Shown: positions 1 through 64,000 of the stretch, in pieces
How positions within the stretch are numbered: position 1 is the first letter of the stretch
How the letters are laid out: the number at the start of each line of letters is the position of its first letter
IMG/VR virus record: IMGVR_UViG_3300024346_000007
Source of the DNA: a virus
Reading direction: 5' to 3' (one strand)
Length of the DNA: 64,000 bases
Position numbers and translations under genes: made by a program
Notes under the pieces: model-generated
Database searches by the model: none
What the model saw: only the letters and a program-made list of their open reading frames with translations
What the model was told of the DNA's origin: nothing

Positions 1-3000
1 ACCTCCGGCACTTCCATTTTCATTACCTATGACAAATTTACCTGAGTTTCCCCACCCACCTTGTCCTACTACCCAAGAAGTATTAGTAGTACTTCCAGCA
101 GTGTCAGAATAAAATCCCATAGCAGCCTCACCATTTGTTGAGGTTGGGCTTATTCTTACTGATCCATAAGATAAAGTTCCAGCTACATGAAGTAAAGATT
201 GAGGACTTGTAGTACCTATACCTACGTAGCCAGCAGAGGTGATACGCACTTTTTGTGAAGGATCTGCTGCATCACTGTTGGTATAAAAATCAAGGTAACC
301 TGCACTATTCCCATCAGTGGCATTCTCTTTTGCCCCAACAATTGAACCAAATGGTCTGTAAGATCCTGCGGTATTATATCTGCCTCCTAAATGTAACGCT
401 CCTCCCTTTCCTGAGCCAAATGTTCTATTGTCTAAGAATATAGGCCCATTTGTTGTTGAAGCATCATAAGATACAGCAAACTTTGACAGATAAGGTGTAG
501 TTGTTTCACCTATTAATAAACTACCACCATTAGTTTGCATGGAAATGTTTTTCCATGCAACTCCTTGATGTACGGCATTAATCTGGGCAGCATCATTTGT
601 TGTATCGTATCCTAATACTAATGCTTTACTAGGAGTTACTGTATTTGATACCCATAAACCATATGTAGCTTCACTATTTTGTGTTAAAGAAGGACCTACA
701 ATATGTAATTTAACTGCTGGTGATGTAGTACCTATGCCCATCTTTCCATCAGAAGCTATATAAACAGTGCCCGGAACTCCATTAGCACCGTTAAAGTATA
801 TAGGCTTAGCTGCGTATTCACCTATGTAGAAAGTACTATCTGTTTCTAATATTAGATCATTAGTACCATAGATGCTTGCGTATCCTGATAATCTGTGTAC
901 ATTTAAAGCATTTGATGCTGACGCTCCACTAATGTGTAGTTTAGCGTTTGGCGTCGTGATACCAATACCGACATTATTGCCGTTATTATATATCATAGCA
1001 GTGGTATTTTCTAAAGCATTACCTGCTGCATTATATCTTGGTACATAGTACGCTGTACCTGTTATAGTAGGGCTTACACCTGATGATCCGGATGTACCAG
1101 ATGATCCATTCTGACCAGATGAGCCTGAAGAACCATTTTGGCCACTAGAACCAGAAGAACCTGAAGAGCCAGAAGTGCCAGTTGAACCGCTAGAGCCTGA
1201 TGACCCATTCTGACCAGATGAGCCTGAAGAACCTGTGCTACCACTTGATCCAGTAGAACCTGAAGATCCAGAAGTGCCAGTTGAGCCAGAAGATCCTGAG
1301 GAGCCAGTAGAGCCTGAAGAGCCTCTTGATCCGCTTGAACCAGATGATCCAGAAGAACCTGAAGAGCCACTAGTGCCAGAAGATCCTGCAGCACCAGAAA
1401 TATTATAATATAGTTGACCAGTTGTTGGATCTATTACTACAAACTGAGTTAGGCCTGCGTTAAGAGCTAGATTTTTTATAGAAACAGAGCCAGTAACTTT
1501 AACACTGCCTGTAAATTCATGGCTGTCAGATAAATTATCACCAAATATATTAGAACCACTAGAGTATATTACAGAGGAGCTTATAGTCTGTACTATTAAA
1601 GTGTTTGCTTGAATATTACCAGTTGCAAGAATGCTTCCTGTTAGTAATAACACCCCATTATTAAAGCTCATACTGACTGATGCTGTAGCAGCATTTGTGC
1701 TATTATCAGCTAGTAGTATTCTACCTATAGCAGGAGTATGTATTGTATTGAAACCAGTACCAGATGATCCAGATGTACCAGATGTGCCAGTACTTCCTGA
1801 GGTTCCTGAAGAACCAGACGTTCCTGTAGATCCGCTAGAACCTGAAGTTCCGGTAGATCCAGAAGAACCAGAAGTTCCTGTTGAACCTGAGCTACCTGAA
1901 GATCCTCTAGATCCAGAAGAACCAGATGATCCTGATGTACCTGATGTACCTGTAGAACCCGAAGTTCCGCTAGTTCCAGATGAACCGTTTTGTCCAGAGG
2001 ATCCAGATGTCCCTGATGATCCTGAAGTTCCAGTAGAGCCTGAAGATCCGGAGGTACCAGTAGACCCAGATGATCCCGAAGTTCCACTTGTGCCGGAAGA
2101 ACCATTTTGACCGGATGATCCAGATGAACCGTTTTGACCAGAAGAACCAGATGAACCAGTTGAACCAGAGCTACCAGAAGTGCCAGTTGAGCCAGATGAT
2201 CCTGAGGTACCTGAAGTTCCTGATGAACCGGAAGTGCCACTAGTACCAGATGAACCGTTTTGTCCAGATGATCCTGAGGTACCGCTAGATCCAGATGAAC
2301 CTGAACTACCTGAAGTACCCGAAGATCCAGAGGTACCTGTACTACCTGAAGTTCCAGATGTACCGCTAGTACCTGAGCTACCGCTTGTACCTGAACTTCC
2401 AGAGGAGCCAGATGTACCAGAAGAACCAGAAGTACCCGAAGTTCCTGAAGAACCTGATGTACCAAAAGTTTGTCCACTAGTACCTGCTGAACCAGATGTG
2501 CCTGCTGAACCAGAGGTTCCAGTAGAACCTGACGTACCTGCAGATCCAGAAGTACCTGAAGTGCCAGAAGATCCAGATGTGCCTGAAGTTCCGCTGCTTC
2601 CTGATGATCCTGAGGTGCCAGTACTACCTGAGGATCCTGAAGACCCTCTAGTGCCAGAGGAGCCAGATGTACCAGAAGAACCAGAAGTACCTGATGAGCC
2701 TGAGCTACCAGATGAACCAGAAGTGCCAGAGGAACCGGATGTTCCAGATGATCCTGAGGAGCCAGCTCCTGTTACGTAACTTTTAATACCGTATATTCTT
2801 AGACTTTCTACGTACCATGTGCCTGCACCTGCTGTAGCAGTAACAGATACTGTTATTGCTTGACTTGTAGTTGCTAGTTCACTATATTTTAATACAGCTC
2901 CCATAGCAAATTGATCCCCAGCACCTGTAGCATCCCCTCTTAAAACTATTGATCTTTTTACTACACCACCATATGAAAGATTAAATGTAGCTGTTGAGTT

Positions 3001-5040
3001 TGTATTTGCTTGAGTTAAATAGTCAATCTCAGCTTCAGCCATAATAAAATCATATGTATTGGCTGAGATTGTAAATGTTTTAGCGCTTGCATTTGTTGCT
3101 GTTCCCGTTGTTTCGATTTCATCTCTATATATTAGAGCAGAAGCCGATGGTATAGTTACTGGGTCATATGAAAAACTAGTACCAGAAGTTCCAGATGATC
3201 CATTCTGACCAGAGGAGCCGGAAGAGCCGCTTGATCCAGAAGTACCGCTTGACCCAGAAGAACCTCTAGATCCTGAAGAGCCAGATGATCCACTAGTACC
3301 TGAACTACCTGTTTCTCCTGAGGAGCCGGATGACCCTGTTTGACCAGATGATCCACTAGTACCTGTGGTTCCTGAGGTGCCGGTAGATCCAGATGATCCA
3401 GTAGTTCCAGAAGTTCCGCTAGTACCTGTAGACCCAGATGTACCAGAAGATCCTGTTACCCCACTAGTACCTGATGATCCACCTGTGCCAGAAGTACCAG
3501 TTGATCCAGATGTGCCAGATGTACCAGTTGATCCAGAAGAGCCGCTAGTTCCGGTGGAGCCGCTAGAACCAGATGTACCAGAAGAACCTGATGAGCCTGA
3601 ACTTCCTGTAGAACCTGATGAGCCGCTAGTACCTGTAGAACCTGATGTTCCAGCAGTGCCAGATGATCCAGAGGAACCATTTTGACCAGATGATCCAGAG
3701 GTTCCGGATGATCCAGAAGATCCATCTCCACCACTAGCACCTGCTAGGTTAACTTGCCAAGAACAATAATTTCCACTTCCGACAGTTACATTTGGAATAC
3801 TATATACTAACACTCCTGTAGATGGGTTATATGATACTACACTTGCTTCTTGGTAATTATTAACATCATAAGACATTAAGAAAGTCTGTGCAGTAGAATA
3901 AGACAATCCTAACTCTACAGTAATAGATCCACTTTGTCCTAAAGTTGCACAAGTAGTGGAGGTAGTTAAGTATCTATCTCCAGATCTTCCAGCTGATCCA
4001 GATGTTCCACTAGTGCCAGATGTACCTGTTGATCCAGATGTTCCACTAGTGCCAGAAGTACCAGTAGAACCTGCAGTGCCAGATGTTCCCGTAGAACCAG
4101 ATGAACCAGAAGTTCCGCTTGTTCCGGTAGATCCAGATGTACCTGAGCTGCCACTAGTTCCAGAAGAGCCAGATGAGCCGCTAGTTCCAGAAGATCCTGA
4201 GGAGCCTGAGCTACCACTAGTACCTGTTGATCCAGATGAACCAGTACTTCCTGAACTACCTGAGGTTCCAGTTGAACCGGATGAACCAGTAGATCCAGAA
4301 GAGCCAGTAGATCCAGACGTACCTGTTGAACCGCTAGAGCCTGTTGATCCAGATGTGCCACCACTTCCAGAAGAACCAGAAGTGCCTGATGTGCCACCAC
4401 TTCCAGAAGAGCCTGAGGTTCCGGATGAACCAGATGTGCCGTCACTTCCAGTAGATCCGGAGGTTCCACTAGTTCCAGATGTTCCGCTAGCCCCACTGGA
4501 TGAGTATTTGAACTCTCCAGTAATGGGATCTACTACAACAAATAAATCAGCACTGCTTGTATATTGTAAGTGTGGATCATATATTGATCCTGATATATAT
4601 AAAGATCCTGTAAATTCATGTGTATCATCTATGGTATCTCCAAATTTAGTAGATCCAGATGCATATATTATTGACGAAGATTGATAAGTAACTATCAACA
4701 TATCAATAGAAGCAGTACCACGTAGTACTAAATCTCCATATATAGACTGACTACCATAAAAAATATTAGACCCCGTGGTAGCTAAAGATTCAGATTTTGC
4801 TACAAATACAGGATCTACTTCATCAAAATGAGATGCAGATATTGCATAACTTGCACTTATAGCCCATGATGCTGTTTGAGATACTCCTTCAAAAGACCCT
4901 GAGAAGGTTCCATTAAAAGAGCCTGTAAATGATCCTGTAAAAGAAGAGCTAACAGAGTTAGCTACGATTGTATTGTATACCGTAACATTGTTATATGTAG
5001 CATTCCCATCCTGAGGGGTTATCTGGAGCCAAGTAGCCAT
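1..5040 (-). CDS. Very long tail fibre/adhesin with Gly-Ser/Thr (GSS/GTS) collagen-like blocks; 3' end runs off the window
   Basis: Absent from the ORF track, probably because no stop lies inside the window. ATG at 5040 (MATWLQITPQDGNATYNN...); the same frame still reads as sense at position 1 (...GWGNSGKFVIGNENGSAGG). Four (GSS/GTS)n blocks, a duplicated SSxIYxSGSxxFGDxxxDxHEFTGS module and GIGTTxP-type fibre repeats near the left edge. Confidence 0.85.
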   Translation of the reverse strand, partial: MATWLQITPQDGNATYNNVTVYNTIVANSVSSSFTGSFTGSFNGTFSGSFEGVSQTASWAISASYAISASHFDEVDPVFVAKSESLATTGSNIFYGSQSIYGDLVLRGTASIDMLIVTYQSSSIIYASGSTKFGDTIDDTHEFTGSLYISGSIYDPHLQYTSSADLFVVVDPITGEFKYSSSGASGTSGTSGTSGSTGSDGTSGSSGTSGSSGSGGTSGTSGSSGSGGTSGSTGSSGSTGTSGSTGSSGSTGSSGSTGTSGSSGSTGSSGSTGTSGSSGSSGSSGTSGSSGSSGTSGSSGTSGSTGTSGTSGSSGSTGTSGTAGSTGTSGTSGTSGSTGTSGTSGTSGSAGRSGDRYLTTSTTCATLGQSGSITVELGLSYSTAQTFLMSYDVNNYQEASVVSYNPSTGVLVYSIPNVTVGSGNYCSWQVNLAGASGGDGSSGSSGTSGSSGQNGSSGSSGTAGTSGSTGTSGSSGSTGSSGSSGSSGTSGSSGSTGTSGSSGSTGTSGTSGSTGTSGTGGSSGTSGVTGSSGTSGSTGTSGTSGTTGSSGSTGTSGTTGTSGSSGQTGSSGSSGETGSSGTSGSSGSSGSRGSSGSSGTSGSSGSSGSSGQNGSSGTSGTSFSYDPVTIPSASALIYRDEIETTGTATNASAKTFTISANTYDFIMAEAEIDYLTQANTNSTATFNLSYGGVVKRSIVLRGDATGAGDQFAMGAVLKYSELATTSQAITVSVTATAGAGTWYVESLRIYGIKSYVTGAGSSGSSGTSGSSGTSGSSGSSGSSGTSGSSGTSGSSGTRGSSGSSGSTGTSGSSGSSGTSGTSGSSGTSGTSGSAGTSGSTGTSGSAGTSGSAGTSGQTFGTSGSSGTSGTSGSSGTSGSSGSSGTSGSSGTSGTSGTSGSTGTSGSSGTSGSSGSSGSSGTSGSSGQNGSSGTSGTSGSSGTSGTSGSSGSTGTSGSSGSTGSSGSSGQNGSSGSSGQNGSSGTSGTSGSSGSTGTSGSSGSTGTSGSSGTSGSSGQNGSSGTSGTSGSTGTSGTSGSSGSSGSRGSSGSSGSTGTSGSSGSTGTSGSSGSTGTSGSSGTSGSTGTSGTSGSSGTGFNTIHTPAIGRILLADNSTNAATASVSMSFNNGVLLLTGSILATGNIQANTLIVQTISSSVIYSSGSNIFGDNLSDSHEFTGSVKVTGSVSIKNLALNAGLTQFVVIDPTTGQLYYNISGAAGSSGTSGSSGSSGSSGSSGSRGSSGSTGSSGSSGSTGTSGSSGSTGSSGSTGSSGSSGQNGSSGSSGSTGTSGSSGSSGSSGQNGSSGSSGQNGSSGTSGSSGVSPTITGTAYYVPRYNAAGNALENTTAMIYNNGNNVGIGITTPNAKLHISGASASNALNVHRLSGYASIYGTNDLILETDSTFYIGEYAAKPIYFNGANGVPGTVYIASDGKMGIGTTSPAVKLHIVGPSLTQNSEATYGLWVSNTVTPSKALVLGYDTTNDAAQINAVHQGVAWKNISMQTNGGSLLIGETTTPYLSKFAVSYDASTTNGPIFLDNRTFGSGKGGALHLGGRYNTAGSYRPFGSIVGAKENATDGNSAGYLDFYTNSDAADPSQKVRITSAGYVGIGTTSPQSLLHVAGTLSYGSVRISPTSTNGEAAMGFYSDTAGSTTNTSWVVGQGGWGNSGKFVIGNENGSAGG
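1075..4500 (-). repeat. Four blocks of degenerate 9-bp codon repeats encoding G-S/T-S/T triplets (about 1075-1395, 1753-2770, 3175-3745, 3980-4500)
   Basis: Repeated accagatga/accagaagt/tccagaaga units on + strand; they also create Pro/Glu/Val/Asp-rich shadow ORFs. Confidence 0.9.
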
Positions 5041-5072
5041 TTATACTTTTTATTTTTGTAATCTCTCTTAGA

Positions 5073-5081
5073 TATAAATAT
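5073..5081 (-). promoter_or_regulatory. Putative late promoter ATATTTATA upstream of the fibre gene
   Basis: TATAAATAT on + strand, 32 nt upstream of the ATG at 5040; the motif recurs before about 16 minus-strand gene starts. Confidence 0.65.
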
Positions 5082-5091
5082 CCAGTAACTT

Positions 5092-5325
5092 CTAAAAAGA
5101 GTTATCTCCTAGATCAATAACTTCGTTACTTCCTGTATCGGCAAATGTTCCAAGGCCTGCTATGTATATAGAACCAGAATAAATGGAGGTTGGTCCTACT
5201 TCTTGAGACCCGCTTATCACTATTGCAGGCTTTGCAGAAGAGGTCTGTATAAAAGTTGTCATGCCAGAGAAAGTAAAATCTCCAGTCATATTTTTATTAA
5301 GTTGCTTTGATCTAATTAATGCCAT
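5092..5325 (-). CDS. Small hypothetical virion protein
   Basis: 77 aa ORF tightly packed between tail-completion and fibre genes; beta-rich Ser/Gly/Thr composition. Confidence 0.6.
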   Translation of the reverse strand: MALIRSKQLNKNMTGDFTFSGMTTFIQTSSAKPAIVISGSQEVGPTSIYSGSIYIAGLGTFADTGSNEVIDLGDNSF

Positions 5326-5327
5326 AG

Positions 5328-6584
5328 TTATTCAAATTTACCTACTGCTATTATTTCATCTACGCTATCAAATGTATACCCTAATGTTGCCGTATTTACT
5401 GTTAATAAAGTACTAGCTCCTATTTCACCAAACGATATTATATGCGTTGCGTCTACAAATACTCCGTTTACAAAGAACTTGAAATCATTTATAGATGTAG
5501 CTGGTAATTGTGATGATACTGGTGGTTGCAGTATTGATGTATTAAGGAATGTTGCAGTATTTGCAGTTGTTGATGCAGGGTCTGCCTTATATGTCTTAGA
5601 TGCATTTAGATATGTTATTGTAGCTGCATCTATTACATTTATCTGTGTTATATTTGTCACGTTCACTCCTTCTGGTATGTAAGATGTTTTAGCAACAGAT
5701 GGTGTAGTTCCTGTAGAATACCTTATATCCTCTACATTTTGTCCTGATGCCTCTAGTGTGAATAGTATTTGTGTTTTAGATCTGTACTTGAATGCATTAG
5801 AGGCCAAGAATCGATCTATATTGTTTGGGGTGAGGTATCCGTTCATTACGAGAGTAAAGGTGCTTATAAAGCGCCTATCGCTTCCCTCAGCTATCTCATT
5901 TGTAATAGGGAAGTTGTCAATTCTAGCTTTGAATAAAAACTTTCCAGGCTCTCCCCAATAAGCATCTGATCTAAACCCTATCGCCTCTATAATTTTATTG
6001 AGATCTTCGTAAAAAGATACGTATATATTACAAGTATATGTTAGTGTATAATAGTCAGGGACTACTACATTATAGAATTCTCTTACAGGAGCTCTATTAG
6101 TAAGGACTGCGAAGTTATCGTATTGATTTTTTTTAGTATACCTCTTCTCGTAGTTCTGATATATGTTTACTTTGTTGCCATCAAGCTTAGTTGTGAGGGA
6201 CCTATTACGCTCTAAGTTGTCCCTTTTAACAGTTATTATAGGAAGTATAATTTTACCTTCCTTATCTCTGTACACTCCGTCCTTTTGTGCTGTTTTCCAT
6301 CTCTCAGCATCAGCAAATATTATAGGAATGTTTTGCTTAGACCCTTCGTTTATTACGTAAGGCTTTATGACTTCATCAAAATAATACAATATAGCACTAT
6401 CTATATCTTGAAGACCTACAGATATGTTTTTTATCTCTTCTCCACGTAAAGAATTATCATCTCCTCTTTTGTAATCTTGTATAGAGGGCTTACTTGAAGT
6501 TTCTATATAAGGATCTATCTGAGAATTTAATATTTCAGCCTCTGTTTTTGGTCTATTTTTTATGACACGCTTTTGTAGTGGCAT
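5328..6584 (-). CDS. Tail completion/sheath stabiliser (T4 gp15-like) with extra C-terminal beta domain
   Basis: IPIIFADAERW...LPIITVKR...VPDYYTLTY...FTLVMNGYL pattern; follows the two neck genes. Confidence 0.6.
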   Translation of the reverse strand: MPLQKRVIKNRPKTEAEILNSQIDPYIETSSKPSIQDYKRGDDNSLRGEEIKNISVGLQDIDSAILYYFDEVIKPYVINEGSKQNIPIIFADAERWKTAQKDGVYRDKEGKIILPIITVKRDNLERNRSLTTKLDGNKVNIYQNYEKRYTKKNQYDNFAVLTNRAPVREFYNVVVPDYYTLTYTCNIYVSFYEDLNKIIEAIGFRSDAYWGEPGKFLFKARIDNFPITNEIAEGSDRRFISTFTLVMNGYLTPNNIDRFLASNAFKYRSKTQILFTLEASGQNVEDIRYSTGTTPSVAKTSYIPEGVNVTNITQINVIDAATITYLNASKTYKADPASTTANTATFLNTSILQPPVSSQLPATSINDFKFFVNGVFVDATHIISFGEIGASTLLTVNTATLGYTFDSVDEIIAVGKFE

Positions 6585-6585
6585 T

Positions 6586-7074
6586 TTATGTAGTTTTAAT
6601 GAGGTTTAGTTTATTAACTCCAGTAAGATGCGCCTTACATATCATAGACCATGACTCACCATACTTCTCTAGATCTGATTCTAAAGAATATTCTGGGTTC
6701 TTACCCATCACTCTTTGGTTTTCTACTACAAGATCTACTTCATAGTAAGATTCTTGCCAACATATAATGTCTCCAGCCTCAGTAACTAAATTTAAATCTA
6801 TTAAATCATCTCTTAAAAATCTAAACTCTGCTGTTTGTGCTCTAGATTTACCAAAGGTTTGGTCTTCAGACACCTGTTGATCTACTAAGTATAGACAAGC
6901 TATTAATATAGGCTGGTTATACATCTTGTTTTTAGACTCTCCGTATATATTATACTTAGTCTCCGGTAGAGATATCTTATAATACAGCACCTCCTCAGCA
7001 ATAATCCTATTTACGATTTGTCTGCTGTGATGTCTGAAAAAGGATCTTGCTCTTATTCCGCCGTATAGTGCCAT
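6586..7074 (-). CDS. Neck/head-closure protein (T4 gp14-like)
   Basis: YNIYGES...EAGDIICW...YYEV motif; lies between gp13-like and gp15-like genes. Confidence 0.6.
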   Translation of the reverse strand: MALYGGIRARSFFRHHSRQIVNRIIAEEVLYYKISLPETKYNIYGESKNKMYNQPILIACLYLVDQQVSEDQTFGKSRAQTAEFRFLRDDLIDLNLVTEAGDIICWQESYYEVDLVVENQRVMGKNPEYSLESDLEKYGESWSMICKAHLTGVNKLNLIKTT

Positions 7075-7463
7075 TAATCTAGTTGTATTAAAGTGTCTAG
7101 CTTGGGTTTAGCCGCAACTATGCCAACAATATTATCAATATCTTGTTTTTTATCAGAACCCACCATAGCTTTTTTAATATACTCTAGATGTTTTTTAGGA
7201 TCTTTATTGGTAATAAATTTAACCTCCACTGTACTATATTCATAGTCTGTGAGAGTTCTGTTAATTTTATCCAATCTTTCATCTCCTCTCAAGTCTACAA
7301 TAGTAACACTCTTTATACCTCTTACTCTTTCTACGGCCTGTACTCTATTAAACTTTTTTTTAAACTTAATAAGGAATACACAAGAGTACGTATGAAAAGT
7401 TTTCTTTATAGACTCTTTTCTTTCAAATCTATCTTCTATTAATATATCTATTAACTTTACCAT
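7074..7463 (-). CDS. Hypothetical protein with MxKLxDILxE leader
   Basis: Starts MVKLIDILIE; translationally coupled to both neighbours. Confidence 0.7.
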   Translation of the reverse strand: MVKLIDILIEDRFERKESIKKTFHTYSCVFLIKFKKKFNRVQAVERVRGIKSVTIVDLRGDERLDKINRTLTDYEYSTVEVKFITNKDPKKHLEYIKKAMVGSDKKQDIDNIVGIVAAKPKLDTLIQLD

Positions 7464-8686
7464 TATGCTATGTAAATTGGCATTGGAAAATTGATAAAAG
7501 TATCACGCATCATAGCAGCTTCTTGAGATTTTTTCTCCATCTGTTTTTGACGTGACGTATCATCTAAAGTTCCTCTAAGTTGATCAATTAAAGCACCTTT
7601 TTCAGCAGTGGCTTGATCTATTAAAGTCTGTCCGTTTATAGTAACTTCTGCTCCAGGTACTGGTATTTGGCTATACACCCCTCTTATATTTCCTAAAGTC
7701 TCTTTAGTTATAGCTAGAGCATAATCAAATATCCATTTTTTGAATATGTCATTGATTTGACTGTATACAATTGTGTGGAACGGAACATTACTTATGTTTG
7801 TGATTATATTAGCACTTCCAGGTCCTATACCTACAGTAGTTACACTTGTAGCAGACGATCCAGATATAGCTACTCCACCTCTGATCAAAGAACCCATTTC
7901 AGACTTCTTAACATATGTGAAATATAACCTCCTATCAAAAGTTGGTATTGGGAATATCCTCAATTGATTGTTGTGTATCTCAAATGTATAAGCTGATTTT
8001 CTTATTTGATCATTGAATTCAATAGCTTGTATTTTAAGTACATCAAAATATACAGGCATCAACATAAAGTTAATACCAGGAGACATTTGACCAAAGCCAA
8101 AAGTTTCCATCAATGATTGCAATCCTGTACCAGTTCCTGCATATGGATCAAAGTACCTTGTAATAGCTGGTGGTGCTTCGTAAAATATCCTTTTTATATC
8201 TATCTGATCTCCAGATTGAGCTGCGCCAGAAGAACTAGCCCATGCGTTTAAATCGTAATACTGACGTCCTGAATATAAATCTATTGATCCTGTATAATAA
8301 GGTACATTTCCTCCACTTCCTACTTCACTGCCGTAATCAGCAGCTATTCTCATTATATTTGTAAAGTTAGGCTGGATTAATGCATTATTTAAAGAACTAC
8401 CAGTGGGGCTTCCCTCCATCGATAAGTAATTCTCTCTTATCTTATACTCATATAGTTCTTTACCATATGCAGATATTGCATCTTCCAATGCAGCGTAGAA
8501 GTTGATATCTTGTAATTCTATCTCCATGATAGGATATCCCAGTCTTCTAGATGCAAATTTTACAAATTTTGGACCGTCTGCCTGAAATTGAGGATCAGCA
8601 TCATAATATCCAAAAGGAGTATTACCAGATACTGGCAATAATGCTATAGATGCGTCGTAATATTGTATTTCTACTTGTCCTGCCAT
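7463..8686 (-). CDS. Neck/head-tail adaptor (T4 gp13-like)
   Basis: RRLGYPIMEIEL, WIFDYALAITKETLGNIRG, VTINGQTL and C-terminal PMPIYIA are typical of gp13-like adaptors. Confidence 0.8.
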   Translation of the reverse strand: MAGQVEIQYYDASIALLPVSGNTPFGYYDADPQFQADGPKFVKFASRRLGYPIMEIELQDINFYAALEDAISAYGKELYEYKIRENYLSMEGSPTGSSLNNALIQPNFTNIMRIAADYGSEVGSGGNVPYYTGSIDLYSGRQYYDLNAWASSSGAAQSGDQIDIKRIFYEAPPAITRYFDPYAGTGTGLQSLMETFGFGQMSPGINFMLMPVYFDVLKIQAIEFNDQIRKSAYTFEIHNNQLRIFPIPTFDRRLYFTYVKKSEMGSLIRGGVAISGSSATSVTTVGIGPGSANIITNISNVPFHTIVYSQINDIFKKWIFDYALAITKETLGNIRGVYSQIPVPGAEVTINGQTLIDQATAEKGALIDQLRGTLDDTSRQKQMEKKSQEAAMMRDTFINFPMPIYIA

Positions 8687-8714
8687 TTATAATTCTTTAT
8701 AAATATAAATATCG

Positions 8715-9404
8715 CTAACTCCTGTATTGTTCAAATATAGCCAGCATAGGTTCTACTATTGGGTGCCTATGATTGGTTTGCAGGGTTATTGTGCTAAATC
8801 CTGGGATATCTTTCATATGCTTACATATAAAATCAAACCCTGAGTCTTTCTTATTCTTAAGATCTATCTGTGCACTGTCTCCACATATAATAATCTTGGA
8901 TCCTATACACAAACGTCCCATAATAAGCTCCAGTTGATTCTCAGAACAGTTTTGTGCTTCGTCTATTATGACTATGCAGTTACTGAAGTTGAACCCTCTA
9001 AGAAATCCTACTGGGATGATCTCTATCTCTCCTTCTAATACTAACTTTTCTATCTTTTCTTTACCAGTAAGCCTATACATGTTATCATATACAGGTGCGG
9101 TAAATGGTGCCATCTTCTCATCTTTTGTACCTGGCAAGAATCCAATCTGTTCTCCGGCTGTAATAGCGGGCCTAGCTATTATAATCTTCTCAACTTCTTT
9201 CTTAAATAGCATATCTAGTGCTATTTGTGCCGCTAATAACGATTTACCACTACCTGCCTTTCCTCTGATAACTGCAATATCGCTGTTTATTATTTTCTCT
9301 TTTGCAATCTTCTGTTCATCGTTTAATGATAACTGAAATTTGATTGGGTTTTTAGGGACTCTCTTCTGCTGAAACACGGGATCTTTGTGATGGTTTGATG
9401 ACAT
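8715..9404 (-). CDS. phoH: PhoH-family ATPase
   Basis: GKAGSGKS Walker A, IGFLPG, FLRG, IIDEAQN, GDSAQID, RHPIV motifs. Confidence 0.95.
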   Translation of the reverse strand: MSSNHHKDPVFQQKRVPKNPIKFQLSLNDEQKIAKEKIINSDIAVIRGKAGSGKSLLAAQIALDMLFKKEVEKIIIARPAITAGEQIGFLPGTKDEKMAPFTAPVYDNMYRLTGKEKIEKLVLEGEIEIIPVGFLRGFNFSNCIVIIDEAQNCSENQLELIMGRLCIGSKIIICGDSAQIDLKNKKDSGFDFICKHMKDIPGFSTITLQTNHRHPIVEPMLAIFEQYRS

Positions 9405-9436
9405 AAACTAGTTTTATATAAATAGATTATAATAAT

Positions 9437-9460
9437 AAAAAAGCCGGGATAAACCCGGCT
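9437..9460 (-). terminator. Rho-independent terminator after the major capsid gene
   Basis: Minus strand reads AGCCGGG-TTTAT-CCCGGCT followed by a T-run, 25 nt after the capsid stop. Confidence 0.85.
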
Positions 9461-9484
9461 CTTTCATTTTATTTCCTCATCTGA

Positions 9485-11113
9485 TTAGATAGAGGCTAGA
9501 TCAGCTACTGCTATCTTTCCGAAGAATTCAGCACGCAACATTTTCTTAGCATACCTAGTCATCAGACCTTTCCTTGGTGTGAAAGTTTCTGGATCGTAGA
9601 GTAAAGGAGTCATGATCAATGGAATATAAGGAGCGAACACAGCACCTGTTTCAAGGAACTGGCTGCCTTTATAAGCCAAAAGAACAGTGTTTTCATTCAT
9701 GTATGGGTTAACATACACTTTGTAACGGCTATTCAATTGACCAGCTTTGTGTGAACCCATTGCAAACTCTTCTCTGCTACCATCGGTATCAGCGGCATAG
9801 CCAGGGATAGATTCGATGATTGTAGCGATAGAAGGTCCGCACATGATAACGTTAGCTTGTCCACGAAGAGTCTTCTTGTGAATAGTACGAGCTACGCTTT
9901 GGATCTTTGTACCCAATGTAGCAAACCAGCCACCTTGTGTATTGTAGAATCCAGTTGAAGGAGCAGTCCAAGTTCCAGTTGCTTTATTGTAGAACGTATT
10001 GTTCGCAGCAGACCAGAATTCGGTAGTGTTTGCATTTTGGATCAACATGTCGATGATCTCAAGATCGATTTCAAGAGAAATGTACTCAGAAAGAGTTGAA
10101 GTCAATTCAGCTTCAGCATCCAAAGATTGGTATGCGTTCAAATCTTGACTAAATTCCGGAGTCCACTTAGCTTTTAATTTCCTTGTTTTAGCAACAACTG
10201 CCTCAGAACGCATTTCTACGTTGATTTCAGGGATTGCATTAGATCCAGTTAATGGGCTAGATGCTGCATCTTCGAAGTCACCACGGCTGTTATCAGCAGG
10301 TTGCTTTTGATAGAATACTGCTCCAGAACCAGATCCAAGGTTTACTTGACCTGCAGAACCAGATACAACGAAAGAAAGAGTGCCGTTAGAAGCGTATGAA
10401 GTAAACTCAGCAAGCAAGTTGCTTTCGTTAACACCGCTACCAGTTACAACAAATCCACGAACACCGTTAGTATCCATACCAGAAAGCGCAACAGTTGCAG
10501 TTGTGATAGACAACTTACGTAGTTGACCAGCAGCTGCAGAAGCACTGTAAAGAGAATTGAAGTTAACGTCAGCTGCAGATGCAGTTGTGATTACATAGTT
10601 AGCAGAAGCAGAAGCTTCGTTAATTGAGTAACCGAAACGACCAGCACCATAAAGACCACCAGAAGGATCAACATCTTTAACGTTGGTTGTACCATACATG
10701 CTATCACCAGAAGTAAATCTGTTAGCTTGTGCTGTACCTGGTACGTTAGTACCATACTTGAATTCAAGGAAGAATACAAGACCAGCAGGGAGGGTCATTG
10801 GTTGTACACTAACAAATTCTTTAGCAGAAATGTCAGCGAAGATCTTACGCACGAGCGGAAGAGCTACACCAGCCCATTGTTCACCAGAACCAACGGTAAA
10901 AGAACCACCAGTACCAGTTTGAGATTGTTCAACCATAAGCTGTTTAGCTTGGTTTTCGAGGATGATAGCCATACGCTCTTTGCCGTATGGTTGCTTTGAA
11001 AGGTCATTACCTTCCAAAAGACCAGTTTCACCCCACTTCTTAACTAACCTTTGGGCTTCCGTCATTTGGGAAGCGTAAGGATTAGAACTTTCTAAGAGAG
11101 ATTGTACGTTCAT
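9485..11113 (-). CDS. Major capsid protein (T4 gp23-like)
   Basis: LENQ, LPLVRK, VSVQPMTLPAGLVF, AKTRKLKAKWTPEFSQDL, APYIPL, FTPRKGLMTRY motifs. Confidence 0.97.
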   Translation of the reverse strand: MNVQSLLESSNPYASQMTEAQRLVKKWGETGLLEGNDLSKQPYGKERMAIILENQAKQLMVEQSQTGTGGSFTVGSGEQWAGVALPLVRKIFADISAKEFVSVQPMTLPAGLVFFLEFKYGTNVPGTAQANRFTSGDSMYGTTNVKDVDPSGGLYGAGRFGYSINEASASANYVITTASAADVNFNSLYSASAAAGQLRKLSITTATVALSGMDTNGVRGFVVTGSGVNESNLLAEFTSYASNGTLSFVVSGSAGQVNLGSGSGAVFYQKQPADNSRGDFEDAASSPLTGSNAIPEINVEMRSEAVVAKTRKLKAKWTPEFSQDLNAYQSLDAEAELTSTLSEYISLEIDLEIIDMLIQNANTTEFWSAANNTFYNKATGTWTAPSTGFYNTQGGWFATLGTKIQSVARTIHKKTLRGQANVIMCGPSIATIIESIPGYAADTDGSREEFAMGSHKAGQLNSRYKVYVNPYMNENTVLLAYKGSQFLETGAVFAPYIPLIMTPLLYDPETFTPRKGLMTRYAKKMLRAEFFGKIAVADLASI

Positions 11114-11140
11114 TTTCTAATTTTTATTTTTGTTTTTAAA

Positions 11141-12223
11141 TTACTTGATTATACCAGCAAGTTTCTGCCATCTTGATACTTGTTTATCAACATCGCCAAC
11201 TACGCTTTCGTTTATAACACGTTTTGTTGAAGTACCAGCTGCGCTAGAAGCGAAACCGATAGATTCTTTAAGACCGGATTTAACATTATCGTTTTTAACG
11301 CTGAATGCTTGATCCAAAGATTCGTGAACGATCTTTGATTCATTAACAGTTTCAGCTTTGTCAAAAGCACTGATAACTTTAATCTTTTGTTGTTCTGACA
11401 AGTTGTACTTGCGAAGAATTTTATTCAGATAAAGAAGTTTAGCGTTGATCAAATTGGTTTCATTAACCTTTTGAGTTAACTCAGCAGCTTGACGTCTAAT
11501 TTCTTGAAGTTCTTCTGATTCTTTTGGTTCATCTTCTTTCTTTTCTTTAGCAGCTTTAGCTTGCTTCATTTTTTCAAGAAGACTCATCATCTCTTCTTCA
11601 AGAGTTGCAACTTCGTCTTTTTCTTCTTCTTTTTCTTCTTTTTCCTCATCATCATCACCAGCAAGTTCAGCTAAAAGAGCTTGGATATCTATTTCTTCAT
11701 CCATATCTTCTTTAGCTTCTTCTTCTTCGGCATCGTCTTTGTCCTCAGCTTCGTAAACTTCACCATCTTCTTCAGATTCTTTAGCCTCGTAAGCTTCATC
11801 TTCTTCTTCTTCAGGAGCTTCCATTACTTTATCATCTTTACCCATTTCGTCAGCTTCTAATTCTGCTAATAGTTCATCAAGATTGAATCCTTCGTCAGCT
11901 TCGTCTTCTTCAGATGATTTTTTCATTTCTTTTTCTTCTTCTTCTTCTCCTGCTTCATACTCATCACTTTCACCTGCTTCGTGTTCTTTAGATCCATCTT
12001 CTTCAGGTTCAGCAACTTTTTTCTTTTTCTCAAATAAAGCAGCTTCATCTTCCTCTTCGTATTCTTCTTCGAGGTCATCAGCTTCTTCTTCAAGACGTGC
12101 AGTAAGCATAGATTTGATTTTAGAATCAAAAGCTTCGTTTAAACTAGCCTTGGCATTCTCAATAGCCATTTTTTTGATAGCATCCGCATCTGCGATTGCT
12201 TCTTTGAGCAAATTTGTGTTCAT
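11141..12223 (-). CDS. Prohead core/scaffolding protein (gp22-like)
   Basis: Highly acidic coiled coil directly upstream of the capsid gene; NLINAKLLY motif and RWQKLAGI C-terminus. Confidence 0.85.
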   Translation of the reverse strand: MNTNLLKEAIADADAIKKMAIENAKASLNEAFDSKIKSMLTARLEEEADDLEEEYEEEDEAALFEKKKKVAEPEEDGSKEHEAGESDEYEAGEEEEEKEMKKSSEEDEADEGFNLDELLAELEADEMGKDDKVMEAPEEEEDEAYEAKESEEDGEVYEAEDKDDAEEEEAKEDMDEEIDIQALLAELAGDDDEEKEEKEEEKDEVATLEEEMMSLLEKMKQAKAAKEKKEDEPKESEELQEIRRQAAELTQKVNETNLINAKLLYLNKILRKYNLSEQQKIKVISAFDKAETVNESKIVHESLDQAFSVKNDNVKSGLKESIGFASSAAGTSTKRVINESVVGDVDKQVSRWQKLAGIIK

Positions 12224-12376
12224 TTTCCTTAAAATTTGTTTTTTGGATTTACGCCTATTAGAGGTGCAATAGATTTTTTATATTTCAACTCTTTATAGAA
12301 AAGAGTATTAGGCGAATATTTCTATAATAAATATATAGAAATTATAAAAACCAATCTTTTTATAAATATTTTTTAA
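12224..12376 (-). promoter_or_regulatory. Structured leader with late-promoter motifs upstream of scaffold and capsid genes
   Basis: ATATTTAT motifs at 12327-12334 and 12361-12369, plus several inverted repeats. Confidence 0.5.
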
Positions 12377-12985
12377 TTAGCAGTGGCAAACACCGGTATT
12401 ATTGCAAATTAAATCTTTAACTATCTTATCTATACTATCGTATGACTTTTTAGTTGCTTCATATCCTTCTCTGAGGCTTAGGTTGGCCCCTTGGGTTGAT
12501 TCAAAGGACACTAAATCAAAGGTAAGAAGATTAAAATCATCATTAACAGTAACGGTACCATCATGTGATTCTTGTACACTTCCCATACCTCTTGAACTAA
12601 TACCTACTGGAATGCCTCTACGAAGCAATCCTGCGGCTATTCTGCCTGCTGGGAACTCATCTCCGTCTAGTATTTCAATATCTCCACATACATCATCTCC
12701 TTTCCAGTATATCTTCTTGATATTATGTGATACGTTCTTTAGATTCACTACGTTAGAATCACTGTGGTCTAGTTCTCCTAAAGCACGGTTAGCTTTTACC
12801 ATAGTATCATTGTACTTATCTATCTCTCTCCTCAATACATCTGAAGGATATACCCTGCCATTCCTATTTTTAGCATTAGAACGTTGTATAATCACTCCTG
12901 TGATCATCATAGGCTTACCAGGTTCGTATGCTTCTAATAGCTGATTCGGTAATTGTATCTGATGGTATTCTGTAAGTACTTGCAT
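12377..12985 (-). CDS. Prohead protease (T4 gp21-like)
   Basis: KNRNGRVYP, ALGELDH, VSHNI, GISSRGMGS, FDLV motifs. Confidence 0.95.
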   Translation of the reverse strand: MQVLTEYHQIQLPNQLLEAYEPGKPMMITGVIIQRSNAKNRNGRVYPSDVLRREIDKYNDTMVKANRALGELDHSDSNVVNLKNVSHNIKKIYWKGDDVCGDIEILDGDEFPAGRIAAGLLRRGIPVGISSRGMGSVQESHDGTVTVNDDFNLLTFDLVSFESTQGANLSLREGYEATKKSYDSIDKIVKDLICNNTGVCHC

Positions 12986-12996
12986 GTTGTATATAA

Positions 12997-15852
12997 TTAT
13001 ATTCCTTTTATTTTTTTGAAAATCATTTCATCTGTAACATTTTTTTCATCATTAGGGTCCTTATTGTCATCAGATATTCCTTTAGCTTGCCTAAACACAG
13101 ATATTAAACCTTCTGCATTTTTTGCACTTCCCTTTGCTTTTATAGCATCTTTAAGCTGCGGTGTTATATTAGCAACCAATCTATCTAACTGGTCAGCTCC
13201 TTGACCTTTAGTTGCCACTGGCCCTTGTTCAGCTACTCTACCGCCTCTAGCAGTCAAAGAGTCTGGATTGTATGGCTGTGTAAGCTGTGATCCTAATGGA
13301 GAGTCAGAAGCATAGTCTAATTGATCTAGATCTGATACTTGATACCCTTCTGGTGCATATGAATTGAATATTGCTATTGCATCTACGCCCATTGCTTGTA
13401 GTTCATGTACTAGTTTAGATACTATAGCATGTTTAGCACTGCCGTTAGCGTGTGTGTAAGGATTATCACTGTCTTGAAAACCCCAATCATACTTCTTTAG
13501 ATACTCTTCAAGACGCTTTTTTTTTACATCTTTACCTTGATATCCCCAATACTGGCTTACTTCGGCTTCTTTGATTGCCTCACGAATACGCTTACGAATA
13601 TATGATTCCATTGCCTCGTTAGCAGGGCTAGGAAATACTTTATCTAGTACTTTATTAAGAGGATCCATTGTATCTTGTATCTTTGTAACCTTCTTATCTG
13701 GGGCTTCGTATGTACCTGTAACGTTTCCGTTTTTAGTTCCAACAAACATTGCTTTTCCAGCACTAGTCAATTCTACTATTAGTTCATTTTTATCTTTATT
13801 GAACATAGCACTTTTTACAGTATCTGATACGTTTAATGTTTTGTCTGCGTCTGTAGGGTCTTGTATTATAAAAGAGACTCTAGAAGTTTCTATTTTTTTC
13901 TTATCTTCTTTAGATAAGTCTTCATCTATGTCCACTCTTTTCGCTTTCATTTCTGCTTTTTGATAAACAGAATATCCAGGTCCCATTTTTTTAGCTATTT
14001 CCATAGCTTCTACTCTATCATCGGTTCCAAGAGGCCCACCATCAGCATCTCTCAATAATCTACCGTTTGGATACTTCTCCGTATCATTTTTATCTACTAT
14101 ATAATATTTGTACGTTAGATCAGATGGGTTTATAGTTGCCATTTTAACTCCCATATTAACAGGTACGCTTATAAACCTACCCATTTGCTTAACAGTTTTC
14201 ATTTCTGGCTTTTCTGCCTTTACTTTATCTTGAGTAGCTTTTTCTTTACCGGGTTCAGATCTAAAAGTAGTTAGTACTTTTGTAAGATCACTTTTTTGAC
14301 CTACTGGGCTTTTGCTTTTTAATACTATGCTTCCTTTTCTAACTGGGCCAACAGACATCTTTTGGTTAAATTGAAGAGGTACTCCAACTTCAATATCTTC
14401 AAAAGCTATATCTTTATTGTCAGGATCAGACTTAACAAATTTAAGTATCTGACCTACACTCATGTCTGCTACATTTTCTTTTCCGCCATCTATTGTTAGC
14501 CCTACTTTATACTTAGGACCTTCATCAGCTTTAGCTATAGTTGGCTCATCTACTGGTTTATCTTTAGAAGCTTTTGGCTCTTCCTTATAATCTTCAATAG
14601 ATTTAAATCCGCTTTCTAAACCTTTTGCAGATTTAAAGTTTCTAACTTGAGTATCTGTGAGACTTATAATATACTCCCCTGTAGCTGTTTCTCCTTTATC
14701 ATCAATATTCTTTTTAGCTACTTTACTGTTAATTAAAGTACCATCTAGTTTGCTTCCTGGAATGGTTTTAATTAGATACTTCTTCCTTGCTTCTTCCTCG
14801 TTTAAAAAAGAACTTTCTTTAAGGCTTTTCATATTATCGTATATTAATTTTATCATTTTATATAGGTCACCTTTATTATCTTTGTCTAATCTATTTTTTA
14901 TTATATACTCTATAGCAGCATCTCTTTCTGATTCTTTTTCTATAGAATCAAACAACTTATTCAGAAATATTTTTATAGAGTTTCCTACTTCTTCTTTTGC
15001 TTTTTTCTTTTCTGCGTCTGGTATTGATGTTGTTTTTGATAGATCATAATTGTTTTTTATCTTATTTAATATTCTATCATTGTCTAATACAAACCCAGAG
15101 GCAGCTGCTTTATCTTCTTTAGAAAAATTATCTGCTACATCCGTTGTTTTAGAAGCTTGGGGCTCCGGTATTTCCTCATCTGCTGGTTCTTCCATGTCAG
15201 CTTCATCATAAAGAAAACTAAGATCTACGTCTAGAGGCTCTTCTTCATCACCAGTTGATGTAGCAGGTGTTGATTTTACCCTCTTAAGTTTTTGCTTTTC
15301 TCTATCAGTTAAAAAACTATTAAAAGTAAATAAGTCCATAGGCCTTTTACTTAAACCTTCAGAAATATCTTTTATAGGAACTAGTACTAGCTTTATCTTA
15401 TCTTTTTGTTCATTAGTTAATCCTTTAACTACATCCTCTTTTAGATATATGTAATAAGTATGGTCCGCACCAGTCCTTCTTCCAAATCTAGCCTTTGGTA
15501 TAGTTATATAGTATATGTCTATGTAATGATTAGGTTCTGAGCTGGTAGGTGATACTAAGGTCGATACTTTAGGATTTACATTTTGTTTTAGATCTTTAAA
15601 ATCTTGCTCTGAAATAGACCTATATATAGTGTATATTTTTTGACGTACCCCTTTAGTAAGGTTGTTAAATCTTATTTCGTGTACCGATCCTGCCTTATAT
15701 GAAGATTTTAACCCTTCTGGGTTTATATTTAATCCGTATGTTTTTGAAGCTTTTTTAGGAGGCTCCATTTCATCCCTCGTCCGTCTCTTCCTTTTTATAG
15801 GATCTTCTTCGGCTTCGTTAAAGAAATCATATATTTCAGACTGTAGGCCCAT
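12997..15852 (-). CDS. Large Lys/Glu-rich hypothetical protein, probable internal head protein
   Basis: 951 aa, highly charged, between portal and protease, with several internal LxE/IxE clusters. Confidence 0.6.
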   Translation of the reverse strand: MGLQSEIYDFFNEAEEDPIKRKRRTRDEMEPPKKASKTYGLNINPEGLKSSYKAGSVHEIRFNNLTKGVRQKIYTIYRSISEQDFKDLKQNVNPKVSTLVSPTSSEPNHYIDIYYITIPKARFGRRTGADHTYYIYLKEDVVKGLTNEQKDKIKLVLVPIKDISEGLSKRPMDLFTFNSFLTDREKQKLKRVKSTPATSTGDEEEPLDVDLSFLYDEADMEEPADEEIPEPQASKTTDVADNFSKEDKAAASGFVLDNDRILNKIKNNYDLSKTTSIPDAEKKKAKEEVGNSIKIFLNKLFDSIEKESERDAAIEYIIKNRLDKDNKGDLYKMIKLIYDNMKSLKESSFLNEEEARKKYLIKTIPGSKLDGTLINSKVAKKNIDDKGETATGEYIISLTDTQVRNFKSAKGLESGFKSIEDYKEEPKASKDKPVDEPTIAKADEGPKYKVGLTIDGGKENVADMSVGQILKFVKSDPDNKDIAFEDIEVGVPLQFNQKMSVGPVRKGSIVLKSKSPVGQKSDLTKVLTTFRSEPGKEKATQDKVKAEKPEMKTVKQMGRFISVPVNMGVKMATINPSDLTYKYYIVDKNDTEKYPNGRLLRDADGGPLGTDDRVEAMEIAKKMGPGYSVYQKAEMKAKRVDIDEDLSKEDKKKIETSRVSFIIQDPTDADKTLNVSDTVKSAMFNKDKNELIVELTSAGKAMFVGTKNGNVTGTYEAPDKKVTKIQDTMDPLNKVLDKVFPSPANEAMESYIRKRIREAIKEAEVSQYWGYQGKDVKKKRLEEYLKKYDWGFQDSDNPYTHANGSAKHAIVSKLVHELQAMGVDAIAIFNSYAPEGYQVSDLDQLDYASDSPLGSQLTQPYNPDSLTARGGRVAEQGPVATKGQGADQLDRLVANITPQLKDAIKAKGSAKNAEGLISVFRQAKGISDDNKDPNDEKNVTDEMIFKKIKGI

Positions 15853-15853
15853 C

Positions 15854-16408
15854 CTATTTGTCCTTTTTAGGAGCTTTTTTCTTAGGGGCGTTCTTCATTT
15901 GATTTTCCTTATCTTTAAAATTATTCTTTTTAATTTCAATAGGAAGATCATTACGATTCTTTTTCTTCGCTTTGTACTCGATCATATCAAGACGAGTATA
16001 ATAGTTTGGATCCTCAGCAAGATGGTCTAAAGCGATTTCTTTTGCTTTATCAATGTCGTCAGTATGCTCAAGCTCATGCTTCCATCCTTTCGTAAACTCA
16101 TAATAGTTTACATCATCAGCTGTTAGCTTATCTCCTTTACCACCTTTAAGTTTTTGCTTTTTACCTTCGGTAAGAGATTCCTGTAGTGCTTTAAACGCAC
16201 TAAAGAAATTATAGCCAGTCTTTATTTCTGATTTAGCGTTGGGGTCAGATATGTGTCCTCTTCCTTTCAATTTAGATACAGTATCTTTATATGACATTGT
16301 GTTGGTCAACATATCATTGTACGTAGGGTTTCTCCTAACGTGCCAAAGAAATTCTGATTCAGTCATTTGCTCATTCAATACCTTTTGGTATAATTGCTGT
16401 GTTGTCAT
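15854..16408 (-). CDS. DUF5661-like protein
   Basis: GWKHELEHTDDIDKAKEIALDHLAEDPNYYTRL matches the ExEH...IAxDHLxExxxYY family. Confidence 0.7.
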   Translation of the reverse strand: MTTQQLYQKVLNEQMTESEFLWHVRRNPTYNDMLTNTMSYKDTVSKLKGRGHISDPNAKSEIKTGYNFFSAFKALQESLTEGKKQKLKGGKGDKLTADDVNYYEFTKGWKHELEHTDDIDKAKEIALDHLAEDPNYYTRLDMIEYKAKKKNRNDLPIEIKKNNFKDKENQMKNAPKKKAPKKDK

Positions 16409-16641
16409 TATAGTTCCTTTTTAAATAGTCTTTTATATTCTAGAGCTAAGTCAATATCTTCAGACTCAGCAACTTTTTTCTTCATTAATCCTTTTTTTCT
16501 CTTAGCCTTAGTCCCACCTGCACCGCCAAACCCAAATTTAGTAGCCATGCCTTCTCCTTCTCCTGGATTAGCATGTCCTTGATCTGCTGCTGGAGCTCCT
16601 CCGCCTGTAGAAGACATCTCTTTCATATCTTTCTTAGACAT
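16408..16641 (-). CDS. Small hypothetical head-cluster protein
   Basis: 77 aa, Gly/Lys-rich, coupled to neighbours. Confidence 0.6.
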   Translation of the reverse strand: MSKKDMKEMSSTGGGAPAADQGHANPGEGEGMATKFGFGGAGGTKAKRKKGLMKKKVAESEDIDLALEYKRLFKKEL

Positions 16642-17476
16642 TTTCCATCTCTTTTTCTAGTTCATAATAATGAAGTAGGTTTTCTAAGTCTAGATCACAA
16701 ACTTGCTTGTGTTGTGGTATAGGCTTTATTATGTTTACTACTTCCTGTAGCTTAACTTTCCTCACTTCATCTGATATTTTAGATGATAGATTGGTTAATT
16801 TAGTCTTTAGTTTTGTAAATTCTTCATTTACATATTCTTTAAAAGTATCAGGAGTTGATATATTATTTATATATTCTTTTAAAAGCTTCTTCTGTTTTGA
16901 GTTAAACTGAGTATACTTCTCGTTGAATTTCTGTACCATTAGCTTATACACTAAAGCTTTGGTGCCTTTATCGTAACCCTCGTATTCTTCCAATACCGGG
17001 TCTTTGCTCTTGGTTTTTACACCATCGCAAATGTCTTCCATAATGGAAAACTTATATTTCACTTGGTTTTCAGGATCAATATTGTCAGATTGGTACATCT
17101 CAAACATCATATATACAGATGCTAAAGTCTTGTAGTTGTCAATCTTAGATTTAAAGAACTCCTCAATGTCGTAGTTCTCCTTAATCTGAGATATTAGCTT
17201 ATACTTTTGAGTATTTAGAAGGCTCTTATTAAGCTTCTTATGTGCTTCTATAGCAGATTCTATGACAATATTGGCTTTTGCTTCGGATAGGTTCTTGTTG
17301 TTCAAAAGAGCCTTGTATATCTTATACTCCTTAGCAATAGCGTTATTGTTAAAGTTGTTTTTCAGAATGTCCACGGCTTTGGATTCCCTGTTATTAAGCG
17401 TATCACTAGTGATTTGCCTAACAAGCAATTCAAACAAAAGGCCGGTATTCCGAAGTTTATTATGTTTAAGCTTCAT
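16634..17476 (-). CDS. Conserved hypothetical protein downstream of portal
   Basis: 280 aa helical protein starting MKLKHNKLRNTGLLFELLVRQ; own ATATTTATA motif at 17492-17500. Confidence 0.7.
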   Translation of the reverse strand: MKLKHNKLRNTGLLFELLVRQITSDTLNNRESKAVDILKNNFNNNAIAKEYKIYKALLNNKNLSEAKANIVIESAIEAHKKLNKSLLNTQKYKLISQIKENYDIEEFFKSKIDNYKTLASVYMMFEMYQSDNIDPENQVKYKFSIMEDICDGVKTKSKDPVLEEYEGYDKGTKALVYKLMVQKFNEKYTQFNSKQKKLLKEYINNISTPDTFKEYVNEEFTKLKTKLTNLSSKISDEVRKVKLQEVVNIIKPIPQHKQVCDLDLENLLHYYELEKEMENV

Positions 17477-17502
17477 TGTATATTGATCTTCTATAAATAT
17501 TA

Positions 17503-19359
17503 CTAAATATCGTGATTAATAAGGTTACTTTCATCTAATAGCCCTGATTCTTGATCTTTTTGTTCATATAGAACAATTTTCTTTTTTCTTTTGCCTTCTA
17601 GGCCTCTCAGAGCGGACTCTAATGCAAACGGTTTTACTTTATCTACCCTAGTTTTGTCAAACGGAGTGTCTGGTTTCATACCTTTAGAACCTAGCGGATC
17701 CCTACCAAAAGCAGATTTATCGCTTTTAAATATAGATGCTTTCTCTTTAGGTCTGCCTACTGGGTTTTTTTCAAACTCATCGTATGGATCTGGCACATCT
17801 AGATTAGGATCTTCCTTCCCACCATCTGAATATACAGATGCTAAGTCGTGTGGCGTACCATAAGACTCTCCAGAGATAGAAGGGTCGTTACCTTCATTTT
17901 CTATTTGGTTATATCTGAAGGTTCTCTTGACGTCTTCTGCTATAAGATCTCTCTGTTCGTTAATCTGATCTTCGGACATCTGGAATATCTTATCTCCGAC
18001 CCAATCAGAAGAGAATAGCTTCTTATCCATGATATTTCCAGCAAGATCAACCTTCTCTTTAAGGAGGGCTATCTTTTCTTGTTCGTAGATTATCGATGGG
18101 TTATTCAATTCAAGGTTAAAATTAAGAAGATCAGCGTCTTCAAAACCTTGAACATATAGATGAATTATCGCTATTTTTTCTAATTCACTGATTATAATCC
18201 TCTGTAAACGTTCAACTGTGCGACTAAACCTTACATCTAATGCACTAATAGTTGATTTACCGTTAAGCTCGTCTGAGTAGTTTAGGAACGATTTAGGCAC
18301 TTTCATAGAACCTAGCATAAGATCCCTAAGGAACTCAACGTCTTCTATACCAGCGTACTCTAAGCCTTTTGTAGTGTCTATCTTTGTAGTATTGTCTCCA
18401 GGTCTTACAGGGATGTAGAAGTCTTCCATCATGTTCTGTACATTGAACTTCAGGTTATAGTCTCCTGTTTGTTGATCTACAAATGGAGTTTTCTTCATTC
18501 CAGTAATAGTCTGTTGTACAAACGCATTAACTTCATTAGGAGGTATATTACCTACGTTAATGTAGAATACACGCTTCTCAGGAGCCCTCATAATCCTATG
18601 CAATAGCATAGCATCCATCATAAGGGTATACTGCTTAAAATACTTCCTTGCAGGCTCTATATAAGATCTACCAAAAGGAAGATAGTTTGTATCAGTTAAT
18701 AATCTAAAGTGAGCTATCTCAAAGTTCTCAAAAGACTCTTTATTTTTAGTAGCAGTGGTTCCACCAGCTACAGCAACTGGGTCATATATGAATTTAATAT
18801 ATGATGGGTTATTTGGATCTTGTCCTTCTTCACGAATCATATCATATACTGATAAAGGTCTTACCCCATATACTCCAAACTTCTCAGCAATATCTAATTT
18901 CAAAAAGAAGTCACCATATTTACACATAGACCTTATCCACATAGGTAGATTAAATTCTACATTTAATACCTGATAGAATAGATTGTATAAGATTTTCTGG
19001 ATATTCTCATTAGAACTTCTGATCTTTAGAACTTCGTTAGTGTCTCCTTTTAGGGTAGCTTCTTCACATAATATATCCAGTACTGAAGATACTAGACCGT
19101 CTGTGTCCATGGCTTCATAGTCTGCGTACAACTGGAGTCTTAGAGTTTGGTAGTTTAACGTTGGGTTAAACTGCATCCTTTGACCTGCTTTATGTAGCCT
19201 TGTGAATCTATCTACTAGAGAGTTTGTCTGCAGCTGTCCGAAAGATTGTATTCTCTCTACGTCCATTACTCGCAGCTGCTTACCTCCAACATTTCTTACG
19301 ACAACGTCAGTGGAGAATAAACGTTTGAGCCTGGGAAAAAGCGACTTATCTACCGGCAT
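17503..19359 (-). CDS. Portal protein (T4 gp20-like)
   Basis: YEAMD, RIMRAPEKRVFYINVGNIPP, EDFYIPVR, DVRFSRTVERLQ motifs. Confidence 0.95.
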   Translation of the reverse strand: MPVDKSLFPRLKRLFSTDVVVRNVGGKQLRVMDVERIQSFGQLQTNSLVDRFTRLHKAGQRMQFNPTLNYQTLRLQLYADYEAMDTDGLVSSVLDILCEEATLKGDTNEVLKIRSSNENIQKILYNLFYQVLNVEFNLPMWIRSMCKYGDFFLKLDIAEKFGVYGVRPLSVYDMIREEGQDPNNPSYIKFIYDPVAVAGGTTATKNKESFENFEIAHFRLLTDTNYLPFGRSYIEPARKYFKQYTLMMDAMLLHRIMRAPEKRVFYINVGNIPPNEVNAFVQQTITGMKKTPFVDQQTGDYNLKFNVQNMMEDFYIPVRPGDNTTKIDTTKGLEYAGIEDVEFLRDLMLGSMKVPKSFLNYSDELNGKSTISALDVRFSRTVERLQRIIISELEKIAIIHLYVQGFEDADLLNFNLELNNPSIIYEQEKIALLKEKVDLAGNIMDKKLFSSDWVGDKIFQMSEDQINEQRDLIAEDVKRTFRYNQIENEGNDPSISGESYGTPHDLASVYSDGGKEDPNLDVPDPYDEFEKNPVGRPKEKASIFKSDKSAFGRDPLGSKGMKPDTPFDKTRVDKVKPFALESALRGLEGKRKKKIVLYEQKDQESGLLDESNLINHDI

Positions 19360-19406
19360 AATTATTAGTAATTTATCATTTTAATATATATAAATATCGA
19401 GTATTA

Positions 19407-20987
19407 TTATAATAGCCAGGTAATATCTTCCTGTTGACCATTTACATTCATGTTATATGGGTTCACAAATTGGTTCTGGTTAGGTGCATTATTTTTACCC
19501 ACTCCTGACACTCTTGATATATTGTTTAGTAAAGCCCTTTGCATATCTATTCCTTTATTTTTATAATGAATAGCACTATCCCTAAGGAACATCCCTATAG
19601 CATAGGCCATTACACAGTCATCATGGTATCCAGATTGAGCTTGTGGCTTACTGTTTTTCCATATAAAGGTAGACATTTCTGAGACTAATCTTCTAGAATT
19701 AACAGATATACTGTGATCTCTTATGTATTGTTTGAAAGATAGTAGAACTTCCGGTCTTGTTTTTGTGGATGTTGTAAATCCAGGAGTCATTTTACTGGTA
19801 TCGTAGTTGTACATCTGGGTGATGTACTGCGATACATTTAGAGTATCCCCTTTAGGAGAATAGTATATATTATTATAATTCAATTCTAGAACATCTGTTA
19901 TCGTAGCATGTCCTAAACCTGTGTTTTCTACGATTAAAAGGGCACTGTTGTATTCAGTGGCTATGGCTACAGCAAACTTAGATAGGCTTTTGGTGTCCAT
20001 ATCTCCTCTATACTCAGCTATTTGAGATCCGCTAAACACATCTATGACTTGTATTACAGAAGAGTCAGAACCGTCTCCTTTAGCCGTATCTATGATCAGC
20101 ATATAATTACCATCTGGTTTAGGGTATTCCCATATCCAATAATCTTTGTGAGGGCCTCTTTGTTCTATAGGATCTTTTGTTCTTTCTGTGTAGTATTCTA
20201 AGTCTTCTGCTTCAAAATAGGTATCTCCAGAAGATATAAAATTACAGTCGCACTCTTGTGCAGCCATTCTTTTACCTAATTCCTTATCTTGATCTTCTCT
20301 CCATTTTTGATTTCTGCTTGGGTGTACACTCCACGGTAGCCTAACAGGGAGGAAATTATTATCTTCTGATTCTGCGCCTACCCATTGTTGGTGGAACCAC
20401 TGTCCGACTCCATTTGGAGTAGATAATACAATAGCCCTACCACCAGTTGCAAGGGTTTGCTGTGCTGATCCCCATAAATCCTCAGCATTTTCAATGAAGG
20501 CTGCCTCATCTAATACTAGCACATTAGCAGTATAACCCCTGGCACTCTCAGAGGCTCCAGAAGCTGCTTTAATCTTTGATCCATTGTTTAGGATAAGAGT
20601 TAATTTATTGTCTTCTACTGAAGGTATTTTAATCCAACTTGGTAGATTATCATAAGCAAATCTTACTTTATCTACTATATTTCTAGCTTTTTCTTGTGTA
20701 GGAGCCAGTGCTAAGATAGATTGATCTTTCTTAAAGGTCATTAGCCACAGAGCGTATGCAGCAGTAAGAGTAGTAATACCAAGCTGTCTTGATTTGAGGA
20801 TAAGAGTTCTATCGTGCTTGTTAAGTAGGAATAATAACTTTTCTTGGAATACATATGGATTGAATAACATTCGACCTTCACTGGTCTGTATATATACAAA
20901 TTTCTTTAGAAAATATACGGGGTCAGCAGCACATTTTAAGTACTCTTCCCTGATTATTTCTTTTATGGATTTTTCTTGATCCGACAT
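19407..20987 (-). CDS. terL: Terminase large subunit (T4 gp17-like)
   Basis: KSRQLGITT Walker A, VLDEAAF Walker B, STPNG, nuclease motifs IDTAKGDGSD and HDDCVMA. Confidence 0.96.
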   Translation of the reverse strand: MSDQEKSIKEIIREEYLKCAADPVYFLKKFVYIQTSEGRMLFNPYVFQEKLLFLLNKHDRTLILKSRQLGITTLTAAYALWLMTFKKDQSILALAPTQEKARNIVDKVRFAYDNLPSWIKIPSVEDNKLTLILNNGSKIKAASGASESARGYTANVLVLDEAAFIENAEDLWGSAQQTLATGGRAIVLSTPNGVGQWFHQQWVGAESEDNNFLPVRLPWSVHPSRNQKWREDQDKELGKRMAAQECDCNFISSGDTYFEAEDLEYYTERTKDPIEQRGPHKDYWIWEYPKPDGNYMLIIDTAKGDGSDSSVIQVIDVFSGSQIAEYRGDMDTKSLSKFAVAIATEYNSALLIVENTGLGHATITDVLELNYNNIYYSPKGDTLNVSQYITQMYNYDTSKMTPGFTTSTKTRPEVLLSFKQYIRDHSISVNSRRLVSEMSTFIWKNSKPQAQSGYHDDCVMAYAIGMFLRDSAIHYKNKGIDMQRALLNNISRVSGVGKNNAPNQNQFVNPYNMNVNGQQEDITWLL

Positions 20988-20988
20988 C

Positions 20989-21417
20989 TTATTTCACAAC
21001 AGCAAATCCTAAAGCTAGTAATACCAATCCTAAAGATAGTTTTTTAGCTAGCTTTTGCTTTTTTAAATCAGTTTTTAAATTAGATATATTAGAAGCATAT
21101 ACTTTCTCTTTATCCTCTTGTATTTTTATAATACCCTTATACTTGTCTATCTGCTCGTCTTTGTTTACTATTATATAATCTTTATAAGTATTTATAGATT
21201 TTAAAATATCTATATTATCTAATAATATACGCCTCTCAATTTTGATAGCATCTAAATATACTAAATCTTTTGCTACCTTCTTGGCTATATCTTTATGCAG
21301 CTTTACGGTATCGTTATTTGGTACCTGTTGTATCTTTATATCTATCTGAGAAAAACTGCTCAAGCTGATTAATGTCATAGCTGTCAACAGACTGAATTTG
21401 TATTTCATATGTTTCAT
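20989..21417 (-). CDS. Exported coiled-coil protein with C-terminal hydrophobic anchor; spanin-like partner
   Basis: Signal peptide ending SFS/Q, coiled coil, C-terminal LSLGLVLLALGFAVV; overlaps the upstream gene by about 100 nt. Confidence 0.5.
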   Translation of the reverse strand: MKHMKYKFSLLTAMTLISLSSFSQIDIKIQQVPNNDTVKLHKDIAKKVAKDLVYLDAIKIERRILLDNIDILKSINTYKDYIIVNKDEQIDKYKGIIKIQEDKEKVYASNISNLKTDLKKQKLAKKLSLGLVLLALGFAVVK

Positions 21418-21649
21418 ATATTTTTCTGACTTTACCTTGATTATCTCTTATTTTATCTTCGGCTAACTGCACCTTATGTTCAAGAGTATCTATTTTTAGT
21501 TGAGATATTTTAATAGAATCTTGTTTAATTTGTATTTCTACATTTAAGCTATCTATAGCTTGTTCATATTTAGAATCATCGTAAGATCCTGGGTATAGAA
21601 GTGCGATAGCTATTATTACTATAATGCCTGTTATAATGTACTGTTTCAT
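21314..21649 (-). CDS. i-spanin-like membrane coiled-coil protein
   Basis: N-terminal TM helix (IITGIIVIIAIALLY) followed by a coiled coil. Confidence 0.5.
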   Translation of the reverse strand: MKQYIITGIIVIIAIALLYPGSYDDSKYEQAIDSLNVEIQIKQDSIKISQLKIDTLEHKVQLAEDKIRDNQGKVRKIYETYEIQIQSVDSYDINQLEQFFSDRYKDTTGTK

Positions 21650-21650
21650 T

Positions 21651-22082
21651 TTATTTCATTGAATCTTCCCAAAATCTAAATGCTATATTTCCACGAAGAT
21701 AGGCATCTTTTTCCATATTCAAAAGATGTTTATCATTTTCTGCATACTTTGGGTCGGATAATGCATTAATGTTGTTTTGATCAAACATTCCAGAAAGGTT
21801 CTGGTTATGGTGTATCAGTTCGTGTGCATAGCTTCTCAAAACATCTTTTATGTGTCTGCCTGCTACAAATAATGTCACAGATCTCTGTGTTGGGTCGTAA
21901 TAAGCAGTTTTTCCAAAAGGATCATTAGCATTTTCAGTAGTTGCTGCTATGGTTACTTTTGGATAGGGCATTATAGTTATGCCTGAATTTTGTATATACT
22001 CAGCCAAATTAAGCAAGTATGGAACAATATTTTGTCCAGATACCTGTACGTCTTGGTTAATATTTTGATATTTTAAGTCCAT
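21651..22082 (-). CDS. Zincin-like metallopeptidase (HExxH)
   Basis: LRSYAHELIHHNQ with downstream MEKDAY. Confidence 0.7.
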   Translation of the reverse strand: MDLKYQNINQDVQVSGQNIVPYLLNLAEYIQNSGITIMPYPKVTIAATTENANDPFGKTAYYDPTQRSVTLFVAGRHIKDVLRSYAHELIHHNQNLSGMFDQNNINALSDPKYAENDKHLLNMEKDAYLRGNIAFRFWEDSMK

Positions 22083-22612
22083 TATGCTGCAGGTTCTGTT
22101 GGTATCTCTTCTTCTGGCGGAGTCTCCCCTTCAGGAGGTGTTTCTGCTGATGCTGGCTCAGATTCTGGCTCCGGTTCTTTTGTTATAGGGTTGTTTTTAA
22201 GTAATACGTTTATAGCATCTAAGGCTTGTTCATATTCTGACCTGTTAACTATATTATATTTTTTACCGCTGGCTATTACTTGGAAAGCATCAGAAGGTTT
22301 AAAATCCTCTGGGTATTGTAGTTCTAATGGGGTCGGGTCGTATTTTATATCGAAGTAGTTACCGTTAGGTATTACGACTCTGAATGTGGTAGGCTTATAA
22401 GATATACACCTAATATCTGATACTGTTTCTCTTATTTGTTCTAAAGCTGTATCATTTTTACTCTTCTGTGTTGTCAATAGTTTTAATAGCACAGAGGTAA
22501 CTTTGGGGGATTTGGCAAGAATCTTTTCTAAGTTAGATTCTGTTTCGATTGGCGTTATCTCAGCAGCTTCTAACAGCTTATTTTGAAATATATAATGATA
22601 ATTAGGTTTCAT
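22082..22612 (-). CDS. Hypothetical protein with Pro/Glu-rich tail
   Basis: 176 aa; late motif at 22618-22626; PTTFRVVIPNG core. Confidence 0.65.
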   Translation of the reverse strand: MKPNYHYIFQNKLLEAAEITPIETESNLEKILAKSPKVTSVLLKLLTTQKSKNDTALEQIRETVSDIRCISYKPTTFRVVIPNGNYFDIKYDPTPLELQYPEDFKPSDAFQVIASGKKYNIVNRSEYEQALDAINVLLKNNPITKEPEPESEPASAETPPEGETPPEEEIPTEPAA

Positions 22613-22630
22613 ATGTATATAAATATAGAC

Positions 22631-22894
22631 CTATTTGGCCTTTTCTACTTTCTTAGGCTCCCACCAGTCCGTACAATACTCTAATGGATCATATGGAATA
22701 CTCTCATTACCACTCCATTTTTTATATAGTTCATTGCTGCAATTACCTGGTTTGTCTTCTTTTCCTTCATTCCAGTAGCTGCAATTAGCGCAACAAGCCC
22801 CACCTTTAGGGACTCTAATACCAGCTTTATGATCTTTTGGGAGAATGTACTCTCCACCGCCGTATTCTTCAAGTAAACTTAATAACTTTATCAT
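22631..22894 (-). CDS. Small Cys-rich metal-binding protein with MIKLLSLLEE leader
   Basis: CCANC-x14-C-x21-CxxW pattern. Confidence 0.65.
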   Translation of the reverse strand: MIKLLSLLEEYGGGEYILPKDHKAGIRVPKGGACCANCSYWNEGKEDKPGNCSNELYKKWSGNESIPYDPLEYCTDWWEPKKVEKAK

Positions 22895-23502
22895 GTCTTT
22901 AAATAATTGTTTAATACTCCACCTATTGTTGATAAATCTAAATCAAAATCTGTAAGTTCTTTTTCTCTTAAGTCTCTTTTTTTAGTTACGTAGTCTATCC
23001 CTACAATACCTATAAATTCATTTTTTATTGTATACAAAGGAAACATATAAGCACTTTTAACATTAGCGCTGTGTATTACCGAAGTAAACCCCTCGTATTG
23101 TCTTTCTGATACAGTTGTATCTGGTATTGATATAATAGAACCCTTATATAAACTGTGTATTGATTTGCTAAATAAGCTAGCTGGAATGTTTTGAAATTGT
23201 GTTTGACAAGGTACTACTCCAGAAGATACCACTTCGTAGACCATGCTAAATTTTTGTATAGATTTTCCTGTTGGGTAAAAGTGTCCTCCATTATGAAATT
23301 GTACTAACCAAACTCTATCACTGTTGCTGTCTTTTCTTATTTCAGAAAGTTTATCAGTTATAGTCTGGTCAAACTCCATAGACTCTAACAATGAATCTTT
23401 CTTCTTTTTATCAGTTATTGACTTTACGTAATGTACCGCTACAGGACCAACTACAGAAGTTGTTACAGCAGTTATTATAGCTACTATTAGTTCTGTATTC
23501 AT
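22891..23502 (-). CDS. Putative T4 T-type holin (N-terminal TM plus GAF-like domain)
   Basis: Single N-terminal hydrophobic helix; DRVWLVQFHNG...SAYMFPLY...FIGIVGIDY is GAF-like. Confidence 0.55.
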   Translation of the reverse strand: MNTELIVAIITAVTTSVVGPVAVHYVKSITDKKKKDSLLESMEFDQTITDKLSEIRKDSNSDRVWLVQFHNGGHFYPTGKSIQKFSMVYEVVSSGVVPCQTQFQNIPASLFSKSIHSLYKGSIISIPDTTVSERQYEGFTSVIHSANVKSAYMFPLYTIKNEFIGIVGIDYVTKKRDLREKELTDFDLDLSTIGGVLNNYLKT

Positions 23503-24050
23503 TATTTTTTTGATCTGTTTTTAAACGATACTTTTGCTTTGTCAGTGTTTGATACAAATTGTTTTCCTTTTTTTGATGCTGCCACTTTCTTTTTTGATGT
23601 TGCAGCTCTTTCTGCTTTTGTTAATCTTTCTGCTTTAGCTCTAGGCAGACATCTTGTGGTTGGACTTCCTTTTTTCATAGTTCCACAAGGTCCAGCTATA
23701 TTGCCTTCAGTATCTATTCTAACCCAGTCTTCTTTATTAAACCAGCTGTGTAGGTCTTCCTCTAAATCTTCTTCCTTTATCATACCTTTACACACTTGAA
23801 CTGCTCTGCCCATCAGATAGGCTGAGTGTTTTTCTCCTGCTGCTTTTCTACGTTCAGCATATGCCTTTCCTTTAGGGCATAGCTTTTCCATAAGCATTTG
23901 GTCTGAATTATCCTCTCCGCACTTATGGCATGTATAAGGATCATCTCCTCCTTTGGACAACTTCCACGACCATCCACACTCTTCGTTTTTACACTTTATT
24001 GTGACGTCATCCTCTTCAAACAACTCTTTTAGTATGTCTATAAATTTCAC
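23502..24050 (-). CDS. Multi-module basic hypothetical protein with MKFIDILKE leader
   Basis: Zn-ribbon (CKNEEC...CHKC), CPKG...SAY module and LHSWFNKEDWV...CLP module. Confidence 0.7.
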   Translation of the reverse strand: MKFIDILKELFEEDDVTIKCKNEECGWSWKLSKGGDDPYTCHKCGEDNSDQMLMEKLCPKGKAYAERRKAAGEKHSAYLMGRAVQVCKGMIKEEDLEEDLHSWFNKEDWVRIDTEGNIAGPCGTMKKGSPTTRCLPRAKAERLTKAERAATSKKKVAASKKGKQFVSNTDKAKVSFKNRSKK

Positions 24051-24676
24051 TATTCTGCTGATTTTATAGCTTGTGCGGTAGCTATAGCGTATTGCTTTGG
24101 CCCCATTTTATCTTTGCCTCCGCCTTTCATAGCCATTGCTTTTATTATATCTTCTTTCTTAGCTTTCTCAGCTTTTGTAAGTTTTTTCTCATCTACCGGC
24201 TGAATCATTTCTTCTTCCTCATCACCTTCTTCTTCTTCTCCACCTAACTCATGGAATCCCTGAGCTGCTTGATCTATAAAGTTTTCTGCATTAGAAATAT
24301 GATCTTGAATCCATCCTGGGATGTTCCTTTCTTCATCTCCTAATTTTCTAGCTAGATCTACAGCTGACTTTATTATTGACTCTAGGCTACTTTTTGCCAT
24401 GGACACTTCATGATCTTCTCCATCAGCGCCTTCTTTAACTCTTTTAACGTTCTTCCACATTGCAGCTGCTGCCACTTTCTCTCCTTTTTCCTTAGAGCCG
24501 TACTTTTCAGCAGCTTTATCAGCTACTTTTTCAAACCCTTTACCCTTCTTACCAATATCTTTACCTGCTTTTGCCTTTTTAACTACCGCTGATTTTTCTT
24601 TTTTAGACAGTCCTGCAGAAGGTTTTTTCTTTTTTGCCTCCAGTAAGGCTTCTTTAAAAATTTCAGAGAGTTTCAT
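24050..24676 (-). CDS. Charged hypothetical head protein with MKLSEIFKE leader
   Basis: DHEVSMA...WIQDHIS module; late motif at 24694-24702. Confidence 0.7.
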   Translation of the reverse strand: MKLSEIFKEALLEAKKKKPSAGLSKKEKSAVVKKAKAGKDIGKKGKGFEKVADKAAEKYGSKEKGEKVAAAAMWKNVKRVKEGADGEDHEVSMAKSSLESIIKSAVDLARKLGDEERNIPGWIQDHISNAENFIDQAAQGFHELGGEEEEGDEEEEMIQPVDEKKLTKAEKAKKEDIIKAMAMKGGGKDKMGPKQYAIATAQAIKSAE

Positions 24677-24702
24677 TATGTTTTATTTATATGTATAAAT
24701 AT

Positions 24703-25281
24703 TTAGCTTTCGAGTCTTTCTTTCATTTCTTGTAACCCTTCTTTCCATTTTTCTACTAACTTTTCCTTATCTACCCCACCTTCCCACTCTTCTACATCCC
24801 CTTGTTCCGTTACATAGGTCTCTTTTACTGTGTTTCTTGCATACTCTTCTATGAACTGGGATGCTTCTTCTATATGGGTTACAATGTTCTTTGTAACCAT
24901 GTTTCTAGAGTATTCCTCGTATTTACCCTCCATCTTCAACTTAGTCTCCATACTAACAACACAGCCGAAGCATGTTTTGTGGATTGGGTACATCTTCTTA
25001 TCTAAAGATGTTTTCATCGGTTGAGAACAGTTTGGACATAATAAAGGCATCCTTGTTGCCTTTTTTATCTCATCTAGTTTAGTAACGGTTTGTTTTAGAC
25101 CATCTTTTATAGTCCATGTCTTTCCGTTATCTTCCCACACATCTCCTTCTAGTCTATCCTCTGTTTGTTTCTCATAACCTACCTGGGCTCCTGTAGAGTT
25201 GCCATACTTCTTGGTGATAATGTTCCTTAACCTTTGAACATCTCTTTCTTTAAACTCTTTCTTTAACTGAGTATCTGCCAT
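24703..25281 (-). CDS. Hypothetical Zn-finger protein
   Basis: GDVWEDNGKTWTIKDG motif; CPNC...CFGC. Confidence 0.7.
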   Translation of the reverse strand: MADTQLKKEFKERDVQRLRNIITKKYGNSTGAQVGYEKQTEDRLEGDVWEDNGKTWTIKDGLKQTVTKLDEIKKATRMPLLCPNCSQPMKTSLDKKMYPIHKTCFGCVVSMETKLKMEGKYEEYSRNMVTKNIVTHIEEASQFIEEYARNTVKETYVTEQGDVEEWEGGVDKEKLVEKWKEGLQEMKERLES

Positions 25282-25283
25282 AA

Positions 25284-25547
25284 CTATAGTTTTTTAATTC
25301 TTATTTTTAAATCTCCTGTACCTTTTATAGCTCTATGCCACTCTCCTCTTGATATATGAATCTGACCTTCTATTTTCATAGGAAGTCCTCCGTCTTTCTG
25401 AAAAAACCAATCGGTCTGTTTTATAGGTTCGATTATACGATCCTCTTTATCCCTATGCCACCTTAATTCTCCAGAGTCTACATCAGCTTTGAATACTCTT
25501 TCGTACCAACCTTCATTGTATATTTCTGTGTAGGGCCTGTCTTCCAT
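25284..25547 (-). CDS. Small cupin-like protein
   Basis: WHRDKEDR...WHRAIKG two-His cupin pattern. Confidence 0.6.
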   Translation of the reverse strand: MEDRPYTEIYNEGWYERVFKADVDSGELRWHRDKEDRIIEPIKQTDWFFQKDGGLPMKIEGQIHISRGEWHRAIKGTGDLKIRIKKL

Positions 25548-25548
25548 A

Positions 25549-26142
25549 TTACCAGAATCCTGTAAAATTAGATTTTAACCCAAGCATACTTGCATACCTT
25601 GGAAGTCTGCACGACCAATAACCAGCGCTAGTCTTATCTTTAGCTTGTGCACATTTATGCCTAGCTGCAAAAGATTTACGAGCCTTAGGATCATTTATCT
25701 TAGCCTTTAACCCTGTTGTATCTCCAAAAGATACTTTCTTAACACCTCCGCCTGGTTTACGTACATATACGTAGAACTTTTTACTTCCACCACGCTTTGG
25801 TTTATTTAATTCAACGTCTTTGCCTTGATGCTTCACCTCTTGTATTTGCTCCATACTCATGGGAAAGTCTAATGGAACTTTTACCCCGTTATAATAACCA
25901 TACTCTCCTAGATCAGTATTAGATAGAATTTTCTCTTCTTCCTCAGTTATTACTATTAGACCTTTCTTATATAGTTCACGAGCTTCTTTGAATAAGTCGA
26001 AGTACTTCTTAGAGAATGGTCTATAGATATTCTCTGTGAGAGGTCTATCATTATCTACATGGTACCTCAATCCTTCGGATAAAGTATCTCCAGAACAGCC
26101 GCAATCATCAAATGCTTCTAGGAATATTTCTCTTAGTTTCAT
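25549..26142 (-). CDS. Hypothetical protein with MKLREIFLE leader and basic C-terminal domain
   Basis: KKVSFGD...ARKSFAARHKC...AGYWSC module recognisable from large dsDNA viruses. Confidence 0.7.
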   Translation of the reverse strand: MKLREIFLEAFDDCGCSGDTLSEGLRYHVDNDRPLTENIYRPFSKKYFDLFKEARELYKKGLIVITEEEEKILSNTDLGEYGYYNGVKVPLDFPMSMEQIQEVKHQGKDVELNKPKRGGSKKFYVYVRKPGGGVKKVSFGDTTGLKAKINDPKARKSFAARHKCAQAKDKTSAGYWSCRLPRYASMLGLKSNFTGFW

Positions 26143-26774
26143 ATATCGTCTTGTTTAAGGGGCTCAAATACACTCTTCCAGAATCCATCACTGAATTTCT
26201 TGGTGTACTCTTCTTTATAATTTATTAGAGGTGATTTATCTTGTAGAGGCTCATCGGATAATGTCGATGGTGCTTTTAATATTCTCATGTACTCATCTAC
26301 TTGTGTATCTGAAAAATCATCAGGTAGTTCTCCTTTTACTGCTGCTCTATCATCATTTTGTATAGCTTGCTGTAAGTTTGCAGAAGATTTAAAGAATTGA
26401 GAAGGTAATAGTTGCATCCCGTAATAAGGGAATTTATCAAATTTATTTTGCAATTTTTTATTCCTTGCTGTTTTTTCATCTAGTGCTACATAAGCTGGCT
26501 TGTCGCTTTTGGCTTCAAATATAGAATATACTTCACTAAGAGGTCCGTTTTCTTTTGATTTTATAACTGTGGCTTGCGGTGAAAAACTAGACTTCATTAG
26601 CATCTCCCACATTTTTGCCTTTTGATCTTGGCTTATCGGACCGTTATCTTTCCCTATTACCACATGGACATGACTTATCTCTGGTCTATTTAATAGCCAG
26701 TACAATGCATTCAAATGCATTTTAGTTGGGGGTGCGAATTCCCCAGGATAGTAGCACGGATGTTGTTCTTGCAT
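26139..26774 (-). CDS. Cytidylyltransferase-like (HIGH-fold) protein, degenerate
   Basis: YYPGEFAPPTKMH resembles the PGxFxPPHxGH motif; C-terminal SSANLQQAI. Confidence 0.55.
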   Translation of the reverse strand: MQEQHPCYYPGEFAPPTKMHLNALYWLLNRPEISHVHVVIGKDNGPISQDQKAKMWEMLMKSSFSPQATVIKSKENGPLSEVYSIFEAKSDKPAYVALDEKTARNKKLQNKFDKFPYYGMQLLPSQFFKSSANLQQAIQNDDRAAVKGELPDDFSDTQVDEYMRILKAPSTLSDEPLQDKSPLINYKEEYTKKFSDGFWKSVFEPLKQDDI

Positions 26775-26804
26775 ATTTATTCGATACTGTTATAAATATC
26801 GAAT

Positions 26805-27353
26805 TTATCCGTTAATCATCGTTTGTTTGTAGGTAGAGGTGGAGGACTTGGCTGGTGGGTATAATTCTACATTTTCATGGAACTCAGCGGTATCTGGATC
26901 CATTATATTCATTGTTATTGTAGATTTTAATCCTTTAAGAAAAGACTCTCTTTCTTTCATCTTCATCTTTACCAGTTCTGCCTCCTTGCTAAGTCTATTC
27001 CATACAGGGTCTCCACAGGACTCGTAATCAAACTTTGTAGCTGCCTCGTATAGTTCAAACTTGACACCATGTTTGGTATTGAAAGTCTTACCATCATCTG
27101 CGTTCTTCTCTATATCTTCTCGTACTAAGTCTACAAAAGTATTTTTACCGTTATCGTCTGCCAGTTCTTTAAGACTTTTACCTGTCTCTTCTACGAACTT
27201 AAGCATCACAGCTACGTCAACAGCAGACATATCCCCGTTCATTACTGCGGTATATATGTTTGTAGCAGCTTTGGCAACCCCTTTCTTAGTTATATCTGGG
27301 GTTTGGTACTGAGTTTCATCCAGTTGGATGAGGAAGTTTGATTTATTTTCCAT
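26805..27353 (-). CDS. Hypothetical protein
   Basis: 182 aa, coupled to primase; FDYESCGDPVW...ERESFLK...PPAKSS motif. Confidence 0.65.
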   Translation of the reverse strand: MENKSNFLIQLDETQYQTPDITKKGVAKAATNIYTAVMNGDMSAVDVAVMLKFVEETGKSLKELADDNGKNTFVDLVREDIEKNADDGKTFNTKHGVKFELYEAATKFDYESCGDPVWNRLSKEAELVKMKMKERESFLKGLKSTITMNIMDPDTAEFHENVELYPPAKSSTSTYKQTMING

Positions 27354-28294
27354 TATAGTGACATTTTATATTTTAATAGTTTATTAGTTGTTAGAGGCTC
27401 CACCTGCTGAATAAGAGATAGAAACGCCTCAAACCCCATAGAAGATGGGTCTTTATCATCCATCTCTACCAAAAATACCTTCTTTCCTAGTGACATAAGA
27501 GTCTCACAGTGCTTTAAAGCCATTGCTATTGCATCTTTGTCCAAAGCTACGTATACTTTCTGTATTTTTGATTCTACTAGTTTTTTCATCAGCTTGGGAG
27601 TTATAGACTTACCCAGCAGCGGTATGGCATTACGTTTAATAGCCAGCATATCAAACCCTCCTTCACACAAAACCACAGGTATATCCCAATTAATGTACAT
27701 CTCAAATGGGATAATATCTCTAGAAGCCTGTGGGTATTTATATTTTAGCCTTACTTCTGGATCAAATGATCTCCCTACAAAGAAGTTTATCTTACCAGCA
27801 GCATCAAAAGAAGGCATTATTATTCTTTCTCCGTAAGGCCCCTCTTCACAATACCCCATCTGGTACTTGACTATATCCTGTTCTGTTACTCCTCTCTTTT
27901 TTAGATACAACATGGCGTGTTTTGCCAGTATATCGTGAGGTTTTATCTCCAATAAAGATTTATATTCTACCGGAAGTATGCCATCAAATTGCGCAGTGTC
28001 CTGGTCTTCCCTATCTGTTCTTACTATTATGTTAGCTAGGTCTCTAAGTTGGCTAGCTGTGGCACCTATTTTCCTAAATAAAGATCTTATGGTGCGTCCT
28101 TTATTACCGCATACCCAACAAGCCCATCTATTATTACCTTCGGAATCCGTAATTACATCGATCTCTATCTTTCTTTTTGATGTTCCATGAGTAGGACAAT
28201 CAGGGAAAGGGCAATGATATTTCCTGTTAGTTCTTGTTGCTTTTTCTCCGTACCCTAATACTTGATCTAATAGTCCTGAAAGAACATTCTCCAT
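27353..28294 (-). CDS. DNA primase (DnaG-type, Zn finger plus TOPRIM)
   Basis: CPFPDC...CWVC Zn finger, YLKKRGV, FFVGR, CEGGFD, ALDKDA, KDPS. Confidence 0.92.
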   Translation of the reverse strand: MENVLSGLLDQVLGYGEKATRTNRKYHCPFPDCPTHGTSKRKIEIDVITDSEGNNRWACWVCGNKGRTIRSLFRKIGATASQLRDLANIIVRTDREDQDTAQFDGILPVEYKSLLEIKPHDILAKHAMLYLKKRGVTEQDIVKYQMGYCEEGPYGERIIMPSFDAAGKINFFVGRSFDPEVRLKYKYPQASRDIIPFEMYINWDIPVVLCEGGFDMLAIKRNAIPLLGKSITPKLMKKLVESKIQKVYVALDKDAIAMALKHCETLMSLGKKVFLVEMDDKDPSSMGFEAFLSLIQQVEPLTTNKLLKYKMSL

Positions 28295-28298
28295 TAAC

Positions 28299-28329
28299 CA
28301 AAGATACGACTAAATATCTTTTCTCCAAA
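28299..28329 (-). promoter_or_regulatory. Bacteroidota-type housekeeping promoter for primase
   Basis: Minus strand TTTG(28329-28326)-N19-TATCTTTG(28306-28299), ending 4 nt before the ATG. Confidence 0.7.
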
Positions 28330-28744
28330 ACTTACCGAGAATGTTATCAACATAGCAGTTTGTAGACTCTAAGCACCCATTTATAATCTGGTGTCTTAGC
28401 TCTTGGTATGTCATCTGTTTCTTGTGGGTACATATGTGCATTATCTCCCTAATAAAGGATTCTTTACCTAGCTCCTTTACATCGACCTTAAGAGCTGCGT
28501 TAGACCCGTAATAGGTCTTCCAATCGCTTTCAGAGACTACCTTCTTTTTAGTAGGTTTCTTACCCTTACCGGTATGCTCTGATAGCTCCTTTTTTGTTAG
28601 AGGTTTATTCCTCTCTGATATTAGATTCTTTCTGCCTATGTAGAATTTGCCCCCGTCTATCTTTCTTATCTTATAGATGAAACCGTATGCATTTTCTGGA
28701 AACTGAGAGATGTCTGTTATAACCTGACCTTTGTAAAACCACAT
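28310..28744 (-). CDS. GIY-YIG family nuclease
   Basis: GFIYKI...FYIGRK, WKTYYGS, FIREI motifs. Confidence 0.75.
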   Translation of the reverse strand: MWFYKGQVITDISQFPENAYGFIYKIRKIDGGKFYIGRKNLISERNKPLTKKELSEHTGKGKKPTKKKVVSESDWKTYYGSNAALKVDVKELGKESFIREIMHICTHKKQMTYQELRHQIINGCLESTNCYVDNILGKFWRKDI

Positions 28745-28745
28745 A

Positions 28746-29045
28746 TTATATATCCATTCTAATTAAGAAATTCGTATCTGTATTTGCTGATATCGGCACT
28801 GGCTGTGCAAACTTAGCTACCATCAATAAATCATTAGCGTCATTATAAAACCCTACTGCACTTGCATATGGCATGAAATCAGACCCTGTTGCAAAAGCTA
28901 ACATAGTTTCTTCGCTTCCTGAATTTAATAAAGATGGGTTGTAGCTATAGTTCATCTCATGATCTTTAATAGTACATTTTATAGTACGTTCTATAATCAT
29001 GTGATTATTAGTAAAGTTAAGTTTAAAATCTTGATAAGTTATCAT
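28746..29045 (-). CDS. Stand-alone C-terminal domain of a baseplate/tail structural protein
   Basis: NYSYNPS...VGFYNDANDLLMVAKFAQP matches the C-terminus of 38627-39655 (NYTTNPS...IGLYNDANELLAVAKLSKP). Confidence 0.75.
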   Translation of the reverse strand: MITYQDFKLNFTNNHMIIERTIKCTIKDHEMNYSYNPSLLNSGSEETMLAFATGSDFMPYASAVGFYNDANDLLMVAKFAQPVPISANTDTNFLIRMDI

Positions 29046-29057
29046 ATTTTTATATTA

Positions 29058-30098
29058 TTAGCCACATGTTCCAGGACTCACACTAGTACATGTATTAACA
29101 GATACTACTCTTCCTGTAGGAATTACAACAGCAGAATAACCATTTCCCATATTTCCTACTCTAGTTATTCTGTGATACAATCCGTCTCCTCCAGTCCATA
29201 AAGTATATGTTGTTCCAGATTTAGTGTATAAATACTGGGCTACCAGTAGATTTTCATTTGAAACTGTTGCGTATACTGTTGTTGTTGGTAATACTGTAGA
29301 ATCACAAGCGGCTCCACAATTTGCATAACCAACAGAAGATATAGAGTAATCATAATAAGTGACATCAGAACAGTTATACGAGGTAGATAGGCTTCCTCCG
29401 TTGACTACAGATACCCCATTTACTTTTGTTATTGTTACAGTAGCTTGACCGTTTGTAAAATTTGATGCTAAATTATTAGTCCTGTAAACTAATATGTAAT
29501 CTTTGTATCCTATTGATGGGGATGTAACTGTCGTAACTTGTGTATTTGTTAGAGATGTTGGTATTCCAGCTAAAGTTACACTAGCGTATGAAGATGTTAC
29601 CACTGTTCCTAGTGCTGGAATTGATGCAGGCAGCACCGTCTCGTACAATATGCCGGATATAGAAGCACTTACAGAGTTTATACTAGTTATAAATTGTTGA
29701 GAAGTTACTGTAAACTCTACTGTTGTTCCTGCTGGTGCTACTAGCCTTGACCATATTCTGCCGCCACTTCCACAGTTATTACTGCTATTTGTAAAATTAC
29801 TATCGAAGTATATAGGAGCTTGTGTCGGAGTTGGAGATACCGTAGGGGTTGGAGTTATTGTGGGAGTTGGTGTGGGAGTTGGAGTAGACAGATTTATGTT
29901 TAAAGAAGTAGTACATGTGCCGATAGACGTAACAGTTATAACAGTAGCGTTTACATCTACATTTACAGGATACCCTGCTAATAGCTGTGATCTAGTGACA
30001 TTCATTGCAACCACTCCTAATACATTATCAGATATGTTAAAAGGTCCTGCTGAGGCTCCTATACTTGATACTGTTACTGTTATTGATTTAGTAGACAT
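29058..30098 (-). CDS. Mucin-like virion protein (anchor domain, TP linker, Cys-containing beta domains)
   Basis: STPTPTPTPTITPTPTVSPTPT linker; N-terminal AGPFxI...VTRSQLLAGY domain. Confidence 0.7.
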   Translation of the reverse strand: MSTKSITVTVSSIGASAGPFNISDNVLGVVAMNVTRSQLLAGYPVNVDVNATVITVTSIGTCTTSLNINLSTPTPTPTPTITPTPTVSPTPTQAPIYFDSNFTNSSNNCGSGGRIWSRLVAPAGTTVEFTVTSQQFITSINSVSASISGILYETVLPASIPALGTVVTSSYASVTLAGIPTSLTNTQVTTVTSPSIGYKDYILVYRTNNLASNFTNGQATVTITKVNGVSVVNGGSLSTSYNCSDVTYYDYSISSVGYANCGAACDSTVLPTTTVYATVSNENLLVAQYLYTKSGTTYTLWTGGDGLYHRITRVGNMGNGYSAVVIPTGRVVSVNTCTSVSPGTCG

Positions 30099-30119
30099 TT
30101 TTTATTTTTATTATTATGT

Positions 30120-30854
30120 TTAGACCTGTGCGCTTCCACAGATTAAAGCCCTATCAGTATTAGCATTAACAGTAACGGAAGAAATAGAACTACCGCCAAC
30201 ACTAGCAGGACAAGTGGCGGTAGTAGAGACACCGGTATAGTACACAAGAGTCTCATCTGATCCATCAGCAACACAATAATACACTGTAGTGCCTGGGGCA
30301 ACCGTAGCTAAGTACTTAATAGTACAATTAGATGCTAATGCCGATCCTCTTCTAGTCCAACTACCAGGGTCTCCAGTTGGAGAAGTCCATACAGCAACAG
30401 CGTCAATTGGTGCATCTTCTACATCAAATTTAGCATATATACTAAGCGTATAGGTTGTTACTGTTGGTGTTGGGGTTGGTGTTGGTGTAGCTGTTGGTGT
30501 TGGGGTAGCTGTTACTGTTGGTGTTGTGGTAGGCGGTGGTGTCGGCTCTATAACAGACCCTCCAGATAGAGAACAATCTACTACTACAGTAGGGGTTGGG
30601 GTTGGTGTAGGGGTGACTGTAGGAGTTGCAGTCGGAGGTTTTATATAATAGGTAACATAGTTATTACATCCTGAGTCCGTATTAAATACTATTATGCTAT
30701 TTGCTGATGAAGGTATTCCTGTTACGTTGTAGCCTGTCAAAAGATTACTTCTGGACACACCAGTGTCTAACTGAGTACCAACTGATATACTGTCGTAGTA
30801 TATGTCAAATGGCCCAGCAGCATCCCCAGAAATAAAAACTTGATAGTTGTTCAT
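30120..30854 (-). CDS. Mucin-like virion protein with two Thr-Pro tracts
   Basis: AGPFDI...VSRSNLLTGY domain, PTATPTVTPTPT repeats; late motif at 30859-30867. Confidence 0.7.
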   Translation of the reverse strand: MNNYQVFISGDAAGPFDIYYDSISVGTQLDTGVSRSNLLTGYNVTGIPSSANSIIVFNTDSGCNNYVTYYIKPPTATPTVTPTPTPTPTVVVDCSLSGGSVIEPTPPPTTTPTVTATPTPTATPTPTPTPTVTTYTLSIYAKFDVEDAPIDAVAVWTSPTGDPGSWTRRGSALASNCTIKYLATVAPGTTVYYCVADGSDETLVYYTGVSTTATCPASVGGSSISSVTVNANTDRALICGSAQV

Positions 30855-31942
30855 ATATTATAAATATTTTCTTTCTGGCTTTTATGTAAAGCAGAAGCCA
30901 CAACTTGGTGCATATCATAATATTTGTAGTCTGTAAGCCTCCCACCAAAGATGTATTTTGTCTCTTTGTCCATCATCTTTTTATAATTTTGGTACAACAA
31001 GTTATTAGTATCATCATTTATTGGGTAATATGGATCTCCTGTGGATTCTGGGTACTCAAATGTTACCACAGTATTCTTTTGTTTTCCAAATTCAAAATGT
31101 TTATGTTCTACTATCCTAGTAAAAGGCACTTCCTCATCAGTATAATTCATACCAGCAACACCTTGATAATCAGACATATTTAGTCTTATAGTATCAAATC
31201 TGAGGCTTCTATATTCTAACTTTCCGTACATATATGAGTAAAATCTATCTATGGGGCCTGTATATATGATTTTCTTACATATATCGTTAAAATAGTCCTT
31301 GTTGTTAAAATAATCAGTATCTAGGCGTACTTCTATGCCTGATAATAGGTTTTCAAATATCTGTGTGTATCCGCCTATTGGTATTCCTGAATACGTGTCT
31401 TCGTAGTAATTATCTTCAAAAGACATTCTTATAGGAAGCCTTCTTATTATGCTTGTCGGTAGCTCTTTTGGGTCTTTTTTCCATTGTTTTTTGGTGTACC
31501 CCTTCACAAATATATTGTACAGTTCAGGGCCTACTTGAGATAGAATCCACTCCTCTAGGTTCTTTGGGTTTGGTATATCTACTTTAACATCCTCTAGCTT
31601 TCTAAAAGCCTCATCTGGAGTTGTTACTCCATATACCTGATATAGAGTCATGAGATTTATAGGGAATGAGTATACTTTTCCTTTATAATTTACTTTAGGC
31701 CTGTAGCTAAAGTTATTAAACGTAGCGAATCTATTCACATAGTCCCATATCTTTTTATCTGATGTGTGGAATATATGAGGTCCGTATTTGTGAACATTTA
31801 TTCCATCTATATTCTCCGTATAGCAGTTTCCTCCTATATGAGATCTTTTTTCTACAACAAGGCATTTGTACCCTTTGTCCGTCATCTCTCTTGCGAAGAT
31901 AGACCCAAATAATCCTGATCCTACTATTAAATAGTCGTACAT
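30851..31942 (-). CDS. glf: UDP-galactopyranose mutase
   Basis: YDYLIVGSGLFG FAD motif, HIGGNCY, HKYGPHIFHT, FTRIVEHKHF, PYYP, GRLTDYKYYDMHQ. Confidence 0.97.
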   Translation of the reverse strand: MYDYLIVGSGLFGSIFAREMTDKGYKCLVVEKRSHIGGNCYTENIDGINVHKYGPHIFHTSDKKIWDYVNRFATFNNFSYRPKVNYKGKVYSFPINLMTLYQVYGVTTPDEAFRKLEDVKVDIPNPKNLEEWILSQVGPELYNIFVKGYTKKQWKKDPKELPTSIIRRLPIRMSFEDNYYEDTYSGIPIGGYTQIFENLLSGIEVRLDTDYFNNKDYFNDICKKIIYTGPIDRFYSYMYGKLEYRSLRFDTIRLNMSDYQGVAGMNYTDEEVPFTRIVEHKHFEFGKQKNTVVTFEYPESTGDPYYPINDDTNNLLYQNYKKMMDKETKYIFGGRLTDYKYYDMHQVVASALHKSQKENIYNI

Positions 31943-31947
31943 ATTAT

Positions 31948-32553
31948 TTATTTCTTCTTTAAAAAATATCTAGCAGTATTACAGATATTAGCATTTAGCA
32001 TTATTTCGTATCCTGGGAAGTATTGCTTTATATATTCTGCGTCTATTAATCCGTGAAACTCTATATCTACCCACCTAATCTGCTGTAAGTAATTAGAATT
32101 TTCAATAACATTAAACTCTCCTCCTTCAATATCCATTTTAAGAAAATCTACTATCGGTAGTTCTAGTTCTTCTAAGGTTTTTATTTCTACATTAAAAAAA
32201 CTGGTATTAACATAAGAACTTTCTCTTAGGCTATGGCCTCCAACATTATTAATATCTTCCGCCAAAACTCCAGAAGTGAAGTTATATCCAATAGCTGTCT
32301 TATATAAATTACTTTTGTTTTTAATGTGATTTTGTAAAAAAGTAAAATTGCCTTCTTCAGGCTCTATTAAATAAGCATCTTGTAGGGTAGGTATTTGTTC
32401 AAATAAAATATTAGAAAACTCACCTATGTTCGCTCCTACATCAACATACGAAATAATTTTATTTAACTTCAGAGTAGTTATAAGAGCTATAAAATAAGGC
32501 TCTTCAGTTAGTTCTTTTCTAGTATGATTTATGTGCCCTTCTCTAGTAAGCAT
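31948..32553 (-). CDS. FkbM-family methyltransferase
   Basis: VDVGANIG, IEP, DFLKMDIEGGE, IEFH. Confidence 0.9.
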   Translation of the reverse strand: MLTREGHINHTRKELTEEPYFIALITTLKLNKIISYVDVGANIGEFSNILFEQIPTLQDAYLIEPEEGNFTFLQNHIKNKSNLYKTAIGYNFTSGVLAEDINNVGGHSLRESSYVNTSFFNVEIKTLEELELPIVDFLKMDIEGGEFNVIENSNYLQQIRWVDIEFHGLIDAEYIKQYFPGYEIMLNANICNTARYFLKKK

Positions 32554-32620
32554 TTGTATTATTTTAATATGTCTAGTTAATTTATATTGTGATAATTACA
32601 ACATATTTTACATTGTGTAT

Positions 32621-33394
32621 CTAATATTTTATAAAGTTATCGCAATATATATCTTTTGTATCTAAATTATTAGCGGCTGGTCCAAACCAAGTTTTAGGTG
32701 CTATTATTTTTTTATTATCGTTATTTGATAACCAAGATCCCCACCAACTATAGCTGCTATTTGCTATTATATGATCATGGCATTTAGATATTAAACACAT
32801 GTCATATATCGGACTATTAGAATTAAATACTATATTTTTTCTTTTAAGGTTTTCTTCACACCAATTTTTATCATCAGATGTACATATAAAGATTGTATTG
32901 CCATCATCTAATGTGTCCATGGATTTATTATAATAGTCTATTGTACACAATGGATGATACTCAGTATTAAATAGATATCCAGCTCTCCTTACATGTAAAG
33001 ATACTAATTTTTTATTTTTAAATTGATTTATATAGATATCAACTTCTTTTACTGTATCCTCTTTAAAAGTAAACTCCTTCTTAACAATAGCAGAACAGTG
33101 TTTAAAATACTTATCTGTTTGAAAATATCCTTCAAAGTCTGTATCTTCTTTTATTTCAAAAACTCCCTCATTATAAGAAAATTCAATTTCTTTGTACAAA
33201 TTATTTGGTTTAATTGTTTTTTTTACAAACTCTTTTAAATCAAAAAATTCAAATAAATAACAATTTTTTACTATTTCTGGGTCTATTGCTATTCTGGCGT
33301 TTAATTTATATTTTATACCTAATAGAAGGGCATATTGAAACATTTGATTTCCTAATTGTCCATATACTCCAAGTTTACTAAAAGACACTTCCAT
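32621..33394 (-). CDS. Alpha-1,2-fucosyltransferase (GT11)
   Basis: GQLGNQMFQYA, GYFQ, SLHVRR, SDD, IIANSSYSWWG, IIAPKTWF. Confidence 0.93.
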   Translation of the reverse strand: MEVSFSKLGVYGQLGNQMFQYALLLGIKYKLNARIAIDPEIVKNCYLFEFFDLKEFVKKTIKPNNLYKEIEFSYNEGVFEIKEDTDFEGYFQTDKYFKHCSAIVKKEFTFKEDTVKEVDIYINQFKNKKLVSLHVRRAGYLFNTEYHPLCTIDYYNKSMDTLDDGNTIFICTSDDKNWCEENLKRKNIVFNSNSPIYDMCLISKCHDHIIANSSYSWWGSWLSNNDNKKIIAPKTWFGPAANNLDTKDIYCDNFIKY

Positions 33395-33396
33395 AA

Positions 33397-34083
33397 TTAT
33401 AAAATCATGTTATTATCATACCTTGCTTGCACAGATGGGTAGTAATCCACTTGAGTCTCTTCTAGGGTAGAATACCCTGGGATTTGCCAAGCTAGATTTT
33501 TATTGCACATATATAAATTATTTTGATGGTCTAGGGCTAGATCATGATAGCATATGTCAATTACCGGTATATGTTTAAACGGTATTTTTAATATTTTATC
33601 ATAAAAATGATTATTAACTGCATATGCATGTGCTGATAGTGCGCCTAATGACCTGCCTAGGTTATCTGTTACCTTTTGGTATATTAATGGGTTACAACCT
33701 ATATAAAACATATCCCATCTTTCCCTTATCTTTAAGTCTTCTATTGTTTTAGATAACTCCTCTATTATATCATCATGTAATGTAACATCATCTTCAAAAA
33801 TTAGTACATTTTTATACTGCATTAATTTTGCTCTAAGTACTACATTTATGTGTGATAAAGCACAAGATTTTGTAAACCTGGCATGTTCAGGTCTTTCATC
33901 GTTTCTAAAAAAACAACCATCTTGTTTAATACTTTCATTTTGTTCAGGAGATAGTGTTATTGCTGGGAATCTTTCTGCTTTTATGCCAAACTTAGAAAAT
34001 AATTTTTCTATATGGTCTTTTCTATCTGTTCTCTCTTCTAGATTTATGTAGAATATTTTATCAAAAAAATCAAAAGGATTCAT
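33397..34083 (-). CDS. Glycosyltransferase family 25
   Basis: YINLEERTDR, ERFPAI, CALSH, LIFEDD, AHAYAV motifs. Confidence 0.88.
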   Translation of the reverse strand: MNPFDFFDKIFYINLEERTDRKDHIEKLFSKFGIKAERFPAITLSPEQNESIKQDGCFFRNDERPEHARFTKSCALSHINVVLRAKLMQYKNVLIFEDDVTLHDDIIEELSKTIEDLKIRERWDMFYIGCNPLIYQKVTDNLGRSLGALSAHAYAVNNHFYDKILKIPFKHIPVIDICYHDLALDHQNNLYMCNKNLAWQIPGYSTLEETQVDYYPSVQARYDNNMIL

Positions 34084-34088
34084 ATTTT

Positions 34089-35225
34089 TTAAAATTTATT
34101 TATAAAATCAATCCACATTGGACCTATCTTTTTTATGTCAAAGTTTTCAAAAATATAAGATATACTCTTATCTCTCATACTTTCTTTTAATTCTATGTTC
34201 TCTTCTATCTGTTTTACTTTTTCTACAATATTATCTATGTAATCCATCTTAGGCTCATGTGTAACCCTCTCACTCATCATTCTTTCCATATCTATATTCG
34301 GAGGAAAATCTAGCTTATAATAATATCCTCCATAATACTCTTCATGGGATCCTAAAGGATATGATACTACTATTACTCCCATACCTAAAGCCTCTCCCAT
34401 TGCACAAGAGTGAACATCTTTATACACATGTTCATTTGGAGTGTATTGTGGGAATATAAAATAATCACTCGTGGCTAGTTCAGTAAATAATGTTTCTTTA
34501 TCTATCCCATTTCCTAAATTAACATAGTCAAATGCTACAAAATTTTCATCCCATCCTAACTCTTTTACAGCCTTTAAAGCTACATCTCCTCCTCTAGACC
34601 ATTGAGCTGGGAACACTACTTTCTTATGCTTTCTTTCTAGTTTCTTATCCAACACTTCTTTCATTACATCAAGTGTCATTGGATTAGGTATAACAGTTTC
34701 GTATACAGTTGGTATATTTTCTTCTAAGTATTTTATATTTTCTAAATGATGCTCTCTAGCCCATTTTGATATATTAACATATCCAACTTTTAAATTATGT
34801 TTAATTGCATAATCTTTTAACTCTGCCATATAATATCCCCATGATAGATGACACCAATAAAAAACTCCTCTTTTTATTTTTGCATTCAAATTATCATACT
34901 CACCAAACCATAAACAGTTGACCAGTATGTCAAAGTTAACATCTTCAATACCTTCTAAATTTGGTATATAAGTATATGTTACCCCGTTAACAATTTCCTT
35001 ACCTGGATTAAAGGTATACCCTCTATTGTTTCTATCTTCTTTTAGATTATCTCCTGACTCTTCTACTGCTACTACTACTTCATGGCCATTATTTGCTAGA
35101 TATTCTGCAACAAGTATGCTAGAGGTGTCAGTACCTGATAAACCCGCCTTGTCATATCTCATTTTATGACCGGTTATAAAATTACTTCTTGACCCGTTTC
35201 CTGTTACAACAAATAATATTCTCAT
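34089..35225 (-). CDS. GT-B fold (GT4-like) glycosyltransferase
   Basis: MRILFV...SGTD...LAxxGHEVVV N-terminus; DYFIFP...CAMGEALGMGVIVV donor-binding region. Confidence 0.75.
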   Translation of the reverse strand: MRILFVVTGNGSRSNFITGHKMRYDKAGLSGTDTSSILVAEYLANNGHEVVVAVEESGDNLKEDRNNRGYTFNPGKEIVNGVTYTYIPNLEGIEDVNFDILVNCLWFGEYDNLNAKIKRGVFYWCHLSWGYYMAELKDYAIKHNLKVGYVNISKWAREHHLENIKYLEENIPTVYETVIPNPMTLDVMKEVLDKKLERKHKKVVFPAQWSRGGDVALKAVKELGWDENFVAFDYVNLGNGIDKETLFTELATSDYFIFPQYTPNEHVYKDVHSCAMGEALGMGVIVVSYPLGSHEEYYGGYYYKLDFPPNIDMERMMSERVTHEPKMDYIDNIVEKVKQIEENIELKESMRDKSISYIFENFDIKKIGPMWIDFINKF

Positions 35226-36475
35226 ACATTAATATCTTTTTCGTATCTATCACTCCACTTTTTTTCTTCATCAAACATGTACATTACTATCTTACCTGGT
35301 TTGTCTTGAGAGTCTATTGTGACTGTATATTCATTTTTTGTAAGGTTAACATACTCTGGTTGCGTGTCTACATTAAAATCTTTTCTATGTAATTCCAATC
35401 CAGATTTTGTTTGTATTCCGAGTGTTATGAATTGGGGACTTTTAAATTCTAAATTTTTGAAAAACTCTATATCCCAGTCAACTGTTACATCGTATTTATA
35501 TGTCTTAAACTGTTCTTCCCAATCTATTGGGTTTGGCGGTTCTTTAACTTTAATAGTGTAGTCTTGTATTCTACAATTTTTAAAATCAAAACCTCCATAT
35601 ACTTCGTAATCATGTAAAGTTCTGGCTGTTCCTAATCCGTATATACCCATATCTATTCCATGATCTTCTTGACCAAATAGTTGCCTAGTCTTATTTCTGG
35701 CATATATATCTCTTTCTCCTGAAGTCTTTTTTGTGGCGCTTTCTAAACCATGATCTTCCCAATGTTTACGCCTATAATTCCTAGTGTATTCGTGCCACAT
35801 AACCATTCTATATGGGCTGTACATATCATATCCGTGCGTAAAGGCTCTTACGCTTAACGTAGTCTCCTCAGTATATCCACCAAAATAAATGTCTGGGTCA
35901 TACCTAACTTCGTCTATAAATTTACCGTCTACAAAATAAAAATGACCGCTGATAGTTCTTGCTTTTATTACTTTGGTTCTCTCCTTATAATCCTGAATAT
36001 ACCACGGCATGCTCATTAAAAGCTTATCATATGAAAACTCATACTGGGACATTAAAGATGGCAATTTTTCATAACTACATCTGCACTCTTCTGGATCAAA
36101 CGGAGTACAGTATGTGGTAATAATAGGCTTTTCAGACACTTCCAAAGCCTGTGCATAGTCTTCCATCATTATCTCATCCCACCCATCAACAAACCTATGA
36201 TGACTGTCTATTTGTAATGTGTATTTCTCTCCATCATACAAGCTGTTGGTGACGTTTCTAGCCCATCCTAATCCTGCACTCTCGCTATAGTGGTATTTTT
36301 TTATACGGAAGTTTGGCTTATCATCAAAGATTTCGGTATCTTCTTCTTCATCGTATTGCCAGCATATTCCAAATGTAAGTCGTTCAGGGTTTTTAGCCCT
36401 AGATAGCATGTCATCTATAGTAAGTATTAATTGTGGGTCCCTATAGCTTGCTATCTGTACAAATATTTTATCCAT
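35222..36475 (-). CDS. GT60-family polypeptide alpha-GlcNAc transferase (Pfam GlcNAc-like)
   Basis: IFVQIASYRDP, GLGWAR, YTLQIDSHHRF, ITTY, YDPDIYFGG.EE, RAFTHGYD, WHEY, YGLGTARTL motifs. Confidence 0.88.
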   Translation of the reverse strand: MDKIFVQIASYRDPQLILTIDDMLSRAKNPERLTFGICWQYDEEEDTEIFDDKPNFRIKKYHYSESAGLGWARNVTNSLYDGEKYTLQIDSHHRFVDGWDEIMMEDYAQALEVSEKPIITTYCTPFDPEECRCSYEKLPSLMSQYEFSYDKLLMSMPWYIQDYKERTKVIKARTISGHFYFVDGKFIDEVRYDPDIYFGGYTEETTLSVRAFTHGYDMYSPYRMVMWHEYTRNYRRKHWEDHGLESATKKTSGERDIYARNKTRQLFGQEDHGIDMGIYGLGTARTLHDYEVYGGFDFKNCRIQDYTIKVKEPPNPIDWEEQFKTYKYDVTVDWDIEFFKNLEFKSPQFITLGIQTKSGLELHRKDFNVDTQPEYVNLTKNEYTVTIDSQDKPGKIVMYMFDEEKKWSDRYEKDINV

Positions 36476-36497
36476 AACACTTTTTTAAAAATAATGA

Positions 36498-36505
36498 CAA
36501 ATATA
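36498..36505 (-). promoter_or_regulatory. Possible Bacteroidota -7 element upstream of the glycosyltransferase operon
   Basis: TATATTTG on minus strand, 22 nt before the GT60 ATG; no clear -33 TTTG. Confidence 0.4.
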
Positions 36506-36548
36506 GTATTTTTTACACACTTTACTACATTTTTACTATAATATTATA

Positions 36549-38609
36549 TTAGGATCCCTCACCACCGCAGCTTACACAATTAAATGCCCCTGTTGGTGTT
36601 GCAGTAAAGTTAGTTCCATCTCTTGTAAATTCTCTAGAGTCTGCCCCATCAGATAACCAGAAAGTTCCGTTATTATCAACTTCAGCATCAAAGCAAGCCT
36701 GGCTAGACACTAGTATAAATATGTTAGTGCATAGACACAGTGTAGCAGTTCCTCCAAATGATAAATTAACATTGGTACATCCTAAGACCACATTACACGC
36801 ATCTGCCGGTGTATTTGCTGATAAACTATACACTATAGGCACAGGTGTTGGAGTAGGAGTGGGAGTGGGTGTAGGAGTAGGTGTAGCTGTTGGAGGTTCA
36901 GGGGTAGGTGTAGGGGTAGGTGTAGCTGTAGGTGGTAATGGGGTAGGTGTAGGTGTAGGAGTAGGAGTTGCCGTTGCTGGTATAGGAGTAGCTGTAGCTG
37001 GCAACGGAGTTGCCGTTGCTGGTATAGGAGTAGCTGTAGCTGGCAACGGAGTTGCCGTTGCTGGTAATGGAGTAGGGGTAGCTGGCAACGGAGTTGCCGT
37101 TGCTGGTAATGGAGTAGGGGTAGCTGGCAACGGAGTTGCCGTTGCTGGTAATGGAGTAGGGGTAGGAGTGCCGCAGTTAGTTTGGTTTTGTAAGTTTCCA
37201 GCAAAAGCAGATGTATTCCAATAATTAATGCCATTAGAATAGAATCCATCTCCTACAGGGCTTGTTAAGCCGCTATCCTGATACAATATAACTCCGTTAG
37301 CCAAAACAGATGTTCCTGGTGCCGCATAATAGGTATTTGTAAATAAAGTAGGGTACCTACCACATGCCTCTAGGCCGCTAAGACTGCTATACGCTAATAA
37401 GAAAGAAGTGTAAGCAGGAGTTGGCGTTGGTGTAGCTGTTGCTGGTAAAGGAGTAGGTGTAGGAGTAGGAGTAGCTGTAGCTGGCAACGGAGTTGCCGTT
37501 GCTGGTAATGGAGTTGCCGTTGCTGGTAATGGAGTAGCTGTAGCTGGTATAGGAGTGGCCGTTGCTGGTAGTGGTGTAGCTGTAGCTGGTAGTGGTGTTG
37601 GAGTAGCTGTTGATGTTGGAGTAGGAGTAGCTGTTGATGTTGGAGTAGGTGTAGCTGTTGGTGTTGATGTTGGAGTAGAAGTAGGCGTAGGTGTAGGAGT
37701 TGGGGTTAAGTATATAGCATATACTATAAACTTACACAGTGGTTTAGAAACCTTAGCTTCTATAGTTGCATAGTTTGATTTAAGAATACAGCTACTACCA
37801 GAGATACTAGTAGAGAATCTATACTTAGTTGTATAGGTTCCTATAACACTACTATTTAGAGTTACAGTTCCGTTACCATTATTAGAAAAATAAGAAACAT
37901 CAGAGCCTGACAACTCTATTGATCCAGTCAAAGCAGTCCATCCTTTAGTATTATCATTTACTAAAGGACTTATTATTTTAGGAGACGTAGAGGATGAAAA
38001 AGATATGTAATCATCCTTTGCATATGGAGGTATTGGAAATATACTCTGATAATCTGGGTGGGTGATTATTATCAACCCATGCTCATAAAATATATTACCA
38101 ACTAAAGTATTTACTGCTGCGACATCATATATGTTACCTTTTCCATCATCCTGTAAATTCATGAAGGATGTAGATATATTAAAGGATATTTTTTTTACTG
38201 ACGTGCTGAATACCTCTTTAGATATGGATAATACTTTAATGGTGGCATCAGATCCACTAGGAAAATCTTTGATCATATACCCTTGAGGAGTATAATCATA
38301 ATAGGACCCAGAAGGCCTATATATAGATGCGCTAGCGTAGTTTAATGATTCTAAATTTGATGAATTATCTAGATAAGACCCAGAAAATGACTGATAATAC
38401 AAATGGTTTACTGAATCATAAACCAATCTATCGTACTCATTATTGGTCTTGATATCGTTATTATAGTCGAATATACTGCCGGTTTTTACACCATTGTATA
38501 CTCTAATTCCATAAGACTCTAAATCACATACACTAACACTCCAATTTTTATTTGCTAAGTATGGAATGTTAGCTATATCTGACTTATATAAACGTTTGTA
38601 TGCCGACAT
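36549..38609 (-). CDS. Virion structural protein: conserved N-terminal domain, Ig-like domain and long mucin-like (PLPATAT/PT)n stalk
   Basis: DDGKGN...VGNIFYEHGLIII N-domain; PPYAKDD...LVND Ig-like module; two tracts of about 100 aa of Pro/Thr/Ala with Cys-rich modules. Confidence 0.8.
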   Translation of the reverse strand: MSAYKRLYKSDIANIPYLANKNWSVSVCDLESYGIRVYNGVKTGSIFDYNNDIKTNNEYDRLVYDSVNHLYYQSFSGSYLDNSSNLESLNYASASIYRPSGSYYDYTPQGYMIKDFPSGSDATIKVLSISKEVFSTSVKKISFNISTSFMNLQDDGKGNIYDVAAVNTLVGNIFYEHGLIIITHPDYQSIFPIPPYAKDDYISFSSSTSPKIISPLVNDNTKGWTALTGSIELSGSDVSYFSNNGNGTVTLNSSVIGTYTTKYRFSTSISGSSCILKSNYATIEAKVSKPLCKFIVYAIYLTPTPTPTPTSTPTSTPTATPTPTSTATPTPTSTATPTPLPATATPLPATATPIPATATPLPATATPLPATATPLPATATPTPTPTPLPATATPTPTPAYTSFLLAYSSLSGLEACGRYPTLFTNTYYAAPGTSVLANGVILYQDSGLTSPVGDGFYSNGINYWNTSAFAGNLQNQTNCGTPTPTPLPATATPLPATPTPLPATATPLPATPTPLPATATPLPATATPIPATATPLPATATPIPATATPTPTPTPTPLPPTATPTPTPTPEPPTATPTPTPTPTPTPTPVPIVYSLSANTPADACNVVLGCTNVNLSFGGTATLCLCTNIFILVSSQACFDAEVDNNGTFWLSDGADSREFTRDGTNFTATPTGAFNCVSCGGEGS
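36840..37706 (-). repeat. Coding tandem repeats (21/42-bp units, PLPATAT and PT) in two tracts, about 36840-37170 and 37414-37706
   Basis: Near-identical copies of gctggcaacggagttgccgttgctggta. Confidence 0.9.
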
Positions 38610-38626
38610 ATGTAGTCATCTCGAAT

Positions 38627-39655
38627 TTAAAATTCTAATTTGACTCTACATGTTATCTGCTTGGTGAAATCTTTTGGCAAAGGTTTACTTAATTTAGCAA
38701 CAGCCAAAAGCTCATTAGCATCGTTATATAATCCTATAGTTGTAGGAAATACCTGCGGATTGTCAATTAGTATTGAGTATAGTACATTTCCATTCTCATC
38801 TATAATAGATGGGTTTGTTGTATAGTTTAACTGAGAGCTTTTTGCATTTACAAAGAAGTATCTAGATGATATAGTCTCTTCGCTTTTTGCTTGAAATAAT
38901 GATCCAGAATTGATTACTCTATATAATCTATCTGCATTTATATTATATACGGCTGTATATGATTTTGCATTTGTTTCGTCTATAGTCATTCCTATTCCTC
39001 CGTTAGCATATGATAGAGCCAGAGCTCTTGGGTTTAGAATATAAACCCCCATATCTGGGAAGAAGTATCCGTAGCTGCCGCTATCGGTCTGTATTGATGA
39101 TGTATTGTAGCTGCTACCGTTTGATCCGCTTACAATATAGTACACTCTATTTCCACCAATAAAACTATTTACAGAAGTGTCTTTACTATTGTCGGTCAAG
39201 TATATATAGCTACTACCATTCTTTAGAGCTAAGTTCCAAGTACCTGTATTAATCTTTTCTTTATATCTAGATCTATTTACATTTATTGCAAATATGTCTC
39301 TAGATACACCTCCATTTCCACCGAAATTAAACACACTGCCTTCATCTCCGTACACTAAGTTTCTAAACTGTCCGTATATATCTCTGGTAGGAGTTTTTTC
39401 ATCTACTAGGCTATTAAATACAGCAGATCCGCTACCTGATATATGTCCATAGGCAACAGAATATTGTACCTCAGACCCATCACTTCCGTATAGAAGGTTA
39501 TATACATTTAGATAATACTTTCCAGTATTATCAGTTTGTTGAGTACTAGCTGTGTATGATGCTGTTAGATTGTATACGTTAGCCGTCCATATAGGGGCCG
39601 TTATAGCCTCTGAACTTATTACACTATCATCATCTTGAAATGGTATGAATGACAT
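38627..39655 (-). CDS. Baseplate/tail structural protein
   Basis: IYGQFRNL, IGLYNDANELLAVAKLSKP; inside the baseplate operon. Confidence 0.7.
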   Translation of the reverse strand: MSFIPFQDDDSVISSEAITAPIWTANVYNLTASYTASTQQTDNTGKYYLNVYNLLYGSDGSEVQYSVAYGHISGSGSAVFNSLVDEKTPTRDIYGQFRNLVYGDEGSVFNFGGNGGVSRDIFAINVNRSRYKEKINTGTWNLALKNGSSYIYLTDNSKDTSVNSFIGGNRVYYIVSGSNGSSYNTSSIQTDSGSYGYFFPDMGVYILNPRALALSYANGGIGMTIDETNAKSYTAVYNINADRLYRVINSGSLFQAKSEETISSRYFFVNAKSSQLNYTTNPSIIDENGNVLYSILIDNPQVFPTTIGLYNDANELLAVAKLSKPLPKDFTKQITCRVKLEF

Positions 39656-40314
39656 TATTTATTCTTTTTTACAGTTAATGGAATAGTAATTCTAGCACCT
39701 GAATCTCTTCCTACTACAGTTATGGTTGTGCTAAGACTTGTTAATGTGCTACCAAATAGGGTATCTATTGTGGTACCTACCAAAGTAAATGAAGTTCCAA
39801 TGGCAGTCTTGCTTATTTGAGTTCCCGTAGTAGTGTTTAAATCAGATATGCCAAGATTAGTCGTGTCTATTCCTATACCTGTAAAGGTAGACAATAATCT
39901 TGCATCTCCAACAGTTACTACATATCCGCTAGGTTCGAATGTAGATGTAGCTCCTAAATAGTTCAAAGTCTGTGGAGTTATCACTATTGAAGCCGCTTGC
40001 TTAAGAACTATGCTAGCATACCCTACATTTATAACTGGGAGTTTGCTTGTTCCTCTAGGAAGTGTTACCAACTTATATTTCATAATTTGGTTCTCATCTG
40101 GGAATGCTTCTAATAGGGGTAGGTTTTCTATAGCTTCTCCATAAAAAGCCGAGCCTGAGGGGTGTGTTGTATTATACAACGTATAATCTATCTCATCATC
40201 AGCCATTGCAAACTGTGTAATCCTGAATGACCCATCGTTCCTGGCTAGGAGTTCCCTGCCTTTTTTAGTCAAAATTGCATCGACAGTTACTACATTATTG
40301 TTTAAATATCCCAT
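39655..40314 (-). CDS. Virion structural protein
   Basis: MGYLNN...DAILTKKGRELLA...ITQFAMADDEIDY motif; late motif at 40331-40339. Confidence 0.7.
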   Translation of the reverse strand: MGYLNNNVVTVDAILTKKGRELLARNDGSFRITQFAMADDEIDYTLYNTTHPSGSAFYGEAIENLPLLEAFPDENQIMKYKLVTLPRGTSKLPVINVGYASIVLKQAASIVITPQTLNYLGATSTFEPSGYVVTVGDARLLSTFTGIGIDTTNLGISDLNTTTGTQISKTAIGTSFTLVGTTIDTLFGSTLTSLSTTITVVGRDSGARITIPLTVKKNK

Positions 40315-40358
40315 TTTTGTAATTTGTATATATAAATATTAAGATTTATCATTTTAGG

Positions 40359-43300
40359 TTATCCTATGATTAGAACTTTAGAAAGGATGGTATCCTTAAG
40401 AGGAGCTACTATGTTTCCTATCTCTTTTTTAATCTCTGGTTTGATATTATATGGTATCATAAAGGCATTAGATGGTAAGCCATCTTTCTTTTTGAAGTCC
40501 AATATTATTACCGTTTCATCCTCTGTTTTCCTTAAAATTGCAAAGCTAGCTCCAGATATCTGATTAGGGTTATACTCTCTATCTAACACTATGGCAGCTG
40601 GTCTGGTTACTACATATGTTGTTATAGTTCCTGAAGATATAGCCTGTATCTGAGGTTCTATAACCTCTAATACTGTATAATAATCAGGTTTTATGGCATT
40701 AAATTGAGTAAACCTTATGACATCATAAACTTTAACGTTGAATGGATACTCTACCGCACTATAACTGTTACTTATAGAAGCTGGGTTAGACGGATCCTGT
40801 GGTTCAAAGATAACACCTTGTTTCCATAATAAGGACGCTTCTTCATTAAAAACTACAGTTTTATTATCTGAGGATGCTATTATTATTGGGTGTAGAGGGT
40901 CTACTCCTATAGTCGTTGTTGTTACTTGGGTAGTATTTGCTGTTACCTTGTCCCATACCTCGAAAAACGCCTGGGACGTAGTTCCAGGTTGCATTTCAAA
41001 ATAAATATTTTCACTTCTTCTAAAAAACGTTGTTACTTCCGCAAAGTAGAATCTAACTCTTAATTTATCGTTTTGGTTTAATTTTACTTCTTTATTGAAC
41101 AATTGACACTTTCCTTCAAAGTACGGACTTATTAAGTTACCATTATAAGTCCCTCCTATAGTCTCTTCTGGGAAATACAAGAAGCCTTTACTTTCATTAA
41201 CTAGTGCTCTAGTTGTTCCTGTACTAGACTCGCCTCCAGATGCTATTGGTATATTTGTTGCAGTAAAAGTAGTATATCCGTAAGGAATTGGATTAGATGC
41301 GTCGCTAGTATCTAAATAGTCCCATGTTGATGATCCTGCTTTTTGAACTTCTAGAATACCTATTATTTTTACAATAGCTGGTCCCTTTTCTTCCGGCCTC
41401 CCTCCAGATCCTTCTGGATTTTTAACCTTTACTTTTATAGGTAAGTCTATGTTCACTTTATAAGTAGATGTTCTTGGAGCTGTTACATATGAATAATACT
41501 CAGTTCCTGACTGTACTACTGTTAGTTTTCCAGTAAAATCATTAGTTATATAACCTCCATCTGTCTCTGCAGTGCTAAATGGTATAAACCAATCTAAAGA
41601 ATAATAAGAAGCGTCGTCTCCAAATATATAGTTTTTAAACCCTATATTTCGTAAGGAATTTGTATAATCTTTGTATAAAGTACTAGAAGCTATATAATCA
41701 GTTAAAGGCATTTTTAAATAAGGCCAACTAGTACTCGGTACTCTTTTTTGAGAAAAAGTTATACCTGTTTGAGCAGCCCCGTTTATTCTAAAAAATACAT
41801 TGGTATTATTTGGAAGATCTACAAATTCTGCGTTTGTGTCACCGTATGTTTCAAAAACATATCCATCTAGATTAATGGCTTTTAATCCTAGTCTTTTTTC
41901 TGTTGTTTCTGTTGGCTCTAAGTATGTAAATGTTAAATCTTCATTAATATCTCTAAAGAGTATAGGAGAATAATTAAACCCGCCTTCCCATATTACCTTA
42001 TCCCCATCTAATGAAGATTGATTTGTAGGATTTAATTTATCCATTAATGAAACGTTAACAAGATCTCCCTTCTTGTAAATATTTTGAACTTCAAAAATAT
42101 GATAGTTTCTTCTAGACAATTCAGTTATTGACCCTGTAGCATCTATAAGATATTTTATATTAACGGTTGTTTTGTCATAAAAATTAAGATTCTTCTTATT
42201 AATACTATTAGCAAATGCAAACTTTTCTGAGTTAAAATCTATAGCAGCAGTTTTACCATAGGAGTAATCTCCTGGGGTGTAAAAATTATATATAGAACTA
42301 GTAGTTTTAGATCCATCGTATCTCGGTCTAGTATATCTTGGGTCTGAGTAGTTTTCATCCATTATCTCTACTGGCTCAAGCATCCCAAACTGGTATGGGT
42401 TAATCTTTTTAAATATTTTAGATATTTGACTAGCTGACACATTATTAATAGTTGTGTTGTATACACTCCTATCAAAAAAGTTATGATCTATACTAGAGGT
42501 GTATAACAAATACGGATTATAATTCTTCTCTGCAAATATATTATTAATGTCAATTAAAGATCCTGACAGCTGACCTGTATAAAAATCACTGCCGTCTGCA
42601 TAGCCGCTTGTGTATATACTGTTCGCTGTAATATCTCCCGCTGCTATTTCACCCTCTTTGTAATTATAATTTTCAGTTAAAATTGTCTCAGCTCTTTTTG
42701 CTTTAGACCTCTCAAGTAAAGTAGATTTTATTGTAAGACCAGTCTGTATGCTAGACCTAGCAGGGACATAGTCTTTGATCATTTTAAACAATGAGTTATC
42801 AAAAAACTTTATCAGTCTTATATAATCTGCAAGGTTGTAATTTCTAAAATACTTGTCGTAGTATTCTTTATTTAGAGATACTAAGTTTGGATACTCTTTT
42901 TTATAATCATCTCTAGGATCTCCTATATACTCATCTATATCTATTGAGTTTCCATACTGACCTATTATATCTTTATTCGTTTCATTCTGTGGAGAGAAAG
43001 AAGCATCTATAAAGTGGATATCTTTTGTTGTGTATATTTGAGACTCATCCTCCAATCTTATAAATGGTGACAAAACACTACCAGTTATATAGTTGTCTAT
43101 AATCCTAACTTTTTGATTTACTGGCGTGGCATACACCATATTAGGGGTATCTGTTACATACTCCTCATCATTAGGTATATAGTTATTCTCATTAGAAAAA
43201 CCTACAAAGCTGGCAGACTTTTCGGTACCTCCAGTTATATAGGATCTTTCTTTATAATTTGGCTGTACAGAATACACCGATCCTGTTGTGTTGTGGTTAT

Positions 43301-45776
43301 AGGTATATAGGTTATTACCGAGAGGGAATCTAGCAGATAATTCATCATATGAAGATCCACTATAGTTTCCTCTTATTGATTCTGGGTTTAATGTATGATA
43401 ATCAAAAACAGACTCAGATAGAGGAGTTGTCCAATACCTAAGCTCTTGAAGGCTACCTACAAATTTAGAACCAGTTCCACCTAGATAAAGAGACTGTGAT
43501 ACTCTATTCCAGCTATAGTTGTAAGAAGAAGATGTTGCCCCTTCAGCAAATATGCTAGCAGACGCTTCATGACCTATCCTTATACCTATCTTATTCTTTA
43601 CATATAGATCGTAATATTGGTCCTGATTATTTGTGTTTACATCGTACTCATTTCTTCTCTTGACCATCACATTCCACCACAAAGACTCTCCAGAGGAGGC
43701 AGTCATGAATATAGGAAGGGATATAGAAGTTTTAGATACTCCGGCACTACCGCTAAGGTAGAAATTTACCACACTATAAGGATACCCAATAGCTGAATCT
43801 GGGTACATATTTGCATACATAGTCCTTCTTCCATTGCTGTCTAGAGTAACATCGAATAAAGAAGATGTATAGTAGTAGTAATCTTTGTCTGGATTAAATC
43901 TAAACTCTAGTGAATTTGGAACATAATCAGTAACAGATCCTGTAGGATAATCATATTCAGCCCCCCAATAAGCCTTTACATAGGACCCTGACATGTTTAG
44001 GGCGTACGAGAATCTATCGTAGGTGTATTCTACGGTGTTATTAAGCTTATCTGCGCCCCCAAACTCATTAACTGACAAGATAGTATCAGGTATTCCGAAA
44101 GACGATATAAGGGCCTTTAATCCCCTTGCAGTACCCTTAGATTTTAATAGAAGAGGTAAGTTGTGATATATCCTCTTTAAAGTCTCCTTTTGTATGTCTT
44201 GTCCAGGTATAGTATATGCTGATGCTGTTACTAACGTATCAAAAGATGATCCTGTAGGAGAGTAGCTTCCGGATACAGAGCTTCCTATCAGATATTGAAA
44301 TAGATTCTCACTACTTTTTGAATTATATAGTTTTATACCAAGAGACCTTAGAGCATAGTAAACAAGGTCCTTAGATATTCCTTTATTAAGATTGTTATTG
44401 TTTTTATAAAGATCTGTAATACTCTTCATGTATATCCACACATTATCAAAATGCTGGCCTACCATGTTTAAGAATAGAGTGTATCCATCATTTACAGGAT
44501 CTACAGATATGTACTCTGGTACAATATAAGATAAGTTGTCTTGGTTTTCTAAATCATATATAGATGCTGAGTTTAACTGGCCACCATATAGTATAGAATC
44601 ATAATCATCTGATCCTAACCAAGTCTCTACTTCACTAGAAGTAGAAGAGTATAAAGTATAAGGCTTGTACGCATTTGACTTTGGCCATGCTGAAGATTCT
44701 GATGTATAGTAAAGATAGGTTTCATATCCGTCAAAATTGGTAACTATGTTATCTATCTTTCCCTGTAGAGAAGTTATACTTGCACTAGAGTTGAAAGATG
44801 TGTTATAGTTTGTAGTAGTCTTTATTGCGTTTATGTCTGATTGGTACGCTTCTACTAGTTCTATCTTGTATCTAAAGTTTAATAATCTTTCTTTTGCAGA
44901 AGAGAAGTGTACAAAATCGCCATAGTCTGAGTAGTCTACGTTTATTTGTATACCCTTTTTATTTAATGCATTTAGCAACTCTTGGTAAGCGCCAAGAGAT
45001 TGATTTGATAGTAGATCATTTATGTTAGTATAGTCAGATGGCTTTATAGAATTTTCATCTACTTCTATATCAAAGTTAGCTGACTTTAGAAAAGGGATAC
45101 TTGTTTGTATAGGTTGAGGGGCTAGGTTAACCTCAAAAACAGAAGCTTCTGATAGTTCTTCTACGAACCAAAAAGAAGACTTTATACCAAACTCACTAGG
45201 GAGTGGTTGATATAGTTTTATCAATACACTATATGGATCTGTGTTCTTATCTAATGCTATATTTACAGCATTTATTATATTGTTGTCCCCAAAGTTTAAA
45301 AGAAAATCTTTAAAGTAGGATGCTGTTTGTATCTCATATAAAAAGTTTATAACACCTTCTTCTATGGTCAAATTAGACAAGTCATTAGAAGATATTCTAA
45401 GTTCCTTACGATCATTAGATATTTCTTTTATAAAGAACACCTTTTGATTAATATCTACTATCTTCTTCCTATATACATTGAACTGAACATTATATGTTCC
45501 ATATGTAAACCCAAGTGATTCTACTACACTGCCAGGGAAGAACTCTAACTCTTCTGTGTACGTGTTTTCAGATCCTTGTAAAGTTGCCGGTATTCTGTAC
45601 TCTGTATAATTATAATTTGAGTAAAGTAAACTACCGTTTTTAGTATATACATGATACTCTACATAATCTTCCTTTAAACCAAACTGTCTTATATAATCTC
45701 TAGAAGCTATAAGAGATGAGTCTATAGTATCGTACTTATCAAAACTAACATTTATCTTATTTACAGACGTTACCAT
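40359..45776 (-). CDS. Large baseplate wedge protein (gp7-like) with extended C-terminal domains
   Basis: 1805 aa; MVGQHFD, LLLKSKGTARGLKALISSFGIP, EFGG, MIKDYVPAR motifs. Confidence 0.7.
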   Translation of the reverse strand: MVTSVNKINVSFDKYDTIDSSLIASRDYIRQFGLKEDYVEYHVYTKNGSLLYSNYNYTEYRIPATLQGSENTYTEELEFFPGSVVESLGFTYGTYNVQFNVYRKKIVDINQKVFFIKEISNDRKELRISSNDLSNLTIEEGVINFLYEIQTASYFKDFLLNFGDNNIINAVNIALDKNTDPYSVLIKLYQPLPSEFGIKSSFWFVEELSEASVFEVNLAPQPIQTSIPFLKSANFDIEVDENSIKPSDYTNINDLLSNQSLGAYQELLNALNKKGIQINVDYSDYGDFVHFSSAKERLLNFRYKIELVEAYQSDINAIKTTTNYNTSFNSSASITSLQGKIDNIVTNFDGYETYLYYTSESSAWPKSNAYKPYTLYSSTSSEVETWLGSDDYDSILYGGQLNSASIYDLENQDNLSYIVPEYISVDPVNDGYTLFLNMVGQHFDNVWIYMKSITDLYKNNNNLNKGISKDLVYYALRSLGIKLYNSKSSENLFQYLIGSSVSGSYSPTGSSFDTLVTASAYTIPGQDIQKETLKRIYHNLPLLLKSKGTARGLKALISSFGIPDTILSVNEFGGADKLNNTVEYTYDRFSYALNMSGSYVKAYWGAEYDYPTGSVTDYVPNSLEFRFNPDKDYYYYTSSLFDVTLDSNGRRTMYANMYPDSAIGYPYSVVNFYLSGSAGVSKTSISLPIFMTASSGESLWWNVMVKRRNEYDVNTNNQDQYYDLYVKNKIGIRIGHEASASIFAEGATSSSYNYSWNRVSQSLYLGGTGSKFVGSLQELRYWTTPLSESVFDYHTLNPESIRGNYSGSSYDELSARFPLGNNLYTYNHNTTGSVYSVQPNYKERSYITGGTEKSASFVGFSNENNYIPNDEEYVTDTPNMVYATPVNQKVRIIDNYITGSVLSPFIRLEDESQIYTTKDIHFIDASFSPQNETNKDIIGQYGNSIDIDEYIGDPRDDYKKEYPNLVSLNKEYYDKYFRNYNLADYIRLIKFFDNSLFKMIKDYVPARSSIQTGLTIKSTLLERSKAKRAETILTENYNYKEGEIAAGDITANSIYTSGYADGSDFYTGQLSGSLIDINNIFAEKNYNPYLLYTSSIDHNFFDRSVYNTTINNVSASQISKIFKKINPYQFGMLEPVEIMDENYSDPRYTRPRYDGSKTTSSIYNFYTPGDYSYGKTAAIDFNSEKFAFANSINKKNLNFYDKTTVNIKYLIDATGSITELSRRNYHIFEVQNIYKKGDLVNVSLMDKLNPTNQSSLDGDKVIWEGGFNYSPILFRDINEDLTFTYLEPTETTEKRLGLKAINLDGYVFETYGDTNAEFVDLPNNTNVFFRINGAAQTGITFSQKRVPSTSWPYLKMPLTDYIASSTLYKDYTNSLRNIGFKNYIFGDDASYYSLDWFIPFSTAETDGGYITNDFTGKLTVVQSGTEYYSYVTAPRTSTYKVNIDLPIKVKVKNPEGSGGRPEEKGPAIVKIIGILEVQKAGSSTWDYLDTSDASNPIPYGYTTFTATNIPIASGGESSTGTTRALVNESKGFLYFPEETIGGTYNGNLISPYFEGKCQLFNKEVKLNQNDKLRVRFYFAEVTTFFRRSENIYFEMQPGTTSQAFFEVWDKVTANTTQVTTTTIGVDPLHPIIIASSDNKTVVFNEEASLLWKQGVIFEPQDPSNPASISNSYSAVEYPFNVKVYDVIRFTQFNAIKPDYYTVLEVIEPQIQAISSGTITTYVVTRPAAIVLDREYNPNQISGASFAILRKTEDETVIILDFKKKDGLPSNAFMIPYNIKPEIKKEIGNIVAPLKDTILSKVLIIG

Positions 45777-46108
45777 TATTTAGTCGGGTTTGTAAGTGAT
45801 ACTATCTGTGTCTTTAGTGACACGTTTTCATCTCTTAAATTTGCTATCTCTTCTCTTAAATCATCTATACTTAAACCTATATACTCTCCGCTTCTTTTTA
45901 CCAGTTCAGTATGAGAGTTTTCAGATCCACTAGGAGGTATATCATAAAACAAAGTATCATAATCACTAAAGAAGCTATCTACAGATGCTGGAGTTTGAGT
46001 TATATCTGTTGGTTCTTTAGGCACTAACTGATTAAACTCTACATCTACCACATTTGTAAATGTATTCTTGCCGTATATCTTTCTAACTATGTTTACTTGC
46101 TCCCCCAT
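45776..46108 (-). CDS. Small hypothetical baseplate-operon protein
   Basis: 110 aa with C-terminal coiled coil, coupled to neighbours. Confidence 0.65.
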   Translation of the reverse strand: MGEQVNIVRKIYGKNTFTNVVDVEFNQLVPKEPTDITQTPASVDSFFSDYDTLFYDIPPSGSENSHTELVKRSGEYIGLSIDDLREEIANLRDENVSLKTQIVSLTNPTK

Positions 46109-47208
46109 TATTCTGTTACTTTAAAAAAGTATTGATCATCAAATATTAAAGTAGATCCACTAATCACTGTCTTTATAAGTATCTTGTAATACCTTTCTGG
46201 TTCAAGCCCATACATATAAACATCAAAATAGTTTCCCTGTAAATCTGCACTAATCTTTGTGTACTTATTATCAAACTCTACTACTGTAATATCTGATTTT
46301 ACATCCTTTATTGAGTAGTAACTGCTAGATGGTAGATACTTTTGGGTTGTGTATATAGAAGAGGTGGCGTATGTTCTAGTAGGTATCAAATCTCTGACGT
46401 TGAGTCTGAATCTATGTATCTCATCTTGGTTGAACTCTCCTTTGTTGTTTGCTAATGCTATCCTTACATCTTGCGATCCTACTCCAGTTACAGAAGATCC
46501 AGATATAGAGTATTTGGAATCATCCCACTTAAACTCTAAAACTGGAGGATACACAGTGTTTGTGTCTCTTCCAAAATAGTTAAGAGTGAAGTTGTAGGCC
46601 TCATTAAATTCTAATGATCCAGATATCTTTACTAAGAATCCTTGATTAGAGATAGAACTAGATACAAAGGCTTTTACAGCAGAAGATACGTCTATATTAA
46701 CATCTTTATTTGTGTATATTCCAAAATCTTGCGTAGACTTATAACCAGTATACCAAGTACCCCCTCCTGAATTTATGCTCGTATATGATGCGGTTACTCC
46801 AGCAGAGAAGTTTGCAAGGGCCCAAGGGACTGTTTTTCCCGATTTCGTATACAACCAAGATGCACCATTGGTAGGTATTGGACTGTCTCCAAATCTGCCA
46901 GTACCCATATCCCAAACACCAGATACAGGGAACACCTCTATTGAGTAATCAGTAGGTAGTCCGGTTGAGTTTGCTAAATATAGTTTTATACTACTGCTAA
47001 AAGATGCCGTACCAATATAATTGCTTACAACTTCCGATATATCATCGTCTGCAAACTTTAATAAGAATCTTGCTGCTGATGACTGCGATGGGTATAGTAG
47101 ACTAGTATTCTTAGTCAGTTCCAAAATAGGATCCATACCAGAGTTTAGTGTACCATAATCCGAGTACAGAGTAGTGTCTTTTTCAGCAAATATTTTATAT
47201 ACAGCCAT
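46108..47208 (-). CDS. Virion structural protein (DNRLRE-like carbohydrate-binding fold)
   Basis: KDTTLYS, RFLLKF, WDMGTG, NQGFLVK, TVYPPVLEFKWDD. Confidence 0.55.
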   Translation of the reverse strand: MAVYKIFAEKDTTLYSDYGTLNSGMDPILELTKNTSLLYPSQSSAARFLLKFADDDISEVVSNYIGTASFSSSIKLYLANSTGLPTDYSIEVFPVSGVWDMGTGRFGDSPIPTNGASWLYTKSGKTVPWALANFSAGVTASYTSINSGGGTWYTGYKSTQDFGIYTNKDVNIDVSSAVKAFVSSSISNQGFLVKISGSLEFNEAYNFTLNYFGRDTNTVYPPVLEFKWDDSKYSISGSSVTGVGSQDVRIALANNKGEFNQDEIHRFRLNVRDLIPTRTYATSSIYTTQKYLPSSSYYSIKDVKSDITVVEFDNKYTKISADLQGNYFDVYMYGLEPERYYKILIKTVISGSTLIFDDQYFFKVTE

Positions 47209-47219
47209 TTTTATTTATA

Positions 47220-47678
47220 TTAATAAGCAGAGTATGCTGCTTTACCGTTTACTTTAGTAGCACGTAGTATTTGTTTTCTTTGCTTTCCTGTTGACTCATA
47301 AGACACATGTACCCAATCTGGGTTGTCCTTAGTTCCAAACTCCCATATAAGTTGATCAAACACAAGATTATCCTTAATATAATCAAATATTTGCTTATTA
47401 GTTACAGAGGTGCCATCCATATCCAGATCAAGGGCTTCTCCCTGGCAATGTTGAGAGGTCAAACTTCCCCCAATAGCAGCATTGAGCTCCTTACTTCTGT
47501 ATCCAGAAGAGATGTGTATAGGCACTTTAAAATGCTCACGGATTGGCTCAAAAACCTTTTCAGCTATCAGTTTAAAATTTTCTATGTGTTGAGGAGTTGG
47601 CATATTGCTTATTCCTTTTCTTTTTGCTGATTCACTCCTGGTTACCTCTGCTAGTACCAAATGTTTAGATAATTGCAT
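47220..47678 (-). CDS. Peptidase M15A, probable endolysin
   Basis: ISSGYRSKELNAAIGGS.TSQHCQGEALD...WVHVS. Confidence 0.9.
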   Translation of the reverse strand: MQLSKHLVLAEVTRSESAKRKGISNMPTPQHIENFKLIAEKVFEPIREHFKVPIHISSGYRSKELNAAIGGSLTSQHCQGEALDLDMDGTSVTNKQIFDYIKDNLVFDQLIWEFGTKDNPDWVHVSYESTGKQRKQILRATKVNGKAAYSAY

Positions 47679-47690
47679 TTTATATTATTT

Positions 47691-49586
47691 TTAGTATGTT
47701 ACAACTCTTCCGTAGATGTCAGTATTAGGATACCTAACTTCAAAAATAGATGGATCCAAGCTAGGGTATATTATATTATTTTTGGTTGCGCCTTTAATAT
47801 CATACCCATATTTTGAATATCCATTTACTTCTCCGTATTTATTTACTATCTCAACTTTTATTACACTCTGAACTCCTTTTATGTTTCCACAACTTATTAT
47901 GTTGGTCAGTTCTGATAAAAGTATCGGTTGGTTTATCTGCCACTTATCTATGTTGAAATAGTCTCTTACTGCATTTAAACATTGGTTTAGCACTTCCCTG
48001 CTATTGTATGAAGGCAGTACTACTACATCGAAATTTATTCCTATGTTTATATAGTATGCATTTTTTATAGCTATAGCATCTGTCATTATCTTATACTGAG
48101 ATATATAGTTTTTTAAATTCTCCTTTACTGCTAAAGAAGCCTCAGTTAGTCTCTTGTTTGCATCATAAGATAATACATAAAGACTCAAAGCCAAAGGATT
48201 ATTGTCTATATAATCCGGCATGGTATCTGTTTGACCTAGCGCAAGATCTTGTGTAATATAAGCCTTAGCTACTGTACCAAACTTAGGCGGCATACTCAAT
48301 GCCCTTATAATATGATCTTCTTTGGTTACATTTCTAAGTTGTGTAGGAAAGCTTGCCATTGTCTTAAGACGAATATCTTCAACAGTGTCTCCGTCACCTC
48401 CACCAGAGGAAGGGGCGTCATTGTTAAAAGATACCGATCTTTGTATATATCCCAACAGTCCTTGATTTAAAGTAGTTGGGTTTAGGGATACTGTTGTTGT
48501 GTTTACCTCATACACCTGCGATATATCATTGGATGGTACGTTTGTTTGTGCGCCACCTCCCACTATATACCTTACAGTCAGGGTAGTGTTGTTTGGGGCA
48601 AGACCATAATCCTTTGTGTATATAAAGTTAGAAGGATCATATGCGGCATATACTTTAGATATGGAGTCTATGAGGCCCATACCTACATTATCTGGATTTG
48701 GTAATATCTCTTCGTCAGGGTTTCCAGATATACCGGATCCAAACTCTATTGATAATTGACTTGATTCATTGTATCTGCTTACAAATCTCCTGCTAACTTT
48801 TTTTAATCTTAGCAGGTACGGGGTAGTATTGTTATATTGAGATAAGAATGGATCATTAAGCTCATTGTTCTTTACTTCTTGGAATACAGTATTCTGAGCT
48901 AAGTATGGTACCTCATACCACTTGTTACCATCGCTATCTATGATATCCAATATTTGTATTACATTGGTATCTTGTAGAGTAACGCTGTCAAACTTAATAG
49001 CTGTTCCAAAAGTGAAGTCTTGAGATTTTATAGTTCCAGCTATTGCTTTTACTTTTTTCTTTAGTAAGTAATACTCCGGTTGGTTTGTGCTATTGTTTAT
49101 TTGAAATACACTGACATCTGTTGTATCGAAAGAAGAAGAAAAACTAAAGTCTACTGAGTCTTGAGTTACAAACACTACATCACTGTTGGTAAATGATTTT
49201 ACCTTTGCTTCTTTATCAATTATTAAAGAATATGAATAATCAGGAGAAGCAACACTTGAGTTTATTATTGCAGGTATTTGTTGGTATACATTTAGGTCTA
49301 CAGTAGCTGTGCTAACTACTTTTGGTTTGTAGCCTAAGGCGTATGCCATGGACATAAGATTTTGCTTATCTTGTGCAAATAGAAGAAAGTTTTCTTGAGT
49401 TTGCTTATCTACGTAAAAAGATAGAACATCCCCTACATACGAAGCCATCTCAATAAACATGTTCCCAGGAGTTGCCTCAGTGAAGTCATTGTATACCGTT
49501 GGGAAATAGCTTTTGGCATATTCTACTAGCGCCTCTTTGAAGCTGGTAAAATCTTTGTTTATATACTTTATGTCCTTTTGTGTCAT
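47691..49586 (-). CDS. Baseplate wedge protein (gp6/BaseplateJ-like)
   Basis: YINKDF, ASYVGDVLSFY, LGYKP, IEFGSG, VRYIVGGG, RNVTKED motifs. Confidence 0.85.
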   Translation of the reverse strand: MTQKDIKYINKDFTSFKEALVEYAKSYFPTVYNDFTEATPGNMFIEMASYVGDVLSFYVDKQTQENFLLFAQDKQNLMSMAYALGYKPKVVSTATVDLNVYQQIPAIINSSVASPDYSYSLIIDKEAKVKSFTNSDVVFVTQDSVDFSFSSSFDTTDVSVFQINNSTNQPEYYLLKKKVKAIAGTIKSQDFTFGTAIKFDSVTLQDTNVIQILDIIDSDGNKWYEVPYLAQNTVFQEVKNNELNDPFLSQYNNTTPYLLRLKKVSRRFVSRYNESSQLSIEFGSGISGNPDEEILPNPDNVGMGLIDSISKVYAAYDPSNFIYTKDYGLAPNNTTLTVRYIVGGGAQTNVPSNDISQVYEVNTTTVSLNPTTLNQGLLGYIQRSVSFNNDAPSSGGGDGDTVEDIRLKTMASFPTQLRNVTKEDHIIRALSMPPKFGTVAKAYITQDLALGQTDTMPDYIDNNPLALSLYVLSYDANKRLTEASLAVKENLKNYISQYKIMTDAIAIKNAYYINIGINFDVVVLPSYNSREVLNQCLNAVRDYFNIDKWQINQPILLSELTNIISCGNIKGVQSVIKVEIVNKYGEVNGYSKYGYDIKGATKNNIIYPSLDPSIFEVRYPNTDIYGRVVTY

Positions 49587-49984
49587 TAGGTTATTTGTAT
49601 TAGTATTGTATCAGCATCTTTTTTTATAGAGTAGTCTAACTTTATATTAAGCAGATTTCTCTGTAGATCAGCTGTGAAATCTAAATTATTAACAGTTATC
49701 ATTGGAAAATATAAACCTAAGTCATCTAAAAGAACTTCTTTTGCATTTGTAAAATCATAAGTCTGATCAAATAATAGTTTCCTTAAATCAGCTCCGAACT
49801 CAGGATTAAACGGCCTCTCTCCTTTGTTTGTTAGCATGTAGTTAGTTAGGTTACTTTTTACTTGATCTTTAGTATTATAGTTTATAGTGAATACATTATG
49901 AGTATTAAATGGCAGTTTTATGCCAAGACCCCTATTTGGATTCCTAGCACTGCTATCTACCGTATACTCTATGCGTCTTCTCAT
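49586..49984 (-). CDS. Baseplate wedge subunit (gp25/GPW-like)
   Basis: LTNKGERPFNPEFGADLRKLLFD. Confidence 0.9.
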   Translation of the reverse strand: MRRRIEYTVDSSARNPNRGLGIKLPFNTHNVFTINYNTKDQVKSNLTNYMLTNKGERPFNPEFGADLRKLLFDQTYDFTNAKEVLLDDLGLYFPMITVNNLDFTADLQRNLLNIKLDYSIKKDADTILIQIT

Positions 49985-49985
49985 A

Positions 49986-50411
49986 CTATCCTATTTTTTC
50001 TTTCATGTCTTTCCACATAATAGATGATTTATTTATAAAAGGAATAGGCGCATCCACATTTGGAAGAGACCCATTCATAGACATTGCCATTCCTGCCTCT
50101 TCACTTATCTGAGGCATTGCTGGTTGTTGTGGCGTACTTGTGTACGAAGTTGCCGGTCTCCTACTAAAATCAGATCCAACAGCTTCTCTAAGCTTGGTTT
50201 TAAAATCTTCAGGGTTTTGATAAGACTGTTGAGATGTCGGTTGTGCAGCCATCTCTCTGGACTCTTTAATGGATTTTGCCAAAAGTTGTTTTACCTCTTT
50301 TAGGTCTTTTTTAAAACTAGATTCTAGTTCTTCTCTAACTGCATCCTTAACAGCTGATTTAACTGCTTCTTTAACCAGCTCTTTAAACAGCATTAATTCA
50401 TCTTGTGTCAT
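49986..50411 (-). CDS. Hypothetical protein
   Basis: 141 aa; FKELVKEAVKSAVKDAVREEL helix; late motif at 50416-50423. Confidence 0.65.
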   Translation of the reverse strand: MTQDELMLFKELVKEAVKSAVKDAVREELESSFKKDLKEVKQLLAKSIKESREMAAQPTSQQSYQNPEDFKTKLREAVGSDFSRRPATSYTSTPQQPAMPQISEEAGMAMSMNGSLPNVDAPIPFINKSSIMWKDMKEKIG

Positions 50412-50436
50412 ATTAATAAATATTTAGTTACACGAT

Positions 50437-51309
50437 TTATGATCCTATATTTAAAATTGTCTTTAATTCTTCCATTAATTCTTCTGGGGTTGAGAAATAA
50501 CTTGGAGCTGTTTGGGCTTTTATCATACCAGAAACCTTCTCATAAGCCCTAGCTATCAGCTGCTTATTATCATATTTCTCTGTCTTTAATATATATTGAT
50601 TGAAGTTATTATCTGTAAAGTCTTGATAATCAGAAGTTATGCCGTCTCCTAACATGTCATCGGCTAATAGCTCTTCAGCTATGTCTGTGCTTACATAATT
50701 ACCTTTATCAGCTTCGTCCTGTATTTTTATAGATACTTGAATAGACCTAAACTTTTTAATTAGCCTATCTAGTATCTGTCTGTTTTGCAATAATTGCCTA
50801 CCTAATATCTTTACGTACTGGTTTATTATCTCTTTTAGGAAGATTACCTTTATTCCTTGCTTAACTACTTGGAATATTGGACCTGTTGCTGGGTTAGCAG
50901 TCAATGTTATCTCCTGTGCGTCTAATAAGGCTTTATACACAGTTATAGCTGTTTGTATAGCTATTAGAGTATTAACAACAGTATTCAGTATAGTTATAGT
51001 CTTATTTATTGACTTTATCTTATCCTGTACCCTCTTTTGCAACTCCTGGGCTTGTGCTAGGTCTTCTCTCCTTATAGTTATTACTAAAGTACTACCTTGT
51101 AGTGATATCCTGCCTTTGCTATCAGTCTTCTCTACAACCTCTTTTACTAGCTGGTCTATCTTCTTTTCAATGTTTACAGTAAGGGAGTTTACCTTATTCA
51201 AGGTTAATTGAATAGCGGATCCGAATGGATCACTTACAGCACCTGATATGGCGTTTATAGTACCGTTGACACTATCTGGTGATGTTACTTTATTTAAGTC
51301 TAGTGCCAT
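50437..51309 (-). CDS. Hypothetical helical baseplate-region protein
   Basis: 290 aa between spike-like and gp25-like genes. Confidence 0.6.
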   Translation of the reverse strand: MALDLNKVTSPDSVNGTINAISGAVSDPFGSAIQLTLNKVNSLTVNIEKKIDQLVKEVVEKTDSKGRISLQGSTLVITIRREDLAQAQELQKRVQDKIKSINKTITILNTVVNTLIAIQTAITVYKALLDAQEITLTANPATGPIFQVVKQGIKVIFLKEIINQYVKILGRQLLQNRQILDRLIKKFRSIQVSIKIQDEADKGNYVSTDIAEELLADDMLGDGITSDYQDFTDNNFNQYILKTEKYDNKQLIARAYEKVSGMIKAQTAPSYFSTPEELMEELKTILNIGS

Positions 51310-51776
51310 TATATAGTTTTAGATACTTTTGATTTGATAGGAGAGTTATCTTTAGTATACTTTTCTTTAAATCCATTTAATCTCATTTTTAATAGATTTG
51401 CAGCTATAGAGATCTCAGGAAGCTTTGACACTCCCACACCTAATCCTGTTGCCGCAGCCAAGCTAGTAGAGAATTGATTTAATGCATTTATTATATCATC
51501 AATGAAAGATATCACTGAGTCTGCTTTTGCTATTGGTTCGTTTATGCCGTTAGCCGGCAACCCAAGTTGTATTGAGGGTGAATTAACAATGAACATATAC
51601 TTTCCATCCTTAGATCCTCTGGGGCCTATATCGAAGTGTACAGAGTCTGCAGCTGACATACCTACTGTCTTTTTGGACAGTATGAACACAGAATCGTCCT
51701 TGCTGTTCAGGATTACCCTGTCAGAATTAAGGATTACTGTATCCTTCTCATAGCTATTGAAATCTGTGAACCCCAT
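51309..51776 (-). CDS. Baseplate spike-like protein (gp5 C-terminal-like)
   Basis: VILNSDRVILNSK beta-repeat, IQLG...EPIAKAD, SKVSKT ending. Confidence 0.55.
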   Translation of the reverse strand: MGFTDFNSYEKDTVILNSDRVILNSKDDSVFILSKKTVGMSAADSVHFDIGPRGSKDGKYMFIVNSPSIQLGLPANGINEPIAKADSVISFIDDIINALNQFSTSLAAATGLGVGVSKLPEISIAANLLKMRLNGFKEKYTKDNSPIKSKVSKTI

Positions 51777-51777
51777 T

Positions 51778-53403
51778 TTATTTGAATAATGAATCTACAT
51801 ACTTTTTAAACACTCTTACAGTTATTGGATTTCCTCCATTTATGCCTGGATTTTGCGCTCCTACTTTTCTAGCCCATGAATTACTCCTTTCTGATCCTAA
51901 TATAAAATCATCACTTTTTGATATTTTTCCACCGCCAACTATATATGGGTAAAAAACAGTTCCATAAATAGCATATATATCAGCCCCAGTAAGTCTATAC
52001 TTGTTAGCTTCAAAATAAGCATCTACATACTTTAATTGTTCTACAGCTGATTTTGTTATTATTTGATCGAGAGATGTTATTCCGAATTTTTTTAATATAG
52101 GTAAGGTTACTCTTGTAAACTGTATAAGACCTGCCGCAGCTATAGATCCGTTTACTCTTAAAGCAGCTTTTTCAAAATTTCCTATAGTTTCTTTTTCCAT
52201 AACCCTCAAAATATCATAGTAGTTAGGAATAGAATATTTAATCGATAATGCAACAACTCCTTTTAAGAATTCATTATTCTTAGATATATACCCATCAATT
52301 ATTTGTTTAACAGTTTTACCTTGAGACTTAAAACTTTTTTCTGAGTATGTACCTAACGGTGTATTATCTGTTTTAAATTTATAAACTACACTAAAGGACT
52401 CAGCTGTTCCTAGAGAATATACAGGAACATCTTCTACTAATACATTAATTTCTTCTAAATCTTCTCTTTCTGGCATATCTTCTTCATCTACTTCCACATC
52501 CCCCTTTACGGTTGGCGGAGTTGGATTACTTACAGGTAAAGAACCTGTAACAGGGACTTCAGGAGGGATAGGTTTTGCATCTTGCTGTACTAGCGATGCC
52601 GTAGATTCTGCTTGTGGCTTTTGGTCTACTACTACCACGTTCTGCTTTTCGCTTATAGTAACTATCGTATCATACGAATCAAAGTTTGCTGATGATGGTT
52701 TGAATCCTGGATTGTGTCCAGACATCATAAATAATATTGATCCATCATTATTAATATCTTCAAACCTAGCAGGTCCTGATACTGACGCTGGGTTATTTGA
52801 TATAACCATTACAGGCTTTGATTTAGCAGCTGTCCAAGGTGTTTTAAACCCAGGTGTATTAGACCCGACTCTAATACTGCCGCCTCTTCTGCCTTCAATC
52901 GTTATATCACCAGGAGCTTTTATAAGCCTCTTTGTCTCACCGCTTGATGTAAATTTGCCGGTTACAGATGTGGAGTTTGGATTATTTTTAAAAAAAGAAG
53001 CGTCTGGTACTGCATTATGTTCAGGAGCATTCCATACCGATATGATATCTGTATAGTAATATTCCGGCTTGTAGTTATCTAAGCTATTCTGTGCTTGCTT
53101 ACTAATTAATACTTTAACTAAGACAGTCTCGTTAACCAATGGGTATTGCGTAACATTACTGTTTAAGGGCCTTGCTATAATAGGATCTGTCTTTGAATCA
53201 TTAAAATTTATAAAGGGAATACACTCTATAGTGCCTATAGCTCTCCAACCGCCTAGCTTATTAAATTTATCGATATTACTATCATCTAATAAAATATCTT
53301 TGACACGAGCTATAAAAAAGCTTGTAGCTCCCGGAAGGCCTCCCATGGTAGCTTGTCCCAGCATTTGGGAGAACCCATACGATATAGTATTTGGTGTAGA
53401 CAC
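51778..53403 (-). CDS. Baseplate hub/puncturing protein (gp5-like) with C-terminal lysozyme-fold domain
   Basis: YPLVNETV and GDITIEGRRGGSIRVG hub motifs; C-terminal MEKET...AAGLIQF...EQLKYVDAYF. Confidence 0.7.
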   Translation of the reverse strand: MSTPNTISYGFSQMLGQATMGGLPGATSFFIARVKDILLDDSNIDKFNKLGGWRAIGTIECIPFINFNDSKTDPIIARPLNSNVTQYPLVNETVLVKVLISKQAQNSLDNYKPEYYYTDIISVWNAPEHNAVPDASFFKNNPNSTSVTGKFTSSGETKRLIKAPGDITIEGRRGGSIRVGSNTPGFKTPWTAAKSKPVMVISNNPASVSGPARFEDINNDGSILFMMSGHNPGFKPSSANFDSYDTIVTISEKQNVVVVDQKPQAESTASLVQQDAKPIPPEVPVTGSLPVSNPTPPTVKGDVEVDEEDMPEREDLEEINVLVEDVPVYSLGTAESFSVVYKFKTDNTPLGTYSEKSFKSQGKTVKQIIDGYISKNNEFLKGVVALSIKYSIPNYYDILRVMEKETIGNFEKAALRVNGSIAAAGLIQFTRVTLPILKKFGITSLDQIITKSAVEQLKYVDAYFEANKYRLTGADIYAIYGTVFYPYIVGGGKISKSDDFILGSERSNSWARKVGAQNPGINGGNPITVRVFKKYVDSLFK

Positions 53404-53771
53404 TATGCTGTTGGCATATTTTGATTTGTCAATGCTTTTTTCTCAGCAACACCCTCTTGTGCAAGTCTGAGAAGCTCTTCCTTCTCACTGTCTGGTAACA
53501 TGTAATCACCAGTTTCTTTACCTCTAACCATGGCTTTTTGTACGATAGCTACCATTTTTATTAGTACATCATCGTTTTTTAGGTTTAAATCCATGTAGGA
53601 GGCTATTAGAGGCACCATCATGACTGCATCTCCGGTATTCTGTATAAGATCCCTGAGTTGTTCAATCATGTCTGTAATCTGCTTCTCTTTGCTTATAGAA
53701 CGGTCGTATACTTCTTTGAGTAGATCGGAGAATTTTTTCTTGCCGAACACAACTTGATCAAAATCTGACAT
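53403..53771 (-). CDS. Conserved helical hypothetical protein
   Basis: 122 aa; VPLIASYMDLNLKNDDVLIK; late motif at 53786-53793. Confidence 0.65.
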   Translation of the reverse strand: MSDFDQVVFGKKKFSDLLKEVYDRSISKEKQITDMIEQLRDLIQNTGDAVMMVPLIASYMDLNLKNDDVLIKMVAIVQKAMVRGKETGDYMLPDSEKEELLRLAQEGVAEKKALTNQNMPTA

Positions 53772-53782
53772 ATTTATCCTTT

Positions 53783-54568
53783 TTAATAAATATGATTTTC
53801 ATCGGTTTCTAGTTCACCTTCTAGGTATAATACATTTAATTGAGTCTTATATACAGATTTCATCACTTTTATTACCCTAGTTACGTTGGCTGTGTTTTGT
53901 CCGGTGATCTCCCGTACATACAAATAAAAGTGCTGTTTATTGAAAACTTCTAGGTTTTCCCTTCTTCTGAAGATCTGTAATATGGCGTGGGCTATGGATT
54001 TATCTATGTCCAAAGTAAATAGATTGTCCATGTTTTCATCCATGTATTTAACATACGAGTCTATGAAATGAGATAGTTCTATGTTGTCTCCTTGTCTTAC
54101 TATCTCAGTAAACACTCTTTTATCGTCATCCACTTCCTCCATACCTCCACGAACTTTCATTTGCTTATAGTTATTCTCATTGTAAACTATGAGATATCTT
54201 TTTGCAATAGTTCCAAAATAGGAGAAGGCTTTGCCTTTTTCTGGATTATAGTGGTGCAGTTTGTCTAAAAGAAAAGTAACGACTTCATGTTTAAGATCTT
54301 CTACGTTAGTCATTTCTGTGTAGTAGAACTTAAAAGTATGGATTATAAACTCAGCTAGTTTATGAAAGCTATAGTCTATCTTCTCATTAAATAGTCTATT
54401 TCTTTCTACAGTGTCGTCTGATTTTAGATATGCTACAATAGCATCTTCTGTATCTTTTGTAAAATACTCTCTTGACTTTTTAGGTTTTCTTTTCCTTGGT
54501 CTACCAGATTTAGTAAATAATTCTGGGTCAAACTCTACAGGCTCCTGCTCTTTCTTTTTCCTCGGCAT
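53783..54568 (-). CDS. Phage sigma factor, probable late-transcription factor (gp55-like)
   Basis: EDLKHEVVTFLLDKLHHYNPEKGKAFSYFGTIAKRYLI is a sigma70 region-2-like segment. Confidence 0.75.
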   Translation of the reverse strand: MPRKKKEQEPVEFDPELFTKSGRPRKRKPKKSREYFTKDTEDAIVAYLKSDDTVERNRLFNEKIDYSFHKLAEFIIHTFKFYYTEMTNVEDLKHEVVTFLLDKLHHYNPEKGKAFSYFGTIAKRYLIVYNENNYKQMKVRGGMEEVDDDKRVFTEIVRQGDNIELSHFIDSYVKYMDENMDNLFTLDIDKSIAHAILQIFRRRENLEVFNKQHFYLYVREITGQNTANVTRVIKVMKSVYKTQLNVLYLEGELETDENHIY

Positions 54569-54612
54569 TAAAATAATTTGTGAACTAGTTATTTAATGTC
54601 GTAACCTTTATT

Positions 54613-54894
54613 TTATTTTTTTACATAGTTTTGCATGTATGTATTCAAAGTAACAATTATGTTTTTCAAATTCAAAAAGAAATGACCAACCTCATCATCA
54701 GATTCAAAAGCCTGAAGGGTGTCCAGGTCCTTTATCTTCTGATATGACTCATCAACCATTACTTTCAATTTATCTAAGTATTCGTCTTTAAGTACTATAT
54801 CTTCTTCGTATTTTTCAACTTTTGAAAGAAGATTTTTAATTACTAGACCACTAGATACTACTAGTAAAGATAGTATAACTATTATTATAATCAT
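54613..54894 (-). CDS. Small membrane-anchored coiled-coil protein
   Basis: N-terminal hydrophobic helix; FESDDEVGHFF motif. Confidence 0.65.
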   Translation of the reverse strand: MIIIIVILSLLVVSSGLVIKNLLSKVEKYEEDIVLKDEYLDKLKVMVDESYQKIKDLDTLQAFESDDEVGHFFLNLKNIIVTLNTYMQNYVKK

Positions 54895-54897
54895 TAT

Positions 54898-55524
54898 TTA
54901 TTTTTTTTCTTCTGATTTAGCTGCCATCATATCTGCTTGGTGTAGTACATGTGGAAGGTACGTTTTAAGAGCGTAGTCTTCACTATAGGATATTAAATAC
55001 GCCTTATTTGAATCCTCATAAAGACCATCATGCAGCTTTATAGACAGGTATTCTTTTTCACTAATTAATATACCTCTTCTCTGTAAATTCATCAATGACC
55101 GTTCAGCAACTTTCATATACTGAAGTCTTGGGTTCATTACATACATCTGCCCTTTCTTTAACATCCACTGCTCTTCACATGGTAAATAATACTCTTCTTC
55201 CTCAGTACCCAACTTCCCCAAATCATGACATATAGCAGAGAAGTACATTTCTTCCTGTGTGTAATCTAAAGCAGTGCCCATCTTCTTCCATGAGTCTGAT
55301 ACTAACCCAACTGCTTTTACAACATTTAAAACATGTAAAACATAACCCCCTGCAAAAGCATTATGGTAGTTAGTTTTCATAGAAGCAGGAGCGACTGCTA
55401 TTCTATCCCCCCAATCATCATGCAGCTGCAATAATTTATCTTTTCTATCTCCTGTGATTTTAGTGTCTATAACTTTTAGAAGGACACTAAGATTTTCGTT
55501 TAGATCTTGCGCATTTAAATTCAT
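54898..55524 (-). CDS. HD-domain phosphohydrolase
   Basis: HNAFAGGYVLHV, CHDLGK, LHDG, HQAD. Confidence 0.85.
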   Translation of the reverse strand: MNLNAQDLNENLSVLLKVIDTKITGDRKDKLLQLHDDWGDRIAVAPASMKTNYHNAFAGGYVLHVLNVVKAVGLVSDSWKKMGTALDYTQEEMYFSAICHDLGKLGTEEEEYYLPCEEQWMLKKGQMYVMNPRLQYMKVAERSLMNLQRRGILISEKEYLSIKLHDGLYEDSNKAYLISYSEDYALKTYLPHVLHQADMMAAKSEEKK

Positions 55525-55538
55525 AACCTTTTTTTGTT

Positions 55539-55739
55539 TTATAATGTTCCGTAAGGACGAGTAAGATATTCCTCACTCTCACTGCTAATAGTACCCTCAA
55601 GATCTTCTATCATCTCATCCAGTGTTTCAAACTTTTCAGTTAAAGAATTAAGGTCCCCTCTGTAAGCAGATGACTGAACATTTTTTAGATAGTTTTTTAT
55701 TTGTTCAATTTTATTTAAAGCGTTAGTTTTGTTAACCAT
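55539..55739 (-). CDS. Hypothetical protein
   Basis: 66 aa helical ORF at the head of the leftward operon. Confidence 0.6.
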   Translation of the reverse strand: MVNKTNALNKIEQIKNYLKNVQSSAYRGDLNSLTEKFETLDEMIEDLEGTISSESEEYLTRPYGTL

Positions 55740-55929
55740 GTTAAAATTATTAAATATTAGTAAGTATATTATATATAAGTATATACTATTAGTATATTAT
55801 ATATTTATTAGTAGCGCGGGCACCGCGACTGAGTTAGCCCCGTCAACGGGGATACTATATACAAAAACCCTATACAAATGTATAGCTCTTTAAAATACAA
55901 ACCTAATTTTTTATAATAAATTTATACAC
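55740..55929. promoter_or_regulatory. Divergent control region with AT-rich repeats, GC hairpins and promoter elements
   Basis: AGTATATTATATAT x2; hairpins at 55815-55827 and 55838-55851; minus-strand TAnnTTTG at 55875-55882 and 55898-55905. Confidence 0.6.
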
Positions 55930-56487
55930 ATGTTAATAGATTTTTCCAAATTAGAAAAAGGAGACATAAAAAAACCTACTTATAAAAAGAAGAAATCAGC
56001 TAAAAATGTAGGTGGATTAAATACTAATAGTATAACTTCTAAAGACATAGTTAAAGCATTGAGACTCAGGTTTATAAATCATAAATATCTGATAAATAAT
56101 GCTTATATTTTTGAGTGGGAAAGTGATTTTTTCTCAGTATCAGAGAGTGGTTATGTATACGAAGTCGAAATAAAAGTCACCAGAGGTGACTATAAAGACG
56201 ACTTCAATAAAACTTCTAAGCATTTACTACTTTCAGAAGGTAAGGAATCTATTCAGAATATAAAAAGACCAAATAAATTCTTTTATGCTTGTCCAAAAGG
56301 ATTACTCAACACAGTTGAAATTCCAGAATATGCCGGGCTAATAGAGATTACATCTCCTGATGAGATGGCAACAGTGATTAAGGAGGCCCCTTTTTTACAC
56401 CGTGAGAACTCATTAGAAGGACTTAGGGATGTTTTACTAGATAAGTTCTATTACAGGTATAGGGAGCTGATTTTAGACGCAGAATAG
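55930..56487 (+). CDS. PD-(D/E)XK nuclease-fold protein (MmcB-like)
   Basis: ESDF...EVEIKVTRGDYKDD...FFYACP...IPEYAGLI. Confidence 0.75.
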   Translation: MLIDFSKLEKGDIKKPTYKKKKSAKNVGGLNTNSITSKDIVKALRLRFINHKYLINNAYIFEWESDFFSVSESGYVYEVEIKVTRGDYKDDFNKTSKHLLLSEGKESIQNIKRPNKFFYACPKGLLNTVEIPEYAGLIEITSPDEMATVIKEAPFLHRENSLEGLRDVLLDKFYYRYRELILDAE

Positions 56488-56495
56488 AAATTAAT

Positions 56496-56525
56496 TTTGC
56501 CATATAGAAAAAATTACTACATTTG
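56496..56525 (+). promoter_or_regulatory. Bacteroidota-type promoter
   Basis: TTTG(56496-56499)-N18-TACATTTG(56518-56525), 4 nt before the ATG at 56530. Confidence 0.6.
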
Positions 56526-56529
56526 CTAT

Positions 56530-57018
56530 ATGGAAAGGATAACAGAATTAGAAGCAAAGTACTATAGAAAGCTAAAGTCCGAAACGGATTTCAGGTATAA
56601 TATGGATCAAGCTATAGCATTTACCCTAACTAAGCTAGAAGATGGTTGGGATAAAGTAACTTACTATGGAGAATCTTGGATAGATCCTACAAATTCTGTA
56701 CATAAACCTCATTACATATATGTTTTGGTTAACCCAAGTGTACCAGGAATCTGCAAAATAGGATACACAACAACCACTGTTTATGACAGATGTAGACAAA
56801 TAAATACTGCTACAGGAGTAATAGTTCCGTGGTATCCGGTTTTTGCTTATAAGTGCCCTAGCGGACCTCTACTAGAGAGAGATATTCATGCTAACTTAGA
56901 AAAATTAGGCAAAAGAATAAATTTAAAAAGAGAAGGATTCGAAATAACCTCTATAGATGCTATAAAAATAATAGAATCTTTAGGAGATTCATACAAAAAT
57001 ATTAAAGAAAATGAGTGA
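56530..57018 (+). CDS. T5orf172/GIY-YIG-like domain protein (start revised to 56530)
   Basis: YIYVLVNPSVPGICKIGYTT...RQINTATGV...LERDIH...REGF; promoter position favours the MERITEL start. Confidence 0.8.
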   Translation: MERITELEAKYYRKLKSETDFRYNMDQAIAFTLTKLEDGWDKVTYYGESWIDPTNSVHKPHYIYVLVNPSVPGICKIGYTTTTVYDRCRQINTATGVIVPWYPVFAYKCPSGPLLERDIHANLEKLGKRINLKREGFEITSIDAIKIIESLGDSYKNIKENE

Positions 57019-57286
57019 TACTTACAAAGAATTGCAGCAAAATCTTAATGAAATCATTGATTTATCTGATAATTTAGAGCTAACATTGTTTACTTTCGAG
57101 CTATTAGACTGTATTTGGGCTGATATTATTGAGGAAGATAATGAAGAAATCACCAATTCTTTGATAGAAGCCTATGCAAATGAGGTCAGAAACTCAATAG
57201 AAATAATGAATCCTGACCTCAAAATTGATATAGAAACTCTTGAAAAAGTACTAAGAGAGCTAGATTTTTATCTAGAAACTAATTAA
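57011..57286 (+). CDS. Acidic hypothetical protein
   Basis: 91 aa, overlaps the upstream stop. Confidence 0.6.
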   Translation: MSDTYKELQQNLNEIIDLSDNLELTLFTFELLDCIWADIIEEDNEEITNSLIEAYANEVRNSIEIMNPDLKIDIETLEKVLRELDFYLETN

Positions 57287-58065
57287 AAAGACCTAACCGA
57301 TCTAACATAGTAGAAAGAAGATTTGTTAGAAGTTCCTTGAGCCCCGTTTACAAAGCTTTGAATACTTGCATTAACATCTGATGCCTCAGTGGAAGACCAA
57401 TAGTCATCACTGGCAAAATTACCAATTGCTACTCTGTTTATATATAGTTTATTTAATTCATCCTTAGAAGGTAAATACCAATCACTATACCCTCCTTCCA
57501 CTAAGTCACCAGAACGCCTTGCAGCAATAGTCGACGTTGCGCAACCTGCCATTATATCGATTGTATTTTGATTACCCGTACCTAGTATAATCCCATCAGC
57601 TCCTGAAATTAAAGTGCCCTGACAACCCCATGAAGCACCGGTAGACGTATCAGAAACAGTAGCCACTAATCCGTGTTGCTCCCCTCCTACGTATCCAGGA
57701 TCCCCTGATTGTAGTATATAAGCAATTTTACCTCCCAAGGCAGAATCTCCAATAGAATATGATGGAACTGGTGTAGCAGTAGGCGTACTAGTTGGTGTAG
57801 AAGTTGGTGTGGGTGTAGGTGTGGCTGACGGCTCTACTACAACAGGAGATGTATTAGAGCTACTATTATCTTGAGGAGCAACTATTGCAGAACTCAAAGT
57901 CAAAGACTCTGCGTTATATCCAGAAGAAACTCCTGTTTCTGTAGAAAATCCTGGCTTATAAAGAGATTTTTTTTGAGATAGGTCTGTTGGTTTTCTCAAT
58001 ACGTTTATCTTCCTATTATCTACATCTTCTTTAAAAAGCTGAGATTTTAAATCTTCTAACGCCAT
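57283..58065 (-). CDS. DUF1566/Lcl-like domain protein with Thr-Pro linker
   Basis: GYSDWYLPSKDELNKLY, YWSSTE, VRSVRSF; PSATPTPTPTSTPTSTPTATP linker. Confidence 0.8.
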   Translation of the reverse strand: MALEDLKSQLFKEDVDNRKINVLRKPTDLSQKKSLYKPGFSTETGVSSGYNAESLTLSSAIVAPQDNSSSNTSPVVVEPSATPTPTPTSTPTSTPTATPVPSYSIGDSALGGKIAYILQSGDPGYVGGEQHGLVATVSDTSTGASWGCQGTLISGADGIILGTGNQNTIDIMAGCATSTIAARRSGDLVEGGYSDWYLPSKDELNKLYINRVAIGNFASDDYWSSTEASDVNASIQSFVNGAQGTSNKSSFYYVRSVRSF

Positions 58066-58075
58066 GGGTTATAGA

Positions 58076-58795
58076 TTAATAGTAGTTCAGTATAAGAGTA
58101 GCTCCTTGTAAAAATCCCTGATCACCGCCGGCAAAGTCTTGAATATATAAAGACCAAGTACCGTTAGTGGCAGCTTGTGGAAGTCCTCCGAAATTAGCGA
58201 ACCCAACTGGGAGACCACTGCTGGTTATTTCAAAAGGGCAAGGGTTTGAGAAATTCACTAAGGCATATGTTGGAGAATCTTTAAAATACCCAGATGAATA
58301 GCCATCCCATATAGAAGCTGTAGTGTTGTTAGTTATAGTAACGCTAGAGCTGACAGCATCGCTACTTCCGCCAATATTACCAGCTACTACTGCAAAACTA
58401 CCAGTAATACTTCCAGATACAGGAGACACTAGAAGCATAGCAACATCTCCAACCCAGGTATGACTGTAGTTAGTAAGAGTTAATCCTATTGATGATAGAC
58501 TTTGACTAGGAGCATTGCTTACCACAAAAGTAATAGGGTAAACTGAAGCAGTGGCTCTATCATTAATAGCTATGTTGGACTGAGAAGAGGTGTATGAAAA
58601 AGATCCTGACACAGGAGTGTATGTACCGCCACCAGCACTAGGCCCTACATAAGGGGCTGATACTATTGGAGCTTGGGATAAAGCTGATGTGTCTATTTGA
58701 GTTCTTGTAGTTCCAAAATTAAAATTACCACTAGATACGCCTGTTGGAGGAGATACTTTCGGTTTTAATAGGGATTTCTTATCTGCTAATGCCAT
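58076..58795 (-). CDS. Proprotein-convertase P-domain protein (start revised to 58795)
   Basis: HTWVGDVAMLLVSP...NGTWSLYIQDFAGGDQG; late motif at 58811-58819 supports the MALADKK start. Confidence 0.75.
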   Translation of the reverse strand: MALADKKSLLKPKVSPPTGVSSGNFNFGTTRTQIDTSALSQAPIVSAPYVGPSAGGGTYTPVSGSFSYTSSQSNIAINDRATASVYPITFVVSNAPSQSLSSIGLTLTNYSHTWVGDVAMLLVSPVSGSITGSFAVVAGNIGGSSDAVSSSVTITNNTTASIWDGYSSGYFKDSPTYALVNFSNPCPFEITSSGLPVGFANFGGLPQAATNGTWSLYIQDFAGGDQGFLQGATLILNYY

Positions 58796-58863
58796 TTTAC
58801 TATATTTGTATATAAATATAAAAAAAGATTGAAATACCAAATATTTATATAAAAGAATTAGTC

Positions 58864-58992
58864 ATGGCAAAAGCAAAAGGCGGCGGAACAGCAGTTAAGG
58901 TAACTTTTGGAAAACGTAGGTTAGGAGTAGCAAAAAAATCATTTAACAAACACAGCCCAAGACCAAAAGCATATAGAGGACAAGGGAGGTAG
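58864..58992 (+). CDS. Small basic YRGQGR-tail protein (42 aa, not in ORF track)
   Basis: MAKAKGGGTAVKVTFGKRRLGVAKKSFNKHSPRPKAYRGQGR*; ATATTTATA motif at 58841-58849. Confidence 0.75.
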   Translation: MAKAKGGGTAVKVTFGKRRLGVAKKSFNKHSPRPKAYRGQGR

Positions 58993-59006
58993 TAAAAACA
59001 AAACCC

Positions 59007-59117
59007 ATGGATTTACCAGGGCTATTAATATTTGGAAGCCTAATATTGCTTACAATAGTAGCAGGGATGTCTACATGGTATGACTACTATAAAAAAAAGA
59101 AAGATTCACCTAAGTGA
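59007..59117 (+). CDS. Small single-pass membrane protein (36 aa, not in ORF track)
   Basis: MDLPGLLIFGSLILLTIVAGMSTWYDYYKKKKDSPK*; fills the gap before a convergent gene. Confidence 0.55.
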   Translation: MDLPGLLIFGSLILLTIVAGMSTWYDYYKKKKDSPK

Positions 59118-59121
59118 ATTG

Positions 59122-59397
59122 CTAGGCTTCCTTTTTTACAGCCAGTCTAAAATCAGATAATTGATTTTGCATTTTAAGGATACTATTAGATAAGTCAGAT
59201 ATTGCATCATAAGACTTTTCATCATCCCCGTATTTTGATTCCAGCCTAGATATAGCTTTATAAGACTTCTCTAAGTCTTGTTCAAGTTTATCAACAACCT
59301 GTGGCTGATTGATAAAATCATCAATAGTAATGGAAAGAAAGCGGTTATTAAGCATATCCGCAATCTTTCTAGAATTTTGTATTTCTTGATTTTCCAA
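59122..59397 (-). CDS. Hypothetical coiled-coil protein
   Basis: 91 aa ORF in operon. Confidence 0.6.
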   Translation of the reverse strand: MENQEIQNSRKIADMLNNRFLSITIDDFINQPQVVDKLEQDLEKSYKAISRLESKYGDDEKSYDAISDLSNSILKMQNQLSDFRLAVKKEA

Positions 59398-59402
59398 TTA
59401 AA

Positions 59403-60476
59403 TTACTTTAATAAGTTAATATTGACTTTGAATCCTTTATATCCCAAAGACTCATAATAGTTACCTATTTCCTCAAATCCCTTTAACCAGTTACCGTCTC
59501 CTATGTAATTAATTATTTCTTTTGATTTCTTAGGAAAGTTAGAAAGTTTATAGTCTTCCGGATGATCATAGTATTGATTGAAATCATAAACATCCATGAC
59601 TTTATAACCAGTTTCGGTTTCTATTATCCTGGCATTACCTAATAGAAGGCTAAGTTTAGTGTAGATGCTTTTTAAATTGGTCTGATCCAATCCAAACGTC
59701 TTTTTATCTCCAAAATTTAATCTATCCTTCTGGTCAGTCTCCTTGTTAAGATCATTAGCTACTTCATAAAAACTTGTTGAACCTTTGCTAGTGTACTTTT
59801 TAGGATTGCTAAGAGCCTTCTCAACCATTATCTTAAGAGCATCCTTTTCATCCTTTTTAAGATCTTTCTGAGTGAAGTCAGCTTTTCTAAGAGTAACAAA
59901 CTCTTTAAAAGCCCTACCGTGCACATTAGTTTCTGCAAATTTATTTGCCATCATGTTTCCTGCAATACCTCCTATCAATACACCGCCTATAATAAGTTTT
60001 TTAAGTTTAGATCCAATACCTAGCTTAGAAAGTTTTTGTCTAAATTTACTTTTTTGTTCTGTAGGAACTTTTGGGTCTACAAAGAACTTAAATACTTTCT
60101 CATCATAATTCTTAGCAGATTCTGCATCTTTCTTACCAAGAACGTTCCAGTTAACAATCTTATCCTGAATAAAGTACTTCAATTCAGGTTTGCCTCCGTC
60201 TTTAGGAACGTCGTATGCAAGGAGAAACTTATTTCCACCCTTGTCAGTAACCTTAACAGCTTCTATAGAATACCAACCCTTTTTAGACTTAGGATCTCCT
60301 TGATAATAGATGCTTACCTTTTTTTTATCGGCAATCATCTTTTTAGCAGTGGAATCATCCAAAGGAGCTTCCAAAAGCAAATCAAAGAAACTAACTCTCT
60401 CCGGGGAGGAGAAAGCTTCATTGATAGGCATACTTTCTATAAGGGATACAAACAGATGTTGTTTATATGATACCAC
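59403..60476 (-). CDS. WYL-like domain protein with central hydrophobic helix
   Basis: IADKKKVSIYY...SIEAVKV...FLLAYD...LKYFIQDKI resembles the WYL SH3-like pattern; LIIGGVLIGGIAG segment. Confidence 0.5.
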   Translation of the reverse strand: MVSYKQHLFVSLIESMPINEAFSSPERVSFFDLLLEAPLDDSTAKKMIADKKKVSIYYQGDPKSKKGWYSIEAVKVTDKGGNKFLLAYDVPKDGGKPELKYFIQDKIVNWNVLGKKDAESAKNYDEKVFKFFVDPKVPTEQKSKFRQKLSKLGIGSKLKKLIIGGVLIGGIAGNMMANKFAETNVHGRAFKEFVTLRKADFTQKDLKKDEKDALKIMVEKALSNPKKYTSKGSTSFYEVANDLNKETDQKDRLNFGDKKTFGLDQTNLKSIYTKLSLLLGNARIIETETGYKVMDVYDFNQYYDHPEDYKLSNFPKKSKEIINYIGDGNWLKGFEEIGNYYESLGYKGFKVNINLLK

Positions 60477-61138
60477 TATTTTCTGTTTATACGATTATAA
60501 GCTTCTTGTAATCCAGGAATAATAGCAGCAGCGTCTTTCTTGTCTACAGAAGTTACATCGAGAACATCTTCTCCATCTGCTTTCTTCTTTCCAGATAATT
60601 GATCTAGTTTTTGGAAAATAACATTCCAACCAGACTTAGTTTCCAAGTCCTTCATTGAAGGTTCTTTCTTTATAATTTCACGAATAATATCTTCTATTGC
60701 CATTGCAAGATCTGCGTAAGTAGATATACTAGAATTTAATCTGGTTAAAACACCAGAAGGCAGTTCCATTTTATTATCGTCATATGCCTCATTTACATTA
60801 GCAATAGTCATAGCACTGTTTAAATTAGTCATTTGATTATCTTTAAATTTAAAATCAAACTTCATAAATGATTTCATTGTCATACCGTTAAAAATTTCAC
60901 CTTTTATGCTATCTATGTTTCCGGCACTATCTCTAGACATGTTATATGAAATATCAGATTTTTTAAGTTCTGGATATTTCTTTATAATAGCTTCTCCTAC
61001 TTTTTTTACCTCATCAGGCATTGATTTGTCTAATAGTTCAGCAACATAGCCTTCAAAATAATCTTTAAATTCATCAGAATTATTTTCAGCAATTTTAGCA
61101 GCAATTTCTGCTATTCGTGTTTTAAAGTCTTTTTTCAT
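60476..61138 (-). CDS. Hypothetical protein, possible internal head protein
   Basis: 220 aa; late motif at 61157-61165; RIAE/VNE/LQE sites. Confidence 0.65.
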   Translation of the reverse strand: MKKDFKTRIAEIAAKIAENNSDEFKDYFEGYVAELLDKSMPDEVKKVGEAIIKKYPELKKSDISYNMSRDSAGNIDSIKGEIFNGMTMKSFMKFDFKFKDNQMTNLNSAMTIANVNEAYDDNKMELPSGVLTRLNSSISTYADLAMAIEDIIREIIKKEPSMKDLETKSGWNVIFQKLDQLSGKKKADGEDVLDVTSVDKKDAAAIIPGLQEAYNRINRK

Positions 61139-61164
61139 TTTAGTTTTGTTATATACTATAAATA

Positions 61165-62001
61165 TTAATTAATCTCGGAAGCGAACCTCTTTAAAAATCT
61201 TTTATATAATGTAGGCTTAGTAGACCATGTTTTTATAATAGATAGGTCTCTTTTAAAATCTGCTAATATAGCATTCCAATTATCTTGGTTCCACTCTCTT
61301 GAGCTAAATAACCAACCAGTGCCTAGCAATTCATCATCATTAAGAATGTCATCTATAGACTTAGTCCTTATCTCAGAAAAAAGCTTAAGCATGTCCTGTT
61401 TAAATTTCTTTTTGTTTCCTACCTTACCAAAAGACTTAGAAAGCTTGTTTATAAGAGGAGTGGTGAAAGCATCAAACTCCCAAGGGGATTTAATATACTT
61501 TTCCATATTCTTATCTAGCTCACTCTTCTGGTTAGGGTTTGATTTAGATAGAACAAACTTACTGCCGGAGGGCTCCGCTCCTTTTTTAGCATATTCTCTT
61601 CCAAACAGCTTCACGTCTCTAACTTTAGGATCCATAGCATGGACAAGCTCATGCTCTCCAAGCTCCAAAAAATCCTCTTTATCTCCAAAATAAGCTAAAT
61701 TAACTAGCATTATATCCTTACGGGTATCCATCCTACCAGCTCCAGCATCCTCTGGATTATTATAAAATCCTACAGATACGTTAACATCTTGTCCCTTAAG
61801 GTCTTTTATTTTTATGGCTTCTTTGTACTGAGAGGGTATATAAGGATCATTATACTCCTTAGGGGACTTATTTGAAATATCCTGTATATTCTTATCGATG
61901 TAGTTATAGATATCCTCTAGCATATCAAGGGCACTCTCAGGCACCTTAACAATCTTAGACTCAGATACAATCTCTTTTAGTATGTCAATTAATTTAATCA
62001 T
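61165..62001 (-). CDS. HExxH metallopeptidase-like protein with MIKLIDILKE leader (start revised to 62001)
   Basis: GEHELVHAMD...YIKSPWEFDAF; ATG overlaps the upstream stop (ATGATTAA). Confidence 0.7.
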   Translation of the reverse strand: MIKLIDILKEIVSESKIVKVPESALDMLEDIYNYIDKNIQDISNKSPKEYNDPYIPSQYKEAIKIKDLKGQDVNVSVGFYNNPEDAGAGRMDTRKDIMLVNLAYFGDKEDFLELGEHELVHAMDPKVRDVKLFGREYAKKGAEPSGSKFVLSKSNPNQKSELDKNMEKYIKSPWEFDAFTTPLINKLSKSFGKVGNKKKFKQDMLKLFSEIRTKSIDDILNDDELLGTGWLFSSREWNQDNWNAILADFKRDLSIIKTWSTKPTLYKRFLKRFASEIN

Positions 62002-62596
62002 TAGGGTAATCAAAGATTTTATCATGTCCAGGAACAGGAAGTTCCCCTTTATAGAAAACAGTCATGTTAAACCCTTGTCTTTTGAAACTATACCCTGGAG
62101 CCTTATTAATCATAGACTGAACCATCATATCATAGATACGATCCCTCTTAGTCATCACAGAAGCCCCTGGAGTTTCCTTGCCGGAAACAATACCGCTGTA
62201 GGATAAAGACTCAGGCTTAAACCTCTCTATGAAAGCAAGAATGATCTTAGCAACAGTAAACAACACAGCAACAGCATCAAACTCCTCAGTCTCCCCAACC
62301 TCCGGCTTATCAAAGGAATAAGCCATAACATCCTCATCATCTTCTTTAGAGATAGGATCAAAAGAAATCTCTGTCTCCCATTTAAAGTCTGGGCTATTCT
62401 TAAAGTAGGTAGATTCAAAAGTAACCTCGTACTCCGTACCCTTTTTATTCTCAAAGGTATAAGTCACAAAGTTCTTACTAGGACTAATAGTCTCTACCTC
62501 TGGCTCACTAAAGGAGTAGGTATTCTCCCCAACTTCTTTTAAGAGACGGGTCTCTTCTTTGAGAGATTCCTTAAACAAATCCAATAGCTTTATCAT
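61994..62596 (-). CDS. Hypothetical protein with MIKLLDLFKE leader (start revised to 62596)
   Basis: Late motif at 62602-62610 immediately precedes this ATG. Confidence 0.7.
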   Translation of the reverse strand: MIKLLDLFKESLKEETRLLKEVGENTYSFSEPEVETISPSKNFVTYTFENKKGTEYEVTFESTYFKNSPDFKWETEISFDPISKEDDEDVMAYSFDKPEVGETEEFDAVAVLFTVAKIILAFIERFKPESLSYSGIVSGKETPGASVMTKRDRIYDMMVQSMINKAPGYSFKRQGFNMTVFYKGELPVPGHDKIFDYPND

Positions 62597-62791
62597 ATAG
62601 GTATAAATATATAAAAACCGCCAGGTCGCGCGAACCACATACAATATATTTTATATATACAACAACAACGAACAGTAAGAAACAAGCCCCAAACAGCCCC
62701 TAAAGGAACCGGGGAATACAAATATTAGCCCACGGTAAGCAAAGAGCTTCAGAGGGCTGTATTCAATCCTCAGAGGCCTTATAGAAATGTG

Positions 62792-63226
62792 CTAGTAAAG
62801 ATTCTCTTTTTTAAGACAGTACCTGAACTTGTTTCCTTGTATTGTAATTTTTTCAACTTCAAAAAGACTATTTAGGCGTTTCCAAACATTGCTAGCTTCT
62901 GAGCTAACAAATGAGGAAGGCTTCCCATCCTCCCTAAACTCACCTGAACACACGCTGCCTAGTGTTTCTGCTAGCTTTACGTATGTAGGCACAGCATAGG
63001 ATTTACCCCTAAATTCCGGGTCTATAAAGATTGTATGGACCACATTATCCACCCCGTCTATATCTTTGATAACCATGGCTCCTATATTATCGGATGTTTT
63101 TTTATCTACTATATTAAACCCATTTCCGGAATACTTTTTTTCAACATCACTAAAAGGAACTAACTCTACCTCTGGGTAAGAGGACCCTAGCTTAGAAAGT
63201 TCTAACAACATCTCTAGTAGTTTCAT
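62792..63226 (-). CDS. GNAT-family acetyltransferase with MKLLEMLLE leader
   Basis: IFIDPEFRGKSYA acetyl-CoA motif A; ASNVWKRL. Confidence 0.75.
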   Translation of the reverse strand: MKLLEMLLELSKLGSSYPEVELVPFSDVEKKYSGNGFNIVDKKTSDNIGAMVIKDIDGVDNVVHTIFIDPEFRGKSYAVPTYVKLAETLGSVCSGEFREDGKPSSFVSSEASNVWKRLNSLFEVEKITIQGNKFRYCLKKENLY

Positions 63227-63331
63227 CTATAAGCTTTTAAGGACCTGATGATTTAGATCTATTCTTTTCTTGGTCTTCTTGCCGGACCTATGAGACTTCA
63301 TGGGCCTGGGCTTTGGTTTTGCGTTTGCCAT
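63227..63331 (-). CDS. Small basic protein (34 aa, not in ORF track)
   Basis: MANAKPKPRPMKSHRSGKKTKKRIDLNHQVLKSL*; exactly abuts both neighbouring genes. Confidence 0.65.
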   Translation of the reverse strand: MANAKPKPRPMKSHRSGKKTKKRIDLNHQVLKSL

Positions 63332-63967
63332 TTATTTGTTTTTTAGAATGTCTTTTGTAATATTAAAAAATGATGATATATTAGAAAGATCCTTAAAAGC
63401 AGATGGTTTTCTCTTATTAGGATCAAAATTCCTGAATTTTTCAACGTCTTGTTTATTGCCTAATATATGAATCTGCTTTGGATCAAACACAGCAATTGAG
63501 GTTCCTTCTTGTTGGCCATAGTCCTTTCCTATAACAGCGTCATGTCCTTTAATTTCGCTTTTAATCCTTCTAGGATCGGTATAATCACCGCTTACGTAAA
63601 CATCGTCTGGAACGTCTGATAGGGGCTTAGGGGCCATGTATGGAGACTTAACATCAACAACAGCATAAACAACCATCTTTTTATATTTCACTTTTTCCGC
63701 ATAATCCTTAGAAGTGCTAAAATAAACTATATACCCTTTAAAAGAATTGTCTTTATGTATGATATCTTTAGAGATGCTACTATGGTAAACAATGTCTTTG
63801 ATCTTGCTACTAGGGAATATAGTAGCCAAGTAATCTGAATATAGATCTATAGTACCAATCTCTGCTAGTTCTGGATGGGTATCAAATAAATCCCCAATAG
63901 CGGCAAAATCATCAAAAGGCTGCTTTGCTTCTCTCAACACCTCAAGCAATATATCAATAAGCTTCAT
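63332..63967 (-). CDS. ADP-ribosyltransferase-like protein (ART-PolyVal type) with MKLIDILLE leader
   Basis: VYHSS...YFSTSKDYA...VDVKSP...GHDAVI...IAVFDPKQI. Confidence 0.65.
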   Translation of the reverse strand: MKLIDILLEVLREAKQPFDDFAAIGDLFDTHPELAEIGTIDLYSDYLATIFPSSKIKDIVYHSSISKDIIHKDNSFKGYIVYFSTSKDYAEKVKYKKMVVYAVVDVKSPYMAPKPLSDVPDDVYVSGDYTDPRRIKSEIKGHDAVIGKDYGQQEGTSIAVFDPKQIHILGNKQDVEKFRNFDPNKRKPSAFKDLSNISSFFNITKDILKNK

Positions 63968-64000
63968 TTTTTCCGGAAAAATTTTAAATTGGTATATAGA

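Follow-up and report, generated by a model that had tools for sequence, protein, structure and literature searches.

Nine genes in the stretch of DNA analysed here (64,000 nucleotides, hereafter the window) open with closely similar peptides, which raises the question of what a common N-terminus does on proteins that are otherwise unrelated. The window comes from an uncultured phage, a distant T4 relative of Bacteroidota, which encodes gp20, gp21, gp22-like and gp23 proteins. The original prediction took the peptide for an address that directs diverse proteins into the prohead.

All nine N-termini were found as predicted, on the minus strand (Table 1). The tag is 9–10 residues long, with the consensus M(I/V)KLxD(I/L)LxE, and is strictly N-terminal. 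When the motif was written as a regular expression, K[LF].[DES][ILM][LF].E, and run on the six frames of the 64-kb window, ten matches were obtained: nine directly abut a start codon, and one lies within ORF 53403-53771, at residue 13. With a weight matrix at a threshold of at least 10 bits, 9 N-terminal matches were detected vs. 1 among 16,646 internal positions. Further, in related loci (n = 19), all 21 motif matches lie directly after the start codon. The starts at 62001 and 62596 are second in-frame starts within longer mechanical ORFs; in both cases the tagged start is preferred, because orthologues in relatives begin exactly at the tag and because a promoter-like motif sits just upstream of 62596. 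The bodies behind the nine tags showed no significant mutual similarity in an all-against-all BLASTP comparison. Since Leu, Ile and Glu codons vary between the copies in the window, the tag is conserved at the peptide level and is not a DNA repeat.

The window holds a T4-type head gene set, including the gp21-like protease that had been predicted. The latter is also matched by phrog_207 (head maturation protease, 4e-47) and is presumed to be the enzyme that cuts off the tag. Hydrophobic-x-E sites occur within the first 8–18 residues of the capsid protein, the scaffold and the protease, whose LLE, LKE and LTE starts were recovered as claimed (MNVQSLLE, MNTNLLKE and MQVLTE...NQLLE, the last giving the protease both an LTE and an LLE site in its own N-terminus). 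In the capsid protein, the Gp23 Pfam match begins at residue 78, and the first 62 residues contain LLE, ILE and MVE sites. The scaffold, for which Pfam and PHROG searches returned no match, was identified by its position, its acidity and its [LI]xE sites, with 14 in 360 aa, or 3.9 per 100 aa vs. a window mean of 1.14 (3.4-fold). The conserved islands DEAFDLDEIIAELE and DEEIDIAALLAE lie in this protein, which is the presumed docking partner of the tagged proteins. The 951-aa protein, without a family match in Pfam or PHROG, has the N-termini MTFSDIIFYSLKE and MDFETIIYNILNE in relatives and is possibly a large core or cargo protein.

Table 1. Head genes and tagged genes of the window.
Positions	Strand	Product	Evidence or remarks
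7074..7463	(-)	Tagged, 129 aa, MVKLIDILIE	Just after head-completion/adaptor gene; mature pI 9.7
9485..11113	(-)	Major capsid protein, gp23 family, with N-terminal propeptide	Pfam Gp23, E 9e-75
11141..12223	(-)	Acidic scaffold, gp22-like	Position and composition
12377..12985	(-)	Prohead core serine protease, T4 gp21 family	Peptidase_S77, E 6.6e-27
12997..15852	(-)	951-aa head-module protein	N-terminus ends in hydrophobic-x-E site MGLQSEIYDFFNE
17503..19359	(-)	Portal protein, gp20 family	Pfam Portal_T4, E 6.5e-68
22631..22894	(-)	Tagged, 87 aa, MIKLLSLLEE, then GGG linker and Cys-rich body	
23502..24050	(-)	Tagged, 182 aa, GTG start, VKFIDILKE read as (M)KFIDILKE, zinc-ribbon-like body	phrog_23735
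24050..24676	(-)	Tagged, 208 aa, MKLSEIFKE-ALLE, body Lys-rich, then acidic	ATATTTATA motif upstream
25549..26142	(-)	Tagged, 197 aa, MKLREIFLE	phrog_7595; orthologue of immuto gp099
61165..62001	(-)	Tagged, 278 aa, MIKLIDILKE, nearest to T4 pattern	G1 orthologue starts at tag
61994..62596	(-)	Tagged, 200 aa, MIKLLDLFKE-SLKE	ATATTTATA 6 nt upstream
62792..63226	(-)	Tagged, 144 aa, MKLLEMLLE	
63332..63967	(-)	Tagged, 211 aa, MKLIDILLE, predicted ART-PolyVal-type ADP-ribosyltransferase body	Homologues match PF18760

The tag was then compared with the capsid-targeting sequence (CTS) of the T4 internal proteins, which reads MKTYQEFIAE in IPII/IPIII (PMC8442874) and is also present on IPI (Mullaney & Black 1996, reviewed in PMC9026906 and PMC3012670). 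In line with what had been claimed for T4, gp21 cleaves there after L/I-x-E, and mutagenesis assigned positions 4 and 7 of the CTS to targeting and positions 8 and 10 to gp21 processing (PMC9026906). Both peptides are about 10 residues long, head otherwise unrelated proteins, and are hydrophobic at positions 4, 7 and 8, acidic at 6 and Glu at 10 (L4, D6, I7, L8 and E10 in MIKLIDILKE vs. Y4, E6, F7, I8 and E10 in T4). The targeting positions are occupied by L4 and I/L7 in the longer form of 10 residues; in the 9-residue form, these residues are offset by one position. Each tag terminates in L/I-x-E, the gp21-type cleavage motif (positions 8–10 of the longer form), and both phages possess gp20, gp21, gp22-like and gp23 genes. 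Since the tag matches the functionally mapped positions of the T4 CTS, it is probably this lineage's version of that sequence and would most likely load enzymes into the head for injection.

There are also differences from T4. The window consensus is MIKLxDILxE or MKLxDILxE, sometimes with Phe at P3, and is found in nine copies in 64 kb vs. three internal proteins in T4, whose two exact copies are identical at the DNA level whereas the window copies vary in their codons. The cargo in the window is mostly enzyme-sized and the host phylum is Bacteroidota; mature tagged proteins have pI values of 4.6–9.7 and are not uniformly basic, unlike the T4 internal proteins. All nine tags end in Glu, with Leu at P3 in six and Phe in three, two of which have a canonical L-x-E at most 5 residues away. 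In some orthologues, K or D replaces the final Glu and a second L-x-E lies within 5 residues; for 23502..24050, position 9 is K in some relatives and an ILEE/LKEE site follows 4–5 residues further on. The tag was present in 10 of 10 orthologues of 22631..22894 and is retained in the orthologues of 7074..7463 in the relatives G1 and G2. Flavobacterium phage immuto, a cultured relative, has similar N-termini on gp231 (MIKLIDLLTE) and gp082 (MRLLELLRE). Counting against capsid targeting, the comparison of orthologues showed the tag to be no better conserved than the bodies; the Phe residues at P3, the orthologues without the final Glu and the spread of pI values likewise speak against it.

Each element of the original prediction that could be checked held, in support of capsid targeting, and we infer that tagged proteins are docked, cleaved, packaged and injected as follows. 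Late in infection, they would be made alongside the head proteins, and the short amphipathic N-terminus would attach them to the scaffolding core, made up of the gp22-like protein and possibly also the gp21 protease, as the gp23 shell closes round it. The tag ends in hydrophobic-x-E, and cleavage behind this Glu by the gp21-family protease would free the mature protein inside the head, which it would leave together with the DNA when the next cell is infected. Such cargo would consist of host-takeover or counter-defence enzymes, namely, in the window, a polyvalent-type ADP-ribosyltransferase, possibly with a function like that of T4 Alt, as well as, in relatives, putative zeta-toxin-like kinases, cell-wall hydrolases, NUDIX and nuclease domains.

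With regard to genome context, a strand-specific promoter-like motif, ATATTTATA, heads operons that contain tagged genes and is also found upstream of portal, head-completion and tail genes. The original prediction held that a tag equally common on replication proteins would speak against it; the replication module of a 137-kb relative contains no tagged gene. In the window, tagged genes cluster at 22.6–26.1 kb and at 61–64 kb, the latter cluster adjoining a stretch that is not alignable with the closest relative. At syntenic positions, the body switches immediately after the tag.

Outside the window, the tag is found widely among uncultured phages but at a frequency close to chance in cellular genomes, and is nearly phage-specific. 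More than 120 loci were found in IMG/VR among the matches listed, where 98 of 99 open an ORF of at least 50 aa, while 596 Gb of prokaryote genomes yielded 86 loci, among which only 25 matches appear N-terminal and several loci are phage fragments. Peptidase_S77 is encoded by seven of nine other large tag-bearing contigs and by all three complete ones, a link weakened in part by the fact that T4-like phages account for many of the large phage contigs. Fifteen body families stand behind the tag in the clade, and 36 Pfam families were recognised among 92 tagged IMG/VR proteins; ART-PolyVal, Zeta_toxin, Phage_lysozyme2, Peptidase_M23, NUDIX and RNase_T are among the tagged families. An NT5C-type nucleotidase and P-loop kinases also occur there and could equally be ordinary metabolic enzymes. 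Capsid targeting gains further support from this distribution, from the co-occurrence with the protease, from tagged domains that are also found in polyvalent proteins, and from the ATATTTATA motif shared with structural genes.

Alternatively, the tag might dock elsewhere, on the neck or tail, on an intracellular phage complex or on a modifying enzyme that recognises a shared leader. We consider this unlikely. The location of 7074-7463 among neck and head-completion genes and the metabolic appearance of some tagged bodies (NT5C, kinases) would fit such a destination, but the T4 CTS pattern is matched at all four mapped positions, the tag ends in the gp21 cleavage motif and co-occurs with Peptidase_S77, and no conserved candidate modifying enzyme stands beside tagged genes in the gene lists inspected.

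It is very improbable that the tag acts in expression, with either the nascent peptide or an AT-rich coding start of weak structure favouring translation initiation, no sorting involved and the tag remaining on the protein. Bacteroidota do not use Shine-Dalgarno pairing in translation initiation, and no Shine-Dalgarno sequence was seen in the regions upstream of the tagged genes. Moreover, AT-rich codons exist for all tag residues (I, K, L, F, D, N, E), which would fit this explanation. However, the order of the residues is fixed while their codons vary, and the most highly expressed genes, those for capsid, scaffold, portal and tail, are untagged. The near-chance frequency in cellular genomes, which include Bacteroidota, and the mostly internal position of the matches there also argue against it, and the terminal hydrophobic-x-E would be left without a role.

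That short homology at gene starts merely lets new bodies recombine, the peptide being a functionless by-product, is hardly credible, for in spite of the clustering of tagged genes, the unaligned stretch beside one cluster and the switch of bodies straight after the tag, the nucleotide sequences of the tags are too little conserved to be recombination substrates, and the peptide is kept in phages with terminases 74–94% identical to that of the window as well as in far more distant contigs, which points to selection on the peptide.

If the tag is a capsid-targeting sequence, the protein encoded at 63332-63967 illustrates its cargo, as it is predicted from its sequence to be an ADP-ribosyltransferase of the polyvalent-protein type. 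Its own match to PF18760 is weak (E 0.0035, 18.6 bits vs. a cut-off of 31.2), and 8 of 10 aligned homologues match this family, with a best E of 8.2e-9. In addition, a tagged protein in a separate complete genome matches ART-PolyVal at 2e-10 (42 bits). The ART-PolyVal active site has an H-Y-D configuration (PMC5512222); relative to it, His62 in VYH is invariant, Phe83 in the next (Y/F)F is nearly invariant and the acidic residue was not placed. An AF2 model had a pLDDT of 45, too low for the model to be of use.

T4 Alt is an ADP-ribosyltransferase that is packaged in the head and injected, with gp21 removing a 7-residue N-terminal propeptide (PMC9026906, PMC5512222). Similarly, the window phage, also of T4 type, encodes a predicted enzyme of this activity whose N-terminus bears a short tag resembling a propeptide. 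Membership of the Alt family itself (R-S-E triad, Alt/VIP2 clade) was not borne out, as ART-PolyVal was the sole ART family matched. The two clades, H-Y-D and R-S-E, are separate in PMC5512222, so that the window enzyme would be only a functional analogue of Alt.

The comparison also extends to polyvalent proteins (Iyer, Burroughs, Anand, de Souza, Aravind 2017, PMC5512222), for which packaging and injection have been predicted; like the tagged proteins, they would travel with the DNA. The domain repertoire is shared: a domain homologous to 63332-63967 is embedded in giant multidomain ORFs of 1,200–2,350 aa in other phages, and tagged peptidoglycan- and nucleotide-directed enzymes match domain classes named in PMC5512222. 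In the window, by contrast, each domain is a small protein in itself with an individual address tag, whereas polyvalent proteins join such domains in one giant polypeptide. In the giant phages phiKZ, 201phi2-1 and SPN3US, propeptides of ejection or inner-body proteins are cut by diverged gp21 homologues (PMC9026906, PMC5694885), which cleave many head-internal proteins after Glu, as the window protease would. Their proteases recognise short motifs of their own before this Glu (PMC9026906), and the window protease is much closer to T4 gp21.

More tentatively, the tag could be a sequence-readable label of the injected protein set across a large group of T4-like phages from aquatic habitats, most of them uncultured. 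Were this true, every gene beginning M(I)KLxDILxE would encode a protein delivered with the DNA, and the hundreds of tagged families would amount to a catalogue of effectors for takeover and counter-defence in the first minute, spanning ADP-ribosyltransferases, zeta-type kinases, NUDIX, nucleases, lysozymes and many DUFs. The same domains would then have two interchangeable delivery modes, as single tagged proteins or within giant polyvalent ones.

Among the remaining tagged proteins, the body of 24050..24676 weakly resembles the scaffold (E 4e-9, with composition correction off). Atlas gave a lead from 61994..62596 to DUF6934 and, likewise as a lead only, from 61165..62001 to an LPD23 cluster at 0.87.

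In accordance with the original prediction, each of the nine tagged N-termini was located at its expected position in the window, and the shared peptide, M(I/V)KLxD(I/L)LxE, was present on all of them. A six-frame search of the 64-kb window with a strict form of the motif, K[LF].[DES][ILM][LF].E, returned 10 matches, nine of which come immediately after the start (M, MI, MV, or GTG at 24050). Further, with a weight matrix derived from the tag, scores of at least 10 bits were obtained at the nine N-termini vs. 1 of 16,646 internal positions. At P3, six tags have Leu and three have Phe. The tagged starts at 62001 and 62596 are second in-frame starts within longer, mechanically called ORFs, whose orthologues begin at the tag. 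Behind the tag, no significant similarity among the nine protein bodies was detected by BLASTP of all window proteins. Since the Leu, Ile and Glu codons vary among the copies, conservation is at the level of the peptide rather than the DNA, and an origin of the tag as a DNA repeat or recombination site was rejected on the same grounds.

The tenth strict match (KFSDLLKE), the only one that is not N-terminal, comprises residues 13–20 of a small, conserved protein encoded in the tail/baseplate module and is kept in the 137-kb relative. The N-terminus MKKDFKTRIAEIAAKIAE, with MKNEKDFKTYISEIAA in the orthologue of the same relative, is closer to the T4 peptide MKTYQEFIAEA than to the local tag, a likeness which may be due to chance.

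Coordinates of the tag, head genes and associated features in the window
Feature	Coordinates	Strand	Remark
Tagged starts	7463, 22894, 24050, 24676, 26142, 62001, 62596, 63226, 63967	-	
Major capsid protein	9485-11113		
Scaffold (gp22-like acidic protein)	11141-12223		
Peptidase_S77 (T4 gp21 prohead protease)	12377-12985	-	Pfam E 6.6e-27; PHROGs concurs
951-aa protein	12997-15852		
Small protein with internal KFSDLLKE	53403-53771		
ORF with N-terminus MKKDFKTRIAEIAAKIAE	60476-61138		
Tagged gene, LPD23 lead	61165-62001	-	weak Atlas lead
Tagged gene, DUF6934 lead	61994-62596	-	weak Atlas lead
Tagged gene, ART-like protein	63332-63967	-	
Examples of ATATTTATA	5073, 8698, 8704, 17492, 19389, 22618, 24694, 26791, 40331, 61157, 62602	-	coding strand

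In T4, the prohead protease gp21 cleaves after L/I-x-E and removes propeptides of 7–65 residues; the first 10 residues of IPIII are enough for packaging, and within the capsid-targeting sequence (CTS) targeting depends on residues 4 and 7 and processing on residues 8 and 10 (PMC9026906). The CTS, MKTYQEFIAE (PMC8442874), is the sole common feature of the diverse T-even internal proteins (PMC3012670). Where the CTS has Y4, E6, F7, I8 and E10, the 10-residue window tag MIKLIDILKE has L4, D6, I7, L8 and E10, and the 9-residue tags follow the same pattern with an offset of one position. In T4, a change of E10 to D leaves the protein packaged but uncut. The tag accompanies a T4-type head protease and agrees with the T4 CTS at the positions whose function has been mapped. 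Whereas T4 contains the exact CTS twice, with identical DNA, the nine copies in the window differ in their codons, and the cargo repertoire of the tag is much broader than in T4.

Gp23, Portal_T4 and Peptidase_S77 were recognised by Pfam in the window, nearly all of whose genes are carried by the minus strand. The major capsid protein is 54% identical to its counterpart in Flavobacterium phage immuto (NC_055915.1); with Rhodothermus phage RM378 and the classical T4-like phages of Aeromonas and Klebsiella, identity is 25–33% (25–26% for the classical phages). No Shine-Dalgarno sequences were seen upstream of window genes, which is consistent with a Bacteroidota host. With 14 [LI]xE sites over its 360 residues, the scaffold has 3.4 times the mean density of the window, and a hydrophobic-x-E is present within the first 8–18 residues of capsid protein, scaffold and protease alike, matching T4 gp21, which likewise has an early site (LIE-9; PMC9026906).

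Two islands of the scaffold, DEAFDLDEIIAELE and DEEIDIAALLAE (residues 110–123 and 175–186), are conserved amid its variable acidic middle and look tag-like (I-D-I..L-x-E); they may act as units for cleavage or self-association of the scaffold itself. A 951-aa protein, whose gene is flanked by the protease gene and the portal-side genes, is weakly similar to the scaffold, gave no family match, and has an N-terminus ending in hydrophobic-x-E across all relatives (FFNE, SLKE, ILNE). It may represent a large core or cargo protein.

A genome-wide census of the tag was also made in relatives: two contigs, of 137 kb and 90 kb, and two genomes that are complete (173 kb and 181 kb). The complete genomes contain six and five tagged genes, respectively. 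Five were found in the 137-kb relative (80% complete), none of them in its replication module (~6–26 kb); equal frequency on replication proteins, which would have counted against the original prediction, was thus not seen in this relative. At 19 IMG/VR loci around the terminase (74–94% identity), all 21 strict motif matches were at ORF starts. Taken with the window, the relatives provide 30 tagged ORFs spread over 15 unrelated body families, and at syntenic positions the tag is retained while the sequence behind it is replaced. In some orthologues the final Glu is changed to K or D and is followed by a second L-x-E within five residues. Among orthologues the tag was not better conserved than the body (identity 0.46–0.85 vs. 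0.69–0.85), and that argument was abandoned; the case therefore rests on the occurrence of the same tag on unrelated bodies.

The window and the 90-kb relative are collinear at ~80–84% nucleotide identity, save for an unaligned ~5.5 kb (56500–62000) adjoining the second tag cluster, which looks like a hypervariable region of the kind found at T-even internal-protein loci. The only cultured relatives found to carry a tagged family are the immuto phages, for which no proteomics was found in the literature; nor did the literature yield a published description of the tag consensus or a proteome for this phage group.

The wider distribution was scanned with a DNA pattern for MIK[LF]xDI[LF]xE, which occurs at more than 120 IMG/VR loci (a lower bound). 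At the 80 loci listed, 98 of the 99 matches stand at the start of an ORF of at least 50 aa, and 83 have no more than 15 open codons upstream. In 596 Gb of prokaryote genomes, 86 loci match the pattern, which is near chance level, and 25 of 89 matches are N-terminus-like, several of these 25 being plainly phage fragments. A bias of host translation starts was rejected, since in the cellular genomes the pattern is near chance and mostly not N-terminal. Peptidase_S77, counted in tag-bearing contigs alone, is encoded by seven of the nine large ones and by all three that are complete. The tag is real, is defined at the peptide level, is strictly N-terminal and is nearly phage-specific.

With regard to the cargo, the body of the ART-like protein gave a weak match to ART-PolyVal (PF18760, an ADP-ribosyltransferase of polyvalent-protein type), a family matched by 8 of 10 aligned homologues (best E 8.2e-9), and a VYH motif is invariant in the protein and its homologues. 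AlphaFold2, run on the 10-sequence alignment, produced an unusable model (pLDDT 45). In other phages the ART-like domain begins at residue 108 or later inside ORFs of 1,200–2,350 aa. One complete genome encodes a second tagged ART-PolyVal protein (E 2.1e-10), and there the tag also heads a Zeta_toxin/AAA_33 kinase and a DUF5872 protein. Among 92 tagged IMG/VR proteins, the matches listed comprise 36 Pfam families, including DUF5872, DUF6934, Zeta_toxin, DUF5824, LRR, RimK, Phage_lysozyme2, Peptidase_M23, NUDIX, RNase_T, Hydrolase_2 and NT5C. For seven of the nine window bodies, neither Pfam nor PHROGs provided a function. Polyvalent proteins with such domains have been predicted to be packaged and injected, with T4 Alt as the model for ARTs (Iyer et al. 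2017; PMC5512222). Because this domain content is common to polyvalent proteins, the tagged proteins look, from their sequences, like free-standing versions of polyvalent-protein domains.

The mechanism that we regard as most likely, and as quite probable, is one in which the tagged proteins would dock on the scaffolding core, the gp21 homologue would cleave behind the tag Glu, and the cleaved proteins would be retained in the head and injected together with the DNA. If so, a 10-residue motif alone would predict from sequence which proteins an uncultured phage co-injects with its DNA, giving a list of candidate host-takeover or anti-defence effectors, and CTS logic and key positions would have been preserved across very distant T4-like phages. 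This reading would also join the T4 internal-protein idea to that of polyvalent proteins, because the same domains occur either tagged singly or fused in giant proteins. What is new is how broad the cargo is and how nearly the distribution is confined to phages, the principle itself being one that T4 specialists would expect. The T4 CTS serves as a protein-packaging handle in E. coli, and the tag could be tried as such in phages that infect Flavobacteria or other Bacteroidota.

As for expression, the T4 late promoter TATAAATA has 26 matches in the window vs. 14 expected; with this mild enrichment, mainly on the non-coding strand, it was set aside as the strand-specific motif in favour of ATATTTATA, a 9-mer from the complement context of TATAAATA and roughly its reverse complement. 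Coding vs. other strand counts of ATATTTATA were 15:1 in the window, 22:3 in the 137-kb relative, 18:4 in the 90-kb relative and 16:1 in immuto. Among the genes that ATATTTATA precedes by 6–40 nt are those for the portal, head completion and tail, together with two tagged ones, starting at 24676 and 62596 (6 nt from the latter), and five further tagged genes are downstream in the same gene runs as genes preceded by it. We infer that ATATTTATA is a candidate late promoter.

Other leaders were observed in immuto, whose gp231 begins with the tag-like MIKLIDLLTE and where a second common N-terminal peptide, ME(N)FDLKKFLVEN(K/R)LT, is found on four proteins (1803, 103806, 117631, 118632) and an MKKSxLxxIIKE-type N-terminus on at least three (102294, 113188, gp072). 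Both types end in hydrophobic-x-E, and several tag variants may be in use within the clade. Free-standing homologues of the ART-like domain at four IMG/VR loci of other phages share a different leader, M(I)DD(V/I)RKMID(R/K), possibly the address tag of another lineage. Finally, the products of window genes 22082–22612 and 24050–24676 align to separate parts of immuto gp079 (114006–116531), an 841-aa protein itself beginning MKKLIRIVE, which suggests that single tagged proteins and a larger multidomain protein are related through fusion or fission.

Follow-up and report, generated by a model that had tools for sequence, protein, structure and literature searches.

A candidate phage-encoded mucin-type O-glycosylation cassette in the variable tail-fibre slot of an uncultured T4-like phage

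Six sugar genes and their Thr/Pro-rich neighbours

The window analysed here is a stretch of 64 kb from an uncultured T4-like phage. It encodes six soluble sugar-handling enzymes with Thr/Pro-rich fibre proteins on either side, and this island occupies the variable tail-fibre slot of a large T4-like phage family. An ORF check of the window finds all nine genes, every one of them on the (-) strand. The sugar genes are contiguous, in the order GT60, GT4-like, GT25, GT11, FkbM and Glf, and the array is co-oriented and tightly packed, with intergenic gaps of -4 to 73 nt; stop/start overlaps of 4 nt are found where the GT4-like ORF starts within the GT60 stop and where TP244 starts within the stop of Glf. 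Six contiguous sugar genes flanked by three Thr/Pro-tract proteins had been described in an earlier, sequence-only reading of this DNA, and the ORF check and Pfam matches bear this out, with a fourth such protein at 57283-58065. The same reading placed the island at the end of the baseplate operon. This is correct, as the baseplate wedge genes, at 47691-49984, are upstream of it.

The upstream border of the slot is formed by p342 and p219 (38627..40314, - strand), which are conserved tail/baseplate-distal proteins, and at the far end of the island lies p99 (28746..29045, - strand), a stand-alone C-terminal module. Relatives of p219 are found in at least 481 viral stretches, and the conserved order is bpw132-bpw631-p366-p110-p1805-p219-p342-[variable]-p99-p144-primase. 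In the relatives L083, L094, L109 and L116, the p342 homologue is followed by a single protein of 310-350 aa. Its N-terminal half is homologous to residues 1-186 of TP686 and its C-terminus corresponds to p99, meaning that a module which is a separate gene in the window is fused to a TP686-type N-domain in these simpler relatives. In Flavobacterium phage immuto, genes in the equivalent slot are annotated as tail fibre and tail spike. The comparison supports the view that the Thr/Pro proteins are fibre-slot proteins, with the N-domain of TP686 as the conserved slot anchor. The terminase is 49% identical to one in a Flavobacterium phage, and a Bacteroidota host is suggested by this match only.

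Thr/Pro tracts, defined as at least 80% T+P over 16 residues, are restricted to TP686, TP244, TP346 and TP260 in the whole 64-kb window; the Gp23-type capsid protein (9485-11113) has no strict tract. S/T/P tract makes up 30-140 residues of each of these four ORFs, and the underlying DNA consists of imperfect tandem repeats with units of 6 to 63 nt (as an example, one 42-nt unit is present in 4.8 copies with 97% match). TP686 (36549..38609, - strand) is a modular fibre protein, recognised from its translation and tandem repeats, with three Thr/Pro tracts and no Pfam or PHROG match. Behind the conserved anchor domain at its N-terminus, two small Cys-containing globular modules are set apart by Thr/Pro and 'TPLPATA' tracts at about residues 301-398 and 481-596 (DNA 37416-37709 and 36822-37169). 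In TP244 (30120..30854, - strand), an N-terminal adaptor of about 70 aa and a globular domain at the C-terminus enclose two Thr/Pro tracts (DNA 30447-30641). The family of its N-domain recurs N-terminally in fibre-slot proteins of relatives, always followed by an S/T/P-rich linker. TP346 (29058..30098, - strand), a paralogue of TP244 in the adaptor domain, has one tract (DNA 29823-29891) and a distal domain of 250 aa. TP260 (57283..58065, - strand) lies outside the range first reported for the island and has a C-terminal Lcl_C (PF07603) domain.

The GT60 enzyme and its partners

The GT60 gene (35222..36475, - strand) encodes a putative polypeptide HexNAc-transferase, the proposed initiator. 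It matches PF11397 'GlcNAc', which is CAZy GT60, with an E-value of 8.5e-61 (206.8 bits, cut-off 21), and the alignment in two stretches (profile positions 2-45 and 98-351) amounts to a full-length family match. A GT-A catalytic domain (residues 1 to about 320) is followed by an FN3-like beta-sandwich (324-417). Across 13 homologues D90-x-H92 and H228 do not vary, and the D-x-H is a putative metal-binding motif on the GT-A fold of the AF2 model (pLDDT 84). In a structural search with this model every one of the top 29 matches is a polypeptide GalNAc-transferase (Z 19.2-23.0), with 261-281 residues aligned over model residues 1-323. The next family is LARGE1 (Z 16.6), and the C-terminal domain has FN3-like matches only (Z 6-7.5). 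There is no sequence-level match to any solved GT60 or Gnt1 structure, and a hydropathy scan finds no hydrophobic segment. The lead enzyme is thus supported as a soluble GT-A enzyme with, as far as the model goes, mucin-type initiating transferases as its nearest solved folds. All characterised GT60 enzymes use polypeptide acceptors (PMC6939170). In our literature search we found no publication describing GT60 in phages.

The founding member of PF11397, Gnt1, is hydroxyproline-specific, and on Skp1 the glycan is extended by beta-Gal and alpha-1,2-Fuc (PMC6939170). The phage GT60 might accordingly act on hydroxyproline instead of Thr, in a Skp1-like Hyp-GlcNAc-Gal-Fuc pathway on the Pro of the tracts: this order of sugars resembles the pairing of GT25 with GT11, and Pro makes up half of the tracts. 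We nevertheless consider this very unlikely. The prolyl hydroxylase family PF13640 is found only in G001 among the genomes G001, G002 and G004, being absent from complete G002, which has both GT60 and Thr/Pro tracts, and from the close relative G004 (80% complete), in a search that covered PF13640 in phage genomes, with other 2OG-oxygenase families and host enzymes outside it. Nor did Pfam or PHROG scans of about 45 ORFs of the window turn up a gene of prolyl-hydroxylase type.

The constant partner of GT60 is a GT4-like GT-B glycosyltransferase (34089..35225, - strand), whose gene immediately follows GT60 in all loci of close relatives that extend far enough. Its Pfam match (PF13439, E 1.3e-3) is under the cut-off, and the assignment to the GT-B/GT4 clan is supported by a match to the glycosyltransferase family phrog_2170, by Atlas neighbours with Glycos_transf_1/GT4 and by language-model features. 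With this one weak match, the six family assignments of the sequence-only reading hold by profile HMM. The GT25-family enzyme (33397..34083, - strand; PF01755, E 2.4e-16) has Mimivirus R655 and procollagen galactosyltransferase 1 as nearest solved sequences, both weak (E 5e-4 to 1e-3). The GT11-family enzyme (32621..33394, - strand; PF01531, E 1.3e-25) belongs to the alpha-1,2-fucosyltransferase family and matches phrog_2644 (E 4.9e-72), and the FkbM-family methyltransferase (31948..32553, - strand; PF05050, E 2.6e-12) has zero BLASTP matches (E <= 1e-5) across 46 GT60-selected loci. The last of the six, UDP-galactopyranose mutase or Glf (30851..31942, - strand; PF03275 GLF, E 4.2e-75, together with an NAD_binding_8 domain), supplies UDP-Galf. 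It is found in most GT60 clusters, including minimal ones with GT60, the GT4-like enzyme and Glf. The core kept across relatives is GT60 and the GT4-like enzyme only, in most cases joined by Glf, whereas GT25, GT11 and FkbM come and go.

Signal peptides and membrane segments are lacking in all six enzymes and in the Thr/Pro proteins (Kyte-Doolittle, 19-residue window, threshold 1.8). Enzymes and Thr/Pro proteins share a compartment, which would be the cytoplasm if phage proteins are assembled there. This bears on the possibility that the target of the cluster is a surface glycan of the infected host (LPS/LOS, capsule or another glycoconjugate), remodelled for instance to block superinfection. 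Such a role is the usual assumption for GT11, GT25 and Glf genes of aquatic phages. GT25, GT11 and Glf are, going by their family descriptions, classic LPS/O-antigen families, similar cyanophage gene sets have been interpreted as remodelling the host surface (PMC12801897), and in one clade that includes jumbo phages the cluster lies away from structural genes. However, Pfam and hydropathy show the six enzymes to come without an initiating phosphoglycosyltransferase, flippase, polymerase or membrane segment, and among the island genes Pfam finds none of the hallmarks of LPS or capsule clusters (membrane-linked initiator, flippase, polymerase, Gtr-type). The family of the lead enzyme and its nearest folds use polypeptide acceptors, and the link with Thr/Pro tracts would be left unexplained. 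We therefore regard host-glycan remodelling as quite unlikely.

DNA is a frequent target of phage glycosyltransferases, as cited in PMC12619734, and the enzymes could in principle hypermodify phage DNA with glycans against restriction. This we hold to be extremely unlikely: neither the complete GT60-positive genome G001 nor G004 has a thymidylate-synthase/hydroxymethylase gene (PF00303), and the Thr/Pro association would again have no explanation. We also know of no GT60 or GT27 enzyme with DNA as its acceptor.

Association of GT60 with Thr/Pro tracts

A Thr/Pro ORF is present in 29/46 GT60-selected viral loci vs 11/80 loci selected by backbone genes (Fisher p 2e-8; the samples are small and the rows phylogenetically non-independent), and the 29 loci cover at least four different genomic contexts. 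Co-location of enzyme and substrate, as claimed in the sequence-only reading, is thus frequent but not universal: in 17/46 GT60 loci there is no Thr/Pro ORF beside GT60, and in one clade, jumbo phages included, the cluster is >100 kb from the Thr/Pro genes, amid small non-structural genes. Selecting in the opposite direction, a GT60 gene is found in 9/120 stretches picked solely by (TP)x6 vs 0/119 collagen-repeat stretches (p 0.003), a control unmatched for habitat or host. These nine GT60s are mostly 0-2 genes from the Thr/Pro ORF and only 27-42% identical to the GT60 of the window. In a GT60 tree the Thr/Pro association is scattered over nearly all deep branches. Adjacency of GT60 and Thr/Pro ORFs is also seen in bacterial chromosomes of several phyla, with a Thr/Pro ORF in 26/80 bacterial GT60 loci, 20 of them within 2 kb of GT60 (counts that come with no base-rate control).

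The association is also seen genome-wide. Tracts of (TP)x4 are found in 5/5 complete GT60-positive genomes (G001, G002, XacN1, Xoo-sp13 and RAS14) vs 0/7 complete GT60-negative genomes, namely five phages of the same family, immuto and Mel-JY01 (p 0.0013). At the protein level, S/T/P tracts are missing from all 183-237 ORFs of each of four complete GT60-negative relatives; S/T/P-tract ORFs number five in G002, four in G004 and four in the window. Of viral contigs of 30 kb or more picked solely by (TP)x6, 9/36 carry PF11397 vs 1/36 collagen-repeat controls (p 0.014). A check of GT60 and (TP)n co-occurrence, as proposed along with the first reading, has come out positive at the scale of the locus and of the genome, in distantly related GT60 lineages of phages and bacteria.

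It is worth noting that the tracts may simply be unglycosylated flexible linkers, with shared ancestry, habitat or host clade accounting for the GT60 link and the target of the cluster lying elsewhere. PF11397 is absent from 5/6 complete (TP)x6 viral genomes, and the relatives L070, L082 and L139 have Thr/Pro fibre proteins without GT60 on contigs that are only 15-20% complete. In addition, the controls are unmatched for habitat and the rows are related. Against this, within the same family and slot the complete GT60-negative genomes have zero S/T/P tracts and the GT60-positive ones 4-5 such ORFs, and adjacency within 0-2 genes recurs with GT60s of 27-42% identity and in several bacterial phyla. 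Plain linkers are, in our judgement, unlikely.

Proposed glycosylation route and known systems

GT60-led enzymes are packed between Thr/Pro fibre proteins, and therefore the phage probably sugar-coats its own fibres. We put the probability that this phage island encodes a cytoplasmic cassette for mucin-type O-glycosylation of proteins at roughly 0.6. In such a route the soluble GT60 would start the chain by transferring a HexNAc, with alpha-GlcNAc the likeliest, from a UDP-sugar donor onto Thr in the Thr/Pro tandem-repeat linkers of the phage's own TP686, TP244, TP346 and probably TP260. A second sugar would be added by the GT4-like partner, maybe Galf supplied via the co-conserved Glf, and GT25, GT11 and FkbM would act as lineage-variable decorators. 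The benefit to the phage may be stiff, protease-resistant stalks, with the small distal modules kept off the baseplate. The Thr-GlcNAc-Gal-Fuc/Galf, O-methylated glycan drawn earlier from family names is a guess at the structure, and the role as bait for Sus systems suggested in the same reading is speculation. As to the rest of that interpretation, the families, the fold, the fibre-slot position and the co-occurrence have stood, but co-location is not universal and the conserved core is smaller than the full set of six.

Virion glycosylation and mucin-type initiation are kinds already known, and the island would be a variant of them with GT60 and Thr/Pro fibres. The phage enzyme resembles characterised GT60 enzymes in its full-length PF11397 match, GT-A fold and D-x-H motif. 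It is soluble like Gnt1, and like the mucin-type enzymes of T. cruzi and Dictyostelium it is paired with Thr/Pro repeat proteins. T. cruzi mucin glycans bear Galf, and Glf is likewise present in the phage island. Unlike characterised GT60s, the enzyme is bacteriophage-encoded, has an extra FN3-like C-terminal domain and is known from genes and a model. The Skp1 pathway differs in its prolyl hydroxylase (no PF13640 in G004 or complete G002) and in its later enzymes PgtA and AgtA, in place of which the phage has GT4-like, GT25, GT11 and FkbM partners. Thr/Pro stretches between globular modules are also familiar from secreted bacterial glycoside hydrolases such as Cellulomonas fimi cellulases, where O-glycosylated (PT)n linkers between modules protect against proteolysis. 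There, both the secreted proteins and the enzymes that modify them belong to the host, and we know of no dedicated GT60 gene for Pro/Thr linkers of bacterial glycoside hydrolases.

The GT27 GalNAc-transferases of animals and Toxoplasma are the closest solved folds, and in both families the catalytic domain precedes an accessory one at the C-terminus. Dense Thr/Pro tandem repeats are the likely substrates of the phage GT60, as for GT27 mucin initiators. The phage enzyme is, however, only 11-16% identical to them and not a Pfam or CAZy GT27 member. It has an FN3-like sandwich in place of the ricin-type lectin domain, and would be cytoplasmic, whereas GT27 enzymes are Golgi type II membrane proteins. 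In mycobacteriophages, phage glycosyltransferases encoded beside structural genes glycosylate virion proteins of the phage itself in the cytoplasm, as proposed here, and the glycans are reported to be at the C-termini of the subunits of capsid and tail tube (Freeman et al. 2023, Cell Host Microbe 31:1216, as cited in PMC12619734). The candidate sites in the present phage are instead internal Thr/Pro repeat linkers in proteins of the fibre slot, with a GT60 as lead enzyme.

Sugar genes and Thr/Pro proteins of the island

The island (29058-38609, minus strand) most likely serves to O-glycosylate the Thr/Pro linkers of the phage's own fibres in the cytoplasm, with the GT60 enzyme starting the glycan (probability about 0.6). 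All nine ORFs of the sequence-only reading were recovered where it had placed them. Its enzyme families were confirmed by Pfam for PF11397/GT60 (35222-36475, E 8.5e-61), GT25 (33397-34083, E 2.4e-16), GT11 (32621-33394, E 1.3e-25), FkbM (31948-32553, E 2.6e-12) and GLF (30851-31942, E 4.2e-75), all on the minus strand. For the GT4-like gene (34089-35225, minus strand) the Pfam GT4 match is below threshold; PHROGs and language-model neighbours agree, and support a putative GT-B/GT4-clan enzyme. The island genes form a single, co-oriented and tightly packed array, in which stop and start codons overlap at the GT60/GT4-like and Glf/TP244 junctions.

Strict Thr/Pro tracts, encoded by imperfect tandem repeats, are found in the three island proteins TP686 (36549-38609), TP244 (30120-30854) and TP346 (29058-30098). 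Among the other ORFs of the window they occur only in TP260 (57283-58065, minus strand), a 260-aa protein outside the island that ends in a C-terminal Lcl_C domain (PF07603, E 2.5e-12), a domain of the Legionella collagen-like adhesin family. TP686 and TP346 matched no PHROG or Pfam family, and TP244 has a single weak PHROG match, to a family of unknown function, and no Pfam match. Neither signal peptides nor membrane segments were found in the six enzymes or the Thr/Pro proteins, and enzymes and candidate substrates would therefore meet in the cytoplasm. Remodelling of host-surface glycans by the cluster is a weakened alternative, as the island has no membrane-linked initiating enzyme, flippase or polymerase, and such a function does not account for the Thr/Pro association. 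Among solved sequences, the GT25 protein comes closest to Mimivirus R655 and to human procollagen galactosyltransferase 1, the latter a protein-acceptor enzyme; these matches are weak (E 5e-4 to 1e-3).

The lead enzyme and its acceptors

Mucin-type O-glycosylation is started by polypeptide GalNAc-transferases. Its initiation is regarded as a eukaryotic process, and GT60 mucin-type initiation is known from protists. When an AlphaFold model of the GT60 protein (pLDDT 84) was compared with the PDB, the best 29 entries were all polypeptide GalNAc-transferases (Z 19.2-23.0; 261-281 residues aligned, within model residues 1-323), and the next family was LARGE1 (Z 16.6). D90-x-H92 and H228 show no variation in 13 homologues. 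Sequence and profile searches against PDB sequences gave no match, so that Gnt1 structures were unusable for a residue-level check. The C-terminal domain (residues 324-417) is an FN3-like beta-sandwich; folded alone it gave generic FN3-like matches only (Z ≤7.5), which carry no hint of its function, and it is not a ricin-type lectin domain. In three viral contigs (L044:8111-10855, L045:1680-4799, L046:4448-7567) a GT60-like domain is found within a 914-1039 aa protein, with a second, stand-alone GT60 of 316-334 aa nearby that has no C-terminal beta domain.

The acceptor for alpha-GlcNAc in characterised GT60 enzymes is Skp1 hydroxyproline or Thr of T. cruzi mucins (PMC6939170). A Skp1-like hydroxyproline pathway is a weak alternative here, PF13640 being absent from both G002 and G004, two viral genomes with GT60 (G004 is 80% complete). 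DNA glycosylation by the island enzymes is similarly weak, with PF00303 absent from G004 and from G001, a complete GT60-positive genome. For O-glycosylation of Thr/Pro linkers, candidate GT60 acceptor peptides would be TPTPTPTPTP and TPLPATATPLPATA. The minimal phage core of GT60, GT4-like and Glf recalls the GlcNAc-Galf core of Trypanosoma cruzi mucins, and a GlcNAc-Galf-type core glycan is at most a reasonable guess. Protist-like mucin-type O-glycosylation of the phage's own appendages, as first proposed from the sequence, is partly supported: the co-occurrence of GT60 with Thr/Pro proteins, the GT60 fold and the expected common cytoplasm speak for it. The specific glycan, the O-methylation target and the baiting of Sus systems had been drawn purely from family names, and are unsupported.

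GT60 and Thr/Pro tracts in phages and bacteria

The expected co-occurrence of GT60 and Thr/Pro proteins in relatives was borne out. Among 46 viral loci selected by GT60 (43 at 56-92% identity, three at only 33-35%), 29 have a Thr/Pro ORF, against 11 of the 80 loci selected by their backbone (Fisher p 2e-8, on rows that are related to each other). The main rival explanation is that Thr/Pro linkers coincide with the lineage by pure chance. In the 29 loci the Thr/Pro ORF usually adjoins the cluster, and at least four kinds of genomic setting are represented: the tail-fibre slot, the primase-terminase interval, a position next to other structural genes, and one downstream from the GT4-like gene. 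The conserved core of the cluster is GT60 and GT4-like, usually plus Glf; the GT4-like gene adjoins GT60 in every close-relative locus that reaches that far, Glf is usual in the 46 loci, GT25 and GT11 are often present, and the FkbM of the window has no match in any of them. Most of the 17/46 loci without an adjacent Thr/Pro ORF belong to one clade including jumbo phages, where the GT60 cluster sits among small genes. As an example, the complete 335-kb genome G001 from this clade has eleven (TP)x4 sites, more than 100 kb from the cluster. In the complete 257-kb genome G002 from the sister clade, a Thr/Pro ORF adjoins GT60 and there are sixteen (TP)x4 sites genome-wide.

Complete genomes are few, and among them (TP)x4 tracts are found in 5/5 that are GT60-positive (G001, G002, XacN1, Xoo-sp13 and RAS14) and in 0/7 that are GT60-negative, namely five of the window's phage family, immuto and Mel-JY01 (p 0.0013). 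Every ORF was also scanned for S/T/P tracts in four GT60-negative and two GT60-positive genomes rebuilt from 20-kb pieces. The four negative genomes have none, save one 17-residue Thr/Pro window in one genome; ORFs with such tracts number five in G002, four in G004 and four in the window. In the reverse direction, viral contigs were picked solely by a (TP)x6 DNA pattern. PF11397 was found in 9/36 of these contigs of at least 30 kb and in 1/36 contigs with collagen-like repeats, a control unmatched for habitat (p 0.014), and a GT60 gene in 9/120 fetched (TP)x6 stretches and 0/119 controls (p 0.003). The GT60s from these stretches lie mostly 0-2 genes from the Thr/Pro ORF and are only 27-42% identical to that of the window. 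In the GT60 tree, the Thr/Pro-adjacent state is found on nearly all deep branches. GT60 is absent from 5/6 complete (TP)x6 viral genomes, and three fragmentary relatives have Thr/Pro fibres and no GT60 on the contig. With these caveats, GT60 is a predictor of Thr/Pro tracts in the data, which do not show that the tracts need GT60.

Bacterial chromosomes, among them those of Acidobacteriaceae, Verrucomicrobiales and Alphaproteobacteria, commonly encode full-length GT60 homologues. A Thr/Pro ORF is found in 26/80 bacterial GT60 loci, in 20 of these less than 2 kb from GT60; this is a raw share among GT60 loci only. In Acidobacteriaceae chromosomes (L489-L531) there is a ~340-aa ORF ~1.1 kb from GT60 whose start is lipoprotein-like, '...GCGGSS', followed by TPTPTPTPTP. 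Its sequence suggests that the same enzyme-substrate pairing may serve an exported bacterial lipoprotein.

A broader reading, which we put forward tentatively and at somewhat under even odds, is that of an old and widespread cytoplasmic mucin-type O-glycosylation system in tailed phages and many bacteria, where a soluble GT60 would start glycans on Thr/Pro repeat stalks and, judged by its model, would be the nearest prokaryotic/viral structural cousin of animal polypeptide GalNAc-transferases. To our knowledge, glycosylated virions have been documented for only a small number of phages (mycobacteriophages). The mycobacteriophage work is that of Freeman et al. 2023, as cited in PMC12619734. No description of GT60/PF11397 in phages, or of glycosylated Thr/Pro phage fibre linkers, was found in the literature. 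If true, many aquatic and soil phages would have a self-made 'glycocalyx' on their fibres, and such coats would need consideration in host recognition, in resistance to proteases and grazing, and in the stickiness of particles. The Thr/Pro linkers of phage fibres would then be predicted sites of glycosylation, and a function would be gained for a phage gene that is very common in metagenomes (GT60 is matched at E ≤ 1e-5 by at least 3,900 protein clusters). It would also be informative on how GT60 and GT27 are related in evolution. The reading is directly testable, because the cultured phages XacN1, Xoo-sp13, RAS14 and CM1 have both GT60 and Thr/Pro tracts. In the cultured jumbo phages XacN1 (a Xanthomonas phage, L047) and Xoo-sp13 (L450), GT60 is directly followed by a 765-aa carbamoyltransferase. 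A (TP)x4 tract of XacN1 is in the giant 3,313-aa ORF325, ~9 kb from GT60 and beside a GT9-family gene.

The variable tail-fibre slot and its surroundings

The window is part of a T4-like myovirus with nearly all genes on the minus strand, and encodes a Gp23-type capsid protein, portal, large terminase and baseplate wedge proteins. Its closest cultured relative is Flavobacterium phage immuto (terminase 49% identity, tail protein p219 67% identity). Genome-wide statements rest on the genomes of relatives, the source phage being represented by the window only. Neither the island (megablast) nor the N-domain of TP686 (tblastn) had a match in 50,697 phage records, and a terminase-based search yielded close relatives only, on short fragments. 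Using the upstream tail protein p219 as query, at least 481 related viral stretches were found. Across 80 fetched loci the backbone is kept: baseplate wedge genes, p366, p110, p1805, p219, p342, a variable slot, and then p99, a SegE-like endonuclease and primase.

In most relatives this slot is nearly empty, with one 310-350 aa protein that matches TP686 1-186 over its N-terminal ~190 residues and p99 (28746-29045) over its C-terminal ~95. The slot of immuto is occupied by genes annotated as tail fibre and tail spike. The island is therefore inserted into a host-recognition cassette, whose conserved anchor domain is carried by TP686. TP244 and TP346 have in common a ~70-aa N-terminal adaptor domain; it is also found on other proteins of the fibre slot, and an S/T/P-rich linker always follows it. 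What is one gene in simpler relatives is here divided between TP686 (36549-38609) and p99, and sugar and Thr/Pro genes fill the ~7.5 kb that separate these parts; the p99 module also shows similarity to the C-terminus of p342 (38627-39655).

Scans for sigma-70 promoters and terminators were at chance level, no tRNA genes were found in the window, and the T4 late-promoter motif TATAAATA is not positioned ahead of the genes in the island. As TATAAATA on the plus strand, which reads TATTTATA on the coding strand, the motif occurs in short gaps just upstream of many minus-strand genes, for example at 5073, 8698, 9417, 12361, 17492, 19389, 22618, 24694, 26791, 40331 and 61157, with 26 matches observed in the window where 14 would be expected, and may act as a promoter element of the phage. 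Between 40331 and 26791 there is none in intergenic gaps, and one transcription unit may therefore run there from the tail-distal genes through the island into the first genes past it (p144, primase, p182).

It is worth adding that Pfam identifies the 144-aa ORF at 28310-28744 as a SegE-type GIY-YIG endonuclease (PF19835, E 1.7e-27), and that in most relatives such an ORF borders the variable fibre slot. The label 'NAD synthetase', given to its PHROG family and to the immuto homologue, is probably a propagated misannotation. Within the baseplate module lies a 152-aa endolysin-family protein (47220-47678; phrog_894, E 2.1e-35), probably a tail-associated lysozyme.
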